Assembly: GCF_963921235.1 (NCBI RefSeq)
Contig: NC_086107.1
Coordinates: forward strand, 96,164,001 to 96,228,000
Source of the DNA: Mobula hypostoma
Lineage: Eukaryota
DNA: 64,000 nt
Direction: 5' to 3'
A program made the translations under genes and the position numbers. The notes under the pieces were generated by a model, which worked only from the letters and a program-made list of their open reading frames with translations, was not told the DNA's origin and ran no database searches. This document shows, in pieces, positions 1 through 64,000 of this stretch. How positions within the stretch are numbered: position 1 is the first letter of the stretch; each line of letters starts with the position of its first letter.

Positions 1-411
1 CGCAAGAAAAGGGCAGGGAACCACACAGCCTCTGGTACCCTGTCCTCTTCAGAGGAGGAAGGAGTTGGGGGAGGCCAGCAGCCCCAGCGGAAGAAGCGGC
101 TGGCAGAACAGGTGGAGAGGAGGAGAGAGGAGGGGGAAAGTCTGCTGGCCACCCCCCAAGTACAGGAGGCGGAGAGCAGCAGACACACCGAGCTCCGGGA
201 ATCCGGGAGCAGAGCCACGGTTGGCACCCAGCAGCCGGAAGGGGAAGCAGCCCAGGAAGCCAACAACCCCCCGGGCCCAGAACCAGAACGGCCACACACG
301 GAGGAGTACTACCAGCAGTACCTGAGCCCACAGGAGGTGGAAAACTTCACAAAGGCGGTGGGAATGAAGGCTCAGGATGGCAAGGATGAGGACGGAGTGC
401 AGCCAAAATAA
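1..411 (+). CDS. ORF1 C-terminal part (copy A, partial)
   Basis: Matches the 3' end of the complete ORF1 at 28946-30373 and ends ...DGVQPK*. Confidence 0.9.
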   Translation, partial: RKKRAGNHTASGTLSSSEEEGVGGGQQPQRKKRLAEQVERRREEGESLLATPQVQEAESSRHTELRESGSRATVGTQQPEGEAAQEANNPPGPEPERPHTEEYYQQYLSPQEVENFTKAVGMKAQDGKDEDGVQPK

Positions 412-421
412 GAGACCTACA

Positions 422-3400
422 ATGATGGCAGACCTTAAATTGGCGTGCTTGAATGTGCGAAGTTTGAAGAGTACTGGGCGATGCGTCAGCACGCTCCAGT
501 ACCTGGACACTGTAAAGACCGACGTGACCTTCCTCCAGGAGTGCGGACTACCACATCTCCGTAACTACCGGAGGTGGTCACGGTGGTGGAAAAAAGGTTT
601 GTCTGTGTGGTCGGGGGGCAACGATTGTCGCGCTTCCGGCCTGGGGATTCTGCTACGGGGAGGTAACTTCTCAATCACCCAAGTTAAAGAGGTGGTTGCG
701 GGGCGCCTCCTGGTAGCAGACGTCAAATACCGGGGCACTCCGCTCCGGCTGATCAACGTGTACGCCTCCCCCGTTCGGAGCGAGCGGCTGGCCGTCTTCG
801 AGCAGCTCCCACAGCTGCTGGTGACGTCCCAGCCGGTCGTTCTGGCCGGAGACTTCAACTGCACCATTGATGCGGCTGGAGGACCCGGCAGCGCCGACGG
901 CAGGCTGGACAGTACCTCCAGACTCCTGAGGGAAATAGTAAAGACGGCCAAGCTGCGCGACGCCTTTGGCACCCCCACAGGTGGAGCACAGCCGCAAGCC
1001 ACCTGGACACGGTCGGACGGCTCAGCCCGCTCCCGGATCGACTTCCTCTTCCTGTCAGAGCCCCTCACGGTCAGGTCCACCGACGTCACGCCGGTGTTCT
1101 TCTCTGACCACTGCCTTCTGAGAGCCACCTGTCGCTTACGGGAGGACCAGAAGGCAGGCAGGGGGACGTGGAAGCTGAATGTTAAGCTGCTGACCCCAGA
1201 GAACATCGAGGAACTAGAGAGGGAGTACACAGGTTGGAGAACCTTGAAAGCCTTCTTTGATTCCCCGGTTCACTGGTGGGAAGCCACCAAAGAGAACATT
1301 AAGAGGTTCTTCATCCGCAAGGGTATCCAGAAGGCAAGGCAGGAGCAGAGGGAACTGCGTAAACTCCAGACAGAGTTGCAGCAACTTCTCCTTCTGCAGT
1401 CGAAGGGGGTGGATGTCAGGGAGGAATTGCGAGAGGTGAAGGGCCGGCAAGCCCATAACCTCGCCGCCGAATCCTCCAAGATCATCTTCCGATCAAGGGT
1501 CCAAACCGTGGAGCAGGACGAGACGTGCTCACGCTTCTTCTTCCAAAAGGTGCACAGGGGGAGCTCTGTGATCCACAACCTTAGGGAAGAGGACGGCTCA
1601 GTCGCGTCCTCGCAGACCGACATACTGAGGATCTGCAAGTCCTTCTATGCCGGTCTGTACGACGAAAAGGCCACAGAATCCACAGCCTCCCGCAACTTCC
1701 TGTCGTCTATCACGCAGGTCTTAGACGGCGGCAAGCGGGAGAGTCTGGATCAGCCACTGACCCTGGACGAGCTGACAGGCTCCATCCGTTCCTTTGGGTC
1801 GGGTAAGACTCCCGGAAGCGACGGCTTACCGGCTGAGTTGTACTCGGCTCTGTGGAACTGGATAGGCCCAGACCTGCTGGAAGTGTACAATGCTATGCTT
1901 CTGGCCGGCAGGATGTCTGAGTCCATGAGGAAGGGCATCATCACCCTCATCTACAAGCAGAAGGGGGAAAGAGAGGACATTAGAAATTGGAGACCCATCT
2001 CTCTCCTGAATGTGGACTACAAGATCCTGTCCAAGGCTATCGCCAACAGGGTCAAGTCTGCTCTGGGACAGGTGATCCACCCAGACCAAACCTGTGCTGT
2101 ACCAGGCAGGAAGATCTCAGACAGCCTCGCGCTGCTGAGGGACACCATCGCCTACGTGCAGGACAGGAGGGTGGACGCCTGCCTGGTCAGCTTGGACCAG
2201 GAGAAAGCCTTCGACAGGATATCGCACACGTACATGGCGGACGTGCTCTCCAAAATGGGATTTGGGGAGGGAATCCGGAATTGGATCAGACTGCTCTACA
2301 CAGACATCCGTAGTGCAGTCCAGGTCAACGGGTGGGAAACAGACAGCTTCCCCATCAGGTCTGGAGTCAGGCAGGGCTGTCCCCTCTCCCCTGTCTTGTT
2401 TGTCTGCTGCATAGAACCCTTTGCGGAAGCCATTAGGAGGGATGAGGGCATAAGAGGGGTGACGCTGCCAGGCAGTGGAGGGACCCAAGTGAAAACCTCC
2501 CTGTACATGGACGACGTCACCGTCTTCTGCTCTGATCCGAGGTCAGTTCGCAGGTTGATTGGCACCTGCGAACAGTTCGAGCTGGCGTCGGGGGCCAGGG
2601 TCAACCGCACGAAGAGCGAAGCCATGCTCTTCGGCAACTGGCCCGACCGATCCAGCGTCCCCTTCAACGTCAGGTCTGACCACGTGAAGGTGTTGGGGAT
2701 ATGGTTCGGAGGGGCGGAGGCGTGCAACAAGAACTGGCAGGAGCGGACTGCCAAGGTGAAACAGAAACTGGGACTGTGGGGAGGGCGCTCCCTGTCGATA
2801 ACGGGCAAGAACCTGGTCATCAGGTGTGAGGTGCTCTCAGGGCTGCTGTACTTGGCGCAGGTCTGGCCCGTCCCCCGCTCCTACAGCTCGGAAATCACCC
2901 GGGCTGTCTTCAGATTCGTCTGGGGATCCAAGATGGAGCGGGTGGGACGGACCGCCATGCACAAGTCCCTGGACAACGGGGGCAAGAACGTCCCCAATGT
3001 CGCCCTCACCCTGATGGCCAGCTTCGTATGTGGCTGCATCAGGTTGTGTGTAGAGCCCAGGTATGTGGGCACCAAGTACCGCTACGTGCCCAGGTTCTAC
3101 TTGTCGCCCTGGCTACGAAGGATGGGTCTGGCCCCACTCCCGCGCAACGCCCCAGTCAGCTGGTCGTTGCCGGCATACCTGTCCTACGTAGCAAAGTTCT
3201 TCCAGGAGAACGCCTTTGACCACAGGGCCATCAGGCAGTGGTCGGCACGTAGTGTCCTGCAGGCACTGCAGGAGAAGGACGTGATGGACACAGTGGGGTG
3301 GTTCCCGGAGCAGACTGTCCAGTTCATCTGGCAAAATGCCTCATCGCCAGATCTAACCAACAGGCACCAAGACCTCGCCTGGCTGGCGGTGAGAGGGGCC

Positions 3401-3835
3401 CTCCCAGTCAGAGCCCTCCTGTACGCCCGGAACGTCGTCTCCGCACCCCATTGCCCACGGGAGGACTGCAGTGAGGAGGAGTCTGTGACCCACCTCTTTG
3501 CACACTGCCAGTTCGCAAAGAGGGTGTGGAGGAGGATGGATGGGCTAGTGTCACGGTTTATCCCCAGCAGCTGCGTAACAGAGGACTCTCTGATCTACGG
3601 GCTGTTCCCGGGGACACACACGGAGACCAACGTCCGGTGCTGCTGGCAGATCATCAACTCGGTGAAAGATGCTATTTGGTCGGCCCGTAACTTGATGATC
3701 TACCAGCACATGGAGATGTCCGTGGGAGAATGCTGCCGACTGGCACATTCTCGACTGCAGGAGTACGTGCTGAGGGACGCACTGAAACTTGGTGCAGCCA
3801 CCGCAAGGGCCCGGTGGGGAAGGACCACAGTATAG
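422..3835 (+). CDS. ORF2: APE endonuclease + reverse transcriptase + C-terminal CCHC (copy A)
   Basis: APE motifs LNVRS, FLQE, GDFN, SRIDF, SDH. RT motifs PGSDG, WRPISLLNVDYK, DQEKAFD, GVRQGCPLSP, YMDD. C-terminal CPREDC-x7-H-x4-C. The frame is open from 377; the likely start is ATGATG at 422/425, 10 nt after the ORF1 stop. Confidence 0.95.
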   Translation: MMADLKLACLNVRSLKSTGRCVSTLQYLDTVKTDVTFLQECGLPHLRNYRRWSRWWKKGLSVWSGGNDCRASGLGILLRGGNFSITQVKEVVAGRLLVADVKYRGTPLRLINVYASPVRSERLAVFEQLPQLLVTSQPVVLAGDFNCTIDAAGGPGSADGRLDSTSRLLREIVKTAKLRDAFGTPTGGAQPQATWTRSDGSARSRIDFLFLSEPLTVRSTDVTPVFFSDHCLLRATCRLREDQKAGRGTWKLNVKLLTPENIEELEREYTGWRTLKAFFDSPVHWWEATKENIKRFFIRKGIQKARQEQRELRKLQTELQQLLLLQSKGVDVREELREVKGRQAHNLAAESSKIIFRSRVQTVEQDETCSRFFFQKVHRGSSVIHNLREEDGSVASSQTDILRICKSFYAGLYDEKATESTASRNFLSSITQVLDGGKRESLDQPLTLDELTGSIRSFGSGKTPGSDGLPAELYSALWNWIGPDLLEVYNAMLLAGRMSESMRKGIITLIYKQKGEREDIRNWRPISLLNVDYKILSKAIANRVKSALGQVIHPDQTCAVPGRKISDSLALLRDTIAYVQDRRVDACLVSLDQEKAFDRISHTYMADVLSKMGFGEGIRNWIRLLYTDIRSAVQVNGWETDSFPIRSGVRQGCPLSPVLFVCCIEPFAEAIRRDEGIRGVTLPGSGGTQVKTSLYMDDVTVFCSDPRSVRRLIGTCEQFELASGARVNRTKSEAMLFGNWPDRSSVPFNVRSDHVKVLGIWFGGAEACNKNWQERTAKVKQKLGLWGGRSLSITGKNLVIRCEVLSGLLYLAQVWPVPRSYSSEITRAVFRFVWGSKMERVGRTAMHKSLDNGGKNVPNVALTLMASFVCGCIRLCVEPRYVGTKYRYVPRFYLSPWLRRMGLAPLPRNAPVSWSLPAYLSYVAKFFQENAFDHRAIRQWSARSVLQALQEKDVMDTVGWFPEQTVQFIWQNASSPDLTNRHQDLAWLAVRGALPVRALLYARNVVSAPHCPREDCSEEESVTHLFAHCQFAKRVWRRMDGLVSRFIPSSCVTEDSLIYGLFPGTHTETNVRCCWQIINSVKDAIWSARNLMIYQHMEMSVGECCRLAHSRLQEYVLRDALKLGAATARARWGRTTV

Positions 3836-4023
3836 GTTTCTCCACCCGTGGGAGTGGGAGGGGTCGGAGGGCGGGGAGTATACCCCTCAACAATGAAATG
3901 ATGTGGTATAAATACGGATATGTACTGTGTATAATGCAAACGTATGTAAAGGATGAAAAGTTATTGAATGGTTTATTGTATATATTTATTTTTGAATAAA
4001 GTATATTTTGAAATAAAAAAAAA

Positions 4024-4174
4024 ATCTGTTCTTATCAGTTTAATATCTGATACGTCCCTTATCTGGGGACCATATATTAAATTGATTTTTGGAACAGGGA
4101 GATGGAATAGGGGCTTGCTCCGTCCACTCCACGCATCGACCCGGTATTGCAGTGCCTCTGGGAACGGTGCACTC
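4024..4174 (+). pseudogene. RNU2: U2 snRNA 3' portion (nt 38-188), disrupted by copy A
   Basis: ATCTGTTCTTATCAGTTTAATATCTGATACG... with Sm site ATTTTTG, directly after the poly(A). Confidence 0.93.
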
Positions 4175-4690
4175 CCCTTCTGGGGAATTTCAAAGTAGCA
4201 AAGAAAAGGAAAACGACGAAAGCTCCATCAGGCACAGCAGCACAGACAAGCATGCACGCACATGGAGAGAGAGGAGAGAGCTAGCTGCTTGCTCTACACT
4301 TCTCCTGTGTCTGTGTCTGTCTGTCGATACAGCTCACTCACTCACTCACGCCATGGGCAGACAACTCAACAACAGCACGAGCATCATATATCTGGGCCAT
4401 TTGATCAAGCCATTTGATGGCTAAGATCAAGTGCACATCCAGGCTGCAACCAGATCAGGTGCTGCAGGCAAGGCAGCAACTTCATGAGAGATGCCCCTTG
4501 GCATTCATTCCTGAAGCAAACTGCTCAACCGGCACACTCATTCTGATGCCTGCTCACTCGGCAGCTGCCTGCACCAAGCACAGAAGCAGAGTGAAGCGGA
4601 GCGGGCCGAAAGGCCTTTTCTGTCCCGCCACGCTCGCTCCACTTCTCAGGCTCAGGCTTCTCAGCTGCTCCTTGAAGCCAACGGAGGACG

Positions 4691-4747
4691 GGACGGACGG
4701 ACGGACGGGCGGGCGAACGAACGAACGAACGAACGAACGAACGAACG
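4691..4747 (+). repeat. (GGAC)n-(GGGC)n-(GAAC)n compound microsatellite, present in every spacer with variable length
   Basis: Seen directly; GAAC copy number differs between units. Confidence 0.9.
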
Positions 4748-4942
4748 AGGCGAATGAACGAATGATTTCACCAGCAGCCAGCCTGTCGGACAGGCAGGCT
4801 CGTTCAAGTGTGCCAGCAGCCAGGGCTCGTGGACGAGAGGAAGGAAGGGAGGCATCCGATGGAGCCCGGCCACAGAGCAACGGGGCCCGGTGCTGCATCC
4901 TCCCCGCCTGCACCAGACTGCCAAGACTGCTGCTCTCCTGCC

Positions 4943-4968
4943 CAGACAGACAGACAGACAGACAGACC
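4943..4968 (+). repeat. (CAGA)n microsatellite, present in every spacer
   Basis: Seen directly; one extra unit in the last spacer (~58132-58161). Confidence 0.85.
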
Positions 4969-5740
4969 AGCTACAAGCATCACCACCTAGCCATAGCACC
5001 AGCAAAACTCTGCCTACCTGCCCTGGCCTGGCCTGGCCTCCTCTGCTCTGCCCGACCCGACCCGACTCGACTCACAAATCTCCATTGTGATGCGTCTGCC
5101 TGCCCCTGCCCCAGCCCCAAAGCCCCGCCCACCGTTCGAGGCAAGGCAGAGGCACAACCCCCCACTCAGACCTCCCCAATATACATTGGCAGTGCAGTGC
5201 ATCTCCAGCCTCGCTCAAAATCACGTCCCAAACCCCAAAATCACTCAAACCTCTCATGCTTACACGTACCTACTCGGCGTCCAGCTTTGGCGCACGTCTC
5301 CACAAGTGCCACATCCATCCACGTGCCCCTGCTTCACGCACAGCACAGCACTGTGCCTCCCTCCGGCAGGCATTTCGCCGATCCATTTCCTGTTTCACAA
5401 CCAAGGCATAATCAGTACCCCTTTCCTTCCACAGCACAGCGCGCACACGCGCCCGCCCACTCCGCCACCGAGCCATGCCGGCCAAAAACGCACCTGCACA
5501 GCAGTGGGGCACAGGGCCGCCGTCAGCCCGCCACACATTTCCCTCCTTCCCTCCTATTTCTACATCCGTGCACCCACCCCGCTGCAAAACCAGTCAGTCT
5601 GCTCAGGCGTCAGCACAGAGGCATAGTGAAGGGCCTCGGCCCTTCTCCCTTTACTGCCCTCTGTACATGTGACCAGAGCTTGGCAGATCCCTCAGCACTC
5701 CGTGTGCACGTGTGTCTGTGACTCTGTGTCTGTGTGAGAT

Positions 5741-5783
5741 TGAGTGAGTGAGTGAGTGAGTCAGTGAGAGAGAGAGACAGACA

Positions 5784-5836
<53 letters not shown>
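5741..5836 (+). repeat. (TGAG)n-(GA)n-(GACA)n-(CA)n compound microsatellite, present in every spacer with variable length
   Basis: Seen directly; the (CA)n tract is roughly 40-60 bp. Confidence 0.92.
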
Positions 5837-5838
<2 letters not shown>

Positions 5839-6465
5839 ACCCCCATCCACCCTGGTAAAAAAAAGGTGGTGGGGGAGCAGGGGAGAAGACACTGTGTCCA
5901 ATCATAGCCTGTGCAGACGCAAAGTCTGCAGCTTCTGGAGATGAAACAAACTCAATCCACTCAACAATTGTAATTGCACACACGTCAAAATAAAGGCACA
6001 GAGGTGTGAATGGCTGCACTTCAGCCTTCGGCTTGGAGAGCACACCCATTGTTTCTCCTCAGGCACACCTGTAGCTGACATCCTCCTGTTCCCAAACTTG
6101 CCAGGAGGCTTTTCTGCCCGCGGACTTTGGCCACGTCCACAACCCTCGTACCGGTCTTGAGCGTTGCACGTGGCCTCTGCCTTTGTCGCCCGGCGCAGTC
6201 CCATCCGCTCGCTCCCTCCCGGAGAGGGCAGAGCCTCCGAAGGAGACCGTTCAGCTGGATGGATGCGCCGGCCAGCTAGGGCGCGCAAAGCCGAGAGGCG
6301 CGCTCTCTTTGCCGAGTGCAGGGACGCCCTTGAAGGGCCCAGCGGCCTGCTCCCACTCCCCCTGCAGACTCTTGTGCAGACAGGACAGCGTGACCAGCCT
6401 CCCATGACCAGGAGAGCAGTGCAAGTTGAGCCAGCCTCTGAGACCGACCTGGGAGCCGGCAGCCT

Positions 6466-6551
6466 TGACGTAGGCAGTGTGCCAGTGACGTAGGCGCCCA
6501 TAAGTACGGCCCCACTCCCAGATGATTGGTGGATCACTAGCAGCTTTACAT
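6466..6551 (+). promoter_or_regulatory. Putative U2 distal element region (about -270 to -190), repeated in each unit
   Basis: Two TGACGTAGGC CRE-like direct repeats (6466-6475, 6486-6495), an SPH/ZNF143-like CTCCCAGATG, an ATTGG and a degenerate octamer CTTTACAT, at the usual DSE distance. Motif matches are loose. Confidence 0.35.
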
Positions 6552-6672
6552 AGCCTCTGACAACTTGCACTCATGACGGACCAGGTAGGCAACAGCTGTC
6601 CAGCACACCCACCCATCCCAGACAACCTAGGGGAGAGCTGCCAGCGGGCCAGGGCAGCAAGGTCTTTGCCAG

Positions 6673-6692
6673 GCCTCCTGCTTCAATCTAAA
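6673..6692 (+). promoter_or_regulatory. Putative proximal sequence element (PSE) of U2
   Basis: Called mainly by position (-65 to -46). GCCTCCTGCTTCAATCTA only loosely resembles vertebrate PSEs. Confidence 0.3.
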
Positions 6693-6737
6693 CACCAGAG
6701 GCTAGGCAGGATGTAGCCGACTCAAGCGTATGCCTGC

Positions 6738-6925
6738 ATCGCTTCTCGGCCTTTTGGCTAAGATCAAGTGTAGTATCTGTTCTTATCAGTTTAATATCTG
6801 ATACGTCCCTTATCTGGGGACCATATATTAAATTGATTTTTGGAACAGGGAGATGGAATAGGGGCTTGCTCCGTCCACTCCACGCATCGACCCGGTATTG
6901 CAGTGCCTCTGGGAACGGTGCACTC
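6738..6925 (+). ncRNA. RNU2: U2 spliceosomal snRNA (intact)
   Basis: Canonical ATCGCTTCTCGGCCTTTTGGCTAAGATCAAGTGTAGTATCTGTTCTTATCAG 5' end, GTAGTA branch-point recognition sequence, Sm site, loop IV TATTGCAG. The 3' end is approximate. Confidence 0.98.
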
Positions 6926-6937
6926 CCCTTCTGGGGA

Positions 6938-6950
6938 ATTTCAAAGTAGC
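6938..6950 (+). terminator. snRNA 3' box (Integrator processing signal), repeated after every U2 3' end
   Basis: ATTTCAAAGTAGC about 13 nt downstream of the mature end, similar to the GTTTN(0-3)AAARNNAGA consensus. Confidence 0.65.
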
Positions 6951-8542
6951 AAAGAAAAGGAAAACGACGAAAGCTCCATCAGGCACAGCAGCACAGACAA
7001 GCATGCACGCACATGGAGAGAGAGGAGAGAGCTAGCTGCTTGCTCTACACTTCTCCTGTGTCTGTGTCTGTCTGTCGATACAGCTCACTCACTCACTCAC
7101 GCCATGGGCAGACAACTCAACAACAGCACGAGCATCATATATCTGGGCCATTTGATCAAGCCATTTGATGGCTAAGATCAAGTGCACATCCAGGCTGCAA
7201 CCAGATCAGGTGCTGCAGGCAAGGCAGCAACTTCATGAGAGATGCCCCTTGGCATTCATTCCTGAAGCAAACTGCTCAACCGGCACACTCATTCTGATGC
7301 CTGCTCACTCGGCAGCTGCCTGCACCAAGCACAGAAGCAGAGTGAAGCGGAGCGGGCCGAAAGGCCTTTTCTGTCCCGCCACGCTCGCTCCACTTCTCAG
7401 GCTCAGGCTTCTCAGCTGCTCCTTGAAGCCAACGGAGGACGGGACGGACGGACGGACGGGCGGGCGAACGAACGAACGAACGAACGAACGAACGAACGAA
7501 CGAGGCGAATGAACGAATGATTTCACCAGCAGCCAGCCTGTCGGACAGGCAGGCTCGTTCAAGTGTGCCAGCAGCCAGGGCTCGTGGACGAGAGGAAGGA
7601 AGGGAGGCATCCGATGGAGCCCGGCCACAGAGCAACGGGGCCCGGTGCTGCATCCTCCCCGCCTGCACCAGACTGCCAAGACTGCTGCTCTCCTGCCCAG
7701 ACAGACAGACAGACAGACAGACCAGCTACAAGCATCACCACCTAGCCATAGCACCAGCAAAACTCTGCCTACCTGCCCTGGCCTGGCCTGGCCTCCTCTG
7801 CTCTGCCCGACCCGACCCGACTCGACTCACAAATCTCCATTGTGATGCGTCTGCCTGCCCCTGCCCCAGCCCCAAAGCCCCGCCCACCGTTCGAGGCAAG
7901 GCAGAGGCACAACCCCCCACTCAGACCTCCCCAATATACATTGGCAGTGCAGTGCATCTCCAGCCTCGCTCAAAATCACGTCCCAAACCCCAAAATCACT
8001 CAAACCTCTCATGCTTACACGTACCTACTCGGCGTCCAGCTTTGGCGCACGTCTCCACAAGTGCCACATCCATCCACGTGCCCCTGCTTCACGCACAGCA
8101 CAGCACTGTGCCTCCCTCCGGCAGGCATTTCGCCGATCCATTTCCTGTTTCACAACCAAGGCATAATCAGTACCCCTTTCCTTCCACAGCACAGCGCGCA
8201 CACGCGCCCGCCCACTCCGCCACCGAGCCATGCCGGCCAAAAACGCACCTGCACAGCAGTGGGGCACAGGGCCGCCGTCAGCCCGCCACACATTTCCCTC
8301 CTTCCCTCCTATTTCTACATCCGTGCACCCACCCCGCTGCAAAACCAGTCAGTCTGCTCAGGCGTCAGCACAGAGGCATAGTGAAGGGCCTCGGCCCTTC
8401 TCCCTTTACTGCCCTCTGTACATGTGACCAGAGCTTGGCAGATCCCTCAGCACTCCGTGTGCACGTGTGTCTGTGACTCTGTGTCTCTGTGAGATTGAGT
8501 GAGTGAGTGAGTGAGTCAGTGAGAGAGAGAGACAGACAGACA

Positions 8543-8591
<49 letters not shown>

Positions 8592-9490
8592 ACCCCCATC
8601 CACCCTGGTAAAAAAAAGGTGGTGGGGGAGCAGGGGAGAAGACACTGTGTCCAATCATAGCCTGTGCAGACGCAAAGTCTGCAGCTTCTGGAGATGAAAC
8701 AAACTCAATCCACTCAACAATTGTAATTGCACACACGTCAAAATAAAGGCACAGAGGTGTGAATGGCTGCACTTCAGCCTTCGGCTTGGAGAGCACACCC
8801 ATTGTTTCTCCTCAGGCACACCTGTAGCTGACATCCTCCTGTTCCCAAACTTGCCAGGAGGCTTTTCTGCCCGCGGACTTTGGCCACGTCCACAACCCTC
8901 GTACCGGTCTTGAGCGTTGCACGTGGCCTCTGCCTTTGTCGCCCGGCGCAGTCCCATCCGCTCGCTCCCTCCCGGAGAGGGCAGAGCCTCCGAAGGAGAC
9001 CGTTCAGCTGGATGGATGCGCCGGCCAGCTAGGGCGCGCAAAGCCGAGAGGCGCGCTCTCTTTGCCGAGTGCAGGGACGCCCTTGAAGGGCCCAGCGGCC
9101 TGCTCCCACTCCCCCTGCAGACTCTTGTGCAGACAGGACAGCGTGACCAGCCTCCCATGACCAGGAGAGCAGTGCAAGTTGAGCCAGCCTCTGAGACCGA
9201 CCTGGGAGCCGGCAGCCTTGACGTAGGCAGTGTGCCAGTGACGTAGGCGCCCATAAGTACGGCCCCACTCCCAGATGATTGGTGGATCACTAGCAGCTTT
9301 ACATAGCCTCTGACAACTTGCACTCATGACGGACCAGGTAGGCAACAGCTGTCCAGCACACCCACCCATCCCAGACAACCTAGGGGAGAGCTGCCAGCGG
9401 GCCAGGGCAGCAAGGTCTTTGCCAGGCCTCCTGCTTCAATCTAAACACCAGAGGCTAGGCAGGATGTAGCCGACTCAAGCGTATGCCTGC

Positions 9491-9678
9491 ATCGCTTCTC
9501 GGCCTTTTGGCTAAGATCAAGTGTAGTATCTGTTCTTATCAGTTTAATATCTGATACGTCCCTTATCTGGGGACCATATATTAAATTGATTTTTGGAACA
9601 GGGAGATGGAATAGGGGCTTGCTCCGTCCACTCCACGCATCGACCCGGTATTGCAGTGCCTCTGGGAACGGTGCACTC
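9491..9678 (+). ncRNA. RNU2: U2 snRNA (intact)
   Basis: Same sequence as 6738-6925. Confidence 0.98.
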
Positions 9679-11304
9679 CCCTTCTGGGGAATTTCAAAGT
9701 AGCAAAGAAAAGGAAAACGACGAAAGCTCCATCAGGCACAGCAGCACAGACAAGCATGCACGCACATGGAGAGAGAGGAGAGAGCTAGCTGCTTGCTCTA
9801 CACTTCTCCTGTGTCTGTGTCTGTCTGTCGATACAGCTCACTCACTCACTCACGCCATGGGCAGACAACTCAACAACAGCACGAGCATCATATATCTGGG
9901 CCATTTGATCAAGCCATTTGATGGCTAAGATCAAGTGCACATCCAGGCTGCAACCAGATCAGGTGCTGCAGGCAAGGCAGCAACTTCATGAGAGATGCCC
10001 CTTGGCATTCATTCCTGAAGCAAACTGCTCAACCGGCACACTCATTCTGATGCCTGCTCACTCGGCAGCTGCCTGCACCAAGCACAGAAGCAGAGTGAAG
10101 CGGAGCGGGCCGAAAGGCCTTTTCTGTCCCGCCACGCTCGCTCCACTTCTCAGGCTCAGGCTTCTCAGCTGCTCCTTGAAGCCAACGGAGGACGGGACGG
10201 ACGGACGGACGGGCGGGCGAACGAACGAACGAACGAACGAACGAACGAACGAACGAACGAGGCGAATGAACGAATGATTTCACCAGCAGCCAGCCTGTCG
10301 GACAGGCAGGCTCGTTCAAGTGTGCCAGCAGCCAGGGCTCGTGGACGAGAGGAAGGAAGGGAGGCATCCGATGGAGCCCGGCCACAGAGCAACGGGGCCC
10401 GGTGCTGCATCCTCCCCGCCTGCACCAGACTGCCAAGACTGCTGCTCTCCTGCCCAGACAGACAGACAGACAGACAGACCAGCTACAAGCATCACCACCT
10501 AGCCATAGCACCAGCAAAACTCTGCCTACCTGCCCTGGCCTGGCCTGGCCTCCTCTGCTCTGCCCGACCCGACCCGACTCGACTCACAAATCTCCATTGT
10601 GATGCGTCTGCCTGCCCCTGCCCCAGCCCCAAAGCCCCGCCCACCGTTCGAGGCAAGGCAGAGGCACAACCCCCCACTCAGACCTCCCCAATATACATTG
10701 GCAGTGCAGTGCATCTCCAGCCTCGCTCAAAATCACGTCCCAAACCCCAAAATCACTCAAACCTCTCATGCTTACACGTACCTACTCGGCGTCCAGCTTT
10801 GGCGCACGTCTCCACAAGTGCCACATCCATCCACGTGCCCCTGCTTCACGCACAGCACAGCACTGTGCCTCCCTCCGGCAGGCATTTCGCCGATCCATTT
10901 CCTGTTTCACAACCAAGGCATAATCAGTACCCCTTTCCTTCCACAGCACAGCGCGCACACGCGCCCGCCCACTCCGCCACCGAGCCATGCCGGCCAAAAA
11001 CGCACCTGCACAGCAGTGGGGCACAGGGCCGCCGTCAGCCCGCCACACATTTCCCTCCTTCCCTCCTATTTCTACATCCGTGCACCCACCCCGCTGCAAA
11101 ACCAGTCAGTCTGCTCAGGCGTCAGCACAGAGGCATAGTGAAGGGCCTCGGCCCTTTCTCCCTTTACTGCCCTCTGTACATGTGACCAGAGCTTGGCAGA
11201 TCCCTCAGCACTCCGTGTGCACGTGTGTCTGTGACTCTGTGTCTCTGTGAGATTGAGTGAGTGAGTGAGTGAGTCAGTGAGAGAGAGAGACAGACAGACA
11301 GACA

Positions 11305-11353
<49 letters not shown>

Positions 11354-12252
11354 ACCCCCATCCACCCTGGTAAAAAAAAGGTGGTGGGGGAGCAGGGGAG
11401 AAGACACTGTGTCCAATCATAGCCTGTGCAGACGCAAAGTCTGCAGCTTCTGGAGATGAAACAAACTCAATCCACTCAACAATTGTAATTGCACACACGT
11501 CAAAATAAAGGCACAGAGGTGTGAATGGCTGCACTTCAGCCTTCGGCTTGGAGAGCACACCCATTGTTTCTCCTCAGGCACACCTGTAGCTGACATCCTC
11601 CTGTTCCCAAACTTGCCAGGAGGCTTTTCTGCCCGCGGACTTTGGCCACGTCCACAACCCTCGTACCGGTCTTGAGCGTTGCACGTGGCCTCTGCCTTTG
11701 TCGCCCGGCGCAGTCCCATCCGCTCGCTCCCTCCCGGAGAGGGCAGAGCCTCCGAAGGAGACCGTTCAGCTGGATGGATGCGCCGGCCAGCTAGGGCGCG
11801 CAAAGCCGAGAGGCGCGCTCTCTTTGCCGAGTGCAGGGACGCCCTTGAAGGGCCCAGCGGCCTGCTCCCACTCCCCCTGCAGACTCTTGTGCAGACAGGA
11901 CAGCGTGACCAGCCTCCCATGACCAGGAGAGCAGTGCAAGTTGAGCCAGCCTCTGAGACCGACCTGGGAGCCGGCAGCCTTGACGTAGGCAGTGTGCCAG
12001 TGACGTAGGCGCCCATAAGTACGGCCCCACTCCCAGATGATTGGTGGATCACTAGCAGCTTTACATAGCCTCTGACAACTTGCACTCATGACGGACCAGG
12101 TAGGCAACAGCTGTCCAGCACACCCACCCATCCCAGACAACCTAGGGGAGAGCTGCCAGCGGGCCAGGGCAGCAAGGTCTTTGCCAGGCCTCCTGCTTCA
12201 ATCTAAACACCAGAGGCTAGGCAGGATGTAGCCGACTCAAGCGTATGCCTGC

Positions 12253-12440
12253 ATCGCTTCTCGGCCTTTTGGCTAAGATCAAGTGTAGTATCTGTTCTTA
12301 TCAGTTTAATATCTGATACGTCCCTTATCTGGGGACCATATATTAAATTGATTTTTGGAACAGGGAGATGGAATAGGGGCTTGCTCCGTCCACTCCACGC
12401 ATCGACCCGGTATTGCAGTGCCTCTGGGAACGGTGCACTC
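12253..12440 (+). ncRNA. RNU2: U2 snRNA (intact)
   Basis: Same sequence as 6738-6925. Confidence 0.98.
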
Positions 12441-14053
12441 CCCTTCTGGGGAATTTCAAAGTAGCAAAGAAAAGGAAAACGACGAAAGCTCCATCAGGCA
12501 CAGCAGCACAGACAAGCATGCACGCACATGGAGAGAGAGGAGAGAGCTAGCTGCTTGCTCTACACTTCTCCTGTGTCTGTGTCTGTCTGTCGATACAGCT
12601 CACTCACTCACTCACGCCATGGGCAGACAACTCAACAACAGCACGAGCATCATATATCTGGGCCATTTGATCAAGCCATTTGATGGCTAAGATCAAGTGC
12701 ACATCCAGGCTGCAACCAGATCAGGTGCTGCAGGCAAGGCAGCAACTTCATGAGAGATGCCCCTTGGCATTCATTCCTGAAGCAAACTGCTCAACCGGCA
12801 CACTCATTCTGATGCCTGCTCACTCGGCAGCTGCCTGCACCAAGCACAGAAGCAGAGTGAAGCGGAGCGGGCCGAAAGGCCTTTTCTGTCCCGCCACGCT
12901 CGCTCCACTTCTCAGGCTCAGGCTTCTCAGCTGCTCCTTGAAGCCAACGGAGGACGGGACGGACGGACGGACGGGCGGGCGAACGAACGAACGAACGAAC
13001 GAACGAACGAACGAGGCGAATGAACGAATGATTTCACCAGCAGCCAGCCTGTCGGACAGGCAGGCTCGTTCAAGTGTGCCAGCAGCCAGGGCTCGTGGAC
13101 GAGAGGAAGGAAGGGAGGCATCCGATGGAGCCCGGCCACAGAGCAACGGGGCCCGGTGCTGCATCCTCCCCGCCTGCACCAGACTGCCAAGACTGCTGCT
13201 CTCCTGCCCAGACAGACAGACAGACAGACAGACCAGCTACAAGCATCACCACCTAGCCATAGCACCAGCAAAACTCTGCCTACCTGCCCTGGCCTGGCCT
13301 GGCCTCCTCTGCTCTGCCCGACCCGACCCGACTCGACTCACAAATCTCCATTGTGATGCGTCTGCCTGCCCCTGCCCCAGCCCCAAAGCCCCGCCCACCG
13401 TTCGAGGCAAGGCAGAGGCACAACCCCCCACTCAGACCTCCCCAATATACATTGGCAGTGCAGTGCATCTCCAGCCTCGCTCAAAATCACGTCCCAAACC
13501 CCAAAATCACTCAAACCTCTCATGCTTACACGTACCTACTCGGCGTCCAGCTTTGGCGCACGTCTCCACAAGTGCCACATCCATCCACGTGCCCCTGCTT
13601 CACGCACAGCACAGCACTGTGCCTCCCTCCGGCAGGCATTTCGCCGATCCATTTCCTGTTTCACAACCAAGGCATAATCAGTACCCCTTTCCTTCCACAG
13701 CACAGCGCGCACACGCGCCCGCCCACTCCGCCACCGAGCCATGCCGGCCAAAAACGCACCTGCACAGCAGTGGGGCACAGGGCCGCCGTCAGCCCGCCAC
13801 ACATTTCCCTCCTTCCCTCCTATTTCTACATCCGTGCACCCACCCCGCTGCAAAACCAGTCAGTCTGCTCAGGCGTCAGCACAGAGGCATAGTGAAGGGC
13901 CTCGGCCCTTCTCCCTTTACTGCCCTCTGTACATGTGACCAGAGCTTGGCAGATCCCTCAGCACTCCGTGTGCACGTGTGTCTGTGACTCTGTGTCTCTG
14001 TGAGATTGAGTGAGTGAGTGAGTGAGTCAGTGAGAGAGAGAGACAGACAGACA

Positions 14054-14104
<51 letters not shown>

Positions 14105-15003
14105 ACCCCCATCCACCCTGGTAAAAAAAAGGTGGTGGGGGAGCAGGGGAGAAGACACTGTGTCCAATCATAGCCTGTGCAGACGCAAAGTCTGCAGCTT
14201 CTGGAGATGAAACAAACTCAATCCACTCAACAATTGTAATTGCACACACGTCAAAATAAAGGCACAGAGGTGTGAATGGCTGCACTTCAGCCTTCGGCTT
14301 GGAGAGCACACCCATTGTTTCTCCTCAGGCACACCTGTAGCTGACATCCTCCTGTTCCCAAACTTGCCAGGAGGCTTTTCTGCCCGCGGACTTTGGCCAC
14401 GTCCACAACCCTCGTACCGGTCTTGAGCGTTGCACGTGGCCTCTGCCTTTGTCGCCCGGCGCAGTCCCATCCGCTCGCTCCCTCCCGGAGAGGGCAGAGC
14501 CTCCGAAGGAGACCGTTCAGCTGGATGGATGCGCCGGCCAGCTAGGGCGCGCAAAGCCGAGAGGCGCGCTCTCTTTGCCGAGTGCAGGGACGCCCTTGAA
14601 GGGCCCAGCGGCCTGCTCCCACTCCCCCTGCAGACTCTTGTGCAGACAGGACAGCGTGACCAGCCTCCCATGACCAGGAGAGCAGTGCAAGTTGAGCCAG
14701 CCTCTGAGACCGACCTGGGAGCCGGCAGCCTTGACGTAGGCAGTGTGCCAGTGACGTAGGCGCCCATAAGTACGGCCCCACTCCCAGATGATTGGTGGAT
14801 CACTAGCAGCTTTACATAGCCTCTGACAACTTGCACTCATGACGGACCAGGTAGGCAACAGCTGTCCAGCACACCCACCCATCCCAGACAACCTAGGGGA
14901 GAGCTGCCAGCGGGCCAGGGCAGCAAGGTCTTTGCCAGGCCTCCTGCTTCAATCTAAACACCAGAGGCTAGGCAGGATGTAGCCGACTCAAGCGTATGCC
15001 TGC

Positions 15004-15191
15004 ATCGCTTCTCGGCCTTTTGGCTAAGATCAAGTGTAGTATCTGTTCTTATCAGTTTAATATCTGATACGTCCCTTATCTGGGGACCATATATTAAATT
15101 GATTTTTGGAACAGGGAGATGGAATAGGGGCTTGCTCCGTCCACTCCACGCATCGACCCGGTATTGCAGTGCCTCTGGGAACGGTGCACTC
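15004..15191 (+). ncRNA. RNU2: U2 snRNA (intact)
   Basis: Same sequence as 6738-6925. Confidence 0.98.
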
Positions 15192-16814
15192 CCCTTCTGG
15201 GGAATTTCAAAGTAGCAAAGAAAAGGGCACAAAACGCACGAAAGCTCCATCAGGCACAGCAGCACAGACAAGCATGCACGCACATGGAGAGAGAGGAGAG
15301 AGCTAGCTGCTTGCTCTACACTTCTCCTGTGTCTGTGTCTGTCTGTCGATACAGCTCACTCACTCACTCACGCCATGGGCAGACAACTCAACAACAGCAC
15401 GAGCATCATATATCTGGGCCATTTGATCAAGCCATTTGATGGCTAAGATCAAGTGCACATCCAGGCTGCAACCAGATCAGGTGCTGCAGGCAAGGCAGCA
15501 ACTTCATGAGAGATGCCCCTTGGCATTCATTCCTGAAGCAAACTGCTCAACCGGCACACTCATTCTGATGCCTGCTCACTCGGCAGCTGCCTGCACCAAG
15601 CACAGAAGCAGAGTGAAGCGGAGCGGGCCGAAAGGCCTTTTCTGTCCCGCCACGCTCGCTCCACTTCTCAGGCTCAGGCTTCTCAGCTGCTCCTTGAAGC
15701 CAACGGAGGACGGGACGGACGGACGGACGGGCGGGGGCGAACGAACGAACGAACGAACGAACGAACGAACGAGGCGAATGAACGAATGATTTCACCAGCA
15801 GCCAGCCTGTCGGACAGGCAGGCTCGTTCAAGTGTGCCAGCAGCCAGGGCTCGTGGACGAGAGGAAGGAAGGGAGGCATCCGATGGAGCCCGGCCACAGA
15901 GCAACGGGGCCCGGTGCTGCATCCTCCCCGCCTGCACCAGACTGCCAAGACTGCTGCTCTCCTGCCCAGACAGACAGACAGACAGACAGACCAGCTACAA
16001 GCATCACCACCTAGCCATAGCACCAGCAAAACTCTGCCTACCTGCCCTGGCCTGGCCTGGCCTCCTCTGCTCTGCCCGACCCGACCCGACTCGACTCACA
16101 AATCTCCATTGTGATGCGTCTGCCTGCCCCTGCCCCAGCCCCAAAGCCCCGCCCACCGTTCGAGGCAAGGCAGAGGCACAACCCCCCACTCAGACCTCCC
16201 CAATATACATTGGCAGTGCAGTGCATCTCCAGCCTCGCTCAAAATCACGTCCCAAACCCCAAAATCACTCAAACCTCTCATGCTTACACGTACCTACTCG
16301 GCGTCCAGCTTTGGCGCACGTCTCCACAAGTGCCACATCCATCCACGTGCCCCTGCTTCACGCACAGCACAGCACTGTGCCTCCCTCCGGCAGGCATTTC
16401 GCCGATCCATTTCCTGTTTCACAACCAAGGCATAATCAGTACCCCTTTCCTTCCACAGCACAGCGCGCACACGCGCCCGCCCACTCCGCCACCGAGCCAT
16501 GCCGGCCAAAAACGCACCTGCACAGCAGTGGGGCACAGGGCCGCCGTCAGCCCGCCACACATTTCCCTCCTTCCCTCCTATTTCTACATCCGTGCACCCA
16601 CCCCGCTGCAAAACCAGTCAGTCTGCTCAGGCGTCAGCACAGAGGCATAGTGAAGGGCCTCGGCCCTTCTCCCTTTACTGCCCTCTGTACATGTGACCAG
16701 AGCTTGGCAGATCCCTCAGCACTCCGTGTGCACGTGTGTCTGTGACTCTGTGTCTCTGTGAGATTGAGTGAGTGAGTGAGTGAGTCAGTGAGAGAGAGAG
16801 ACAGACAGACAGAC

Positions 16815-16865
<51 letters not shown>

Positions 16866-17764
16866 ACCCCCATCCACCCTGGTAAAAAAAAGGTGGTGGG
16901 GGAGCAGGGGAGAAGACACTGTGTCCAATCATAGCCTGTGCAGACGCAAAGTCTGCAGCTTCTGGAGATGAAACAAACTCAATCCACTCAACAATTGTAA
17001 TTGCACACACGTCAAAATAAAGGCACAGAGGTGTGAATGGCTGCACTTCAGCCTTCGGCTTGGAGAGCACACCCATTGTTTCTCCTCAGGCACACCTGTA
17101 GCTGACATCCTCCTGTTCCCAAACTTGCCAGGAGGCTTTTCTGCCCGCGGACTTTGGCCACGTCCACAACCCTCGTACCGGTCTTGAGCGTTGCACGTGG
17201 CCTCTGCCTTTGTCGCCCGGCGCAGTCCCATCCGCTCGCTCCCTCCCGGAGAGGGCAGAGCCTCCGAAGGAGACCGTTCAGCTGGATGGATGCGCCGGCC
17301 AGCTAGGGCGCGCAAAGCCGAGAGGCGCGCTCTCTTTGCCGAGTGCAGGGACGCCCTTGAAGGGCCCAGCGGCCTGCTCCCACTCCCCCTGCAGACTCTT
17401 GTGCAGACAGGACAGCGTGACCAGCCTCCCATGACCAGGAGAGCAGTGCAAGTTGAGCCAGCCTCTGAGACCGACCTGGGAGCCGGCAGCCTTGACGTAG
17501 GCAGTGTGCCAGTGACGTAGGCGCCCATAAGTACGGCCCCACTCCCAGATGATTGGTGGATCACTAGCAGCTTTACATAGCCTCTGACAACTTGCACTCA
17601 TGACGGACCAGGTAGGCAACAGCTGTCCAGCACACCCACCCATCCCAGACAACCTAGGGGAGAGCTGCCAGCGGGCCAGGGCAGCAAGGTCTTTGCCAGG
17701 CCTCCTGCTTCAATCTAAACACCAGAGGCTAGGCAGGATGTAGCCGACTCAAGCGTATGCCTGC

Positions 17765-17952
17765 ATCGCTTCTCGGCCTTTTGGCTAAGATCAAGTGTAG
17801 TATCTGTTCTTATCAGTTTAATATCTGATACGTCCCTTATCTGGGGACCATATATTAAATTGATTTTTGGAACAGGGAGATGGAATAGGGGCTTGCTCCG
17901 TCCACTCCACGCATCGACCCGGTATTGCAGTGCCTCTGGGAACGGTGCACTC
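17765..17952 (+). ncRNA. RNU2: U2 snRNA (intact)
   Basis: Same sequence as 6738-6925. Confidence 0.98.
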
Positions 17953-19565
17953 CCCTTCTGGGGAATTTCAAAGTAGCAAAGAAAAGGAAAACGACGAAAG
18001 CTCCATCAGGCACAGCAGCACAGACAAGCATGCACGCACATGGAGAGAGAGGAGAGAGCTAGCTGCTTGCTCTACACTTCTCCTGTGTCTGTGTCTGTCT
18101 GTCGATACAGCTCACTCACTCACTCACGCCATGGGCAGACAACTCAACAACAGCACGAGCATCATATATCTGGGCCATTTGATCAAGCCATTTGATGGCT
18201 AAGATCAAGTGCACATCCAGGCTGCAACCAGATCAGGTGCTGCAGGCAAGGCAGCAACTTCATGAGAGATGCCCCTTGGCATTCATTCCTGAAGCAAACT
18301 GCTCAACCGGCACACTCATTCTGATGCCTGCTCACTCGGCAGCTGCCTGCACCAAGCACAGAAGCAGAGTGAAGCGGAGCGGGCCGAAAGGCCTTTTCTG
18401 TCCCGCCACGCTCGCTCCACTTCTCAGGCTCAGGCTTCTCAGCTGCTCCTTGAAGCCAACGGAGGACGGGACGGACGGACGGACGGGCGGGCGAACGAAC
18501 GAACGAACGAACGAACGAACGAACGAGGCGAATGAACGAATGATTTCACCAGCAGCCAGCCTGTCGGACAGGCAGGCTCGTTCAAGTGTGCCAGCAGCCA
18601 GGGCTCGTGGACGAGAGGAAGGAAGGGAGGCATCCGATGGAGCCCGGCCACAGAGCAACGGGGCCCGGTGCTGCATCCTCCCCGCCTGCACCAGACTGCC
18701 AAGACTGCTGCTCTCCTGCCCAGACAGACAGACAGACAGACAGACCAGCTACAAGCATCACCACCTAGCCATAGCACCAGCAAAACTCTGCCTACCTGCC
18801 CTGGCCTGGCCTGGCCTCCTCTGCTCTGCCCGACCCGACCCGACTCGACTCACAAATCTCCATTGTGATGCGTCTGCCTGCCCCTGCCCCAGCCCCAAAG
18901 CCCCGCCCACCGTTCGAGGCAAGGCAGAGGCACAACCCCCCACTCAGACCTCCCCAATATACATTGGCAGTGCAGTGCATCTCCAGCCTCGCTCAAAATC
19001 ACGTCCCAAACCCCAAAATCACTCAAACCTCTCATGCTTACACGTACCTACTCGGCGTCCAGCTTTGGCGCACGTCTCCACAAGTGCCACATCCATCCAC
19101 GTGCCCCTGCTTCACGCACAGCACAGCACTGTGCCTCCCTCCGGCAGGCATTTCGCCGATCCATTTCCTGTTTCACAACCAAGGCATAATCAGTACCCCT
19201 TTCCTTCCACAGCACAGCGCGCACACGCGCCCGCCCACTCCGCCACCGAGCCATGCCGGCCAAAAACGCACCTGCACAGCAGTGGGGCACAGGGCCGCCG
19301 TCAGCCCGCCACACATTTCCCTCCTTCCCTCCTATTTCTACATCCGTGCACCCACCCCGCTGCAAAACCAGTCAGTCTGCTCAGGCGTCAGCACAGAGGC
19401 ATAGTGAAGGGCCTCGGCCCTTCTCCCTTTACTGCCCTCTGTACATGTGACCAGAGCTTGGCAGATCCCTCAGCACTCCGTGTGCACGTGTGTCTGTGAC
19501 TCTGTGTCTCTGTGAGATTGAGTGAGTGAGTGAGTGAGTCAGTGAGAGAGAGAGACAGACAGACA

Positions 19566-19616
<51 letters not shown>

Positions 19617-20515
19617 ACCCCCATCCACCCTGGTAAAAAAAAGGTGGTGGGGGAGCAGGGGAGAAGACACTGTGTCCAATCATAGCCTGTGCAGACGCAA
19701 AGTCTGCAGCTTCTGGAGATGAAACAAACTCAATCCACTCAACAATTGTAATTGCACACACGTCAAAATAAAGGCACAGAGGTGTGAATGGCTGCACTTC
19801 AGCCTTCGGCTTGGAGAGCACACCCATTGTTTCTCCTCAGGCACACCTGTAGCTGACATCCTCCTGTTCCCAAACTTGCCAGGAGGCTTTTCTGCCCGCG
19901 GACTTTGGCCACGTCCACAACCCTCGTACCGGTCTTGAGCGTTGCACGTGGCCTCTGCCTTTGTCGCCCGGCGCAGTCCCATCCGCTCGCTCCCTCCCGG
20001 AGAGGGCAGAGCCTCCGAAGGAGACCGTTCAGCTGGATGGATGCGCCGGCCAGCTAGGGCGCGCAAAGCCGAGAGGCGCGCTCTCTTTGCCGAGTGCAGG
20101 GACGCCCTTGAAGGGCCCAGCGGCCTGCTCCCACTCCCCCTGCAGACTCTTGTGCAGACAGGACAGCGTGACCAGCCTCCCATGACCAGGAGAGCAGTGC
20201 AAGTTGAGCCAGCCTCTGAGACCGACCTGGGAGCCGGCAGCCTTGACGTAGGCAGTGTGCCAGTGACGTAGGCGCCCATAAGTACGGCCCCACTCCCAGA
20301 TGATTGGTGGATCACTAGCAGCTTTACATAGCCTCTGACAACTTGCACTCATGACGGACCAGGTAGGCAACAGCTGTCCAGCACACCCACCCATCCCAGA
20401 CAACCTAGGGGAGAGCTGCCAGCGGGCCAGGGCAGCAAGGTCTTTGCCAGGCCTCCTGCTTCAATCTAAACACCAGAGGCTAGGCAGGATGTAGCCGACT
20501 CAAGCGTATGCCTGC

Positions 20516-20703
20516 ATCGCTTCTCGGCCTTTTGGCTAAGATCAAGTGTAGTATCTGTTCTTATCAGTTTAATATCTGATACGTCCCTTATCTGGGGACC
20601 ATATATTAAATTGATTTTTGGAACAGGGAGATGGAATAGGGGCTTGCTCCGTCCACTCCACGCATCGACCCGGTATTGCAGTGCCTCTGGGAACGGTGCA
20701 CTC
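20516..20703 (+). ncRNA. RNU2: U2 snRNA (intact)
   Basis: Same sequence as 6738-6925. Confidence 0.98.
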
Positions 20704-22320
20704 CCCTTCTGGGGAATTTCAAAGTAGCAAAGAAAAGGAAAACGACGAAAGCTCCATCAGGCACAGCAGCACAGACAAGCATGCACGCACATGGAGAGAG
20801 AGGAGAGAGCTAGCTGCTTGCTCTACACTTCTCCTGTGTCTGTGTCTGTCTGTCGATACAGCTCACTCACTCACTCACGCCATGGGCAGACAACTCAACA
20901 ACAGCACGAGCATCATATATCTGGGCCATTTGATCAAGCCATTTGATGGCTAAGATCAAGTGCACATCCAGGCTGCAACCAGATCAGGTGCTGCAGGCAA
21001 GGCAGCAACTTCATGAGAGATGCCCCTTGGCATTCATTCCTGAAGCAAACTGCTCAACCGGCACACTCATTCTGATGCCTGCTCACTCGGCAGCTGCCTG
21101 CACCAAGCACAGAAGCAGAGTGAAGCGGAGCGGGCCGAAAGGCCTTTTCTGTCCCGCCACGCTCGCTCCACTTCTCAGGCTCAGGCTTCTCAGCTGCTCC
21201 TTGAAGCCAACGGAGGACGGGACGGACGGACGGACGGGCGGGCGAACGAACGAACGAACGAACGAACGAACGAACGAACGAGGCGAATGAACGAATGATT
21301 TCACCAGCAGCCAGCCTGTCGGACAGGCAGGCTCGTTCAAGTGTGCCAGCAGCCAGGGCTCGTGGACGAGAGGAAGGAAGGGAGGCATCCGATGGAGCCC
21401 GGCCACAGAGCAACGGGGCCCGGTGCTGCATCCTCCCCGCCTGCACCAGACTGCCAAGACTGCTGCTCTCCTGCCCAGACAGACAGACAGACAGACAGAC
21501 CAGCTACAAGCATCACCACCTAGCCATAGCACCAGCAAAACTCTGCCTACCTGCCCTGGCCTGGCCTGGCCTCCTCTGCTCTGCCCGACCCGACCCGACT
21601 CGACTCACAAATCTCCATTGTGATGCGTCTGCCTGCCCCTGCCCCAGCCCCAAAGCCCCGCCCACCGTTCGAGGCAAGGCAGAGGCACAACCCCCCACTC
21701 AGACCTCCCCAATATACATTGGCAGTGCAGTGCATCTCCAGCCTCGCTCAAAATCACGTCCCAAACCCCAAAATCACTCAAACCTCTCATGCTTACACGT
21801 ACCTACTCGGCGTCCAGCTTTGGCGCACGTCTCCACAAGTGCCACATCCATCCACGTGCCCCTGCTTCACGCACAGCACAGCACTGTGCCTCCCTCCGGC
21901 AGGCATTTCGCCGATCCATTTCCTGTTTCACAACCAAGGCATAATCAGTACCCCTTTCCTTCCACAGCACAGCGCGCACACGCGCCCGCCCACTCCGCCA
22001 CCGAGCCATGCCGGCCAAAAACGCACCTGCACAGCAGTGGGGCACAGGGCCGCCGTCAGCCCGCCACACATTTCCCTCCTTCCCTCCTATTTCTACATCC
22101 GTGCACCCACCCCGCTGCAAAACCAGTCAGTCTGCTCAGGCGTCAGCACAGAGGCATAGTGAAGGGCCTCGGCCCTTCTCCCTTTACTGCCCTCTGTACA
22201 TGTGACCAGAGCTTGGCAGATCCCTCAGCACTCCGTGTGCACGTGTGTCTGTGACTCTGTGTCTCTGTGAGATTGAGTGAGTGAGTGAGTGAGTCAGTGA
22301 GAGAGAGAGACAGACAGACA

Positions 22321-22371
<51 letters not shown>

Positions 22372-23270
22372 ACCCCCATCCACCCTGGTAAAAAAAAGGT
22401 GGTGGGGGAGCAGGGGAGAAGACACTGTGTCCAATCATAGCCTGTGCAGACGCAAAGTCTGCAGCTTCTGGAGATGAAACAAACTCAATCCACTCAACAA
22501 TTGTAATTGCACACACGTCAAAATAAAGGCACAGAGGTGTGAATGGCTGCACTTCAGCCTTCGGCTTGGAGAGCACACCCATTGTTTCTCCTCAGGCACA
22601 CCTGTAGCTGACATCCTCCTGTTCCCAAACTTGCCAGGAGGCTTTTCTGCCCGCGGACTTTGGCCACGTCCACAACCCTCGTACCGGTCTTGAGCGTTGC
22701 ACGTGGCCTCTGCCTTTGTCGCCCGGCGCAGTCCCATCCGCTCGCTCCCTCCCGGAGAGGGCAGAGCCTCCGAAGGAGACCGTTCAGCTGGATGGATGCG
22801 CCGGCCAGCTAGGGCGCGCAAAGCCGAGAGGCGCGCTCTCTTTGCCGAGTGCAGGGACGCCCTTGAAGGGCCCAGCGGCCTGCTCCCACTCCCCCTGCAG
22901 ACTCTTGTGCAGACAGGACAGCGTGACCAGCCTCCCATGACCAGGAGAGCAGTGCAAGTTGAGCCAGCCTCTGAGACCGACCTGGGAGCCGGCAGCCTTG
23001 ACGTAGGCAGTGTGCCAGTGACGTAGGCGCCCATAAGTACGGCCCCACTCCCAGATGATTGGTGGATCACTAGCAGCTTTACATAGCCTCTGACAACTTG
23101 CACTCATGACGGACCAGGTAGGCAACAGCTGTCCAGCACACCCACCCATCCCAGACAACCTAGGGGAGAGCTGCCAGCGGGCCAGGGCAGCAAGGTCTTT
23201 GCCAGGCCTCCTGCTTCAATCTAAACACCAGAGGCTAGGCAGGATGTAGCCGACTCAAGCGTATGCCTGC

Positions 23271-23458
23271 ATCGCTTCTCGGCCTTTTGGCTAAGATCAA
23301 GTGTAGTATCTGTTCTTATCAGTTTAATATCTGATACGTCCCTTATCTGGGGACCATATATTAAATTGATTTTTGGAACAGGGAGATGGAATAGGGGCTT
23401 GCTCCGTCCACTCCACGCATCGACCCGGTATTGCAGTGCCTCTGGGAACGGTGCACTC
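23271..23458 (+). ncRNA. RNU2: U2 snRNA (intact)
   Basis: Same sequence as 6738-6925. Confidence 0.98.
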
Positions 23459-25075
23459 CCCTTCTGGGGAATTTCAAAGTAGCAAAGAAAAGGAAAACGA
23501 CGAAAGCTCCATCAGGCACAGCAGCACAGACAAGCATGCACGCACATGGAGAGAGAGGAGAGAGCTAGCTGCTTGCTCTACACTTCTCCTGTGTCTGTGT
23601 CTGTCTGTCGATACAGCTCACTCACTCACTCACGCCATGGGCAGACAACTCAACAACAGCACGAGCATCATATATCTGGGCCATTTGATCAAGCCATTTG
23701 ATGGCTAAGATCAAGTGCACATCCAGGCTGCAACCAGATCAGGTGCTGCAGGCAAGGCAGCAACTTCATGAGAGATGCCCCTTGGCATTCATTCCTGAAG
23801 CAAACTGCTCAACCGGCACACTCATTCTGATGCCTGCTCACTCGGCAGCTGCCTGCACCAAGCACAGAAGCAGAGTGAAGCGGAGCGGGCCGAAAGGCCT
23901 TTTCTGTCCCGCCACGCTCGCTCCACTTCTCAGGCTCAGGCTTCTCAGCTGCTCCTTGAAGCCAACGGAGGACGGGACGGACGGACGGACGGGCGGGCGA
24001 ACGAACGAACGAACGAACGAACGAACGAACGAACGAGGCGAATGAACGAATGATTTCACCAGCAGCCAGCCTGTCGGACAGGCAGGCTCGTTCAAGTGTG
24101 CCAGCAGCCAGGGCTCGTGGACGAGAGGAAGGAAGGGAGGCATCCGATGGAGCCCGGCCACAGAGCAACGGGGCCCGGTGCTGCATCCTCCCCGCCTGCA
24201 CCAGACTGCCAAGACTGCTGCTCTCCTGCCCAGACAGACAGACAGACAGACAGACCAGCTACAAGCATCACCACCTAGCCATAGCACCAGCAAAACTCTG
24301 CCTACCTGCCCTGGCCTGGCCTGGCCTCCTCTGCTCTGCCCGACCCGACCCGACTCGACTCACAAATCTCCATTGTGATGCGTCTGCCTGCCCCTGCCCC
24401 AGCCCCAAAGCCCCGCCCACCGTTCGAGGCAAGGCAGAGGCACAACCCCCCACTCAGACCTCCCCAATATACATTGGCAGTGCAGTGCATCTCCAGCCTC
24501 GCTCAAAATCACGTCCCAAACCCCAAAATCACTCAAACCTCTCATGCTTACACGTACCTACTCGGCGTCCAGCTTTGGCGCACGTCTCCACAAGTGCCAC
24601 ATCCATCCACGTGCCCCTGCTTCACGCACAGCACAGCACTGTGCCTCCCTCCGGCAGGCATTTCGCCGATCCATTTCCTGTTTCACAACCAAGGCATAAT
24701 CAGTACCCCTTTCCTTCCACAGCACAGCGCGCACACGCGCCCGCCCACTCCGCCACCGAGCCATGCCGGCCAAAAACGCACCTGCACAGCAGTGGGGCAC
24801 AGGGCCGCCGTCAGCCCGCCACACATTTCCCTCCTTCCCTCCTATTTCTACATCCGTGCACCCACCCCGCTGCAAAACCAGTCAGTCTGCTCAGGCGTCA
24901 GCACAGAGGCATAGTGAAGGGCCTCGGCCCTTCTCCCTTTACTGCCCTCTGTACATGTGACCAGAGCTTGGCAGATCCCTCAGCACTCCGTGTGCACGTG
25001 TGTCTGTGACTCTGTGTCTCTGTGAGATTGAGTGAGTGAGTGAGTGAGTCAGTGAGAGAGAGAGACAGACAGACA

Positions 25076-25128
<53 letters not shown>

Positions 25129-26027
25129 ACCCCCATCCACCCTGGTAAAAAAAAGGTGGTGGGGGAGCAGGGGAGAAGACACTGTGTCCAATCATAGCCT
25201 GTGCAGACGCAAAGTCTGCAGCTTCTGGAGATGAAACAAACTCAATCCACTCAACAATTGTAATTGCACACACGTCAAAATAAAGGCACAGAGGTGTGAA
25301 TGGCTGCACTTCAGCCTTCGGCTTGGAGAGCACACCCATTGTTTCTCCTCAGGCACACCTGTAGCTGACATCCTCCTGTTCCCAAACTTGCCAGGAGGCT
25401 TTTCTGCCCGCGGACTTTGGCCACGTCCACAACCCTCGTACCGGTCTTGAGCGTTGCACGTGGCCTCTGCCTTTGTCGCCCGGCGCAGTCCCATCCGCTC
25501 GCTCCCTCCCGGAGAGGGCAGAGCCTCCGAAGGAGACCGTTCAGCTGGATGGATGCGCCGGCCAGCTAGGGCGCGCAAAGCCGAGAGGCGCGCTCTCTTT
25601 GCCGAGTGCAGGGACGCCCTTGAAGGGCCCAGCGGCCTGCTCCCACTCCCCCTGCAGACTCTTGTGCAGACAGGACAGCGTGACCAGCCTCCCATGACCA
25701 GGAGAGCAGTGCAAGTTGAGCCAGCCTCTGAGACCGACCTGGGAGCCGGCAGCCTTGACGTAGGCAGTGTGCCAGTGACGTAGGCGCCCATAAGTACGGC
25801 CCCACTCCCAGATGATTGGTGGATCACTAGCAGCTTTACATAGCCTCTGACAACTTGCACTCATGACGGACCAGGTAGGCAACAGCTGTCCAGCACACCC
25901 ACCCATCCCAGACAACCTAGGGGAGAGCTGCCAGCGGGCCAGGGCAGCAAGGTCTTTGCCAGGCCTCCTGCTTCAATCTAAACACCAGAGGCTAGGCAGG
26001 ATGTAGCCGACTCAAGCGTATGCCTGC

Positions 26028-26215
26028 ATCGCTTCTCGGCCTTTTGGCTAAGATCAAGTGTAGTATCTGTTCTTATCAGTTTAATATCTGATACGTCCCT
26101 TATCTGGGGACCATATATTAAATTGATTTTTGGAACAGGGAGATGGAATAGGGGCTTGCTCCGTCCACTCCACGCATCGACCCGGTATTGCAGTGCCTCT
26201 GGGAACGGTGCACTC
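26028..26215 (+). ncRNA. RNU2: U2 snRNA (intact)
   Basis: Same sequence as 6738-6925. Confidence 0.98.
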
Positions 26216-27828
26216 CCCTTCTGGGGAATTTCAAAGTAGCAAAGAAAAGGAAAACGACGAAAGCTCCATCAGGCACAGCAGCACAGACAAGCATGCACGC
26301 ACATGGAGAGAGAGGAGAGAGCTAGCTGCTTGCTCTACACTTCTCCTGTGTCTGTGTCTGTCTGTCGATACAGCTCACTCACTCACTCACGCCATGGGCA
26401 GACAACTCAACAACAGCACGAGCATCATATATCTGGGCCATTTGATCAAGCCATTTGATGGCTAAGATCAAGTGCACATCCAGGCTGCAACCAGATCAGG
26501 TGCTGCAGGCAAGGCAGCAACTTCATGAGAGATGCCCCTTGGCATTCATTCCTGAAGCAAACTGCTCAACCGGCACACTCATTCTGATGCCTGCTCACTC
26601 GGCAGCTGCCTGCACCAAGCACAGAAGCAGAGTGAAGCGGAGCGGGCCGAAAGGCCTTTTCTGTCCCGCCACGCTCGCTCCACTTCTCAGGCTCAGGCTT
26701 CTCAGCTGCTCCTTGAAGCCAACGGAGGACGGGACGGACGGACGGACGGGCGGGCGAACGAACGAACGAACGAACGAACGAACGAACGAGGCGAATGAAC
26801 GAATGATTTCACCAGCAGCCAGCCTGTCGGACAGGCAGGCTCGTTCAAGTGTGCCAGCAGCCAGGGCTCGTGGACGAGAGGAAGGAAGGGAGGCATCCGA
26901 TGGAGCCCGGCCACAGAGCAACGGGGCCCGGTGCTGCATCCTCCCCGCCTGCACCAGACTGCCAAGACTGCTGCTCTCCTGCCCAGACAGACAGACAGAC
27001 AGACAGACCAGCTACAAGCATCACCACCTAGCCATAGCACCAGCAAAACTCTGCCTACCTGCCCTGGCCTGGCCTGGCCTCCTCTGCTCTGCCCGACCCG
27101 ACCCGACTCGACTCACAAATCTCCATTGTGATGCGTCTGCCTGCCCCTGCCCCAGCCCCAAAGCCCCGCCCACCGTTCGAGGCAAGGCAGAGGCACAACC
27201 CCCCACTCAGACCTCCCCAATATACATTGGCAGTGCAGTGCATCTCCAGCCTCGCTCAAAATCACGTCCCAAACCCCAAAATCACTCAAACCTCTCATGC
27301 TTACACGTACCTACTCGGCGTCCAGCTTTGGCGCACGTCTCCACAAGTGCCACATCCATCCACGTGCCCCTGCTTCACGCACAGCACAGCACTGTGCCTC
27401 CCTCCGGCAGGCATTTCGCCGATCCATTTCCTGTTTCACAACCAAGGCATAATCAGTACCCCTTTCCTTCCACAGCACAGCGCGCACACGCGCCCGCCCA
27501 CTCCGCCACCGAGCCATGCCGGCCAAAAACGCACCTGCACAGCAGTGGGGCACAGGGCCGCCGTCAGCCCGCCACACATTTCCCTCCTTCCCTCCTATTT
27601 CTACATCCGTGCACCCACCCCGCTGCAAAACCAGTCAGTCTGCTCAGGCGTCAGCACAGAGGCATAGTGAAGGGCCTCGGCCCTTCTCCCTTTACTGCCC
27701 TCTGTACATGTGACCAGAGCTTGGCAGATCCCTCAGCACTCCGTGTGCACGTGTGTCTGTGACTCTGTGTCTCTGTGAGATTGAGTGAGTGAGTGAGTGA
27801 GTCAGTGAGAGAGAGAGACAGACAGACA

Positions 27829-27889
<61 letters not shown>

Positions 27890-28788
27890 ACCCCCATCCA
27901 CCCTGGTAAAAAAAAGGTGGTGGGGGAGCAGGGGAGAAGACACTGTGTCCAATCATAGCCTGTGCAGACGCAAAGTCTGCAGCTTCTGGAGATGAAACAA
28001 ACTCAATCCACTCAACAATTGTAATTGCACACACGTCAAAATAAAGGCACAGAGGTGTGAATGGCTGCACTTCAGCCTTCGGCTTGGAGAGCACACCCAT
28101 TGTTTCTCCTCAGGCACACCTGTAGCTGACATCCTCCTGTTCCCAAACTTGCCAGGAGGCTTTTCTGCCCGCGGACTTTGGCCACGTCCACAACCCTCGT
28201 ACCGGTCTTGAGCGTTGCACGTGGCCTCTGCCTTTGTCGCCCGGCGCAGTCCCATCCGCTCGCTCCCTCCCGGAGAGGGCAGAGCCTCCGAAGGAGACCG
28301 TTCAGCTGGATGGATGCGCCGGCCAGCTAGGGCGCGCAAAGCCGAGAGGCGCGCTCTCTTTGCCGAGTGCAGGGACGCCCTTGAAGGGCCCAGCGGCCTG
28401 CTCCCACTCCCCCTGCAGACTCTTGTGCAGACAGGACAGCGTGACCAGCCTCCCATGACCAGGAGAGCAGTGCAAGTTGAGCCAGCCTCTGAGACCGACC
28501 TGGGAGCCGGCAGCCTTGACGTAGGCAGTGTGCCAGTGACGTAGGCGCCCATAAGTACGGCCCCACTCCCAGATGATTGGTGGATCACTAGCAGCTTTAC
28601 ATAGCCTCTGACAACTTGCACTCATGACGGACCAGGTAGGCAACAGCTGTCCAGCACACCCACCCATCCCAGACAACCTAGGGGAGAGCTGCCAGCGGGC
28701 CAGGGCAGCAAGGTCTTTGCCAGGCCTCCTGCTTCAATCTAAACACCAGAGGCTAGGCAGGATGTAGCCGACTCAAGCGTATGCCTGC

Positions 28789-28840
28789 ATCGCTTCTCGG
28801 CCTTTTGGCTAAGATCAAGTGTAGTATCTGTTCTTATCAG
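28789..28840 (+). pseudogene. RNU2: U2 snRNA 5' portion (nt 1-52), disrupted by copies B+C
   Basis: U2 5' sequence ends at ...TTATCAG and switches to the element 5' end ACCAGAAGG. Confidence 0.95.
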
Positions 28841-28945
28841 ACCAGAAGGCGGAGGTGAAGAGTTCGCGCTGACGCAGGGGTGGATCCTAATGCTGATTGG
28901 CCTCCAATCTAACACCCCATACCAGCGACGACAGCAGTGAGGAAG

Positions 28946-30373
28946 ATGGCAGCAGCGAGCAGTGCATCGGCTCGAGGCCAAGGTATCAAGAACACTGTCA
29001 GGCTGACAGTGCGAGACCGGAACGGGGGCACCGGCTTCACCCGAGAGACCTTCATCCGGAAGGTCTTGATGGAATGCTGCGGATTTACGCCTGACGACAT
29101 CTACTGCGTCCAGGACTTTGCAGGTTTTTTCGACGTGACTTTCCGGCAGGCTGCAGGGTGGCAGAAGCTGTACCAGCAGCTTCAGCTGAAGGGGACAGAG
29201 GCGCCGCTGTCGCTGTTGAAAGCACAGGCCCTCTTTGCCACGGCTACCCAGCAGGAACGGACAATCACGGTGCACATGTTCAACCCGCACGTGCCATTGG
29301 TAGATGTCCTTACATTCCTCGCTCGGTATGTGGAGAGCGTAGGAACGCCAGCAGACGTGAAGGACGGACTGGGAATCTGGACCAGCAAACGGCAGGTCAA
29401 GGTGAAGCTGAGGTTGGACTCCAACGGCGGCGTCATCCACCCCCCCTCCGTCTTCGCCATCGGAGGGAACCGAGGGTACACGGTGTACGCGGGGCAACCC
29501 AGGGTGTGCCGAAACTGCGGCAAGGCAGGGCACATCGCAGCCCAGTGCAGGGTGGTGATGTGCAAGAACTGCAAAACTGAAGGCCACCTGACCAAAGACT
29601 GCACGCAGGCCAAGTCCTGCAACCTTTGTGGACAAGACGGCCACCTGTACAGAGCCTGCCCGAGGCGTGGGGGCACCTACGCACAGGCAACCAGGGGTGG
29701 TGCTGGTCCTGAAAGGGCCCAGGCAGTTTCGGACGCCCCTGCCAGCACTGCCGAAGAGGCACCCGACAGGGCGGACGATGAGACCAGGGAGGAAGGGGCA
29801 AGCACCCCGAGACCTGCCACCCCACTGCAGACCCTCCAGGACCAAGCAAATGACGAGCAGGAGTCCATGGAGGAAGGGACAGCTGAGGTGGAAACGGAAT
29901 GGAAGGTCGTGAAACGGAAAAAGACCCAAAAGGCGGCGGCCAAGCGACAGAAGGCGGAGCAACGCAAGAAAAGGGCAGGGAACCACACAGCCTCTGGTAC
30001 CCTGTCCTCTTCAGAGGAGGAAGGAGTTGGGGGAGGCCAGCAGCCCCAGCGGAAGAAGCGGCTGGCAGAACAGGTGGAGAGGAGGAGAGAGGAGGGGGAA
30101 AGTCTGCTGGCCACCCCCCAAGTACAGGAGGCGGAGAGCAGCAGACACACCGAGCTCCGGGAATCCGGGAGCAGAGCCACGGTTGGCACCCAGCAGCCGG
30201 AAGGGGAAGCAGCCCAGGAAGCCAACAACCCCCCGGGCCCAGAACCAGAACGGCCACACACGGAGGAGTACTACCAGCAGTACCTGAGCCCACAGGAGGT
30301 GGAAAACTTCACAAAGGCGGTGGGAATGAAGGCTCAGGATGGCAAGGATGAGGACGGAGTGCAGCCAAAATAA
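28946..30373 (+). CDS. ORF1: nucleic-acid-binding protein with 3 CCHC zinc knuckles (copy B)
   Basis: CRNCGKAGHIAAQC, CKNCKTEGHLTKDC and CNLCGQDGHLYRAC knuckles; basic NLS-like and acidic low-complexity C-terminus; first ATG in good Kozak context (aagATGG). Confidence 0.95.
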   Translation: MAAASSASARGQGIKNTVRLTVRDRNGGTGFTRETFIRKVLMECCGFTPDDIYCVQDFAGFFDVTFRQAAGWQKLYQQLQLKGTEAPLSLLKAQALFATATQQERTITVHMFNPHVPLVDVLTFLARYVESVGTPADVKDGLGIWTSKRQVKVKLRLDSNGGVIHPPSVFAIGGNRGYTVYAGQPRVCRNCGKAGHIAAQCRVVMCKNCKTEGHLTKDCTQAKSCNLCGQDGHLYRACPRRGGTYAQATRGGAGPERAQAVSDAPASTAEEAPDRADDETREEGASTPRPATPLQTLQDQANDEQESMEEGTAEVETEWKVVKRKKTQKAAAKRQKAEQRKKRAGNHTASGTLSSSEEEGVGGGQQPQRKKRLAEQVERRREEGESLLATPQVQEAESSRHTELRESGSRATVGTQQPEGEAAQEANNPPGPEPERPHTEEYYQQYLSPQEVENFTKAVGMKAQDGKDEDGVQPK

Positions 30374-30383
30374 GAGACCTACA

Positions 30384-33300
30384 ATGATGGCAGACCTTAA
30401 ATTGGCGTGCTTGAATGTGCGAAGTTTGAAGAGTACTGGGCGATGCGTCAGCACGCTCCAGTACCTGGACACTGTAAAGACCGACGTGACCTTCCTCCAG
30501 GAGTGCGGACTACCACATCTCCGTAACTACCGGAGGTGGTCACGGTGGTGGAAAAAAGGTTTGTCTGTGTGGTCGGGGGGCAACGATTGTCGCGCTTCCG
30601 GCCTGGGGATTCTGCTACGGGGAGGTAACTTCTCAATCACCCAAGTTAAAGAGGTGGTTGCGGGGCGCCTCCTGGTAGCAGACGTCAAATACCGGGGCAC
30701 TCCGCTCCGGCTGATCAACGTGTACGCCTCCCCCGTTCGGAGCGAGCGGCTGGCCGTCTTCGAGCAGCTCCCACAGCTGCTGGTGACGTCCCAGCCGGTC
30801 GTTCTGGCCGGAGACTTCAACTGCACCATTGATGCGGCTGGAGGACCCGGCAGCGCCGACGGCAGGCTGGACAGTACCTCCAGACTCCTGAGGGAAATAG
30901 TAAAGACGGCCAAGCTGCGCGACGCCTTTGGCACCCCCACAGGTGGAGCACAGCCGCAAGCCACCTGGACACGGTCGGACGGCTCAGCCCGCTCCCGGAT
31001 CGACTTCCTCTTCCTGTCAGAGCCCCTCACGGTCAGGTCCACCGACGTCACGCCGGTGTTCTTCTCTGACCACTGCCTTCTGAGAGCCACCTGTCGCTTA
31101 CGGGAGGACCAGAAGGCAGGCAGGGGGACGTGGAAGCTGAATGTTAAGCTGCTGACCCCAGAGAACATCGAGGAACTAGAGAGGGAGTACACAGGTTGGA
31201 GAACCTTGAAAGCCTTCTTTGATTCCCCGGTTCACTGGTGGGAAGCCACCAAAGAGAACATTAAGAGGTTCTTCATCCGCAAGGGTATCCAGAAGGCAAG
31301 GCAGGAGCAGAGGGAACTGCGTAAACTCCAGACAGAGTTGCAGCAACTTCTCCTTCTGCAGTCGAAGGGGGTGGATGTCAGGGAGGAATTGCGAGAGGTG
31401 AAGGGCCGGCAAGCCCATAACCTCGCCGCCGAATCCTCCAAGATCATCTTCCGATCAAGGGTCCAAACCGTGGAGCAGGACGAGACGTGCTCACGCTTCT
31501 TCTTCCAAAAGGTGCACAGGGGGAGCTCTGTGATCCACAACCTTAAGGAAGAGGACGGCTCAGTCGCGTCCTCGCAGACCGACATACTGAGGATCTGCAA
31601 GTCCTTCTATGCCGGTCTGTACGACGAAAAGGCCACAGAATCCACAGCCTCCCGCAACTTCCTGTCGTCTATCACGCAGGTCTTAGACGGCGGCAAGCGG
31701 GAGAGTCTGGATCAGCCACTGACCCTGGACGAGCTGACAGGCTCCATCCGTTCCTTTGGGTCGGGTAAGACTCCCGGAAGCGACGGCTTACCGGCTGAGT
31801 TGTACTCGGCTCTGTGGAACTGGATAGGCCCAGACCTGCTGGAAGTGTACAATGCTATGCTTCTGGCCGGCAGGATGTCTGAGTCCATGAGGAAGGGCAT
31901 CATCACCCTCATCTACAAGCAGAAGGGGGAAAGAGAGGACATTAGAAATTGGAGACCCATCTCTCTCCTGAATGTGGACTACAAGATCCTGTCCAAGGCT
32001 ATCGCCAACAGGGTCAAGTCTGCTCTGGGACAGGTGATCCACCCAGACCAAACCTGTGCTGTACCAGGCAGGAAGATCTCAGACAGCCTCGCGCTGCTGA
32101 GGGACACCATCGCCTACGTGCAGGACAGGAGGGTGGACGCCTGCCTGGTCAGCTTGGACCAGGAGAAAGCCTTCGACAGGATATCGCACACGTACATGGC
32201 GGACGTGCTCTCCAAAATGGGATTTGGGGAGGGAATCCGGAATTGGATCAGACTGCTCTACACAGACATCCGTAGTGCAGTCCAGGTCAACGGGTGGGAA
32301 ACAGACAGCTTCCCCATCAGGTCTGGAGTCAGGCAGGGCTGTCCCCTCTCCCCTGTCTTGTTTGTCTGCTGCATAGAACCCTTTGCGGAAGCCATTAGGA
32401 GGGATGAGGGCATAAGAGGGGTGACGCTGCCAGGCAGTGGAGGGACCCAAGTGAAAACCTCCCTGTACATGGACGACGTCACCGTCTTCTGCTCTGATCC
32501 GAGGTCAGTTCGCAGGTTGATTGGCACCTGCGAACAGTTCGAGCTAGCGTCGGGGGCCAGGGTCAACCGCACGAAGAGCGAAGCCATGCTCTTCGGCAAC
32601 TGGCCCGACCGATCCAGCGTCCCCTTCAACATCAGGTCTGACCACGTGAAGGTGTTGGGGATATGGTTCGGAGGGGCGGAGGCGTGCAACAAGAACTGGC
32701 AGGAGCGGACTGCCAAGGTGAAACAGAAACTGGGACTGTGGGGAGGGCGCTCCCTGTCGATAACGGGCAAGAACCTGGTCATCAGGTGTGAGGTGCTCTC
32801 AGGGCTGCTGTACTTGGCGCAGGTCTGGCCCGTCCCCCGCTCCTACAGCTCGGAAATCACCCGGGCTGTCTTCAGATTCGTCTGGGGATCCAAGATGGAG
32901 CGGGTGGGACGGACCGCCATGCACAAGTCCCTGGACAACGGGGGCAAGAACGTCCCCAATGTCGCCCTCACCCTGATGGCCAGCTTCGTATGTGGCTGCA
33001 TCAGGTTGTGTGTAGAGCCCAGGTATGTGGGCACCAAGTACCGCTACGTGCCCAGGTTCTACTTGTCGCCCTGGCTACGAAGGATGGGTCTGGCCCCACT
33101 CCCGCGCAACGCCCCAGTCAGCTGGTCGTTGCCGGCATACCTGTCCTACGTAGCAAAGTTCTTCCAGGAGAACGCCTTTGACCACAGGGCCATCAGGCAG
33201 TGGTCGGCACGTAGTGTCCTGCAGGCACTGCAGGAGAAGGACGTGATGGACACAGTGGGGTGGTTCCCGGAGCAGACTGTCCAGTTCATCTGGCAAAATG

Positions 33301-33797
33301 CCTCATCGCCAGATCTAACCAACAGGCACCAAGACCTCGCCTGGCTGGCGGTGAGAGGGGCCCTCCCAGTCAGAGCCCTCCTGTACGCCCGGAACGTCGT
33401 CTCCGCACCCCATTGCCCACGGGAGGACTGCAGTGAGGAGGAGTCTGTGACCCACCTCTTTGCACACTGCCAGTTCGCAAAGAGGGTGTGGAGGAGGATG
33501 GATGGGCTAGTGTCACGGTTTATCCCCAGCAGCTGCGTAACAGAGGACTCTCTGATCTACGGGCTGTTCCCGGGGACACACACGGAGACCAACGTCCGGT
33601 GCTGCTGGCAGATCATCAACTCGGTGAAAGATGCTATTTGGTCGGCCCGTAACTTGATGATCTACCAGCACATGGAGATGTCCGTGGGAGAATGCTGCCG
33701 ACTGGCACATTCTCGACTGCAGGAGTACGTGCTGAGGGATGCACTGAAACTTGGTGCAGCCACCGCAAGGGCCCGGTGGGGAAGGACCACATTATAG
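30384..33797 (+). CDS. ORF2: APE endonuclease-reverse transcriptase (copy B)
   Basis: Intact, same motifs as copy A; frame open from 30339. Confidence 0.95.
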   Translation: MMADLKLACLNVRSLKSTGRCVSTLQYLDTVKTDVTFLQECGLPHLRNYRRWSRWWKKGLSVWSGGNDCRASGLGILLRGGNFSITQVKEVVAGRLLVADVKYRGTPLRLINVYASPVRSERLAVFEQLPQLLVTSQPVVLAGDFNCTIDAAGGPGSADGRLDSTSRLLREIVKTAKLRDAFGTPTGGAQPQATWTRSDGSARSRIDFLFLSEPLTVRSTDVTPVFFSDHCLLRATCRLREDQKAGRGTWKLNVKLLTPENIEELEREYTGWRTLKAFFDSPVHWWEATKENIKRFFIRKGIQKARQEQRELRKLQTELQQLLLLQSKGVDVREELREVKGRQAHNLAAESSKIIFRSRVQTVEQDETCSRFFFQKVHRGSSVIHNLKEEDGSVASSQTDILRICKSFYAGLYDEKATESTASRNFLSSITQVLDGGKRESLDQPLTLDELTGSIRSFGSGKTPGSDGLPAELYSALWNWIGPDLLEVYNAMLLAGRMSESMRKGIITLIYKQKGEREDIRNWRPISLLNVDYKILSKAIANRVKSALGQVIHPDQTCAVPGRKISDSLALLRDTIAYVQDRRVDACLVSLDQEKAFDRISHTYMADVLSKMGFGEGIRNWIRLLYTDIRSAVQVNGWETDSFPIRSGVRQGCPLSPVLFVCCIEPFAEAIRRDEGIRGVTLPGSGGTQVKTSLYMDDVTVFCSDPRSVRRLIGTCEQFELASGARVNRTKSEAMLFGNWPDRSSVPFNIRSDHVKVLGIWFGGAEACNKNWQERTAKVKQKLGLWGGRSLSITGKNLVIRCEVLSGLLYLAQVWPVPRSYSSEITRAVFRFVWGSKMERVGRTAMHKSLDNGGKNVPNVALTLMASFVCGCIRLCVEPRYVGTKYRYVPRFYLSPWLRRMGLAPLPRNAPVSWSLPAYLSYVAKFFQENAFDHRAIRQWSARSVLQALQEKDVMDTVGWFPEQTVQFIWQNASSPDLTNRHQDLAWLAVRGALPVRALLYARNVVSAPHCPREDCSEEESVTHLFAHCQFAKRVWRRMDGLVSRFIPSSCVTEDSLIYGLFPGTHTETNVRCCWQIINSVKDAIWSARNLMIYQHMEMSVGECCRLAHSRLQEYVLRDALKLGAATARARWGRTTL

Positions 33798-34012
33798 GTT
33801 TCTCCACCCGTGGGAGTGGGAGGGGTCGGAGGGCGGGGAGTATACCCCTCAACAATGAAATGATGTGGTATAAATACGGATATGTACTGTGTATAATGCA
33901 AACGTATGTAAAGGATGAAAAGTTATTGAATGGTTTATTGTATATATTTATTTTTGAATAAAGTATATTTTGAAATTAAAAAAAAAAAAAAAAAAAAATC
34001 TGTTCTTATCAG

Positions 34013-36032
34013 AAGCGACGGCTTACCGGCTGAGTTGTACTCGGCTCTGTGGAACTGGATAGGCCCAGACCTGCTGGAAGTGTACAATGCTATGCTTCTG
34101 GCCGGCAGGATGTCTGAGTCCATGAGGAAGGGCATCATCACCCTCATCTACAAGCAGAAGGGGGAAAGAGAGGACATTAGAAATTGGAGACCCATCTCTC
34201 TCCTGAATGTGGACTACAAGATCCTGTCCAAGGCTATCGCCAACAGGGTCAAGTCTGCTCTGGGACAGGTGATCCACCCAGACCAAACCTGTGCTGTACC
34301 AGGCAGGAAGATCTCAGACAGCCTCGCGCTGCTGAGGGACACCATCGCCTACGTGCAGGACAGGAGGGTGGACGCCTGCCTGGTCAGCTTGGACCAGGAG
34401 AAAGCCTTCGACAGGATATCGCACACGTACATGGCGGACGTGCTCTCCAAAATGGGATTTGGGGAGGGAATCCGGAATTGGATCAGACTGCTCTACACAG
34501 ACATCCGTACTGCAGTCCAGGTCAACGGGTGGGAAACAGACAGCTTCCCCATCAGGTCTGGAGTCAGGCAGGGCTGTCCCCTCTCCCCTGTCTTGTTTGT
34601 CTGCTGCATAGAACCCTTTGCGGAAGCCATTAGGAGGGATGAGGGCATAAGAGGGGTGACGCTGCCAGGCAGTGGAGGGACCCAAGTGAAAACCTCCCTG
34701 TACATGGACGACGTCACCGTCTTCTGCTCTGATCCGAGGTCAGTTCGCAGGTTGATTGGCACCTGCGAACAGTTCGAGCTGGCGTCGGGGGCCAGGGTCA
34801 ACCGCACGAAGAGCGAAGCCATGCTCTTCGGCAACTGGCCCGACCGATCCAGCGTCCCCTTCAACGTCAGGTCTGACCACGTGAAGGTGTTGGGGATATG
34901 GTTCGGAGGGGCGGAGGCGTGCAACAAGAACTGGCAGGAGCGGACTGCCAAGGTGAAACAGAAACTGGGACTGTGGGGAGGGCGCTCCCTGTCGATAACG
35001 GGCAAGAACCTGGTCATCAGGTGTGAGGTGCTCTCAGGGCTGCTGTACTTGGCGCAGGTCTGGCCCGTCCCCCGCTCCTACAGCTCGGAAATCACCCGGG
35101 CTGTCTTCAGATTCGTCTGGGGATCCAAGATGGAGCGGGTGGGACGGACCGCCATGCACAAGTCCCTGGACAACGGGGGCAAGAACGTCCCCAATGTCGC
35201 CCTCACCCTGATGGCCAGCTTCGTATGTGGCTGCATCAGGTTGTGTGTAGAGCCCAGGTATGTGGGCACCAAGTACCGCTACGTGCCCAGGTTCTACTTG
35301 TCGCCCTGGCTACGAAGGATGGGTCTGGCCCCACTCCCGCGCAACGCCCCAGTCAGCTGGTCGTTGCCGGCATACCTGTCCTACGTAGCAAAGTTCTTCC
35401 AGGAGAACGCCTTTGACCACAGGGCCATCAGGCAGTGGTCGGCACGTAGTGTCCTGCAGGCACTGCAGGAGAAGGACGTGATGGACACAGTGGGGTGGTT
35501 CCCGGAGCAGACTGTCCAGTTCATCTGGCAAAATGCCTCATCGCCAGATCTAACCAACAGGCACCAAGACCTCGCCTGGCTGGCGGTGAGAGGGGCCCTC
35601 CCAGTCAGAGCCCTCCTGTACGCCCGGAACGTCGTCTCCGCACCCCATTGCCCACGGGAGGACTGCAGTGAGGAGGAGTCTGTGACCCACCTCTTTGCAC
35701 ACTGCCAGTTCGCAAAGAGGGTGTGGAGGAGGATGGATGGGCTAGTGTCACGGTTTATCCCCAGCAGCTGCGTAACAGAGGACTCTCTGATCTACGGGCT
35801 GTTCCCGGGGACACACACGGAGACCAACGTCCGGTGCTGCTGGCAGATCATCAACTCGGTGAAAGATGCTATTTGGTCGGCCCGTAACTTGATGATCTAC
35901 CAGCACATGGAGATGTCCGTGGGAGAATGCTGCCGACTGGCACATTCTCGACTGCAGGAGTACGTGCTGAGGGATGCACTGAAACTTGGTGCAGCCACCG
36001 CAAGGGCCCGGTGGGGAAGGACCACAGTATAG
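34013..36032 (+). pseudogene. Truncated ORF2 (RT + CCHC, no endonuclease)
   Basis: Open frame nearly identical to the C-terminal ~670 aa of ORF2. Confidence 0.85.
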
Positions 36033-36228
36033 GTTTCTCCACCCGTGGGAGTGGGAGGGGTCGGAGGGCGGGGAGTATACCCCTCAACAATGAAATGATG
36101 TGGTATAAATACGGATATGTACTGTGTATAATGCAAACGTATGTAAAGGATGAAAAGTTATTGAATGGTTTATTGTATATATTTATTTTTGAATAAAGTA
36201 TATTTTGAAATAAAAAAAAAAAAAAAAA
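34013..36228 (+). mobile_element. 5'-truncated copy C (~2.2 kb), tandem with copy B
   Basis: Begins within ORF2 at the PG|SDGLP motif (about element nt 2938), ends in poly(A), flanked by the same TSD. Confidence 0.95.
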
Positions 36229-36379
36229 ATCTGTTCTTATCAGTTTAATATCTGATACGTCCCTTATCTGGGGACCATATATTAAATTGATTTTTGGAAC
36301 AGGGAGATGGAATAGGGGCTTGCTCCGTCCACTCCACGCATCGACCCGGTATTGCAGTGCCTCTGGGAACGGTGCACTC
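36229..36379 (+). pseudogene. RNU2: U2 snRNA 3' portion (nt 38-188)
   Basis: Follows the poly(A) of copy C. Confidence 0.93.
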
Positions 36380-37980
36380 CCCTTCTGGGGAATTTCAAAG
36401 TAGCAAAGAAAAGGAAAACGACGAAAGCTCCATCAGGCACAGCAGCACAGACAAGCATGCACGCACATGGAGAGAGAGGAGAGAGCTAGCTGCTTGCTCT
36501 ACACTTCTCCTGTGTCTGTGTCTGTCTGTCGATACAGCTCACTCACTCACTCACGCCATGGGCAGACAACTCAACAACAGCACGAGCATCATATATCTGG
36601 GCCATTTGATCAAGCCATTTGATGGCTAAGATCAAGTGCACATCCAGGCTGCAACCAGATCAGGTGCTGCAGGCAAGGCAGCAACTTCATGAGAGATGCC
36701 CCTTGGCATTCATTCCTGAAGCAAACTGCTCAACCGGCACACTCATTCTGATGCCTGCTCACTCGGCAGCTGCCTGCACCAAGCACAGAAGCAGAGTGAA
36801 GCGGAGCGGGCCGAAAGGCCTTTTCTGTCCCGCCACGCTCGCTCCACTTCTCAGGCTCAGGCTTCTCAGCTGCTCCTTGAAGCCAACGGAGGACGGGACG
36901 GACGGACAGACCGGCGGGCGAACGAACGAACGAACGAACGAACGAGGCGAATGAACGAATGATTTCACCAGCAGCCAGCCTGTCGGACAGGCAGGCTCGT
37001 TCAAGTGTGCCAGCAGCCAGGGCTCGTGGACGAGAGGAAGGAAGGGAGGCATCCGATGGAGCCCGGCCACAGAGCAACGGGGCCCGGTGCTGCATCCTCC
37101 CCGCCTGCACCAGACTGCCAAGACTGCTGCTCTCCTGCCCAGACAGACAGACAGACAGACAGACCAGCTACAAGCATCACCACCTAGCCATAGCACCAGC
37201 AAAACTCTGCCTACCTGCCCTGGCCTGGCCTGGCCTCCTCTGCTCTGCCCGACCCGACCCGACTCGACTCACAAATCTCCATTGTGATGCGTCTGCCTGC
37301 CCCTGCCCCAGCCCCAAAGCCCCGCCCACCGTTCGAGGCAAGGCAGAGGCACAACCCCCCACTCAGACCTCCCCAATATACATTGGCAGTGCAGTGCATC
37401 TCCAGCCTCGCTCAAAATCACGTCCCAAACCCCAAAATCACTCAAACCTCTCATGCTTACACGTACCTACTCGGCGTCCAGCTTTGGCGCACGTCTCCAC
37501 AAGTGCCACATCCATCCACGTGCCCCTGCTTCACGCACAGCACAGCACTGTGCCTCCCTCCGGCAGGCATTTCGCCGATCCATTTCCTGTTTCACAACCA
37601 AGGCATAATCAGTACCCCTTTCCTTCCACAGCACAGCGCGCACACGCGCCCGCCCACTCCGCCACCGAGCCATGCCGGCCAAAAACGCACCTGCACAGCA
37701 GTGGGGCACAGGGCCGCCGTCAGCCCGCCACACATTTCCCTCCTTCCCTCCTATTTCTACATCCGTGCACCCACCCCGCTGCAAAACCAGTCAGTCTGCT
37801 CAGGCGTCAGCACAGAGGCATAGTGAAGGGCCTCGGCCCTTCTCCCTTTACTGCCCTCTGTACATGTGACCAGAGCTTGGCAGATCCCTCAGCACTCCGT
37901 GTGCACGTGTGTCTGTGACTCTGTGTCTGTGTGAGATTGAGTGAGTGAGTGAGTGAGTCAGTGAGAGAGAGAGACAGACA

Positions 37981-38029
<49 letters not shown>

Positions 38030-38932
38030 ACCCACCCCCATCCACCCTGGTAAAAAAAAGGTGGTGGGGGAGCAGGGGAGAAGACACTGTGTCCAATCAT
38101 AGCCTGTGCAGACGCAAAGTCTGCAGCTTCTGGAGATGAAACAAACTCAATCCACTCAACAATTGTAATTGCACACACGTCAAAATAAAGGCACAGAGGT
38201 GTGAATGGCTGCACTTCAGCCTTCGGCTTGGAGAGCACACCCATTGTTTCTCCTCAGGCACACCTGTAGCTGACATCCTCCTGTTCCCAAACTTGCCAGG
38301 AGGCTTTTCTGCCCGCGGACTTTGGCCACGTCCACAACCCTCGTACCGGTCTTGAGCGTTGCACGTGGCCTCTGCCTTTGTCGCCCGGCGCAGTCCCATC
38401 CGCTCGCTCCCTCCCGGAGAGGGCAGAGCCTCCGAAGGAGACCGTTCAGCTGGATGGATGCGCCGGCCAGCTAGGGCGCGCAAAGCCGAGAGGCGCGCTC
38501 TCTTTGCCGAGTGCAGGGACGCCCTTGAAGGGCCCAGCGGCCTGCTCCCACTCCCCCTGCAGACTCTTGTGCAGACAGGACAGCGTGACCAGCCTCCCAT
38601 GACCAGGAGAGCAGTGCAAGTTGAGCCAGCCTCTGAGACCGACCTGGGAGCCGGCAGCCTTGACGTAGGCAGTGTGCCAGTGACGTAGGCGCCCATAAGT
38701 ACGGCCCCACTCCCAGATGATTGGTGGATCACTAGCAGCTTTACATAGCCTCTGACAACTTGCACTCATGACGGACCAGGTAGGCAACAGCTGTCCAGCA
38801 CACCCACCCATCCCAGACAACCTAGGGGAGAGCTGCCAGCGGGCCAGGGCAGCAAGGTCTTTGCCAGGCCTCCTGCTTCAATCTAAACACCAGAGGCTAG
38901 GCAGGATGTAGCCGACTCAAGCGTATGCCTGC

Positions 38933-38984
38933 ATCGCTTCTCGGCCTTTTGGCTAAGATCAAGTGTAGTATCTGTTCTTATCAG
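38933..38984 (+). pseudogene. RNU2: U2 snRNA 5' portion (nt 1-52), disrupted by copy D
   Basis: Same junction as copy B. Confidence 0.95.
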
Positions 38985-39089
38985 ACCAGAAGGCGGAGGT
39001 GAAGAGTTCGCGCTGACGCAGGGGTGGATCCTAATGCTGATTGGCCTCCAATCTAACACCCCATACCAGCGACGACAGCAGTGAGGAAG

Positions 39090-40517
39090 ATGGCAGCAGC
39101 GAGCAGTGCATCGGCTCGAGGCCAAGGTATCAAGAACACTGTCAGGCTGACAGTGCGAGACCGGAACGGGGGCACCGGCTTCACCCGAGAGACCTTCATC
39201 CGGAAGGTCTTGATGGAATGCTGCGGATTTACGCCTGACGACATCTACTGCGTCCAGGACTTTGCAGGTTTTTTCGACGTGACTTTCCGGCAGGCTGCAG
39301 GGTGGCAGAAGCTGTACCAGCAGCTTCAGCTGAAGGGGACAGAGGCGCCGCTGTCGCTGTTGAAAGCACAGGCCCTCTTTGCCACGGCTACCCAGCAGGA
39401 ACGGACAATCACGGTGCACATGTTCAACCCGCACGTGCCATTGGTAGATGTCCTTACATTCCTCGCTCGGTATGTGGAGAGCGTAGGAACGCCAGCAGAC
39501 GTGAAGGACGGACTGGGAATCTGGACCAGCAAACGGCAGGTCAAGGTGAAGCTGAGGTTGGACTCCAACGGCGGCGTCATCCACCCCCCCTCCGTCTTCG
39601 CCATCGGAGGGAACCGAGGGTACACGGTGTACGCGGGGCAACCCAGGGTGTGCCGAAACTGCGGCAAGGCAGGGCACATCGCAGCCCAGTGCAGGGTGGT
39701 GATGTGCAAGAACTGCAAAACTGAAGGCCACCTGACCAAAGACTGCACGCAGGCCAAGTCCTGCAACCTTTGTGGACAAGACGGCCACCTGTACAGAGCC
39801 TGCCCGAGGCGTGGGGGCACCTACGCACAGGCAACCAGGGGTGGTGCTGGTCCTGAAAGGGCCCAGGCAGTTTCGGACGCCCCTGCCAGCACTGCCGAAG
39901 AGGCACCCGACAGGGCGGACGATGAGACCAGGGAGGAAGGGGCAAGCACCCCGAGACCTGCCACCCCACTGCAGACCCTCCAGGACCAAGCAAATGACGA
40001 GCAGGAGTCCATGGAGGAAGGGACAGCTGAGGTGGAAACGGAATGGAAGGTCGTGAAACGGAAAAAGACCCAAAAGGCGGCGGCCAAGCGACAGAAGGCG
40101 GAGCAACGCAAGAAAAGGGCAGGGAACCACACAGCCTCTGGTACCCTGTCCTCTTCAGAGGAGGAAGGAGTTGGGGGAGGCCAGCAGCCCCAGCGGAAGA
40201 AGCGGCTGGCAGAACAGGTGGAGAGGAGGAGAGAGGAGGGGGAAAGTCTGCTGGCCACCCCCCAAGTACAGGAGGCGGAGAGCAGCAGACACACCGAGCT
40301 CCGGGAATCCGGGAGCAGAGCCACGGTTGGCACCCAGCAGTCGGAAGGGGAAGCAGCCCAGGAAGCCAACAACCCCCCGGGCCCAGAACCAGAACGGCCA
40401 CACACGGAGGAGTACTACCAGCAGTACCTGAGCCCACAGGAGGTGGAAAACTTCACAAAGGCGGTGGGAATGAAGGCTCAGGATGGCAAGGATGAGGACG
40501 GAGTGCAGCCAAAATAA
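39090..40517 (+). CDS. ORF1 (copy D)
   Basis: Intact, 3 CCHC knuckles. Confidence 0.95.
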   Translation: MAAASSASARGQGIKNTVRLTVRDRNGGTGFTRETFIRKVLMECCGFTPDDIYCVQDFAGFFDVTFRQAAGWQKLYQQLQLKGTEAPLSLLKAQALFATATQQERTITVHMFNPHVPLVDVLTFLARYVESVGTPADVKDGLGIWTSKRQVKVKLRLDSNGGVIHPPSVFAIGGNRGYTVYAGQPRVCRNCGKAGHIAAQCRVVMCKNCKTEGHLTKDCTQAKSCNLCGQDGHLYRACPRRGGTYAQATRGGAGPERAQAVSDAPASTAEEAPDRADDETREEGASTPRPATPLQTLQDQANDEQESMEEGTAEVETEWKVVKRKKTQKAAAKRQKAEQRKKRAGNHTASGTLSSSEEEGVGGGQQPQRKKRLAEQVERRREEGESLLATPQVQEAESSRHTELRESGSRATVGTQQSEGEAAQEANNPPGPEPERPHTEEYYQQYLSPQEVENFTKAVGMKAQDGKDEDGVQPK

Positions 40518-40527
40518 GAGACCTACA

Positions 40528-43500
40528 ATGATGGCAGACCTTAAATTGGCGTGCTTGAATGTGCGAAGTTTGAAGAGTACTGGGCGATGCGTCAGCACGC
40601 TCCAGTACCTGGACACTGTAAAGACCGACGTGACCTTCCTCCAGGAGTGCGGACTACCACATCTCCGTAACTACCGGAGGTGGTCACGGTGGTGGAAAAA
40701 AGGTTTGTCTGTGTGGTCGGGGGGCAACGATTGTCGCGCTTCCGGCCTGGGGATTCTGCTACGGGGAGGTAACTTCTCAATCACCCAAGTTAAAGAGGTG
40801 GTTGCGGGGCGCCTCCTGGTAGCAGACGTCAAATACCGGGGCACTCCGCTCCGGCTGATCAACGTGTACGCCTCCCCCGTTCGGAGTGAGCGGCTGGCCG
40901 TCTTCGAGCAGCTCCCACAGCTGCTGGTGACGTCCCAGCCGGTCGTTCTGGCCGGAGACTTCAACTGCACCATTGATGCGGCTGGAGGACCCGGCAGCGC
41001 CGACGGCAGGCTGGACAGTACCTCCAGACTCCTGAGGGAAATAGTAAAGACGGCCAAGCTGCGCGACGCCTTTGGCACCCCCACAGGTGGAGCACAGCCG
41101 CAAGCCACCTGGACACGGTCGGACGGCTCAGCCCGCTCCCGGATCGACTTCCTCTTCCTGTCAGAGCCCCTCACGGTCAGGTCCACCGACGTCACGCCGG
41201 TGTTCTTCTCTGACCACTGCCTTCTGAGAGCCACCTGTCGCTTACGGGAGGACCAGAAGGCAGGCAGGGGGACGTGGAAGCTGAATGTTAAGCTGCTGAC
41301 CCCAGAGAACATCGAGGAACTAGAGAGGGAGTACACAGGTTGGAGAACCTTGAAAGCCTTCTTTGATTCCCCGGTTCACTGGTGGGAAGCCACCAAAGAG
41401 AACATTAAGAGGTTCTTCATCCGCAAGGGTATCCAGAAGGCAAGGCAGGAGCAGAGGGAACTGCGTAAACTCCAGACAGAGTTGCAGCAACTTCTCCTTC
41501 TGCAGTCGAAGGGGGTGGATGTCAGGGAGGAATTGCGAGAGGTGAAGGGCCGGCAAGCCCATAACCTCGCCGCCGAATCCTCCAAGATCATCTTCCGATC
41601 AAGGGTCCAAACCGTGGAGCAGGACGAGACGTGCTCACGCTTCTTCTTCTTCTTCCAAAAGGTGCACAGGGGGAGCTCTGTGATCCACAACCTTAAGGAA
41701 GAGGACGGCTCAGTCGCGTCCTCGCAGACCGACATACTGAGGATCTGCAAGTCCTTCTATGCCGGTCTGTACGACGAAAAGGCCACAGAATCCACAGCCT
41801 CCCGCAACTTCCTGTCGTCTATCACGCAGGTCTTAGACGGTGGCAAGCGGGAGAGTCTGGATCAGCCACTGACCCTGGACGAGCTGACAGGCTCCATCCG
41901 TTCCTTTGGGTCGGGTAAGACTCCCGGAAGCGACGGCTTACCGGCTGAGTTGTACTCGGCTCTGTGGAACTGGATAGGCCCAGACCTGCTGGAAGTGTAC
42001 AATGCTATGCTTCTGGCCGGCAGGATGTCTGAGTCCATGAGGAAGGGCATCATCACCCTCATCTACAAGCAGAAGGGGGAAAGAGAGGACATTAGAAATT
42101 GGAGACCCATCTCTCTCCTGAATGTGGACTACAAGATCCTGTCCAAGGCTATCGCCAACAGGGTCAAGTCTGCTCTGGGACAGGTGATCCACCCAGACCA
42201 AACCTGTACTGTACCAGGCAGGAAGATCTCAGACAGCCTCGCGCTGCTGAGGGACACCATCGCCTACGTGCAGGACAGGAGGGTGGACGCCTGCCTGGTC
42301 AGCTTGGACCAGGAGAAAGCCTTCGACAGGATATCGCACACGTACATGGCGGACGTGCTCTCCAAAATGGGATTTGGGGAGGGAATCCGGAATTGGATCA
42401 GACTGCTCTACACAGACATCCGTAGTGCAGTCCAGGTCAACGGGTGGGAAACAGACAGCTTCCCCATCAGGTCTGGAGTCAGGCAGGGCTGTCCCCTCTC
42501 CCCTGTCTTGTTTGTCTGCTGCATAGAACCCTTTGCGGAAGCCATTAGGAGGGATGAGGGCATAAGAGGGGTGACGCTGCCAGGCAGTGGAGGGACCCAA
42601 GTGAAAACCTCCCTGTACATGGACGACGTCACCGTCTTCTGCTCTGATCCGAGGTCAGTTCGCAGGTTGATTGGCACCTGCGAACAGTTCGAGCTGGCGT
42701 CGGGGGCCAGGGTCAACCGCACGAAGAGCGAAGCCATGCTCTTCGGCAACTGGCCCGACCGATCCAGCGTCCCCTTCAACGTCAGGTCTGACCACGTGAA
42801 GGTGTTGGGGATATGGTTCGGAGGGGCGGAGGCGTGCAACAAGAACTGGCAGGAGCGGACTGCCAAGGTGAAACAGAAACTGGGACTGTGGGGAGGGCGC
42901 TCCCTGTCGATAACGGGCAAGAACCTGGTCATCAGGTGTGAGGTGCTCTCAGGGCTGCTGTACTTGGCGCAGGTCTGGCCCGTCCCCCGCTCCTACAGCT
43001 CGGAAATCACCCGGGCTGTCTTCAGATTCGTCTGGGGATCCAAGATGGAGCGGGTGGGACGGACCGCCATGCACAAGTCCCTGGACAACGGGGGCAAGAA
43101 CGTCCCCAATGTCGCCCTCACCCTGATGGCCAGCTTCGTATGTGGCTGCATCAGGTTGTGTGTAGAGCCCAGGTATGTGGGCACCAAGTACCGCTACGTG
43201 CCCAGGTTCTACTTGTCGCCCTGGCTACGAAGGATGGGTCTGGCCCCACTCCCGCGCAACGCCCCAGTCAGCTGGTCGTTGCCGGCATACCTGTCCTACG
43301 TAGCAAAGTTCTTCCAGGAGAACGCCTTTGACCACAGGGCCATCAGGCAGTGGTCGGCACGTAGTGTCCTGCAGGCACTGCAGGAGAAGGACGTGATGGA
43401 CACAGTGGGGTGGTTCCCGGAGCAGACTGTCCAGTTCATCTGGCAAAATGCCTCATCGCCAGATCTAACCAACAGGCACCAAGACCTCGCCTGGCTGGCG

Positions 43501-43947
43501 GTGAGAGGGGCCCTCCCAGTCAGAGCCCTCCTGTACGCCCGGAACGTCGTCTCCGCACCCCATTGCCCACGGGAGGACTGCAGTGAGGAGGAGTCTGTGA
43601 CCCACCTCTTTGCACACTGCCAGTTCGCAAAGAGGGTGTGGAGGAGGATGGATGGGCTAGTGTCACGGTTTATCCCCAGCAGCTGCGTAACAGAGGACTC
43701 TCTGATCTACGGGCTGTTCCCGGGGACACACACGGAGACCAACGTCCGGTGCTGCTGGCAGATCATCAACTCGGTGAAAGATGCTATTTGGTCCGCCCGT
43801 AACTTGATGATCTACCAGCACATGGAGATGTCCGTGGGAGAATGCTGCCGACTGGCACATTCTCGACTGCAGGAGTACGTGCTGAGGGACGCACTGAAAC
43901 TTGGTGCAGCCACCGCAAGGGCCCGGTGGGGAAGGACCACAGTATAG
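40528..43947 (+). CDS. ORF2 (copy D, +2 Phe)
   Basis: Intact APE-RT with an in-frame TTC expansion. Confidence 0.95.
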   Translation: MMADLKLACLNVRSLKSTGRCVSTLQYLDTVKTDVTFLQECGLPHLRNYRRWSRWWKKGLSVWSGGNDCRASGLGILLRGGNFSITQVKEVVAGRLLVADVKYRGTPLRLINVYASPVRSERLAVFEQLPQLLVTSQPVVLAGDFNCTIDAAGGPGSADGRLDSTSRLLREIVKTAKLRDAFGTPTGGAQPQATWTRSDGSARSRIDFLFLSEPLTVRSTDVTPVFFSDHCLLRATCRLREDQKAGRGTWKLNVKLLTPENIEELEREYTGWRTLKAFFDSPVHWWEATKENIKRFFIRKGIQKARQEQRELRKLQTELQQLLLLQSKGVDVREELREVKGRQAHNLAAESSKIIFRSRVQTVEQDETCSRFFFFFQKVHRGSSVIHNLKEEDGSVASSQTDILRICKSFYAGLYDEKATESTASRNFLSSITQVLDGGKRESLDQPLTLDELTGSIRSFGSGKTPGSDGLPAELYSALWNWIGPDLLEVYNAMLLAGRMSESMRKGIITLIYKQKGEREDIRNWRPISLLNVDYKILSKAIANRVKSALGQVIHPDQTCTVPGRKISDSLALLRDTIAYVQDRRVDACLVSLDQEKAFDRISHTYMADVLSKMGFGEGIRNWIRLLYTDIRSAVQVNGWETDSFPIRSGVRQGCPLSPVLFVCCIEPFAEAIRRDEGIRGVTLPGSGGTQVKTSLYMDDVTVFCSDPRSVRRLIGTCEQFELASGARVNRTKSEAMLFGNWPDRSSVPFNVRSDHVKVLGIWFGGAEACNKNWQERTAKVKQKLGLWGGRSLSITGKNLVIRCEVLSGLLYLAQVWPVPRSYSSEITRAVFRFVWGSKMERVGRTAMHKSLDNGGKNVPNVALTLMASFVCGCIRLCVEPRYVGTKYRYVPRFYLSPWLRRMGLAPLPRNAPVSWSLPAYLSYVAKFFQENAFDHRAIRQWSARSVLQALQEKDVMDTVGWFPEQTVQFIWQNASSPDLTNRHQDLAWLAVRGALPVRALLYARNVVSAPHCPREDCSEEESVTHLFAHCQFAKRVWRRMDGLVSRFIPSSCVTEDSLIYGLFPGTHTETNVRCCWQIINSVKDAIWSARNLMIYQHMEMSVGECCRLAHSRLQEYVLRDALKLGAATARARWGRTTV

Positions 43948-44137
43948 GTTTCTCCACCCGTGGGAGTGGGAGGGGTCGGAGGGCGGGGAGTATACCCCTC
44001 AACAATGAAATGATGTGGTATAAATACGGATATGTACTGTGTATAATGCAAACGTATGTAAAGGATGAAAAGTTATTGAATGGTTTATTGTTTATATTTA
44101 TTTTTGAATAAAGTATATTTTGAAATAAAAAAAAAAA

Positions 44138-44288
44138 ATCTGTTCTTATCAGTTTAATATCTGATACGTCCCTTATCTGGGGACCATATATTAAATTGAT
44201 TTTTGGAACAGGGAGATGGAATAGGGGCTTGCTCCGTCCACTCCAAGCATCGACCCGGTATTGCAGTGCCTCTGGGAACGGTGCACTC
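44138..44288 (+). pseudogene. RNU2: U2 snRNA 3' portion (nt 38-188, with C146A)
   Basis: Follows the poly(A) of copy D. Confidence 0.93.
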
Positions 44289-45893
44289 CCCTTCTGGGGA
44301 ATTTCAAAGTAGCAAAGAAAAGGAAAACGACGAAAGCTCCATCAGGCACAGCAGCACAGACAAGCATGCACGCACATGGAGAGAGAGGAGAGAGCTAGCT
44401 GCTTGCTCTACACTTCTCCTGTGTCTGTGTCTGTCTGTCGATACAGCTCACTCACTCACTCACGCCATGGGCAGACAACTCAACAACAGCACGAGCATCA
44501 TATATCTGGGCCATTTGATCAAGCCATTTGATGGCTAAGATCAAGTGCACATCCAGGCTGCAACCAGATCAGGTGCTGCAGGCAAGGCAGCAACTTCATG
44601 AGAGATGCCCCTTGGCATTCATTCCTGAAGCAAACTGCTCAACCGGCACACTCATTCTGATGCCTGCTCACTCGGCAGCTGCCTGCACCAAGCACAGAAG
44701 CAGAGTGAAGCGGAGCGGGCCGAAAGGCCTTTTCTGTCCCGCCACGCTCGCTCCACTTCTCAGGCTCAGGCTTCTCAGCTGCTCCTTGAAGCCAACGGAG
44801 GACGGGACGGACGGACGGACGGGCGGGCGAACGAACGAACGAACGAACGAACGAGGCGAATGAACGAATGATTTCACCAGCAGCCAGCCTGTCGGACAGG
44901 CAGGCTCGTTCAAGTGTGCCAGCAGCCAGGGCTCGTGGACGAGAGGAAGGAAGGGAGGCATCCGATGGAGCCCGGCCACAGAGCAACGGGGCCCGGTGCT
45001 GCATCCTCCCCGCCTGCACCAGACTGCCAAGACTGCTGCTCTCCTGCCCAGACAGACAGACAGACAGACAGACCAGCTACAAGCATCACCACCTAGCCAT
45101 AGCACCAGCAAAACTCTGCCTACCTGCCCTGGCCTGGCCTGGCCTCCTCTGCTCTGCCCGACCCGACCCGACTCGACTCACAAATCTCCATTGTGATGCG
45201 TCTGCCTGCCCCTGCCCCAGCCCCAAAGCCCCGCCCACCGTTCGAGGCAAGGCAGAGGCACAACCCCCCACTCAGACCTCCCCAATATACATTGGCAGTG
45301 CAGTGCATCTCCAGCCTCGCTCAAAATCACGTCCCAAACCCCAAAATCACTCAAACCTCTCATGCTTACACGTACCTACTCGGCGTCCAGCTTTGGCGCA
45401 CGTCTCCACAAGTGCCACATCCATCCACGTGCCCCTGCTTCACGCACAGCACAGCACTGTGCCTCCCTCCGGCAGGCATTTCGCCGATCCATTTCCTGTT
45501 TCACAACCAAGGCATAATCAGTACCCCTTTCCTTCCACAGCACAGCGCGCACACGCGCCCGCCCACTCCGCCACCGAGCCATGCCGGCCAAAAACGCACC
45601 TGCACAGCAGTGGGGCACAGGGCCGCCGTCAGCCCGCCACACATTTCCCTCCTTCCCTCCTATTTCTACATCCGTGCACCCACCCCGCTGCAAAACCAGT
45701 CAGTCTGCTCAGGCGTCAGCACAGAGGCATAGTGAAGGGCCTCGGCCCTTCTCCCTTTACTGCCCTCTGTACATGTGACCAGAGCTTGGCAGATCCCTCA
45801 GCACTCCGTGTGCACGTGTGTCTGTGACTCTGTGTCTGTGTGAGATTGAGTGAGTGAGTGAGTGAGTCAGTGAGAGAGAGAGACAGACAGACA

Positions 45894-45942
<49 letters not shown>

Positions 45943-46845
45943 ACCCACCCCCATCCACCCTGGTAAAAAAAAGGTGGTGGGGGAGCAGGGGAGAAGACAC
46001 TGTGTCCAATCATAGCCTGTGCAGACGCAAAGTCTGCAGCTTCTGGAGATGAAACAAACTCAATCCACTCAACAATTGTAATTGCACACACGTCAAAATA
46101 AAGGCACAGAGGTGTGAATGGCTGCACTTCAGCCTTCGGCTTGGAGAGCACACCCATTGTTTCTCCTCAGGCACACCTGTAGCTGACATCCTCCTGTTCC
46201 CAAACTTGCCAGGAGGCTTTTCTGCCCGCGGACTTTGGCCACGTCCACAACCCTCGTACCGGTCTTGAGCGTTGCACGTGGCCTCTGCCTTTGTCGCCCG
46301 GCGCAGTCCCATCCGCTCGCTCCCTCCCGGAGAGGGCAGAGCCTCCGAAGGAGACCGTTCAGCTGGATGGATGCGCCGGCCAGCTAGGGCGCGCAAAGCC
46401 GAGAGGCGCGCTCTCTTTGCCGAGTGCAGGGACGCCCTTGAAGGGCCCAGCGGCCTGCTCCCACTCCCCCTGCAGACTCTTGTGCAGACAGGACAGCGTG
46501 ACCAGCCTCCCATGACCAGGAGAGCAGTGCAAGTTGAGCCAGCCTCTGAGACCGACCTGGGAGCCGGCAGCCTTGACGTAGGCAGTGTGCCAGTGACGTA
46601 GGCGCCCATAAGTACGGCCCCACTCCCAGATGATTGGTGGATCACTAGCAGCTTTACATAGCCTCTGACAACTTGCACTCATGACGGACCAGGTAGGCAA
46701 CAGCTGTCCAGCACACCCACCCATCCCAGACAACCTAGGGGAGAGCTGCCAGCGGGCCAGGGCAGCAAGGTCTTTGCCAGGCCTCCTGCTTCAATCTAAA
46801 CACCAGAGGCTAGGCAGGATGTAGCCGACTCAAGCGTATGCCTGC

Positions 46846-46897
46846 ATCGCTTCTCGGCCTTTTGGCTAAGATCAAGTGTAGTATCTGTTCTTATCAG
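46846..46897 (+). pseudogene. RNU2: U2 snRNA 5' portion (nt 1-52), disrupted by copies E+F
   Basis: Same junction as copy B. Confidence 0.95.
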
Positions 46898-47002
46898 ACC
46901 AGAAGGCGGAGGTGAAGAGTTCGCGCTGACGCAGGGGTGGATCCTAATGCTGATTGGCCTCCAATCTAACACCCCATACCAGCGACGACAGCAGTGAGGA
47001 AG

Positions 47003-48430
47003 ATGGCAGCAGCGAGCAGTGCATCGGCTCGAGGCCAAGGTATCAAGAACACTGTCAGGCTGACAGTGCGAGACCGGAACGGGGGCACCGGCTTCACCCG
47101 AGAGACCTTCATCCGGAAGGTCTTGATGGAATGCTGCGGATTTACGCCTGACGACATCTACTGCGTCCAGGACTTTGCAGGTTTTTTCGACGTGACTTTC
47201 CGGCAGGCTGCAGGGTGGCAGAAGCTGTACCAGCAGCTTCAGCTGAAGGGGACAGAGGCGCCGCTGTCGCTGTTGAAAGCACAGGCCCTCTTTGCCACGG
47301 CTACCCAGCAGGAACGGACAATCACGGTGCACATGTTCAACCCGCACGTGCCATTGGTAGATGTCCTTACATTCCTCGCTCGGTATGTGGAGAGCGTAGG
47401 AACGCCAGCAGACGTGAAGGACGGACTGGGAATCTGGACCAGCAAACGGCAGGTCAAGGTGAAGCTGAGGTTGGACTCCAACGGCGGCGTCATCCACCCC
47501 CCCTCCGTCTTCGCCATCGGAGGGAACCGAGGGTACACGGTGTACGCGGGGCAACCCAGGGTGTGCCGAAACTGCGGCAAGGCAGGGCACATCGCAGCCC
47601 AGTGCAGGGTGGTGATGTGCAAGAACTGCAAAACTGAAGGCCACCTGACCAAAGACTGCACGCAGGCCAAGTCCTGCAACCTTTGTGGACAAGACGGCCA
47701 CCTGTACAGAGCCTGCCCGAGGCGTGGGGGCACCTACGCACAGGCAACCAGGGGTGGTGCTGGTCCTGAAAGGGCCCAGGCAGTTTCGGACGCCCCTGCC
47801 AGCACTGCCGAAGAGGCACCCGACAGGGCGGACGATGAGACCAGGGAGGAAGGGGCAAGCACCCCGAGACCTGCCACCCCACTGCAGACCCTCCAGGACC
47901 AAGCAAATGACGAGCAGGAGTCCATGGAGGAAGGGACAGCTGAGGTGGAAACGGAATGGAAGGTCGTGAAACGGAAAAAGACCCAAAAGGCGGCGGCCAA
48001 GCGACAGAAGGCGGAGCAACGCAAGAAAAGGGCAGGGAACCACACAGCCTCTGGTACCCTGTCCTCTTCAGAGGAGGAAGGAGTTGGGGGAGGCCAGCAG
48101 CCCCAGCGGAAGAAGCGGCTGGCAGAACAGGTGGAGAGGAGGAGAGAGGAGGGGGAAAGTCTGCTGGCCACCCCCCAAGTACAGGAGGCGGAGAGCAGCA
48201 GACACACCGAGCTCCGGGAATCCGGGAGCAGAGCCACGGTTGGCACCCAGCAGCCGGAAGGGGAAGCAGCCCAGGAAGCCAACAACCCCCCGGGCCCAGA
48301 ACCAGAACGGCCACACACGGAGGAGTACTACCAGCAGTACCTGAGCCCACAGGAGGTGGAAAACTTCACAAAGGCGGTGGGAATGAAGGCTCAGGATGGC
48401 AAGGATGAGGACGGAGTGCAGCCAAAATAA
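47003..48430 (+). CDS. ORF1 (copy E)
   Basis: Intact, 3 CCHC knuckles. Confidence 0.95.
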   Translation: MAAASSASARGQGIKNTVRLTVRDRNGGTGFTRETFIRKVLMECCGFTPDDIYCVQDFAGFFDVTFRQAAGWQKLYQQLQLKGTEAPLSLLKAQALFATATQQERTITVHMFNPHVPLVDVLTFLARYVESVGTPADVKDGLGIWTSKRQVKVKLRLDSNGGVIHPPSVFAIGGNRGYTVYAGQPRVCRNCGKAGHIAAQCRVVMCKNCKTEGHLTKDCTQAKSCNLCGQDGHLYRACPRRGGTYAQATRGGAGPERAQAVSDAPASTAEEAPDRADDETREEGASTPRPATPLQTLQDQANDEQESMEEGTAEVETEWKVVKRKKTQKAAAKRQKAEQRKKRAGNHTASGTLSSSEEEGVGGGQQPQRKKRLAEQVERRREEGESLLATPQVQEAESSRHTELRESGSRATVGTQQPEGEAAQEANNPPGPEPERPHTEEYYQQYLSPQEVENFTKAVGMKAQDGKDEDGVQPK

Positions 48431-48440
48431 GAGACCTACA

Positions 48441-51400
48441 ATGATGGCAGACCTTAAATTGGCGTGCTTGAATGTGCGAAGTTTGAAGAGTACTGGGCGA
48501 TGCGTCAGCACGCTCCAGTACCTGGACACTGTAAAGACCGACGTGACCTTCCTCCAGGAGTGCGGACTACCACATCTCCGTAACTACCGGAGGTGGTCAC
48601 GGTGGTGGAAAAAAGGTTTGTCTGTGTGGTCGGGGGGCAACGATTGTCGCGCTTCCGGCCTGGGGATTCTGCTACGGGGAGGTAACTTCTCAATCACCCA
48701 AGTTAAAGAGGTGGTTGCGGGGCGCCTCCTGGTAGCAGACGTCAAATACCGGGGCACTCCGCTCCGGCTGATCAACGTGTACGCCTCCCCCGTTCGGAGC
48801 GAGCGGCTGGCCGTCTTCGAGCAGCTCCCACAGCTGCTGGTGACGTCCCAGCCGGTCGTTCTGGCCGGAGACTTCAACTGCACCATTGATGCGGCTGGAG
48901 GACCCGGCAGCGCCGACGGCAGGCTGGACAGTACCTCCAGACTCCTGAGGGAAATAGTAAAGACGGCCAAGCTGCGCGACGCCTTTGGCACCCCCACAGG
49001 TGGAGCACAGCCGCAAGCCACCTGGACACGGTCGGACGGCTCAGCCCGCTCCCGGATCGACTTCCTCTTCCTGTCAGAGCCCCTCACGGTCAGGTCCACC
49101 GACGTCACGCCGGTGTTCTTCTCTGACCACTGCCTTCTGAGAGCCACCTGTCGCTTACGGGAGGACCAGAAGGCAGGCAGGGGGACGTGGAAGCTGAATG
49201 TTAAGCTGCTGACCCCAGAGAACATCGAGGAACTAGAGAGGGAGTACACAGGTTGGAGAACCTTGAAAGCCTTCTTTGATTCCCCGGTTCACTGGTGGGA
49301 AGCCACCAAAGAGAACATTAAGAGGTTCTTCATCCGCAAGGGTATCCAGAAGGCAAGGCAGGAGCAGAGGGAACTGCGTAAACTCCAGACAGAGTTGCAG
49401 CAACTTCTCCTTCTGCAGTCGAAGGGGGTGGATGTCAGGGAGGAATTGCGAGAGGTGAAGGGCCGGCAAGCCCATAACCTCGCCGCCGAATCCTCCAAGA
49501 TCATCTTCCGATCAAGGGTCCAAACCGTGGAGCAGGACGAGACGTGCTCACGCTTCTTCTTCCAAAAGGTGCACAGGGGGAGCTCTGTGATCCACAACCT
49601 TAAGGAAGAGGACGGCTCAGTCGCGTCCTCGCAGACCGACATACTGAGGATCTGCAAGTCCTTCTATGCCGGTCTGTACGACGAAAAGGCCACAGAATCC
49701 ACAGCCTCCCGCAACTTCCTGTCGTCTATCACGCAGGTCTTAGACGGCGGCAAGCGGGAGAGTCTGGATCAGCCACTGACCCTGGACGAGCTGACAGGCT
49801 CCATCCGTTCCTTTGGGTCGGGTAAGACTCCCGGAAGCGACGGCTTACCGGCTGAGTTGTACTCGGCTCTGTGGAACTGGATAGGCCCAGACCTGCTGGA
49901 AGTGTACAATGCTATGCTTCTGGCCGGCAGTATGTCTGAGTCCATGAGGAAGGGCATCATCACCCTCATCTACAAGCAGAAGGGGGAAAGAGAGGACATT
50001 AGAAATTGGAGACCCATCTCTCTCCTGAATGTGGACTACAAGATCCTGTCCAAGGCTATCGCCAACAGGGTCAAGTCTGCTCTGGGACAGGTGATCCACC
50101 CAGACCAAACCTGTGCTGTACCAGGCAGGAAGATCTCAGACAGCCTCGCGCTGCTGAGGGACACCATCGCCTACGTGCAGGACAGGAGGGTGGACGCCTG
50201 CCTGGTCAGCTTGGACCAGGAGAAAGCCTTCGACAGGATATCGCACACGTACATGGCGGACGTGCTCTCCAAAATGGGATTTGGGGAGGGAATCCGGAAT
50301 TGGATCAGACTGCTCTACACAGACATCCGTAGTGCAGTCCAGGTCAACGGGTGGGAAACAGACAGCTTCCCCATCAGGTCTGGAGTCAGGCAGGGCTGTC
50401 CCCTCTCCCCTGTCTTGTTTGTCTGCTGCATAGAACCCTTTGCGGAAGCCATTAGGAGGGATGAGGGCATAAGAGGGGTGACGCTGCCAGGCAGTGGAGG
50501 GACCCAAGTGAAAACCTCCCTGTACATGGACGACGTCACCGTCTTCTGCTCTGATCCGAGGTCAGTTCGCAGGTTGATTGGCACCTGCGAACAGTTCGAG
50601 CTAGCGTCGGGGGCCAGGGTCAACCGCACGAAGAGCGAAGCCATGCTCTTCGGCAACTGGCCCGACCGATCCAGCGTCCCCTTCAACATCAGGTCTGACC
50701 ACGTGAAGGTGTTGGGGATATGGTTCGGAGGGGCGGAGGCGTGCAACAAGAACTGGCAGGAGCGGACTGCCAAGGTGAAACAGAAACTGGGACTGTGGGG
50801 AGGGCGCTCCCTGTCGATAACGGGCAAGAACCTGGTCATCAGGTGTGAGGTGCTCTCAGGGCTGCTGTACTTGGCGCAGGTCTGGCCCGTCCCCCGCTCC
50901 TACAGCTCGGAAATCACCCGGGCTGTCTTCAGATTCGTCTGGGGATCCAAGATGGAGCGGGTGGGACGGACCGCCATGCACAAGTCCCTGGACAACGGGG
51001 GCAAGAACGTCCCCAATGTCGCCCTCACCCTGATGGCCAGCTTCGTATGTGGCTGCATCAGGTTGTGTGTAGAGCCCAGGTATGTGGGCACCAAGTACCG
51101 CTACGTGCCCAGGTTCTACTTGTCGCCCTGGCTACGAAGGATGGGTCTGGCCCCACTCCCGCGCAACGCCCCAGTCAGCTGGTCGTTGCCGGCATACCTG
51201 TCCTACGTAGCAAAGTTCTTCCAGGAGAACGCCTTTGACCACAGGGCCATCAGGCAGTGGTCGGCACGTAGTGTCCTGCAGGCACTGCAGGAGAAGGACG
51301 TGATGGACACAGTGGGGTGGTTCCCGGAGCAGACTGTCCAGTTCATCTGGCAAAATGCCTCATCGCCAGATCTAACCAACAGGCACCAAGACCTCGCCTG

Positions 51401-51854
51401 GCTGGCGGTGAGAGGGGCCCTCCCAGTCAGAGCCCTCCTGTACGCCCGGAACGTCGTCTCCGCACCTCACTGCCCACGGGAGGACTGCAGTGAGGAGGAG
51501 TCTGTGACCCACCTCTTTGCACACTGCCAGTTCGCAAAGAGGGTGTGGAGGAGGATGGATGGGCTAGTGTCACGGTTTATCCCCAGCAGCTGCGTAACAG
51601 AGGACTCTCTGATCTACGGGCTGTTCCCGGGGACACACACGGAGACCAACGTCCGGTGCTGCTGGCAGATCATCAACTCGGTGAAAGATGCTATTTGGTC
51701 GGCCCGTAACTTGATGATCTACCAGCACATGGAGATGTCCGTGGGAGAATGCTGCCGACTGGCACATTCTCGACTGCAGGAGTACGTGCTGAGGGACGCA
51801 CTGAAACTTGGTGCAGCCACCGCAAGGGCCCGGTGGGGAAGGACCACAGTATAG
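48441..51854 (+). CDS. ORF2 (copy E)
   Basis: Intact APE-RT. Confidence 0.95.
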   Translation: MMADLKLACLNVRSLKSTGRCVSTLQYLDTVKTDVTFLQECGLPHLRNYRRWSRWWKKGLSVWSGGNDCRASGLGILLRGGNFSITQVKEVVAGRLLVADVKYRGTPLRLINVYASPVRSERLAVFEQLPQLLVTSQPVVLAGDFNCTIDAAGGPGSADGRLDSTSRLLREIVKTAKLRDAFGTPTGGAQPQATWTRSDGSARSRIDFLFLSEPLTVRSTDVTPVFFSDHCLLRATCRLREDQKAGRGTWKLNVKLLTPENIEELEREYTGWRTLKAFFDSPVHWWEATKENIKRFFIRKGIQKARQEQRELRKLQTELQQLLLLQSKGVDVREELREVKGRQAHNLAAESSKIIFRSRVQTVEQDETCSRFFFQKVHRGSSVIHNLKEEDGSVASSQTDILRICKSFYAGLYDEKATESTASRNFLSSITQVLDGGKRESLDQPLTLDELTGSIRSFGSGKTPGSDGLPAELYSALWNWIGPDLLEVYNAMLLAGSMSESMRKGIITLIYKQKGEREDIRNWRPISLLNVDYKILSKAIANRVKSALGQVIHPDQTCAVPGRKISDSLALLRDTIAYVQDRRVDACLVSLDQEKAFDRISHTYMADVLSKMGFGEGIRNWIRLLYTDIRSAVQVNGWETDSFPIRSGVRQGCPLSPVLFVCCIEPFAEAIRRDEGIRGVTLPGSGGTQVKTSLYMDDVTVFCSDPRSVRRLIGTCEQFELASGARVNRTKSEAMLFGNWPDRSSVPFNIRSDHVKVLGIWFGGAEACNKNWQERTAKVKQKLGLWGGRSLSITGKNLVIRCEVLSGLLYLAQVWPVPRSYSSEITRAVFRFVWGSKMERVGRTAMHKSLDNGGKNVPNVALTLMASFVCGCIRLCVEPRYVGTKYRYVPRFYLSPWLRRMGLAPLPRNAPVSWSLPAYLSYVAKFFQENAFDHRAIRQWSARSVLQALQEKDVMDTVGWFPEQTVQFIWQNASSPDLTNRHQDLAWLAVRGALPVRALLYARNVVSAPHCPREDCSEEESVTHLFAHCQFAKRVWRRMDGLVSRFIPSSCVTEDSLIYGLFPGTHTETNVRCCWQIINSVKDAIWSARNLMIYQHMEMSVGECCRLAHSRLQEYVLRDALKLGAATARARWGRTTV

Positions 51855-52170
51855 GTTTCTCCACCCGTGGGAGTGGGAGGGGTCGGAGGGCGGGGAGTAT
51901 ACCCCTCAACAATGAAATGATGTGGTATAAATACGGATATGTACTGTGTATAATGCAAACGTATGTAAAGGATGAAAAGTTATTGAATGGTTTATTGTAT
52001 ATATTTATTTTTGAATAAAGTATATTTTGAAATAAAAAAAAAAAAAAAAAATCTGTTCTTATCAGACCAGAAGGCGGAGGTGAAGAGTTCGCGCTGACGC
52101 AGGGGTGGATCCTAATGCTGATTGGCCTCCAATCTAACACCCCATACCAGCGACGACAGCAGTGAGGAAG

Positions 52171-53598
52171 ATGGCAGCAGCGAGCAGTGCATCGGCTCGA
52201 GGCCAAGGTATCAAGAACACTGTCAGGCTGACAGTGCGAGACCGGAACGGGGGCACCGGCTTCACCCGAGAGACCTTCATCCGGAAGGTCTTGATGGAAT
52301 GCTGCGGATTTACGCCTGACGACATCTACTGTGTCCAGGACTTCGCAGGTTTTTTCGATGTGACTTTCCGGCAAGCTGCAGGGTGGCAGAAGCTGTACCA
52401 GCAGCTTCAGCTGAAGGGGACAGAGGCGCCGCTGTCGCTGTTGAAAGCACAGGCCCTCTTTGCCACGGCTACCCAGCAGGAACGGACAATCACGGTGCAC
52501 ATGTTCAACCCGCACGTGCCATTGGTAGATGTCCTTACATTCCTCGCTCGGTATGTGGAGAGCGTAGGAACACCAGAAGACGTGAAGGACGGACTGGGAA
52601 TCTGGACCAGCAAACGGCAGGTCAAGGTGAAGCTGAGGTTGGACTCCAACGGCGGCGTCATCCACCCCCCCTCCGTCTTCGCCATCGGAGGGAACCGAGG
52701 GTACACGGTGTACGCGGGGCAACCCAGGGTGTGCCGAAACTGCGGCAAGGCAGGGCACATCGCAGCCCAGTGCAGGGTGGTGATGTGCAAGAACTGCAAA
52801 ACTGAAGGCCACCTGACCAAAGACTGCACGCAGGCCAAGTCCTGCAACCTTTGTGGACAAGACGGCCACCTGTACAGAGCCTGCCCGAGGCGTGGGGGCA
52901 CCTACGCACAGGCAACCAGGGGAGGTGCTGGTCCTGAAAGGGCCCAGGCAGTTTCGGACGCCCCTGCCAGCACTGCCGAAGAGGCACCCGACAGGGCGGA
53001 CGATGAGACCAGGGAGGAAGGGGCAAGCACCCCGAGACCTGCCACCCCACTGCAGACCCTCCAGGACCAAGCAAATGACGAGCAGGAGTCCATGGAGGAA
53101 GGGACAGCTGAGGTGGAAACGGAATGGAAGGTCGTGAAACGGAAAAAGACCCAAAAGGCGGCGGCCAAGCGACAGAAGGCGGAGCAACGCAAGAAAAGGG
53201 CAGGGAACCACACAGCCTCTGGTACCCTGTCCTCTTCAGAGGAGGAAGGAGTTGGGGGAGGCCAGCAGCCCCAGCGGAAGAAGCGGCTGGCAGAACAGGT
53301 GGAGAGGAGGAGAGAGGAGGGGGAAAGTCTGCTGGCCACCCCCCAAGTACAGGAGGCGGAGAGCAGCAGACACACCGAGCTCCGGGAATCCGGGAGCAGA
53401 GCCACGGTTGGCACCCAGCAGCCGGAAGGGGAAGCAGCCCAGGAAGCCAACAACCCCCCGGGCCCAGAACCAGAACGGCCACACACGGAGGAGTACTACC
53501 AGCAGTACCTGAGCCCACAGGAGGTGGAAAACTTCACAAAGGCGGTGGGAATGAAGGCTCAGGATGGCAAGGATGAGGACGGAGTGCAGCCAAAATAA
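52171..53598 (+). CDS. ORF1 (copy F)
   Basis: Intact, 3 CCHC knuckles. Confidence 0.95.
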   Translation: MAAASSASARGQGIKNTVRLTVRDRNGGTGFTRETFIRKVLMECCGFTPDDIYCVQDFAGFFDVTFRQAAGWQKLYQQLQLKGTEAPLSLLKAQALFATATQQERTITVHMFNPHVPLVDVLTFLARYVESVGTPEDVKDGLGIWTSKRQVKVKLRLDSNGGVIHPPSVFAIGGNRGYTVYAGQPRVCRNCGKAGHIAAQCRVVMCKNCKTEGHLTKDCTQAKSCNLCGQDGHLYRACPRRGGTYAQATRGGAGPERAQAVSDAPASTAEEAPDRADDETREEGASTPRPATPLQTLQDQANDEQESMEEGTAEVETEWKVVKRKKTQKAAAKRQKAEQRKKRAGNHTASGTLSSSEEEGVGGGQQPQRKKRLAEQVERRREEGESLLATPQVQEAESSRHTELRESGSRATVGTQQPEGEAAQEANNPPGPEPERPHTEEYYQQYLSPQEVENFTKAVGMKAQDGKDEDGVQPK

Positions 53599-53608
53599 GA
53601 GACCTACA

Positions 53609-56600
53609 ATGATGGCAGACCTTAAATTGGCGTGCTTGAATGTGCGAAGTTTGAAGAGTACTGGGCGATGCGTCAGCACGCTCCAGTACCTGGACACTGT
53701 AAAGACCGACGTGACCTTCCTCCAGGAGTGCGGACTACCACATCTCCGTAACTACCGGAGGTGGTCACGGTGGTGGAAAAAAGGTTTGTCTGTGTGGTCG
53801 GGGGGCAACGATTGTCGCGCTTCCGGCCTGGGGATTCTGCTACGGGGAGGTAACTTCTCAATCACCCAAGTTAAAGAGGTGGTTGCGGGGCGCCTCCTGG
53901 TAGCAGACGTCAAATACCGGGGCACTCCGCTCCGGCTGATCAACGTGTACGCCTCCCCCGTTCGGAGCGAGCGGCTGGCCGTCTTCGAGCAGCTCCCACA
54001 GCTGCTGGTGACGTCCCAGCCGGTCGTTCTGGCCGGAGACTTCAACTGCACCATTGATGCGGCTGGAGGACCCGGCAGCGCCGACGGCAGGCTGGACAGT
54101 ACCTCCAGACTCCTGAGGGAAATAGTAAAGACGGCCAAGCTGCGCGACGCCTTTGGCACCCCCACAGGTGGAGCACAGCCGCAAGCCACCTGGACACGGT
54201 CGGACGGCTCAGCCTGCTCCCGGATCGACTTCCTCTTCCTGTCAGAGCCCCTCACGGTCAGGTCCACCGACGTCACGCCAGTGTTCTTCTCTGACCACTG
54301 CCTTCTGAGAGCCACCTGTCGCTTACGGGAGGACCAGAAGGCAGGCAGGGGGACGTGGAAGCTGAATGTTAAGCTGCTGACCCCAGAGAACATCGAGGAA
54401 CTAGAGAGGGAGTACACAGGTTGGAGAACCTTGAAAGCCTTCTTTGATTCCCCGGTTCACTGGTGGGAAGCCACCAAAGAGAACATTAAGAGGTTCTTCA
54501 TCCGCAAGGGTATCCAGAAGGCAAGGCAGGAGCAGAGGGAACTGCGTAAACTCCAGACAGAGTTGCAGCAACTTCTCCTTCTGCAGTCGAAGGGGGTGGA
54601 TGTCAGGGAGGAATTGCGAGAGGTGAAGGGCCGGCAAGCCCATAACCTCGCCGCCGAATCCTCCAAGATCATCTTCCGATCAAGGGTCCAAACCGTGGAG
54701 CAGGACGAGACGTGCTCACGCTTCTTCTTCCAAAAGGTGCACAGGGGGAGCTCTGTGATCCACAACCTTAAGGAAGAGGACGGCTCAGTCGCGTCCTCGC
54801 AGACCGACATACTGAGGATCTGCAAGTCCTTCTATGCCGGTCTGTACGACGAAAAGGCCACAGAATCCACAGCCTCCCGCAACTTCCTGTCGTCTATCAC
54901 GCAGGTCTTAGACGGCGGCAAGCGGGAGAGTCTGGATCAGCCACTGACCCTGGACGAGCTGACAGGCTCCATCCGTTCCTTTGGGTCGGGTAAGACTCCC
55001 GGAAGCGACGGCTTACCGGCTGAGTTGTACTCGGCTCTGTGGAACTGGATAGGCCCAGACCTGCTGGAAGTGTACAATGCTATGCTTCTGGCCGGCAGTA
55101 TGTCTGAGTCCATGAGGAAGGGCATCATCACCCTCATCTACAAGCAGAAGGGGGAAAGAGAGGACATTAGAAATTGGAGACCCATCTCTCTCCTGAATGT
55201 GGACTACAAGATCCTGTCCAAGGCTATCGCCAACAGGGTCAAGTCTGCTCTGGGACAGGTGATCCACCCAGACCAAACCTGTGCTGTACCAGGCAGGAAG
55301 ATCTCAGACAGCCTCGCGCTGCTGAGGGACACCATCGCCTACGTGCAGGACAGGAGGGTGGACGCCTGCCTGGTCAGCTTGGACCAGGAGAAAGCCTTCG
55401 ACAGGATATCGCACACGTACATGGCGGACGTGCTCTCCAAAATGGGATTTGGGGAGGGAATCCGGAATTGGATCAGACTGCTCTACACAGACATCCGTAG
55501 TGCAGTCCAGGTCAACGGGTGGGAAACAGACAGCTTCCCCATCAGGTCTGGAGTCAGGCAGGGCTGTCCCCTCTCCCCTGTCTTGTTTGTCTGCTGCATA
55601 GAACCCTTTGCGGAAGCCATTAGGAGGGATGAGGGCATAAGAGGGGTGACGCTGCCAGGCAGTGGAGGGACCCAAGTGAAAACCTCCCTGTACATGGACG
55701 ACGTCACCGTCTTCTGCTCTGATCCGAGGTCAGTTCGCAGGTTGATTGGCACCTGCGAACAGTTCGAGCTAGCGTCGGGGGCCAGGGTCAACCGCACGAA
55801 GAGCGAAGCCATGCTCTTCGGCAACTGGCCCGACCGATCCAGCGTCCCCTTCAACATCAGGTCTGACCACGTGAAGGTGTTGGGGATATGGTTCGGAGGG
55901 GCGGAGGCGTGCAACAAGAACTGGCAGGAGCGGACTGCCAAGGTGAAACAGAAACTGGGACTGTGGGGAGGGCGCTCCCTGTCGATAACGGGCAAGAACC
56001 TGGTCATCAGGTGTGAGGTGCTCTCAGGGCTGCTGTACTTGGCGCAGGTCTGGCCCGTCCCCCGCTCCTACAGCTCGGAAATCACCCGGGCTGTCTTCAG
56101 ATTCGTCTGGGGATCCAAGATGGAGCGGGTGGGACGGACCGCCATGCACAAGTCCCTGGACAACGGGGGCAAGAACGTCCCCAATGTCGCCCTCACCCTG
56201 ATGGCCAGCTTCGTATGTGGCTGCATCAGGTTGTGTGTAGAGCCCAGGTATGTGGGCACCAAGTACCGCTACGTGCCCAGGTTCTACTTGTCGCCCTGGC
56301 TACGAAGGATGGGTCTGGCCCCACTCCCGCGCAACGCCCCAGTCAGCTGGTCGTTGCCGGCATACCTGTCCTACGTAGCAAAGTTCTTCCAGGAGAACGC
56401 CTTTGACCACAGGGCCATCAGGCAGTGGTCGGCACGTAGTGTCCTGCAGGCACTGCAGGAGAAGGACGTGATGGACACAGTGGGGTGGTTCCCGGAGCAG
56501 ACTGTCCAGTTCATCTGGCAAAATGCCTCATCGCCAGATCTAACCAACAGGCACCAAGACCTCGCCTGGCTGGCGGTGAGAGGGGCCCTCCCAGTCAGAG

Positions 56601-57022
56601 CCCTCCTGTACGCCCGGAACGTCGTCTCCGCACCCCATTGCCCACGGGAGGACTGCAGTGAGGAGGAGTCTGTGACCCACCTCTTTGCACACTGCCAGTT
56701 CGCAAAGAGGGTGTGGAGGAGGATGGATGGGCTAGTGTCACGGTTTATCCCCAGCAGCTGCGTAACAGAGGACTCTCTGATCTACGGGCTGTTCCCGGGG
56801 ACACACACGGAGACCAACGTCCGGTGCTGCTGGCAGATCATCAACTCGGTGAAAGATGCTATTTGGTCGGCCCGTAACTTGATGATCTACCAGCACATGG
56901 AGATGTCCGTGGGAGAATGCTGCCGACTGGCACATTCTCGACTGCAGGAGTACGTGCTGAGGGACGCACTGAAACTTGGTGCAGCCACCGCAAGGGCCCG
57001 GTGGGGAAGGACCACAGTATAG
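53609..57022 (+). CDS. ORF2 (copy F)
   Basis: Intact APE-RT. Confidence 0.95.
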   Translation: MMADLKLACLNVRSLKSTGRCVSTLQYLDTVKTDVTFLQECGLPHLRNYRRWSRWWKKGLSVWSGGNDCRASGLGILLRGGNFSITQVKEVVAGRLLVADVKYRGTPLRLINVYASPVRSERLAVFEQLPQLLVTSQPVVLAGDFNCTIDAAGGPGSADGRLDSTSRLLREIVKTAKLRDAFGTPTGGAQPQATWTRSDGSACSRIDFLFLSEPLTVRSTDVTPVFFSDHCLLRATCRLREDQKAGRGTWKLNVKLLTPENIEELEREYTGWRTLKAFFDSPVHWWEATKENIKRFFIRKGIQKARQEQRELRKLQTELQQLLLLQSKGVDVREELREVKGRQAHNLAAESSKIIFRSRVQTVEQDETCSRFFFQKVHRGSSVIHNLKEEDGSVASSQTDILRICKSFYAGLYDEKATESTASRNFLSSITQVLDGGKRESLDQPLTLDELTGSIRSFGSGKTPGSDGLPAELYSALWNWIGPDLLEVYNAMLLAGSMSESMRKGIITLIYKQKGEREDIRNWRPISLLNVDYKILSKAIANRVKSALGQVIHPDQTCAVPGRKISDSLALLRDTIAYVQDRRVDACLVSLDQEKAFDRISHTYMADVLSKMGFGEGIRNWIRLLYTDIRSAVQVNGWETDSFPIRSGVRQGCPLSPVLFVCCIEPFAEAIRRDEGIRGVTLPGSGGTQVKTSLYMDDVTVFCSDPRSVRRLIGTCEQFELASGARVNRTKSEAMLFGNWPDRSSVPFNIRSDHVKVLGIWFGGAEACNKNWQERTAKVKQKLGLWGGRSLSITGKNLVIRCEVLSGLLYLAQVWPVPRSYSSEITRAVFRFVWGSKMERVGRTAMHKSLDNGGKNVPNVALTLMASFVCGCIRLCVEPRYVGTKYRYVPRFYLSPWLRRMGLAPLPRNAPVSWSLPAYLSYVAKFFQENAFDHRAIRQWSARSVLQALQEKDVMDTVGWFPEQTVQFIWQNASSPDLTNRHQDLAWLAVRGALPVRALLYARNVVSAPHCPREDCSEEESVTHLFAHCQFAKRVWRRMDGLVSRFIPSSCVTEDSLIYGLFPGTHTETNVRCCWQIINSVKDAIWSARNLMIYQHMEMSVGECCRLAHSRLQEYVLRDALKLGAATARARWGRTTV

Positions 57023-57212
57023 GTTTCTCCACCCGTGGGAGTGGGAGGGGTCGGAGGGCGGGGAGTATACCCCTCAACAATGAAATGATGTGGTATAAAT
57101 ACGGATATGTACTGTGTATAATGCAAACGTATGTAAAGGATGAAAAGTTATTGAATGGTTTATTGTATATATTTATTTTTGAATAAAGTATATTTTGAAA
57201 TTAAAAAAAAAA

Positions 57213-57363
57213 ATCTGTTTTTATCAGTTTAATATCTGATACGTCCCTTATCTGGGGACCATATATTAAATTGATTTTTGGAACAGGGAGATGGAATAGG
57301 GGCTTGCTCCGTCCACTCCACGCATCGACCCGGTATTGCAGTGCCTCTGGGAACGGTGCACTC
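57213..57363 (+). pseudogene. RNU2: U2 snRNA 3' portion (nt 38-188, with C45T)
   Basis: Follows the poly(A) of copy F. Confidence 0.93.
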
Positions 57364-58980
57364 CCCTTCTGGGGAATTTCAAAGTAGCAAAGAAAAGGAA
57401 AACGACGAAAGCTCCATCAGGCACAGCAGCACAGACAAGCATGCACGCACATGGAGAGAGAGGAGAGAGCTAGCTGCTTGCTCTACACTTCTCCTGTGTC
57501 TGTGTCTGTCTGTCGATACAGCTCACTCACTCACTCACGCCATGGGCAGACAACTCAACAACAGCACGAGCATCATATATCTGGGCCATTTGATCAAGCC
57601 ATTTGATGGCTAAGATCAAGTGCACATCCAGGCTGCAACCAGATCAGGTGCTGCAGGCAAGGCAGCAACTTCATGAGAGATGCCCCTTGGCATTCATTCC
57701 TGAAGCAAACTGCTCAACCGGCACACTCATTCTGATGCCTGCTCACTCGGCAGCTGCCTGCACCAAGCACAGAAGCAGAGTGAAGCGGAGCGGGCCGAAA
57801 GGCCTTTTCTGTCCCGCCACGCTCGCTCCACTTCTCAGGCTCAGGCTTCTCAGCTGCTCCTTGAAGCCAACGGAGGACGGGACGGACGGACGGACGGGCG
57901 GGCGAACGAACGAACGAACGAACGAACGAACGAACGAGGCGAATGAACGAATGATTTCACCAGCAGCCAGCCTGTCGGACAGGCAGGCTCGTTCAAGTGT
58001 GCCAGCAGCCAGGGCTCGTGGACGAGAGGAAGGAAGGGAGGCATCCGATGGAGCCCGGCCACAGAGCAACGGGGCCCGGTGCTGCATCCTCCCCGCCTGC
58101 ACCAGACTGCCAAGACTGCTGCTCTCCTGCCCAGACAGACAGACAGACAGACAGACAGACCAGCTACAAGCATCACCACCTAGCCATAGCACCAGCAAAA
58201 CTCTGCCTACCTGCCCTGGCCTGGCCTGGCCTCCTCTGCTCTGCCCGACCCGACCCGACTCGACTCACAAATCTCCATTGTGATGCGTCTGCCTGCCCCT
58301 GCCCCAGCCCCAAAGCCCCGCCCACCGTTCGAGGCAAGGCAGAGGCACAACCCCCCACTCAGACCTCCCCAATATACATTGGCAGTGCAGTGCATCTCCA
58401 GCCTCGCTCAAAATCACGTCCCAAACCCCAAAATCACTCAAACCTCTCATGCTTACACGTACCTACTCGGCGTCCAGCTTTGGCGCACGTCTCCACAAGT
58501 GCCACATCCATCCACGTGCCCCTGCTTCACGCACAGCACAGCACTGTGCCTCCCTCCGGCAGGCATTTCGCCGATCCATTTCCTGTTTCACAACCAAGGC
58601 ATAATCAGTACCCCTTTCCTTCCACAGCACAGCGCGCACACGCGCCCGCCCACTCCACCACCGAGCCATGCCGGCCAAAAACGCACCTGCACAGCAGTGG
58701 GGCACAGGGCCGCCGTCAGCCCGCCACACATTTCCCTCCTTCCCTCCTATTTCTACATCCGTGCACCCACCCCGCTGCAAAACCAGTCAGTCTGCTCAGG
58801 CGTCAGCACAGAGGCATAGTGAAGGGCCTCGGCCCTTCTCCCTTTACTGCCCTCTGTACATGTGACCAGAGCTTGGCAGATCCCTCAGCACTCCGTGTGC
58901 ACGTGTGTCTGTGACTCTGTGTCTGTGTGAGATTGAGTGAGTGAGTGAGTGAGTCAGTGAGAGAGAGAGACAGACAGACA

Positions 58981-59041
<61 letters not shown>

Positions 59042-59934
59042 ACCCACCCCCATCCACCCTGGTAAAAAAAAAGGTGGTGGGGGAGCAGGGGAGAAGACAC
59101 TGTGTCCAATCATAGCCTGTGCAGACGCAAAGTCTGCAGCTTCTGGAGATGAAACAAACTCAATCCACTCAACAATTGTAATTGCACACACGTCAAAATA
59201 AAGGCACAGAGGTGTGAATGGCTGCACTTCAGCCTTCGGCTTGGAGAGCACACCCATTGTTTCTCCTCAGGCACACCTGTAGCTGACATCCTCCTGTTCC
59301 CAAACTTGCCAGGAGGCTTTTCTGCCCGCGGACTTTGGCCACGTCCACAACCCTCGTACCGGTCTTGAGCGTTGCACGTGGCCTCTGCCTTTGTCGCCCG
59401 GCGCAGTCCCATCCGCTCGCTCCCTCCCGGAGAGGGCAGAGCCTCCGAAGGAGACCGTTCAGCTGGATGCGCCGGCCAGCTGCGCCAGCCAGAGGCGCGC
59501 TCTCTTTGCCGAGTGCAGGGACGGCCATGAGGGGCCGAGCGGCCTGCTCCCACTCCCCCTGCAGACTCTTGTGCAGACAGGACAGCGTGACCAGCCTCCC
59601 ATGACCAGGAGAGCAGTGCAAGTTGAGCCAGCCTCTGAGACCGACCTGGGAGCCGGCAGCCTTGACGTAGGCAGTGTGCCAGTGACGTAGGCGCCCATAA
59701 GTACGGCCCCACTCCCAGATGATTGGTGGATCACTAGCAGCTTTACATAGCCTCTGACAACTTGCACTCATGACGGACCAGGTAGGCAACAGCCGTCCAG
59801 CACACCCACCCATCCCAGACAACCTGGAGCAGAGCTGCCAGCGGGGCAGGGCAGCAAGGTCTTTGCCAGGCCTCCTGCTTCAATCTAAACACCAGAGGCT
59901 AGGCAGGATGTAGCCGACTCAAGCGTATGCCTGC

Positions 59935-59986
59935 ATCGCTTCTCGGCCTTTTGGCTAAGATCAAGTGTAGTATCTGTTCTTATCAG
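59935..59986 (+). pseudogene. RNU2: U2 snRNA 5' portion (nt 1-52), disrupted by copy G
   Basis: Same junction as copy B. Confidence 0.95.
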
Positions 59987-60091
59987 ACCAGAAGGCGGAG
60001 GTGAAGAGTTCGCGCTGACGCAGGGGTGGATCCTAATGCTGATTGGCCTCCAATCTAACACCCCATACCAGCGACGACAGCAGTGAGGAAG

Positions 60092-61519
60092 ATGGCAGCA
60101 GCGAGCAGTGCATCGGCTCGAGGCCAAGGTATCAAGAACACTGTCAGGCTGACAGTGCGAGACCGGAACGGGGGCACCGGCTTCACCCGAGAGACCTTCA
60201 TCCGGAAGGTCTTGATGGAATGCTGCGGATTTACGCCTGACGACATCTACTGCGTCCAGGACTTTGCAGGTTTTTTCGACGTGACTTTCCGGCAGGCTGC
60301 AGGGTGGCAGAAGCTGTACCAGCAGCTTCAGCTGAAGGGGACAGAGGCGCCGCTGTCGCTGTTGAAAGCACAGGCCCTCTTTGCCACGGCTACCCAGCAG
60401 GAACGGACAATCACGGTGCACATGTTCAACCCGCACGTGCCATTGGTAGATGTCCTTACATTCCTCGCTCGGTATGTGGAGAGCGTAGGAACGCCAGCAG
60501 ACGTGAAGGACGGACTGGGAATCTGGACCAGCAAACGGCAGGTCAAGGTGAAGCTGAGGTTGGACTCCAACGGCGGCGTCATCCACCCCCCCTCCGTCTT
60601 CGCCATCGGAGGGAACCGAGGGTACACGGTGTACGCGGGGCAACCCAGGGTGTGCCGAAACTGCGGCAAGGCAGGGCACATCGCAGCCCAGTGCAGGGTG
60701 GTGATGTGCAAGAACTGCAAAACTGAAGGCCACCTGACCAAAGACTGCACGCAGGCCAAGTCCTGCAACCTTTGTGGACAAGACGGCCACCTGTACAGAG
60801 CCTGCCCGAGGCGTGGGGGCACCTACGCACAGGCAACCAGGGGTGGTGCTGGTCCTGAAAGGGCCCAGGCAGTTTCGGACGCCCCTGCCAGCACTGCCGA
60901 AGAGGCACCCGACAGGGCGGACGATGAGACCAGGGAGGAAGGGGCAAGCACCCCGAGACCTGCCACCCCACTGCAGACCCTCCAGGACCAAGCAAATGAC
61001 GAGCAGGAGTCCATGGAGGAAGGGACAGCTGAGGTGGAAACGGAATGGAAGGTCGTGAAACGGAAAAAGACCCAAAAGGCGGCGGCCAAGCGACAGAAGG
61101 CGGAGCAACGCAAGAAAAGGGCAGGGAACCACACAGCCTCTGGTACCCTGTCCTCTTCAGAGGAGGAAGGAGTTGGGGGAGGCCAGCAGCCCCAGCGGAA
61201 GAAGCGGCTGGCAGAACAGGTGGAGAGGAGGAGAGAGGAGGGGGAAAGTCTGCTGGCCACCCCCCAAGTACAGGAGGCGGAGAGCAGCAGACACACCGAG
61301 CTCCGGGAATCCGGGAGCAGAGCCACGGTTGGCACCCAGCAGCCGGAAGGGGAAGCAGCCCAGGAAGCCAACAACCCCCCGGGCCCAGAACCAGAACGGC
61401 CACACACGGAGGAGTACTACCAGCAGTACCTGAGCCCACAGGAGGTGGAAAACTTCACAAAGGCGGTGGGAATGAAGGCTCAGGATGGCAAGGATGAGGA
61501 CGGAGTGCAGCCAAAATAA
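60092..61519 (+). CDS. ORF1 (copy G)
   Basis: Intact, 3 CCHC knuckles. Confidence 0.95.
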   Translation: MAAASSASARGQGIKNTVRLTVRDRNGGTGFTRETFIRKVLMECCGFTPDDIYCVQDFAGFFDVTFRQAAGWQKLYQQLQLKGTEAPLSLLKAQALFATATQQERTITVHMFNPHVPLVDVLTFLARYVESVGTPADVKDGLGIWTSKRQVKVKLRLDSNGGVIHPPSVFAIGGNRGYTVYAGQPRVCRNCGKAGHIAAQCRVVMCKNCKTEGHLTKDCTQAKSCNLCGQDGHLYRACPRRGGTYAQATRGGAGPERAQAVSDAPASTAEEAPDRADDETREEGASTPRPATPLQTLQDQANDEQESMEEGTAEVETEWKVVKRKKTQKAAAKRQKAEQRKKRAGNHTASGTLSSSEEEGVGGGQQPQRKKRLAEQVERRREEGESLLATPQVQEAESSRHTELRESGSRATVGTQQPEGEAAQEANNPPGPEPERPHTEEYYQQYLSPQEVENFTKAVGMKAQDGKDEDGVQPK

Positions 61520-61529
61520 GAGACCTACA

Positions 61530-64000
61530 ATGATGGCAGACCTTAAATTGGCGTGCTTGAATGTGCGAAGTTTGAAGAGTACTGGGCGATGCGTCAGCAC
61601 GCTCCAGTACCTGGACACTGTAAAGACCGACGTGACCTTCCTCCAGGAGTGCGGACTACCACATCTCCGTAACTACCGGAGGTGGTCACGGTGGTGGAAA
61701 AAAGGTTTGTCTGTGTGGTCGGGGGGCAACGATTGTCGCGCTTCCGGCCTGGGGATTCTGCTACGGGGAGGTAACTTCTCAATCACCCAAGTTAAAGAGG
61801 TGGTTGCGGGGCGCCTCCTGGTAGCAGACGTCAAATACCGGGGCACTCCGCTCCGGCTGATCAACGTGTACGCCTCCCCCGTTCGGAGCGAGCGGCTGGC
61901 CGTCTTCGAGCAGCTCCCACAGCTGCTGGTGACGTCCCAGCCGGTCGTTCTGGCCGGAGACTTCAACTGCACCATTGATGCGGCTGGAGGACCCGGCAGC
62001 GCCGACGGCAGGCTGGACAGTACCTCCAGACTCCTGAGGGAAATAGTAAAGACGGCCAAGCTGCGCGACGCCTTTGGCACCCCCACAGGTGGAGCACAGC
62101 CGCAAGCCACCTGGACACGGTCGGACGGCTCAGCCCGCTCCCGGATCGACTTCCTCTTCCTGTCAGAGCCCCTCACGGTCAGGTCCACCGACGTCACGCC
62201 GGTGTTCTTCTCTGACCACTGCCTTCTGAGAGCCACCTGTCGCTTACGGGAGGACCAGAAGGCAGGCAGGGGGACGTGGAAGCTGAATGTTAAGCTGCTG
62301 ACCCCAGAGAACATCGAGGAACTAGAGAGGGAGTACACAGGTTGGAGAACCTTGAAAGCCTTCTTTGATTCCCCGGTTCACTGGTGGGAAGCCACCAAAG
62401 AGAACATTAAGAGGTTCTTCATCCGCAAGGGTATCCAGAAGGCAAGGCAGGAGCAGAGGGAACTGCGTAAACTCCAGACAGAGTTGCAGCAACTTCTCCT
62501 TCTGCAGTCGAAGGGGGTGGATGTCAGGGAGGAATTGCGAGAGGTGAAGGGCCGGCAAGCCCATAACCTCGCCGCCGAATCCTCCAAGATCATCTTCCGA
62601 TCAAGGGTCCAAACCGTGGAGCAGGACGAGACGTGCTCACGCTTCTTCTTCCAAAAGGTGCACAGGGGGAGCTCTGTGATCCACAACCTTAAGGAAGAGG
62701 ACGGCTCAGTCGCGTCCTCGCAGACCGACATACTGAGGATCTGCAAGTCCTTCTATGCCGGTCTGTACGACGAAAAGGCCACAGAATCCACAGCCTCCCG
62801 CAACTTCCTGTCGTCTATCACGCAGGTCTTAGACGGCGGCAAGCGGGAGAGTCTGGATCAGCCACTGACCCTGGACGAGCTGACAGGCTCCATCCGTTCC
62901 TTTGGGTCGGGTAAGACTCCCGGAAGCGACGGCTTACCGGCTGAGTTGTACTCGGCTCTGTGGAACTGGATAGGCCCAGACCTGCTGGAAGTGTACAATG
63001 CTATGCTTCTGGCCGGCAGGATGTCTGAGTCCATGAGGAAGGGCATCATCACCCTCATCTACAAGCAGAAGGGGGAAAGAGAGGACATTAGAAATTGGAG
63101 ACCCATCTCTCTCCTGAATGTGGACTACAAGATCCTGTCCAAGGCTATCGCCAACAGGGTCAAGTCTGCTCTGGGACAGGTGATCCACCCAGACCAAACC
63201 TGTGCTGTACCAGGCAGGAAGATCTCAGACAGCCTCGCGCTGCTGAGGGACACCATCGCCTACGTGCAGGACAGGAGGGTGGACGCCTGCCTGGTCAGCT
63301 TGGACCAGGAGAGAGCCTTCGACAGGATATCGCACACGTACATGGCGGACGTGCTCTCCAAAATGGGATTTGGGGAGGGAATCCGGAATTGGATCAGACT
63401 GCTCTACACAGACATCCGTAGTGCAGTCCAGGTCAACGGGTGGGAAACAGACAGCTTCCCCATCAGGTCTGGAGTCAGGCAGGGCTGTCCCCTCTCCCCT
63501 GTCTTGTTTGTCTGCTGCATAGAACCCTTTGCGGAAGCCATTAGGAGGGATGAGGGCATAAGAGGGGTGACGCTGCCAGGCAGTGGAGGGACCCAAGTGA
63601 AAACCTCCCTGTACATGGACGACGTCACCGTCTTCTGCTCTGATCCGAGGTCAGTTCGCAGGTTGATTGGCACCTGCGAACAGTTCGAGCTAGCGTCGGG
63701 GGCCAGGGTCAACCGCACGAAGAGCGAAGCCATGCTCTTCGGCAACTGGCCCGACCGATCCAGCGTCCCCTTCAACATCAGGTCTGACCACGTGAAGGTG
63801 TTGGGGATATGGTTCGGAGGGGCGGAGGCGTGCAACAAGAACTGGCAGGAGCGGACTGCCAAGGTGAAACAGAAACTGGGACTGTGGGGAGGGCGCTCCC
63901 TGTCGATAACGGGCAAGAACCTGGTCATCAGGTGTGAGGTGCTCTCAGGGCTGCTGTACTTGGCGCAGGTCTGGCCCGTCCCCCGCTCCTACAGCTCGGA
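61530..64000 (+). CDS. ORF2 (copy G, partial at window end)
   Basis: Matches the other ORF2 copies through the YMDD region; no stop seen before the window end. Confidence 0.9.
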   Translation, partial: MMADLKLACLNVRSLKSTGRCVSTLQYLDTVKTDVTFLQECGLPHLRNYRRWSRWWKKGLSVWSGGNDCRASGLGILLRGGNFSITQVKEVVAGRLLVADVKYRGTPLRLINVYASPVRSERLAVFEQLPQLLVTSQPVVLAGDFNCTIDAAGGPGSADGRLDSTSRLLREIVKTAKLRDAFGTPTGGAQPQATWTRSDGSARSRIDFLFLSEPLTVRSTDVTPVFFSDHCLLRATCRLREDQKAGRGTWKLNVKLLTPENIEELEREYTGWRTLKAFFDSPVHWWEATKENIKRFFIRKGIQKARQEQRELRKLQTELQQLLLLQSKGVDVREELREVKGRQAHNLAAESSKIIFRSRVQTVEQDETCSRFFFQKVHRGSSVIHNLKEEDGSVASSQTDILRICKSFYAGLYDEKATESTASRNFLSSITQVLDGGKRESLDQPLTLDELTGSIRSFGSGKTPGSDGLPAELYSALWNWIGPDLLEVYNAMLLAGRMSESMRKGIITLIYKQKGEREDIRNWRPISLLNVDYKILSKAIANRVKSALGQVIHPDQTCAVPGRKISDSLALLRDTIAYVQDRRVDACLVSLDQERAFDRISHTYMADVLSKMGFGEGIRNWIRLLYTDIRSAVQVNGWETDSFPIRSGVRQGCPLSPVLFVCCIEPFAEAIRRDEGIRGVTLPGSGGTQVKTSLYMDDVTVFCSDPRSVRRLIGTCEQFELASGARVNRTKSEAMLFGNWPDRSSVPFNIRSDHVKVLGIWFGGAEACNKNWQERTAKVKQKLGLWGGRSLSITGKNLVIRCEVLSGLLYLAQVWPVPRSYSS

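Follow-up and report, generated by a model that had tools for sequence, protein, structure and literature searches.

A Keno-type LINE in the U2 snRNA genes of Mobula hypostoma, with dispersed copies that carry a U2 leader

The tandem U2 snRNA genes in a 64,000-nt stretch of the Mobula hypostoma genome (hereafter, the window) house seven copies of a young LINE, and further copies of the family are scattered outside U2, where the full-length ones begin with a U2-derived leader. We consider it likely that this is a Keno-type LINE whose sources reside in U2 genes, that it borrows the U2 promoter to produce a U2-led mRNA, and that it combines homing to a single U2 site with promiscuous integration elsewhere.

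Element copies in the U2 array

Rfam identified eight complete U2 genes in the window (RF00004, 189 bits each; starts at 6738, 9491, 12253, 15004, 17765, 20516, 23271 and 26028), arranged in repeat units of ~2.75 kb, as well as a further eight partial or interrupted matches that represent five interrupted genes. This agrees with a sequence-only reading of the same DNA, which had counted 5 of 13 U2 genes as occupied by seven near-identical sense copies of one element at one U2 position. A BLAST search of the window with copy 2, the reference for all our comparisons, indeed returned one LINE of 5.16 kb in seven copies, each on the + strand in the U2 sense, 99.67-100% identical to the query and joined to U2 at the same nucleotide (Table 1). 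The 400 bp upstream of the U2 units, intact as compared with occupied, had no mismatches in 11/12 cases and six mismatches in one, and TCTGTTCTTATCAG (U2 nt 39-52) occurred 17 times in the window as compared with none in 100 shuffles.

Table 1. Positions of element copies, U2 segments and coding features in the window
Feature	Position	Strand	Remarks
Copy 1	1..4024	+	5' 1,122 nt beyond window edge; ORF2 377-3835 open
U2 3' part (nt 39-191) after copy 1	4025..4177	+	14-bp duplicate at 4025-4038
Eight intact U2 snRNA genes	6738..26218	+	Empty target sites; Rfam RF00004
U2 nt 1-52 upstream of copy 2, proposed transcribed leader	28789..28840	+	
Copy 2	28841..33998	+	Full length, 5,158 bp
ORF1, 475 aa	28946..30373	+	Two ZCCHC3-type RNA-binding domains and CCHC zinc knuckles
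ORF2, 1152 aa	30339..33797	+	APE endonuclease aa 40-245; reverse transcriptase aa 535-776; zf-RVT aa 979-1051
AATAAA signal	33957..33962	+	15 nt upstream of A-run 33978-33998; in 6/6 visible copy ends
14-nt U2 nt 39-52 separating tandem copies 2 and 3	33999..34012	+	
Copy 3	34012..36229	+	5'-truncated, begins at element nt 2937; tandem after copy 2; U2 3' part 36230-36382
U2 nt 1-52, same layout as at copy 2	38933-38984, 46846-46897, 59935-59986	+	
Copy 4	38985..44138	+	Full length; U2 3' part 44139-44291
Copy 5	46898..52051	+	Full length; upstream partner of tandem pair
Copy 6	52066..57213	+	Full length; downstream partner of tandem pair; 9 private substitutions
Copy 7	59987..64000	+	3' end beyond window edge

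These copies are not identical duplicates. Each has private substitutions, ORF2 of copy 4 reaches 1154 aa through a 6-bp in-frame expansion, and the occupied units show four architectures: a solo copy, a full-length copy with one truncated at nt 2937, two full-length copies, and a full-length copy with one that is missing its first 21 nt. Past the window, copy 7 continues, and behind it lies one more tandem copy, whose sequence begins with element nt 22 (locus L042). The differing structures, the private SNPs and the differing A-runs bear out the earlier suggestion of several separate insertion events.

At the 5' junction of every full-length window copy, U2 nt 52 is followed directly by ACCAGAAGG, and at the 3' junction of every visible copy the poly(A) is followed by U2 nt 39-52. 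The duplication is (A)TCTGTTCTTATCAG, with A38 indistinguishable from the A-run, and the A-runs at the six visible copy ends measure 10, 21, 18, 12, 18 and 11 nt. All six visible window 3' junctions, ~37 nt into U2, have the 3' flank TCTGTTCTTATCAGTTTAAT; the U2 3' part after copy 6 (57214-57366) has a C>T change in its duplicate (57214-57227). Genome-wide, we counted 11 exact poly(A)-plus-U2 junctions and 17 junctions of tail plus duplication. The 3' junction was invariant across U2-resident copies, and the 5' junctions of truncated U2-resident copies fell at U2 nt 28, 29, 35, 36, 40, 45 and 51/52. Of the nucleotide-precise integration proposed earlier, the exact bottom-strand nick therefore stands, but the 5' junctions of truncated copies do not share that precision. 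Among truncated copies on other contigs, six distinct truncation points were seen, and a five-copy head-to-tail block elsewhere in the genome has four identical junctions.

ORF1 and ORF2 overlap by 35 nt in different frames. ORF1 matched Pfam families PF23057 (7.6e-15), PF23058 (6.1e-26) and PF00098 (3.5e-10), and ORF2, whose reverse transcriptase contains the YMDD motif, matched PF03372 (4.6e-14), PF00078 (2.1e-38) and PF13966 (5.6e-10). Each of the four complete window copies has both ORFs open, and the partial copies are open over the part present. The junctions and ORF calls thus agree with the common duplication, differing A-runs and open reading frames described before, and the near-identity of the copies with their intact ORFs upholds the description of the family as very young. 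The nearest database proteins, which are unnamed or amphibian Tx1-like, are just 46-48% identical, and an automatically named Danio 'transposon TX1' is 39% identical. Ka/Ks values of 0.09-0.44 for both ORFs, from comparison of an array copy with seven older copies, and an older subfamily (92-93% identity) that likewise sits in a U2 unit with true U2 upstream flank, point to a long-lived lineage.

Two other candidate features in the array were set aside. Spacer ORFs of 434 and 319 aa match no Pfam family, vary in length between units and were taken as chance ORFs in GC-rich DNA, and an apparent U2 mimicry by the element's 5' UTR (an Rfam full-model match at 28789-28920) consists of U2 nt 1-52 plus a weakly aligned UTR hairpin.

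Dispersed copies and their U2 leader

The 21-nt tail of the element, which may also occur in non-autonomous derivatives and so gives a rough count, was found 1,140 times genome-wide, as compared with 0 occurrences of its reversed control. The U2 duplication followed only 17 of these tails, a ratio that overstates the off-target rate per event because copies in the array may disappear or be homogenised more quickly than those outside it. All full-length copies retrieved from other contigs (20/20) were at non-U2 sites, and the systematically sampled tails all belonged to the family (20/20, 85-99.8% identity), with none in U2 (0/20); the non-array copies inspected thus lay outside U2 in 40/40 cases. 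Copy counts from the genome searches are rough, as 40 of 161 and 40 of 3,307 candidates were scored; among the 40 scored of 3,307, 3'-end matches of at least 99% identity comprised 12 U2-resident copies and 20 elsewhere. Strict site specificity had been proposed for this family, with a census inside versus outside U2 named beforehand as the test that could refute it, and the many non-U2 copies do refute it. Several dispersed copies are no older than those in the array (L001-L003, 99.7%; L035 and L037, 99.6-99.8%), and both ORFs are open in only 2/20 dispersed full-length ones.

In each of the 20 dispersed full-length copies, U2 sequence ending at nt 52 is fused to the element's first nucleotides, exactly as in the array. 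The leader starts at U2 nt 1 in six copies, at nt 2 in four, at nt 3 in two and at nt 13 in two, and at nt 6, 8, 19, 22, 29 and 35 in one copy each. None of the 20 had U2 upstream flank ahead of the leader, the U2 3' half downstream, or any part of U2 nt 53-191 in the head. An inverted, twin-priming-type copy (L001) likewise ends at U2 nt 1.

Exact duplications of at least 7 nt surrounded 15/32 dispersed copies (3.4% of shuffled pairs); the duplications were 7-16 bp long and started with A or AA, and 5' truncation was frequent. A further 79 loci were covered in 116-bp stretches and for 3' flanks only. The off-target 3' flanks revealed a faint echo of the U2 site: they started with TCT in 13/116 cases (4.2 expected; p = 3e-4, with 3-4 of these flanks sharing one repeat and perhaps not independent) and with TCTGT in four (0.44 expected; p = 1e-3), and their mean identity to U2 nt 39-52 was 4.44 as compared with 3.36 at an internal offset. 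About 90% of the off-target flanks had no likeness to the U2 site. The echo points weakly to the element's own endonuclease. In 4/116 flanks one repeat was shared together with a variant tail. This apparent hot spot outside U2 (L081, L083, L097, L111) more probably reflects, given the shared tail variants, one insertion that was amplified along with its host repeat.

A proposed route through the U2 promoter

In the mechanism we propose, reconstructed from DNA copies alone, the external U2 promoter would direct Pol II to start at U2 +1 and to read into the element, and the RNA would be polyadenylated at the element's own signal, giving an mRNA with a 52-nt U2 leader. The element's proteins would cut the U2 bottom strand at one invariant position, between nt 37 and 38, and priming on the poly(A) would come from the T that faces A38. 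A full-length cDNA would end in the complement of the leader and could pair with the 5' half of the target U2 gene; this would explain why the junction of U2 nt 52 with the element is invariant and the leader is not doubled; cDNAs that stop early would be joined at variable U2 positions. The same machinery would also use ordinary L1-like target-primed reverse transcription to insert at numerous sites elsewhere, and the leader would be kept there because no homologous partner is present. A kept leader would thus mark the dispersed copies as descendants of U2-resident sources. These copies would decay because they lack a U2 promoter, and the lineage would persist only via residency in U2; taken together, the pattern suggests that source copies exist only inside U2 genes.

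A more far-reaching possibility, which we regard as unlikely, is that the 52-nt leader serves as a homology arm or guide that pairs with the U2 gene for site choice and templates the seamless 5' junction. If so, specificity would be partly RNA-encoded and in principle reprogrammable, and loss of pairing would lead to the promiscuous mode. In tandem stacks, the more recent copies seem to have inserted into the upstream remnant, which keeps U2 nt 1-43/52 without the rest of U2; this fits guidance by the leader and recognition by protein equally well.

Other explanations can be weighed against read-in from the U2 gene. A strictly U2-specific, nucleotide-precise family with essentially no copies elsewhere would account for the one exact bottom-strand site used by the seven window copies and by at least 17 junctions genome-wide, which, given ~40 U2 sites in a 3.48-Gb genome, exceeds by an enormous factor what random insertion would give. 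Such a family is nevertheless very improbable, since only 17 of 1,140 tails lie in U2, all 40 copies inspected elsewhere are outside it with duplications of their own, some of the off-target copies match the array copies in youth (99.6-99.8%), and non-U2 copies outnumber U2-resident ones (20 vs 12) among scored 3' ends of at least 99% identity. It is conceivable, though doubtful, that the endonuclease is strictly U2-specific and that another poly(A)-using LINE generated the dispersed copies in trans, as processed-pseudogene-like retrocopies of the polyadenylated, U2-led mRNA. The generic, L1-like character of the dispersed sites (duplications of 7-16 bp starting with A or AA, 5' truncation, one twin-priming-type inversion) and the ~90% of flanks unlike the U2 site are in line with this; LINE proteins, however, show cis-preference, as known from L1, so that more than 1,000 copies are far above expectation for retrocopies of a single mRNA, and the TCT and TCTGT enrichment in off-target flanks also speaks against it.

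The U2 head might instead have been added when the reverse transcriptase switched templates onto mature U2 snRNA, with no read-in from the U2 gene, as argued for the U2 head of Tx1-11_Crp in PMC4494074. Under template switching, heads should begin close to the 3' terminus of the snRNA, or at it, and be fused to varied positions of the element, but in 20/20 cases the head ends at U2 nt 52 and joins element nt 1, which is the 5' junction of the U2-resident copies, and U2 nt 53-191 never appears; we find this origin hardly credible here. The array itself could owe most of its copies to one or two insertions that were spread by unequal crossing-over or gene conversion, or to assembly duplications. 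The array is highly homogenised, with identical 400-bp flanks, the identical junctions of the five-copy block elsewhere point to amplification by recombination, and slippage can also alter A-runs; the four architectures of the occupied units, the private substitutions and the six truncation points on other contigs nonetheless make such spreading distinctly unlikely as the main source.

Relation to known elements

Keno elements are U2 snRNA gene-specific non-LTR retrotransposons of the Tx1 clade (Kojima & Fujiwara 2004, as cited in PMC4640811, PMC4494074 and PMC6136364). These papers describe an APE endonuclease and a U2 site common with Utopia (PMC4640811), and quote the Keno target as TCTGTTCTTATCAGTTTAAT (PMC6136364). 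The element resembles Keno in its APE endonuclease and reverse transcriptase, its sense orientation in U2, its identical 3' flank and its poly(A) tail. Because it has APE, reverse transcriptase and zf-RVT domains and a 3' target equal to the published Keno target, the element is, by its predicted domains and target site, a Keno-type LINE of the Tx1/L1 group, a known kind, as the sequence-only reading had recognised. It differs from Keno in that insertion is not exclusive to U2 (17/1,140 tails) and in that its dispersed full-length copies keep a head from U2 nt 1-52. The literature searched, in the parts available, contained no Keno description of mostly non-U2 copies or of U2 heads, and the 2004 original may describe them. 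One more Keno family is of little interest in itself; what is useful is the set of dispersed copies across the genome, a natural record of how the element is transcribed.

The closest parallel to these heads is found in crocodilians, where Tx1-Mar/Tx1-11_Crp and SINEU are Tx1 elements that cluster with Keno and insert outside U2, according to PMC4494074. The same paper ascribes the U1/U2 heads of Tx1-Mar/SINEU to template switching and describes the elements as ancient (85-87% identity to consensus) and as preferring a Mariner transposon (PMC4494074). Our family shares with Tx1-11_Crp a U2-derived 5' head on copies outside U2 (here in 20/20 dispersed full-length copies). It differs from the crocodilian elements in that the head ends at the Keno 5' junction and that young U2 sources coexist with dispersed copies, and these two features thus point to read-in from a U2 gene. 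Read-in would also explain in a simple way how crocodilian Tx1 and SINEU acquired their U2 heads, earlier ascribed to template switching.

In arthropod rDNA, R2 and R1 occupy a multicopy RNA gene and are co-transcribed from the host promoter, on which they depend, and upstream target sequence in their transcripts may aid 5' joining. R2, which has one ORF and a restriction-like endonuclease, relies on Pol I for its transcription and on a self-cleaving ribozyme for its release. Our family shares with R2/R1 the residence in a multicopy RNA gene and, presumably, the dependence on a host gene promoter, whereas it differs from R2 in being APE-type with two ORFs, in its putative use of a Pol II snRNA promoter, in keeping the leader and in its massive off-target integration. 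For the 5' junction, Rfam at gathering thresholds reported only U2 in the window and no self-cleaving ribozyme among those it describes. At the DNA level, the copies are evidence that a LINE of the APE type can subsist on a Pol II snRNA promoter that it borrows, much as R2 does on rDNA transcription, and they show that a home site used with single-nucleotide precision does not preclude heavy integration elsewhere. The earlier proposal of a clean, R2-like insertion tool is weakened by the off-target copies and the variable 5' joining: the element makes a weak candidate where precise insertion is wanted, and this calls for caution in proposals for targeted gene insertion with such elements.

Utopia elements are RLE-type, with a PD-(D/E)xK restriction-like endonuclease, and sometimes occur in tandem in U2 (PMC4640811). 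The U2 site and the tandem occurrence are shared with our family, whereas the element has two ORFs and an N-terminal APE instead of the single ORF and C-terminal PD-(D/E)xK domain of Utopia, and Pfam found no RLE family in the ORF products.

ORF2 aa 22-881 aligned with human L1 ORF2p (E 1.5e-83), and homology to LINE-1 extends over the endonuclease and the reverse transcriptase; the dispersed copies also resemble LINE-1 in their 5' truncation, A-starting duplications and twin-priming-type inversion. Human LINE-1, by contrast, is driven by an internal promoter and lacks a home site. ORF1 of our family differs from that of human LINE-1 and is of the ZCCHC3 RNA-binding domain plus CCHC type.

A Keno-type LINE within the U2 array

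The window (G000:C45:96164001-96228000) lies within an array of tandemly repeated U2 snRNA genes whose repeat unit measures ~2.75 kb. Rfam recognized eight of these genes as complete (189 bits each) and matched the halves of five interrupted ones with eight lower-scoring hits. A BLAST search of the window with copy 2 of the element (window 28841-33998) returned seven copies, all on the plus strand and 99.67-100% identical; besides four complete copies, these include one whose truncated 5' end lies at element nt 2937 and two that the window ends cut short. The full-length window copies all join U2 nt 52 to ACCAGAAGG, and every visible 3' end runs through an A-run (10, 21, 18, 12, 18 and 11 nt, with U2 A38 inseparable from it) into TCTGTTCTTATCAG, which is U2 nt 39-52. 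This 14-mer occurs 17 times in the window and never in shuffles. Wherever a copy includes ORF1 (475 aa) or ORF2 (1152 or 1154 aa), the frame is open. The sequence-only reading, which had described seven near-identical copies with the same U2 junction and 14-15 bp duplication, differing A-runs and open ORFs, was correct in every detail checked.

ORF1 encodes two ZCCHC3-type RNA-binding domains and CCHC knuckles, and ORF2 an APE endonuclease, a reverse transcriptase and a zf-RVT domain. ORF2 matches human L1 ORF2p across both endonuclease and reverse transcriptase (E 1.5e-83), and its match to R2 proteins is confined to the reverse transcriptase. The closest among 5.8 billion proteins, either unnamed or from Ranitomeya and Pleurodeles, show 46-48% identity; a zebrafish protein automatically named 'transposon TX1' is 39% identical. 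The Keno target in U2 quoted in PMC6136364 equals the 3' target of the element letter for letter, and PMC4640811 describes Keno as APE-type, with the RLE-type Utopia using the same U2 site, so the element works like Keno and occupies its place. Judged by target site and endonuclease type it is a Keno-type LINE, a known kind, as had been proposed; its sequence is that of a real, young and probably active family. Its departure from the textbook description is well documented: this element combines a home site with massive off-target integration and with a U2 leader, which appears to mark the transcription start.

Locations of features and loci
Feature	Location	Strand	Description
L041, L042	flanking window		an additional full-length copy, and a tandem copy without the first 21 nt
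L043-L048	C116, C18, C122, C160, C184		second U2 gene type, six examples, all with 5'-truncated copies
L051, L052	G000:C45:96254808-96276493	minus	U2 unit with true U2 upstream flank and five head-to-tail copies
L001	G000:C18:131459500-131466700		dispersed copy, twin-priming-type structure
CTT-repeat tract in ORF2, copy 4	window 41636-41655		6 bp longer than in other copies, in frame, giving 1154 aa
3' duplicate of copy 6	window 57214-57227		reads TCTGTTTTTATCAG; C>T within U2 nt 39-52 of the interrupted gene
27-bp 3' UTR indel	element nt 5025-5030, window about 33865-33870		splits older subfamily (97-98.5% identity) from array copies
Hairpin GATTGG-CCT-CCAATC	window 28895-28909		perfect, within 105-nt 5' UTR
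Long U2-spacer ORFs	window 4417-5721, 7517-8476, equivalents in other units	plus	434, 319, 303, 288 aa, in GC-rich spacer
Spacer indel variant	window 15194-15500		directly downstream of U2 in one array unit

Integration at U2 and elsewhere

With the initial 1 kb of the element as query, a genome search gave 40 scored matches among 161 candidates, 25 of them on contigs other than that of the window (C45). The 20 of these that were fetched (the last five listed were left out, three of them without a 5' end) are all full-length copies at non-U2 sites, each with U2 sequence ending at nt 52 joined to the element start and none with the U2 3' half beside it. Many dispersed copies have target duplications of their own, e.g., ccataagtcatgg (L003) and gagtggagtgacatt (L007), and exact duplications of at least 7 nt flank 15/32 dispersed copies, as compared with 3.4% of shuffled pairings. 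The 21-nt element tail (at most one mismatch) occurs 1,140 times genome-wide, against 0 for the reversed control, and only 17 of these tails have the exact U2 14-mer 5-35 nt further on, a count that misses a few mutated junctions such as that at window 57214. Sampling roughly every fifth of the first 100 listed places yielded 20 loci, all of them family members (85-99.8% identity, mostly 5'-truncated) and 0/20 in U2. The claim that the family is strictly site-specific is refuted by what the claim itself had named as decisive, many copies outside U2: 17 of 1,140 tails lie at U2, and all 20 fetched and all 20 sampled loci lie elsewhere.

The youth of copies does not restore specificity. Five dispersed copies (L001-L003, L035 and L037) share 99.6-99.8% identity with the array copy, and 3' ends of at least 99% identity were U2-resident in 12 cases and elsewhere in 20 (40 scored of 3,307 candidates). 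U2 is still an extreme insertion hot spot, with ~24 intact and ~20 occupied sites in the 3.48 Gb genome and at least 17 precisely placed insertions. In L001, inverted U2 nt 1-52 and element nt 1-4675 are joined to direct element nt 4673-5146; the two segments overlap by 3 nt where they meet. Four tail matches on C1 and C2 (L081, L083, L097 and L111) have a common variant tail and downstream sequence, tc[tc]catattcttaattgcc..., and look like a single insertion that multiplied along with the repeat hosting it, or like a composite non-autonomous element.

U2-resident copies also occur in a second U2 gene type, whose upstream flank differs and whose 3' half shares 94-98% identity with the array U2; on C122, four truncated copies are stacked in tandem, separated by U2 remnants of 5-9 nt. 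Two outlying C45 units carry tandem copies; in one (L051/L052), five copies of a 92-93% subfamily form a block that has the 14-nt U2 word between copies and lacks the U2 3' half after nt 47. Four of its junctions are identical, suggesting that recombination amplified the copies.

The 3' junction falls at the same nucleotide in all other fetched U2-resident copies, and the 5' junction of the truncated ones at U2 nt 28, 29, 35, 36, 40 or 45, leaving small deletions or short duplications. The bottom-strand nick is thus precise, and second-strand joining imprecise. The constant join at nt 52 in full-length copies would be best explained if the cDNA, through the leader complement in which it ends, annealed to the U2 5' half; a comparable 5'-joining step has been proposed for R1 and R2. 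The upstream copy is nearer the modal sequence in 4/5 tandem pairs (c5/c6, c7/L042b, L049a/b and the C122 stack; c2/c3 is a tie), which suggests, from small numbers, that later insertions go into the remnant on the upstream side, which keeps only U2 nt 1-43/52.

The U2 leader and the source of dispersed copies

Leaders of the 20 dispersed full-length copies begin at U2 nt 1 (six), 2 (four), 3 (two), 13 (two) or, once each, 6, 8, 19, 22, 29 and 35; all end at nt 52, and array sequence preceding U2 was found in none. Such a pattern is what template RNAs would leave if they were initiated at the transcription start of an occupied U2 gene and continued into the element. For the U2-headed crocodilian Tx1-11_Crp, PMC4494074 gives template switching onto U2 snRNA as the explanation, which does not fit a head that here invariably runs to U2 nt 52 and is fused to element nt 1. 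As for initiation at the occupied U2 gene, the 400 bp upstream are identical between occupied and intact units in 11/12 units and AATAAA lies 15 nt ahead of the A-run at each copy end, making a polyadenylated, leader-bearing mRNA plausible. Dispersed copies should be transcriptionally dead, because snRNA genes have no known internal promoter according to PMC4494074; both ORFs are retained in 2/20 of them versus 4/4 complete window copies.

Dispersed copies might alternatively be mobilised in trans rather than by the element's own endonuclease. Their 3' flanks (n = 116) weakly echo the U2 site, with 13 TCT prefixes against 4.2 expected (p = 3e-4), three or four of which may be one amplified locus, and four TCTGT prefixes against 0.44 (p = 1e-3). 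The excess favours the element's own endonuclease over trans mobilisation, though only modestly.

Within a limited literature collection, no account was found of dispersed Keno copies tagged with a leader, or of Keno transcription driven by the U2 promoter. A cloned U2 fragment is reported to match the Repbase entry Keno-1_SSa (PMC6136364), which hints that Repbase consensus sequences may already contain U2 sequence.

History of the family and the array

In both ORFs, comparison of the array copy with seven older copies gives Ka/Ks of 0.09-0.44, so the lineage has been selected for function through at least 7% divergence. The window copies differ by private substitutions and the 6-bp in-frame expansion, and occupied units show four architectures. 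Several separate insertion events in the array are likely, and recombination within it surely also moves copies. The older subfamily defined by the 27-bp indel is both dispersed and U2-resident.

The long spacer ORFs vary in length between units, no Pfam family was found for them, and they are probably not genes. The 201 positional mismatches of the spacer variant to other units are due to a shift, and the Rfam U2 model aligns weakly across the 5' UTR hairpin. About half of the element's sampled words are present in sequencing runs X5-X8 of a second organism (B); contigs from these runs are ~95-99% alike, so a relative has a related family, and one contig extends 2.1 kb upstream of the element start.
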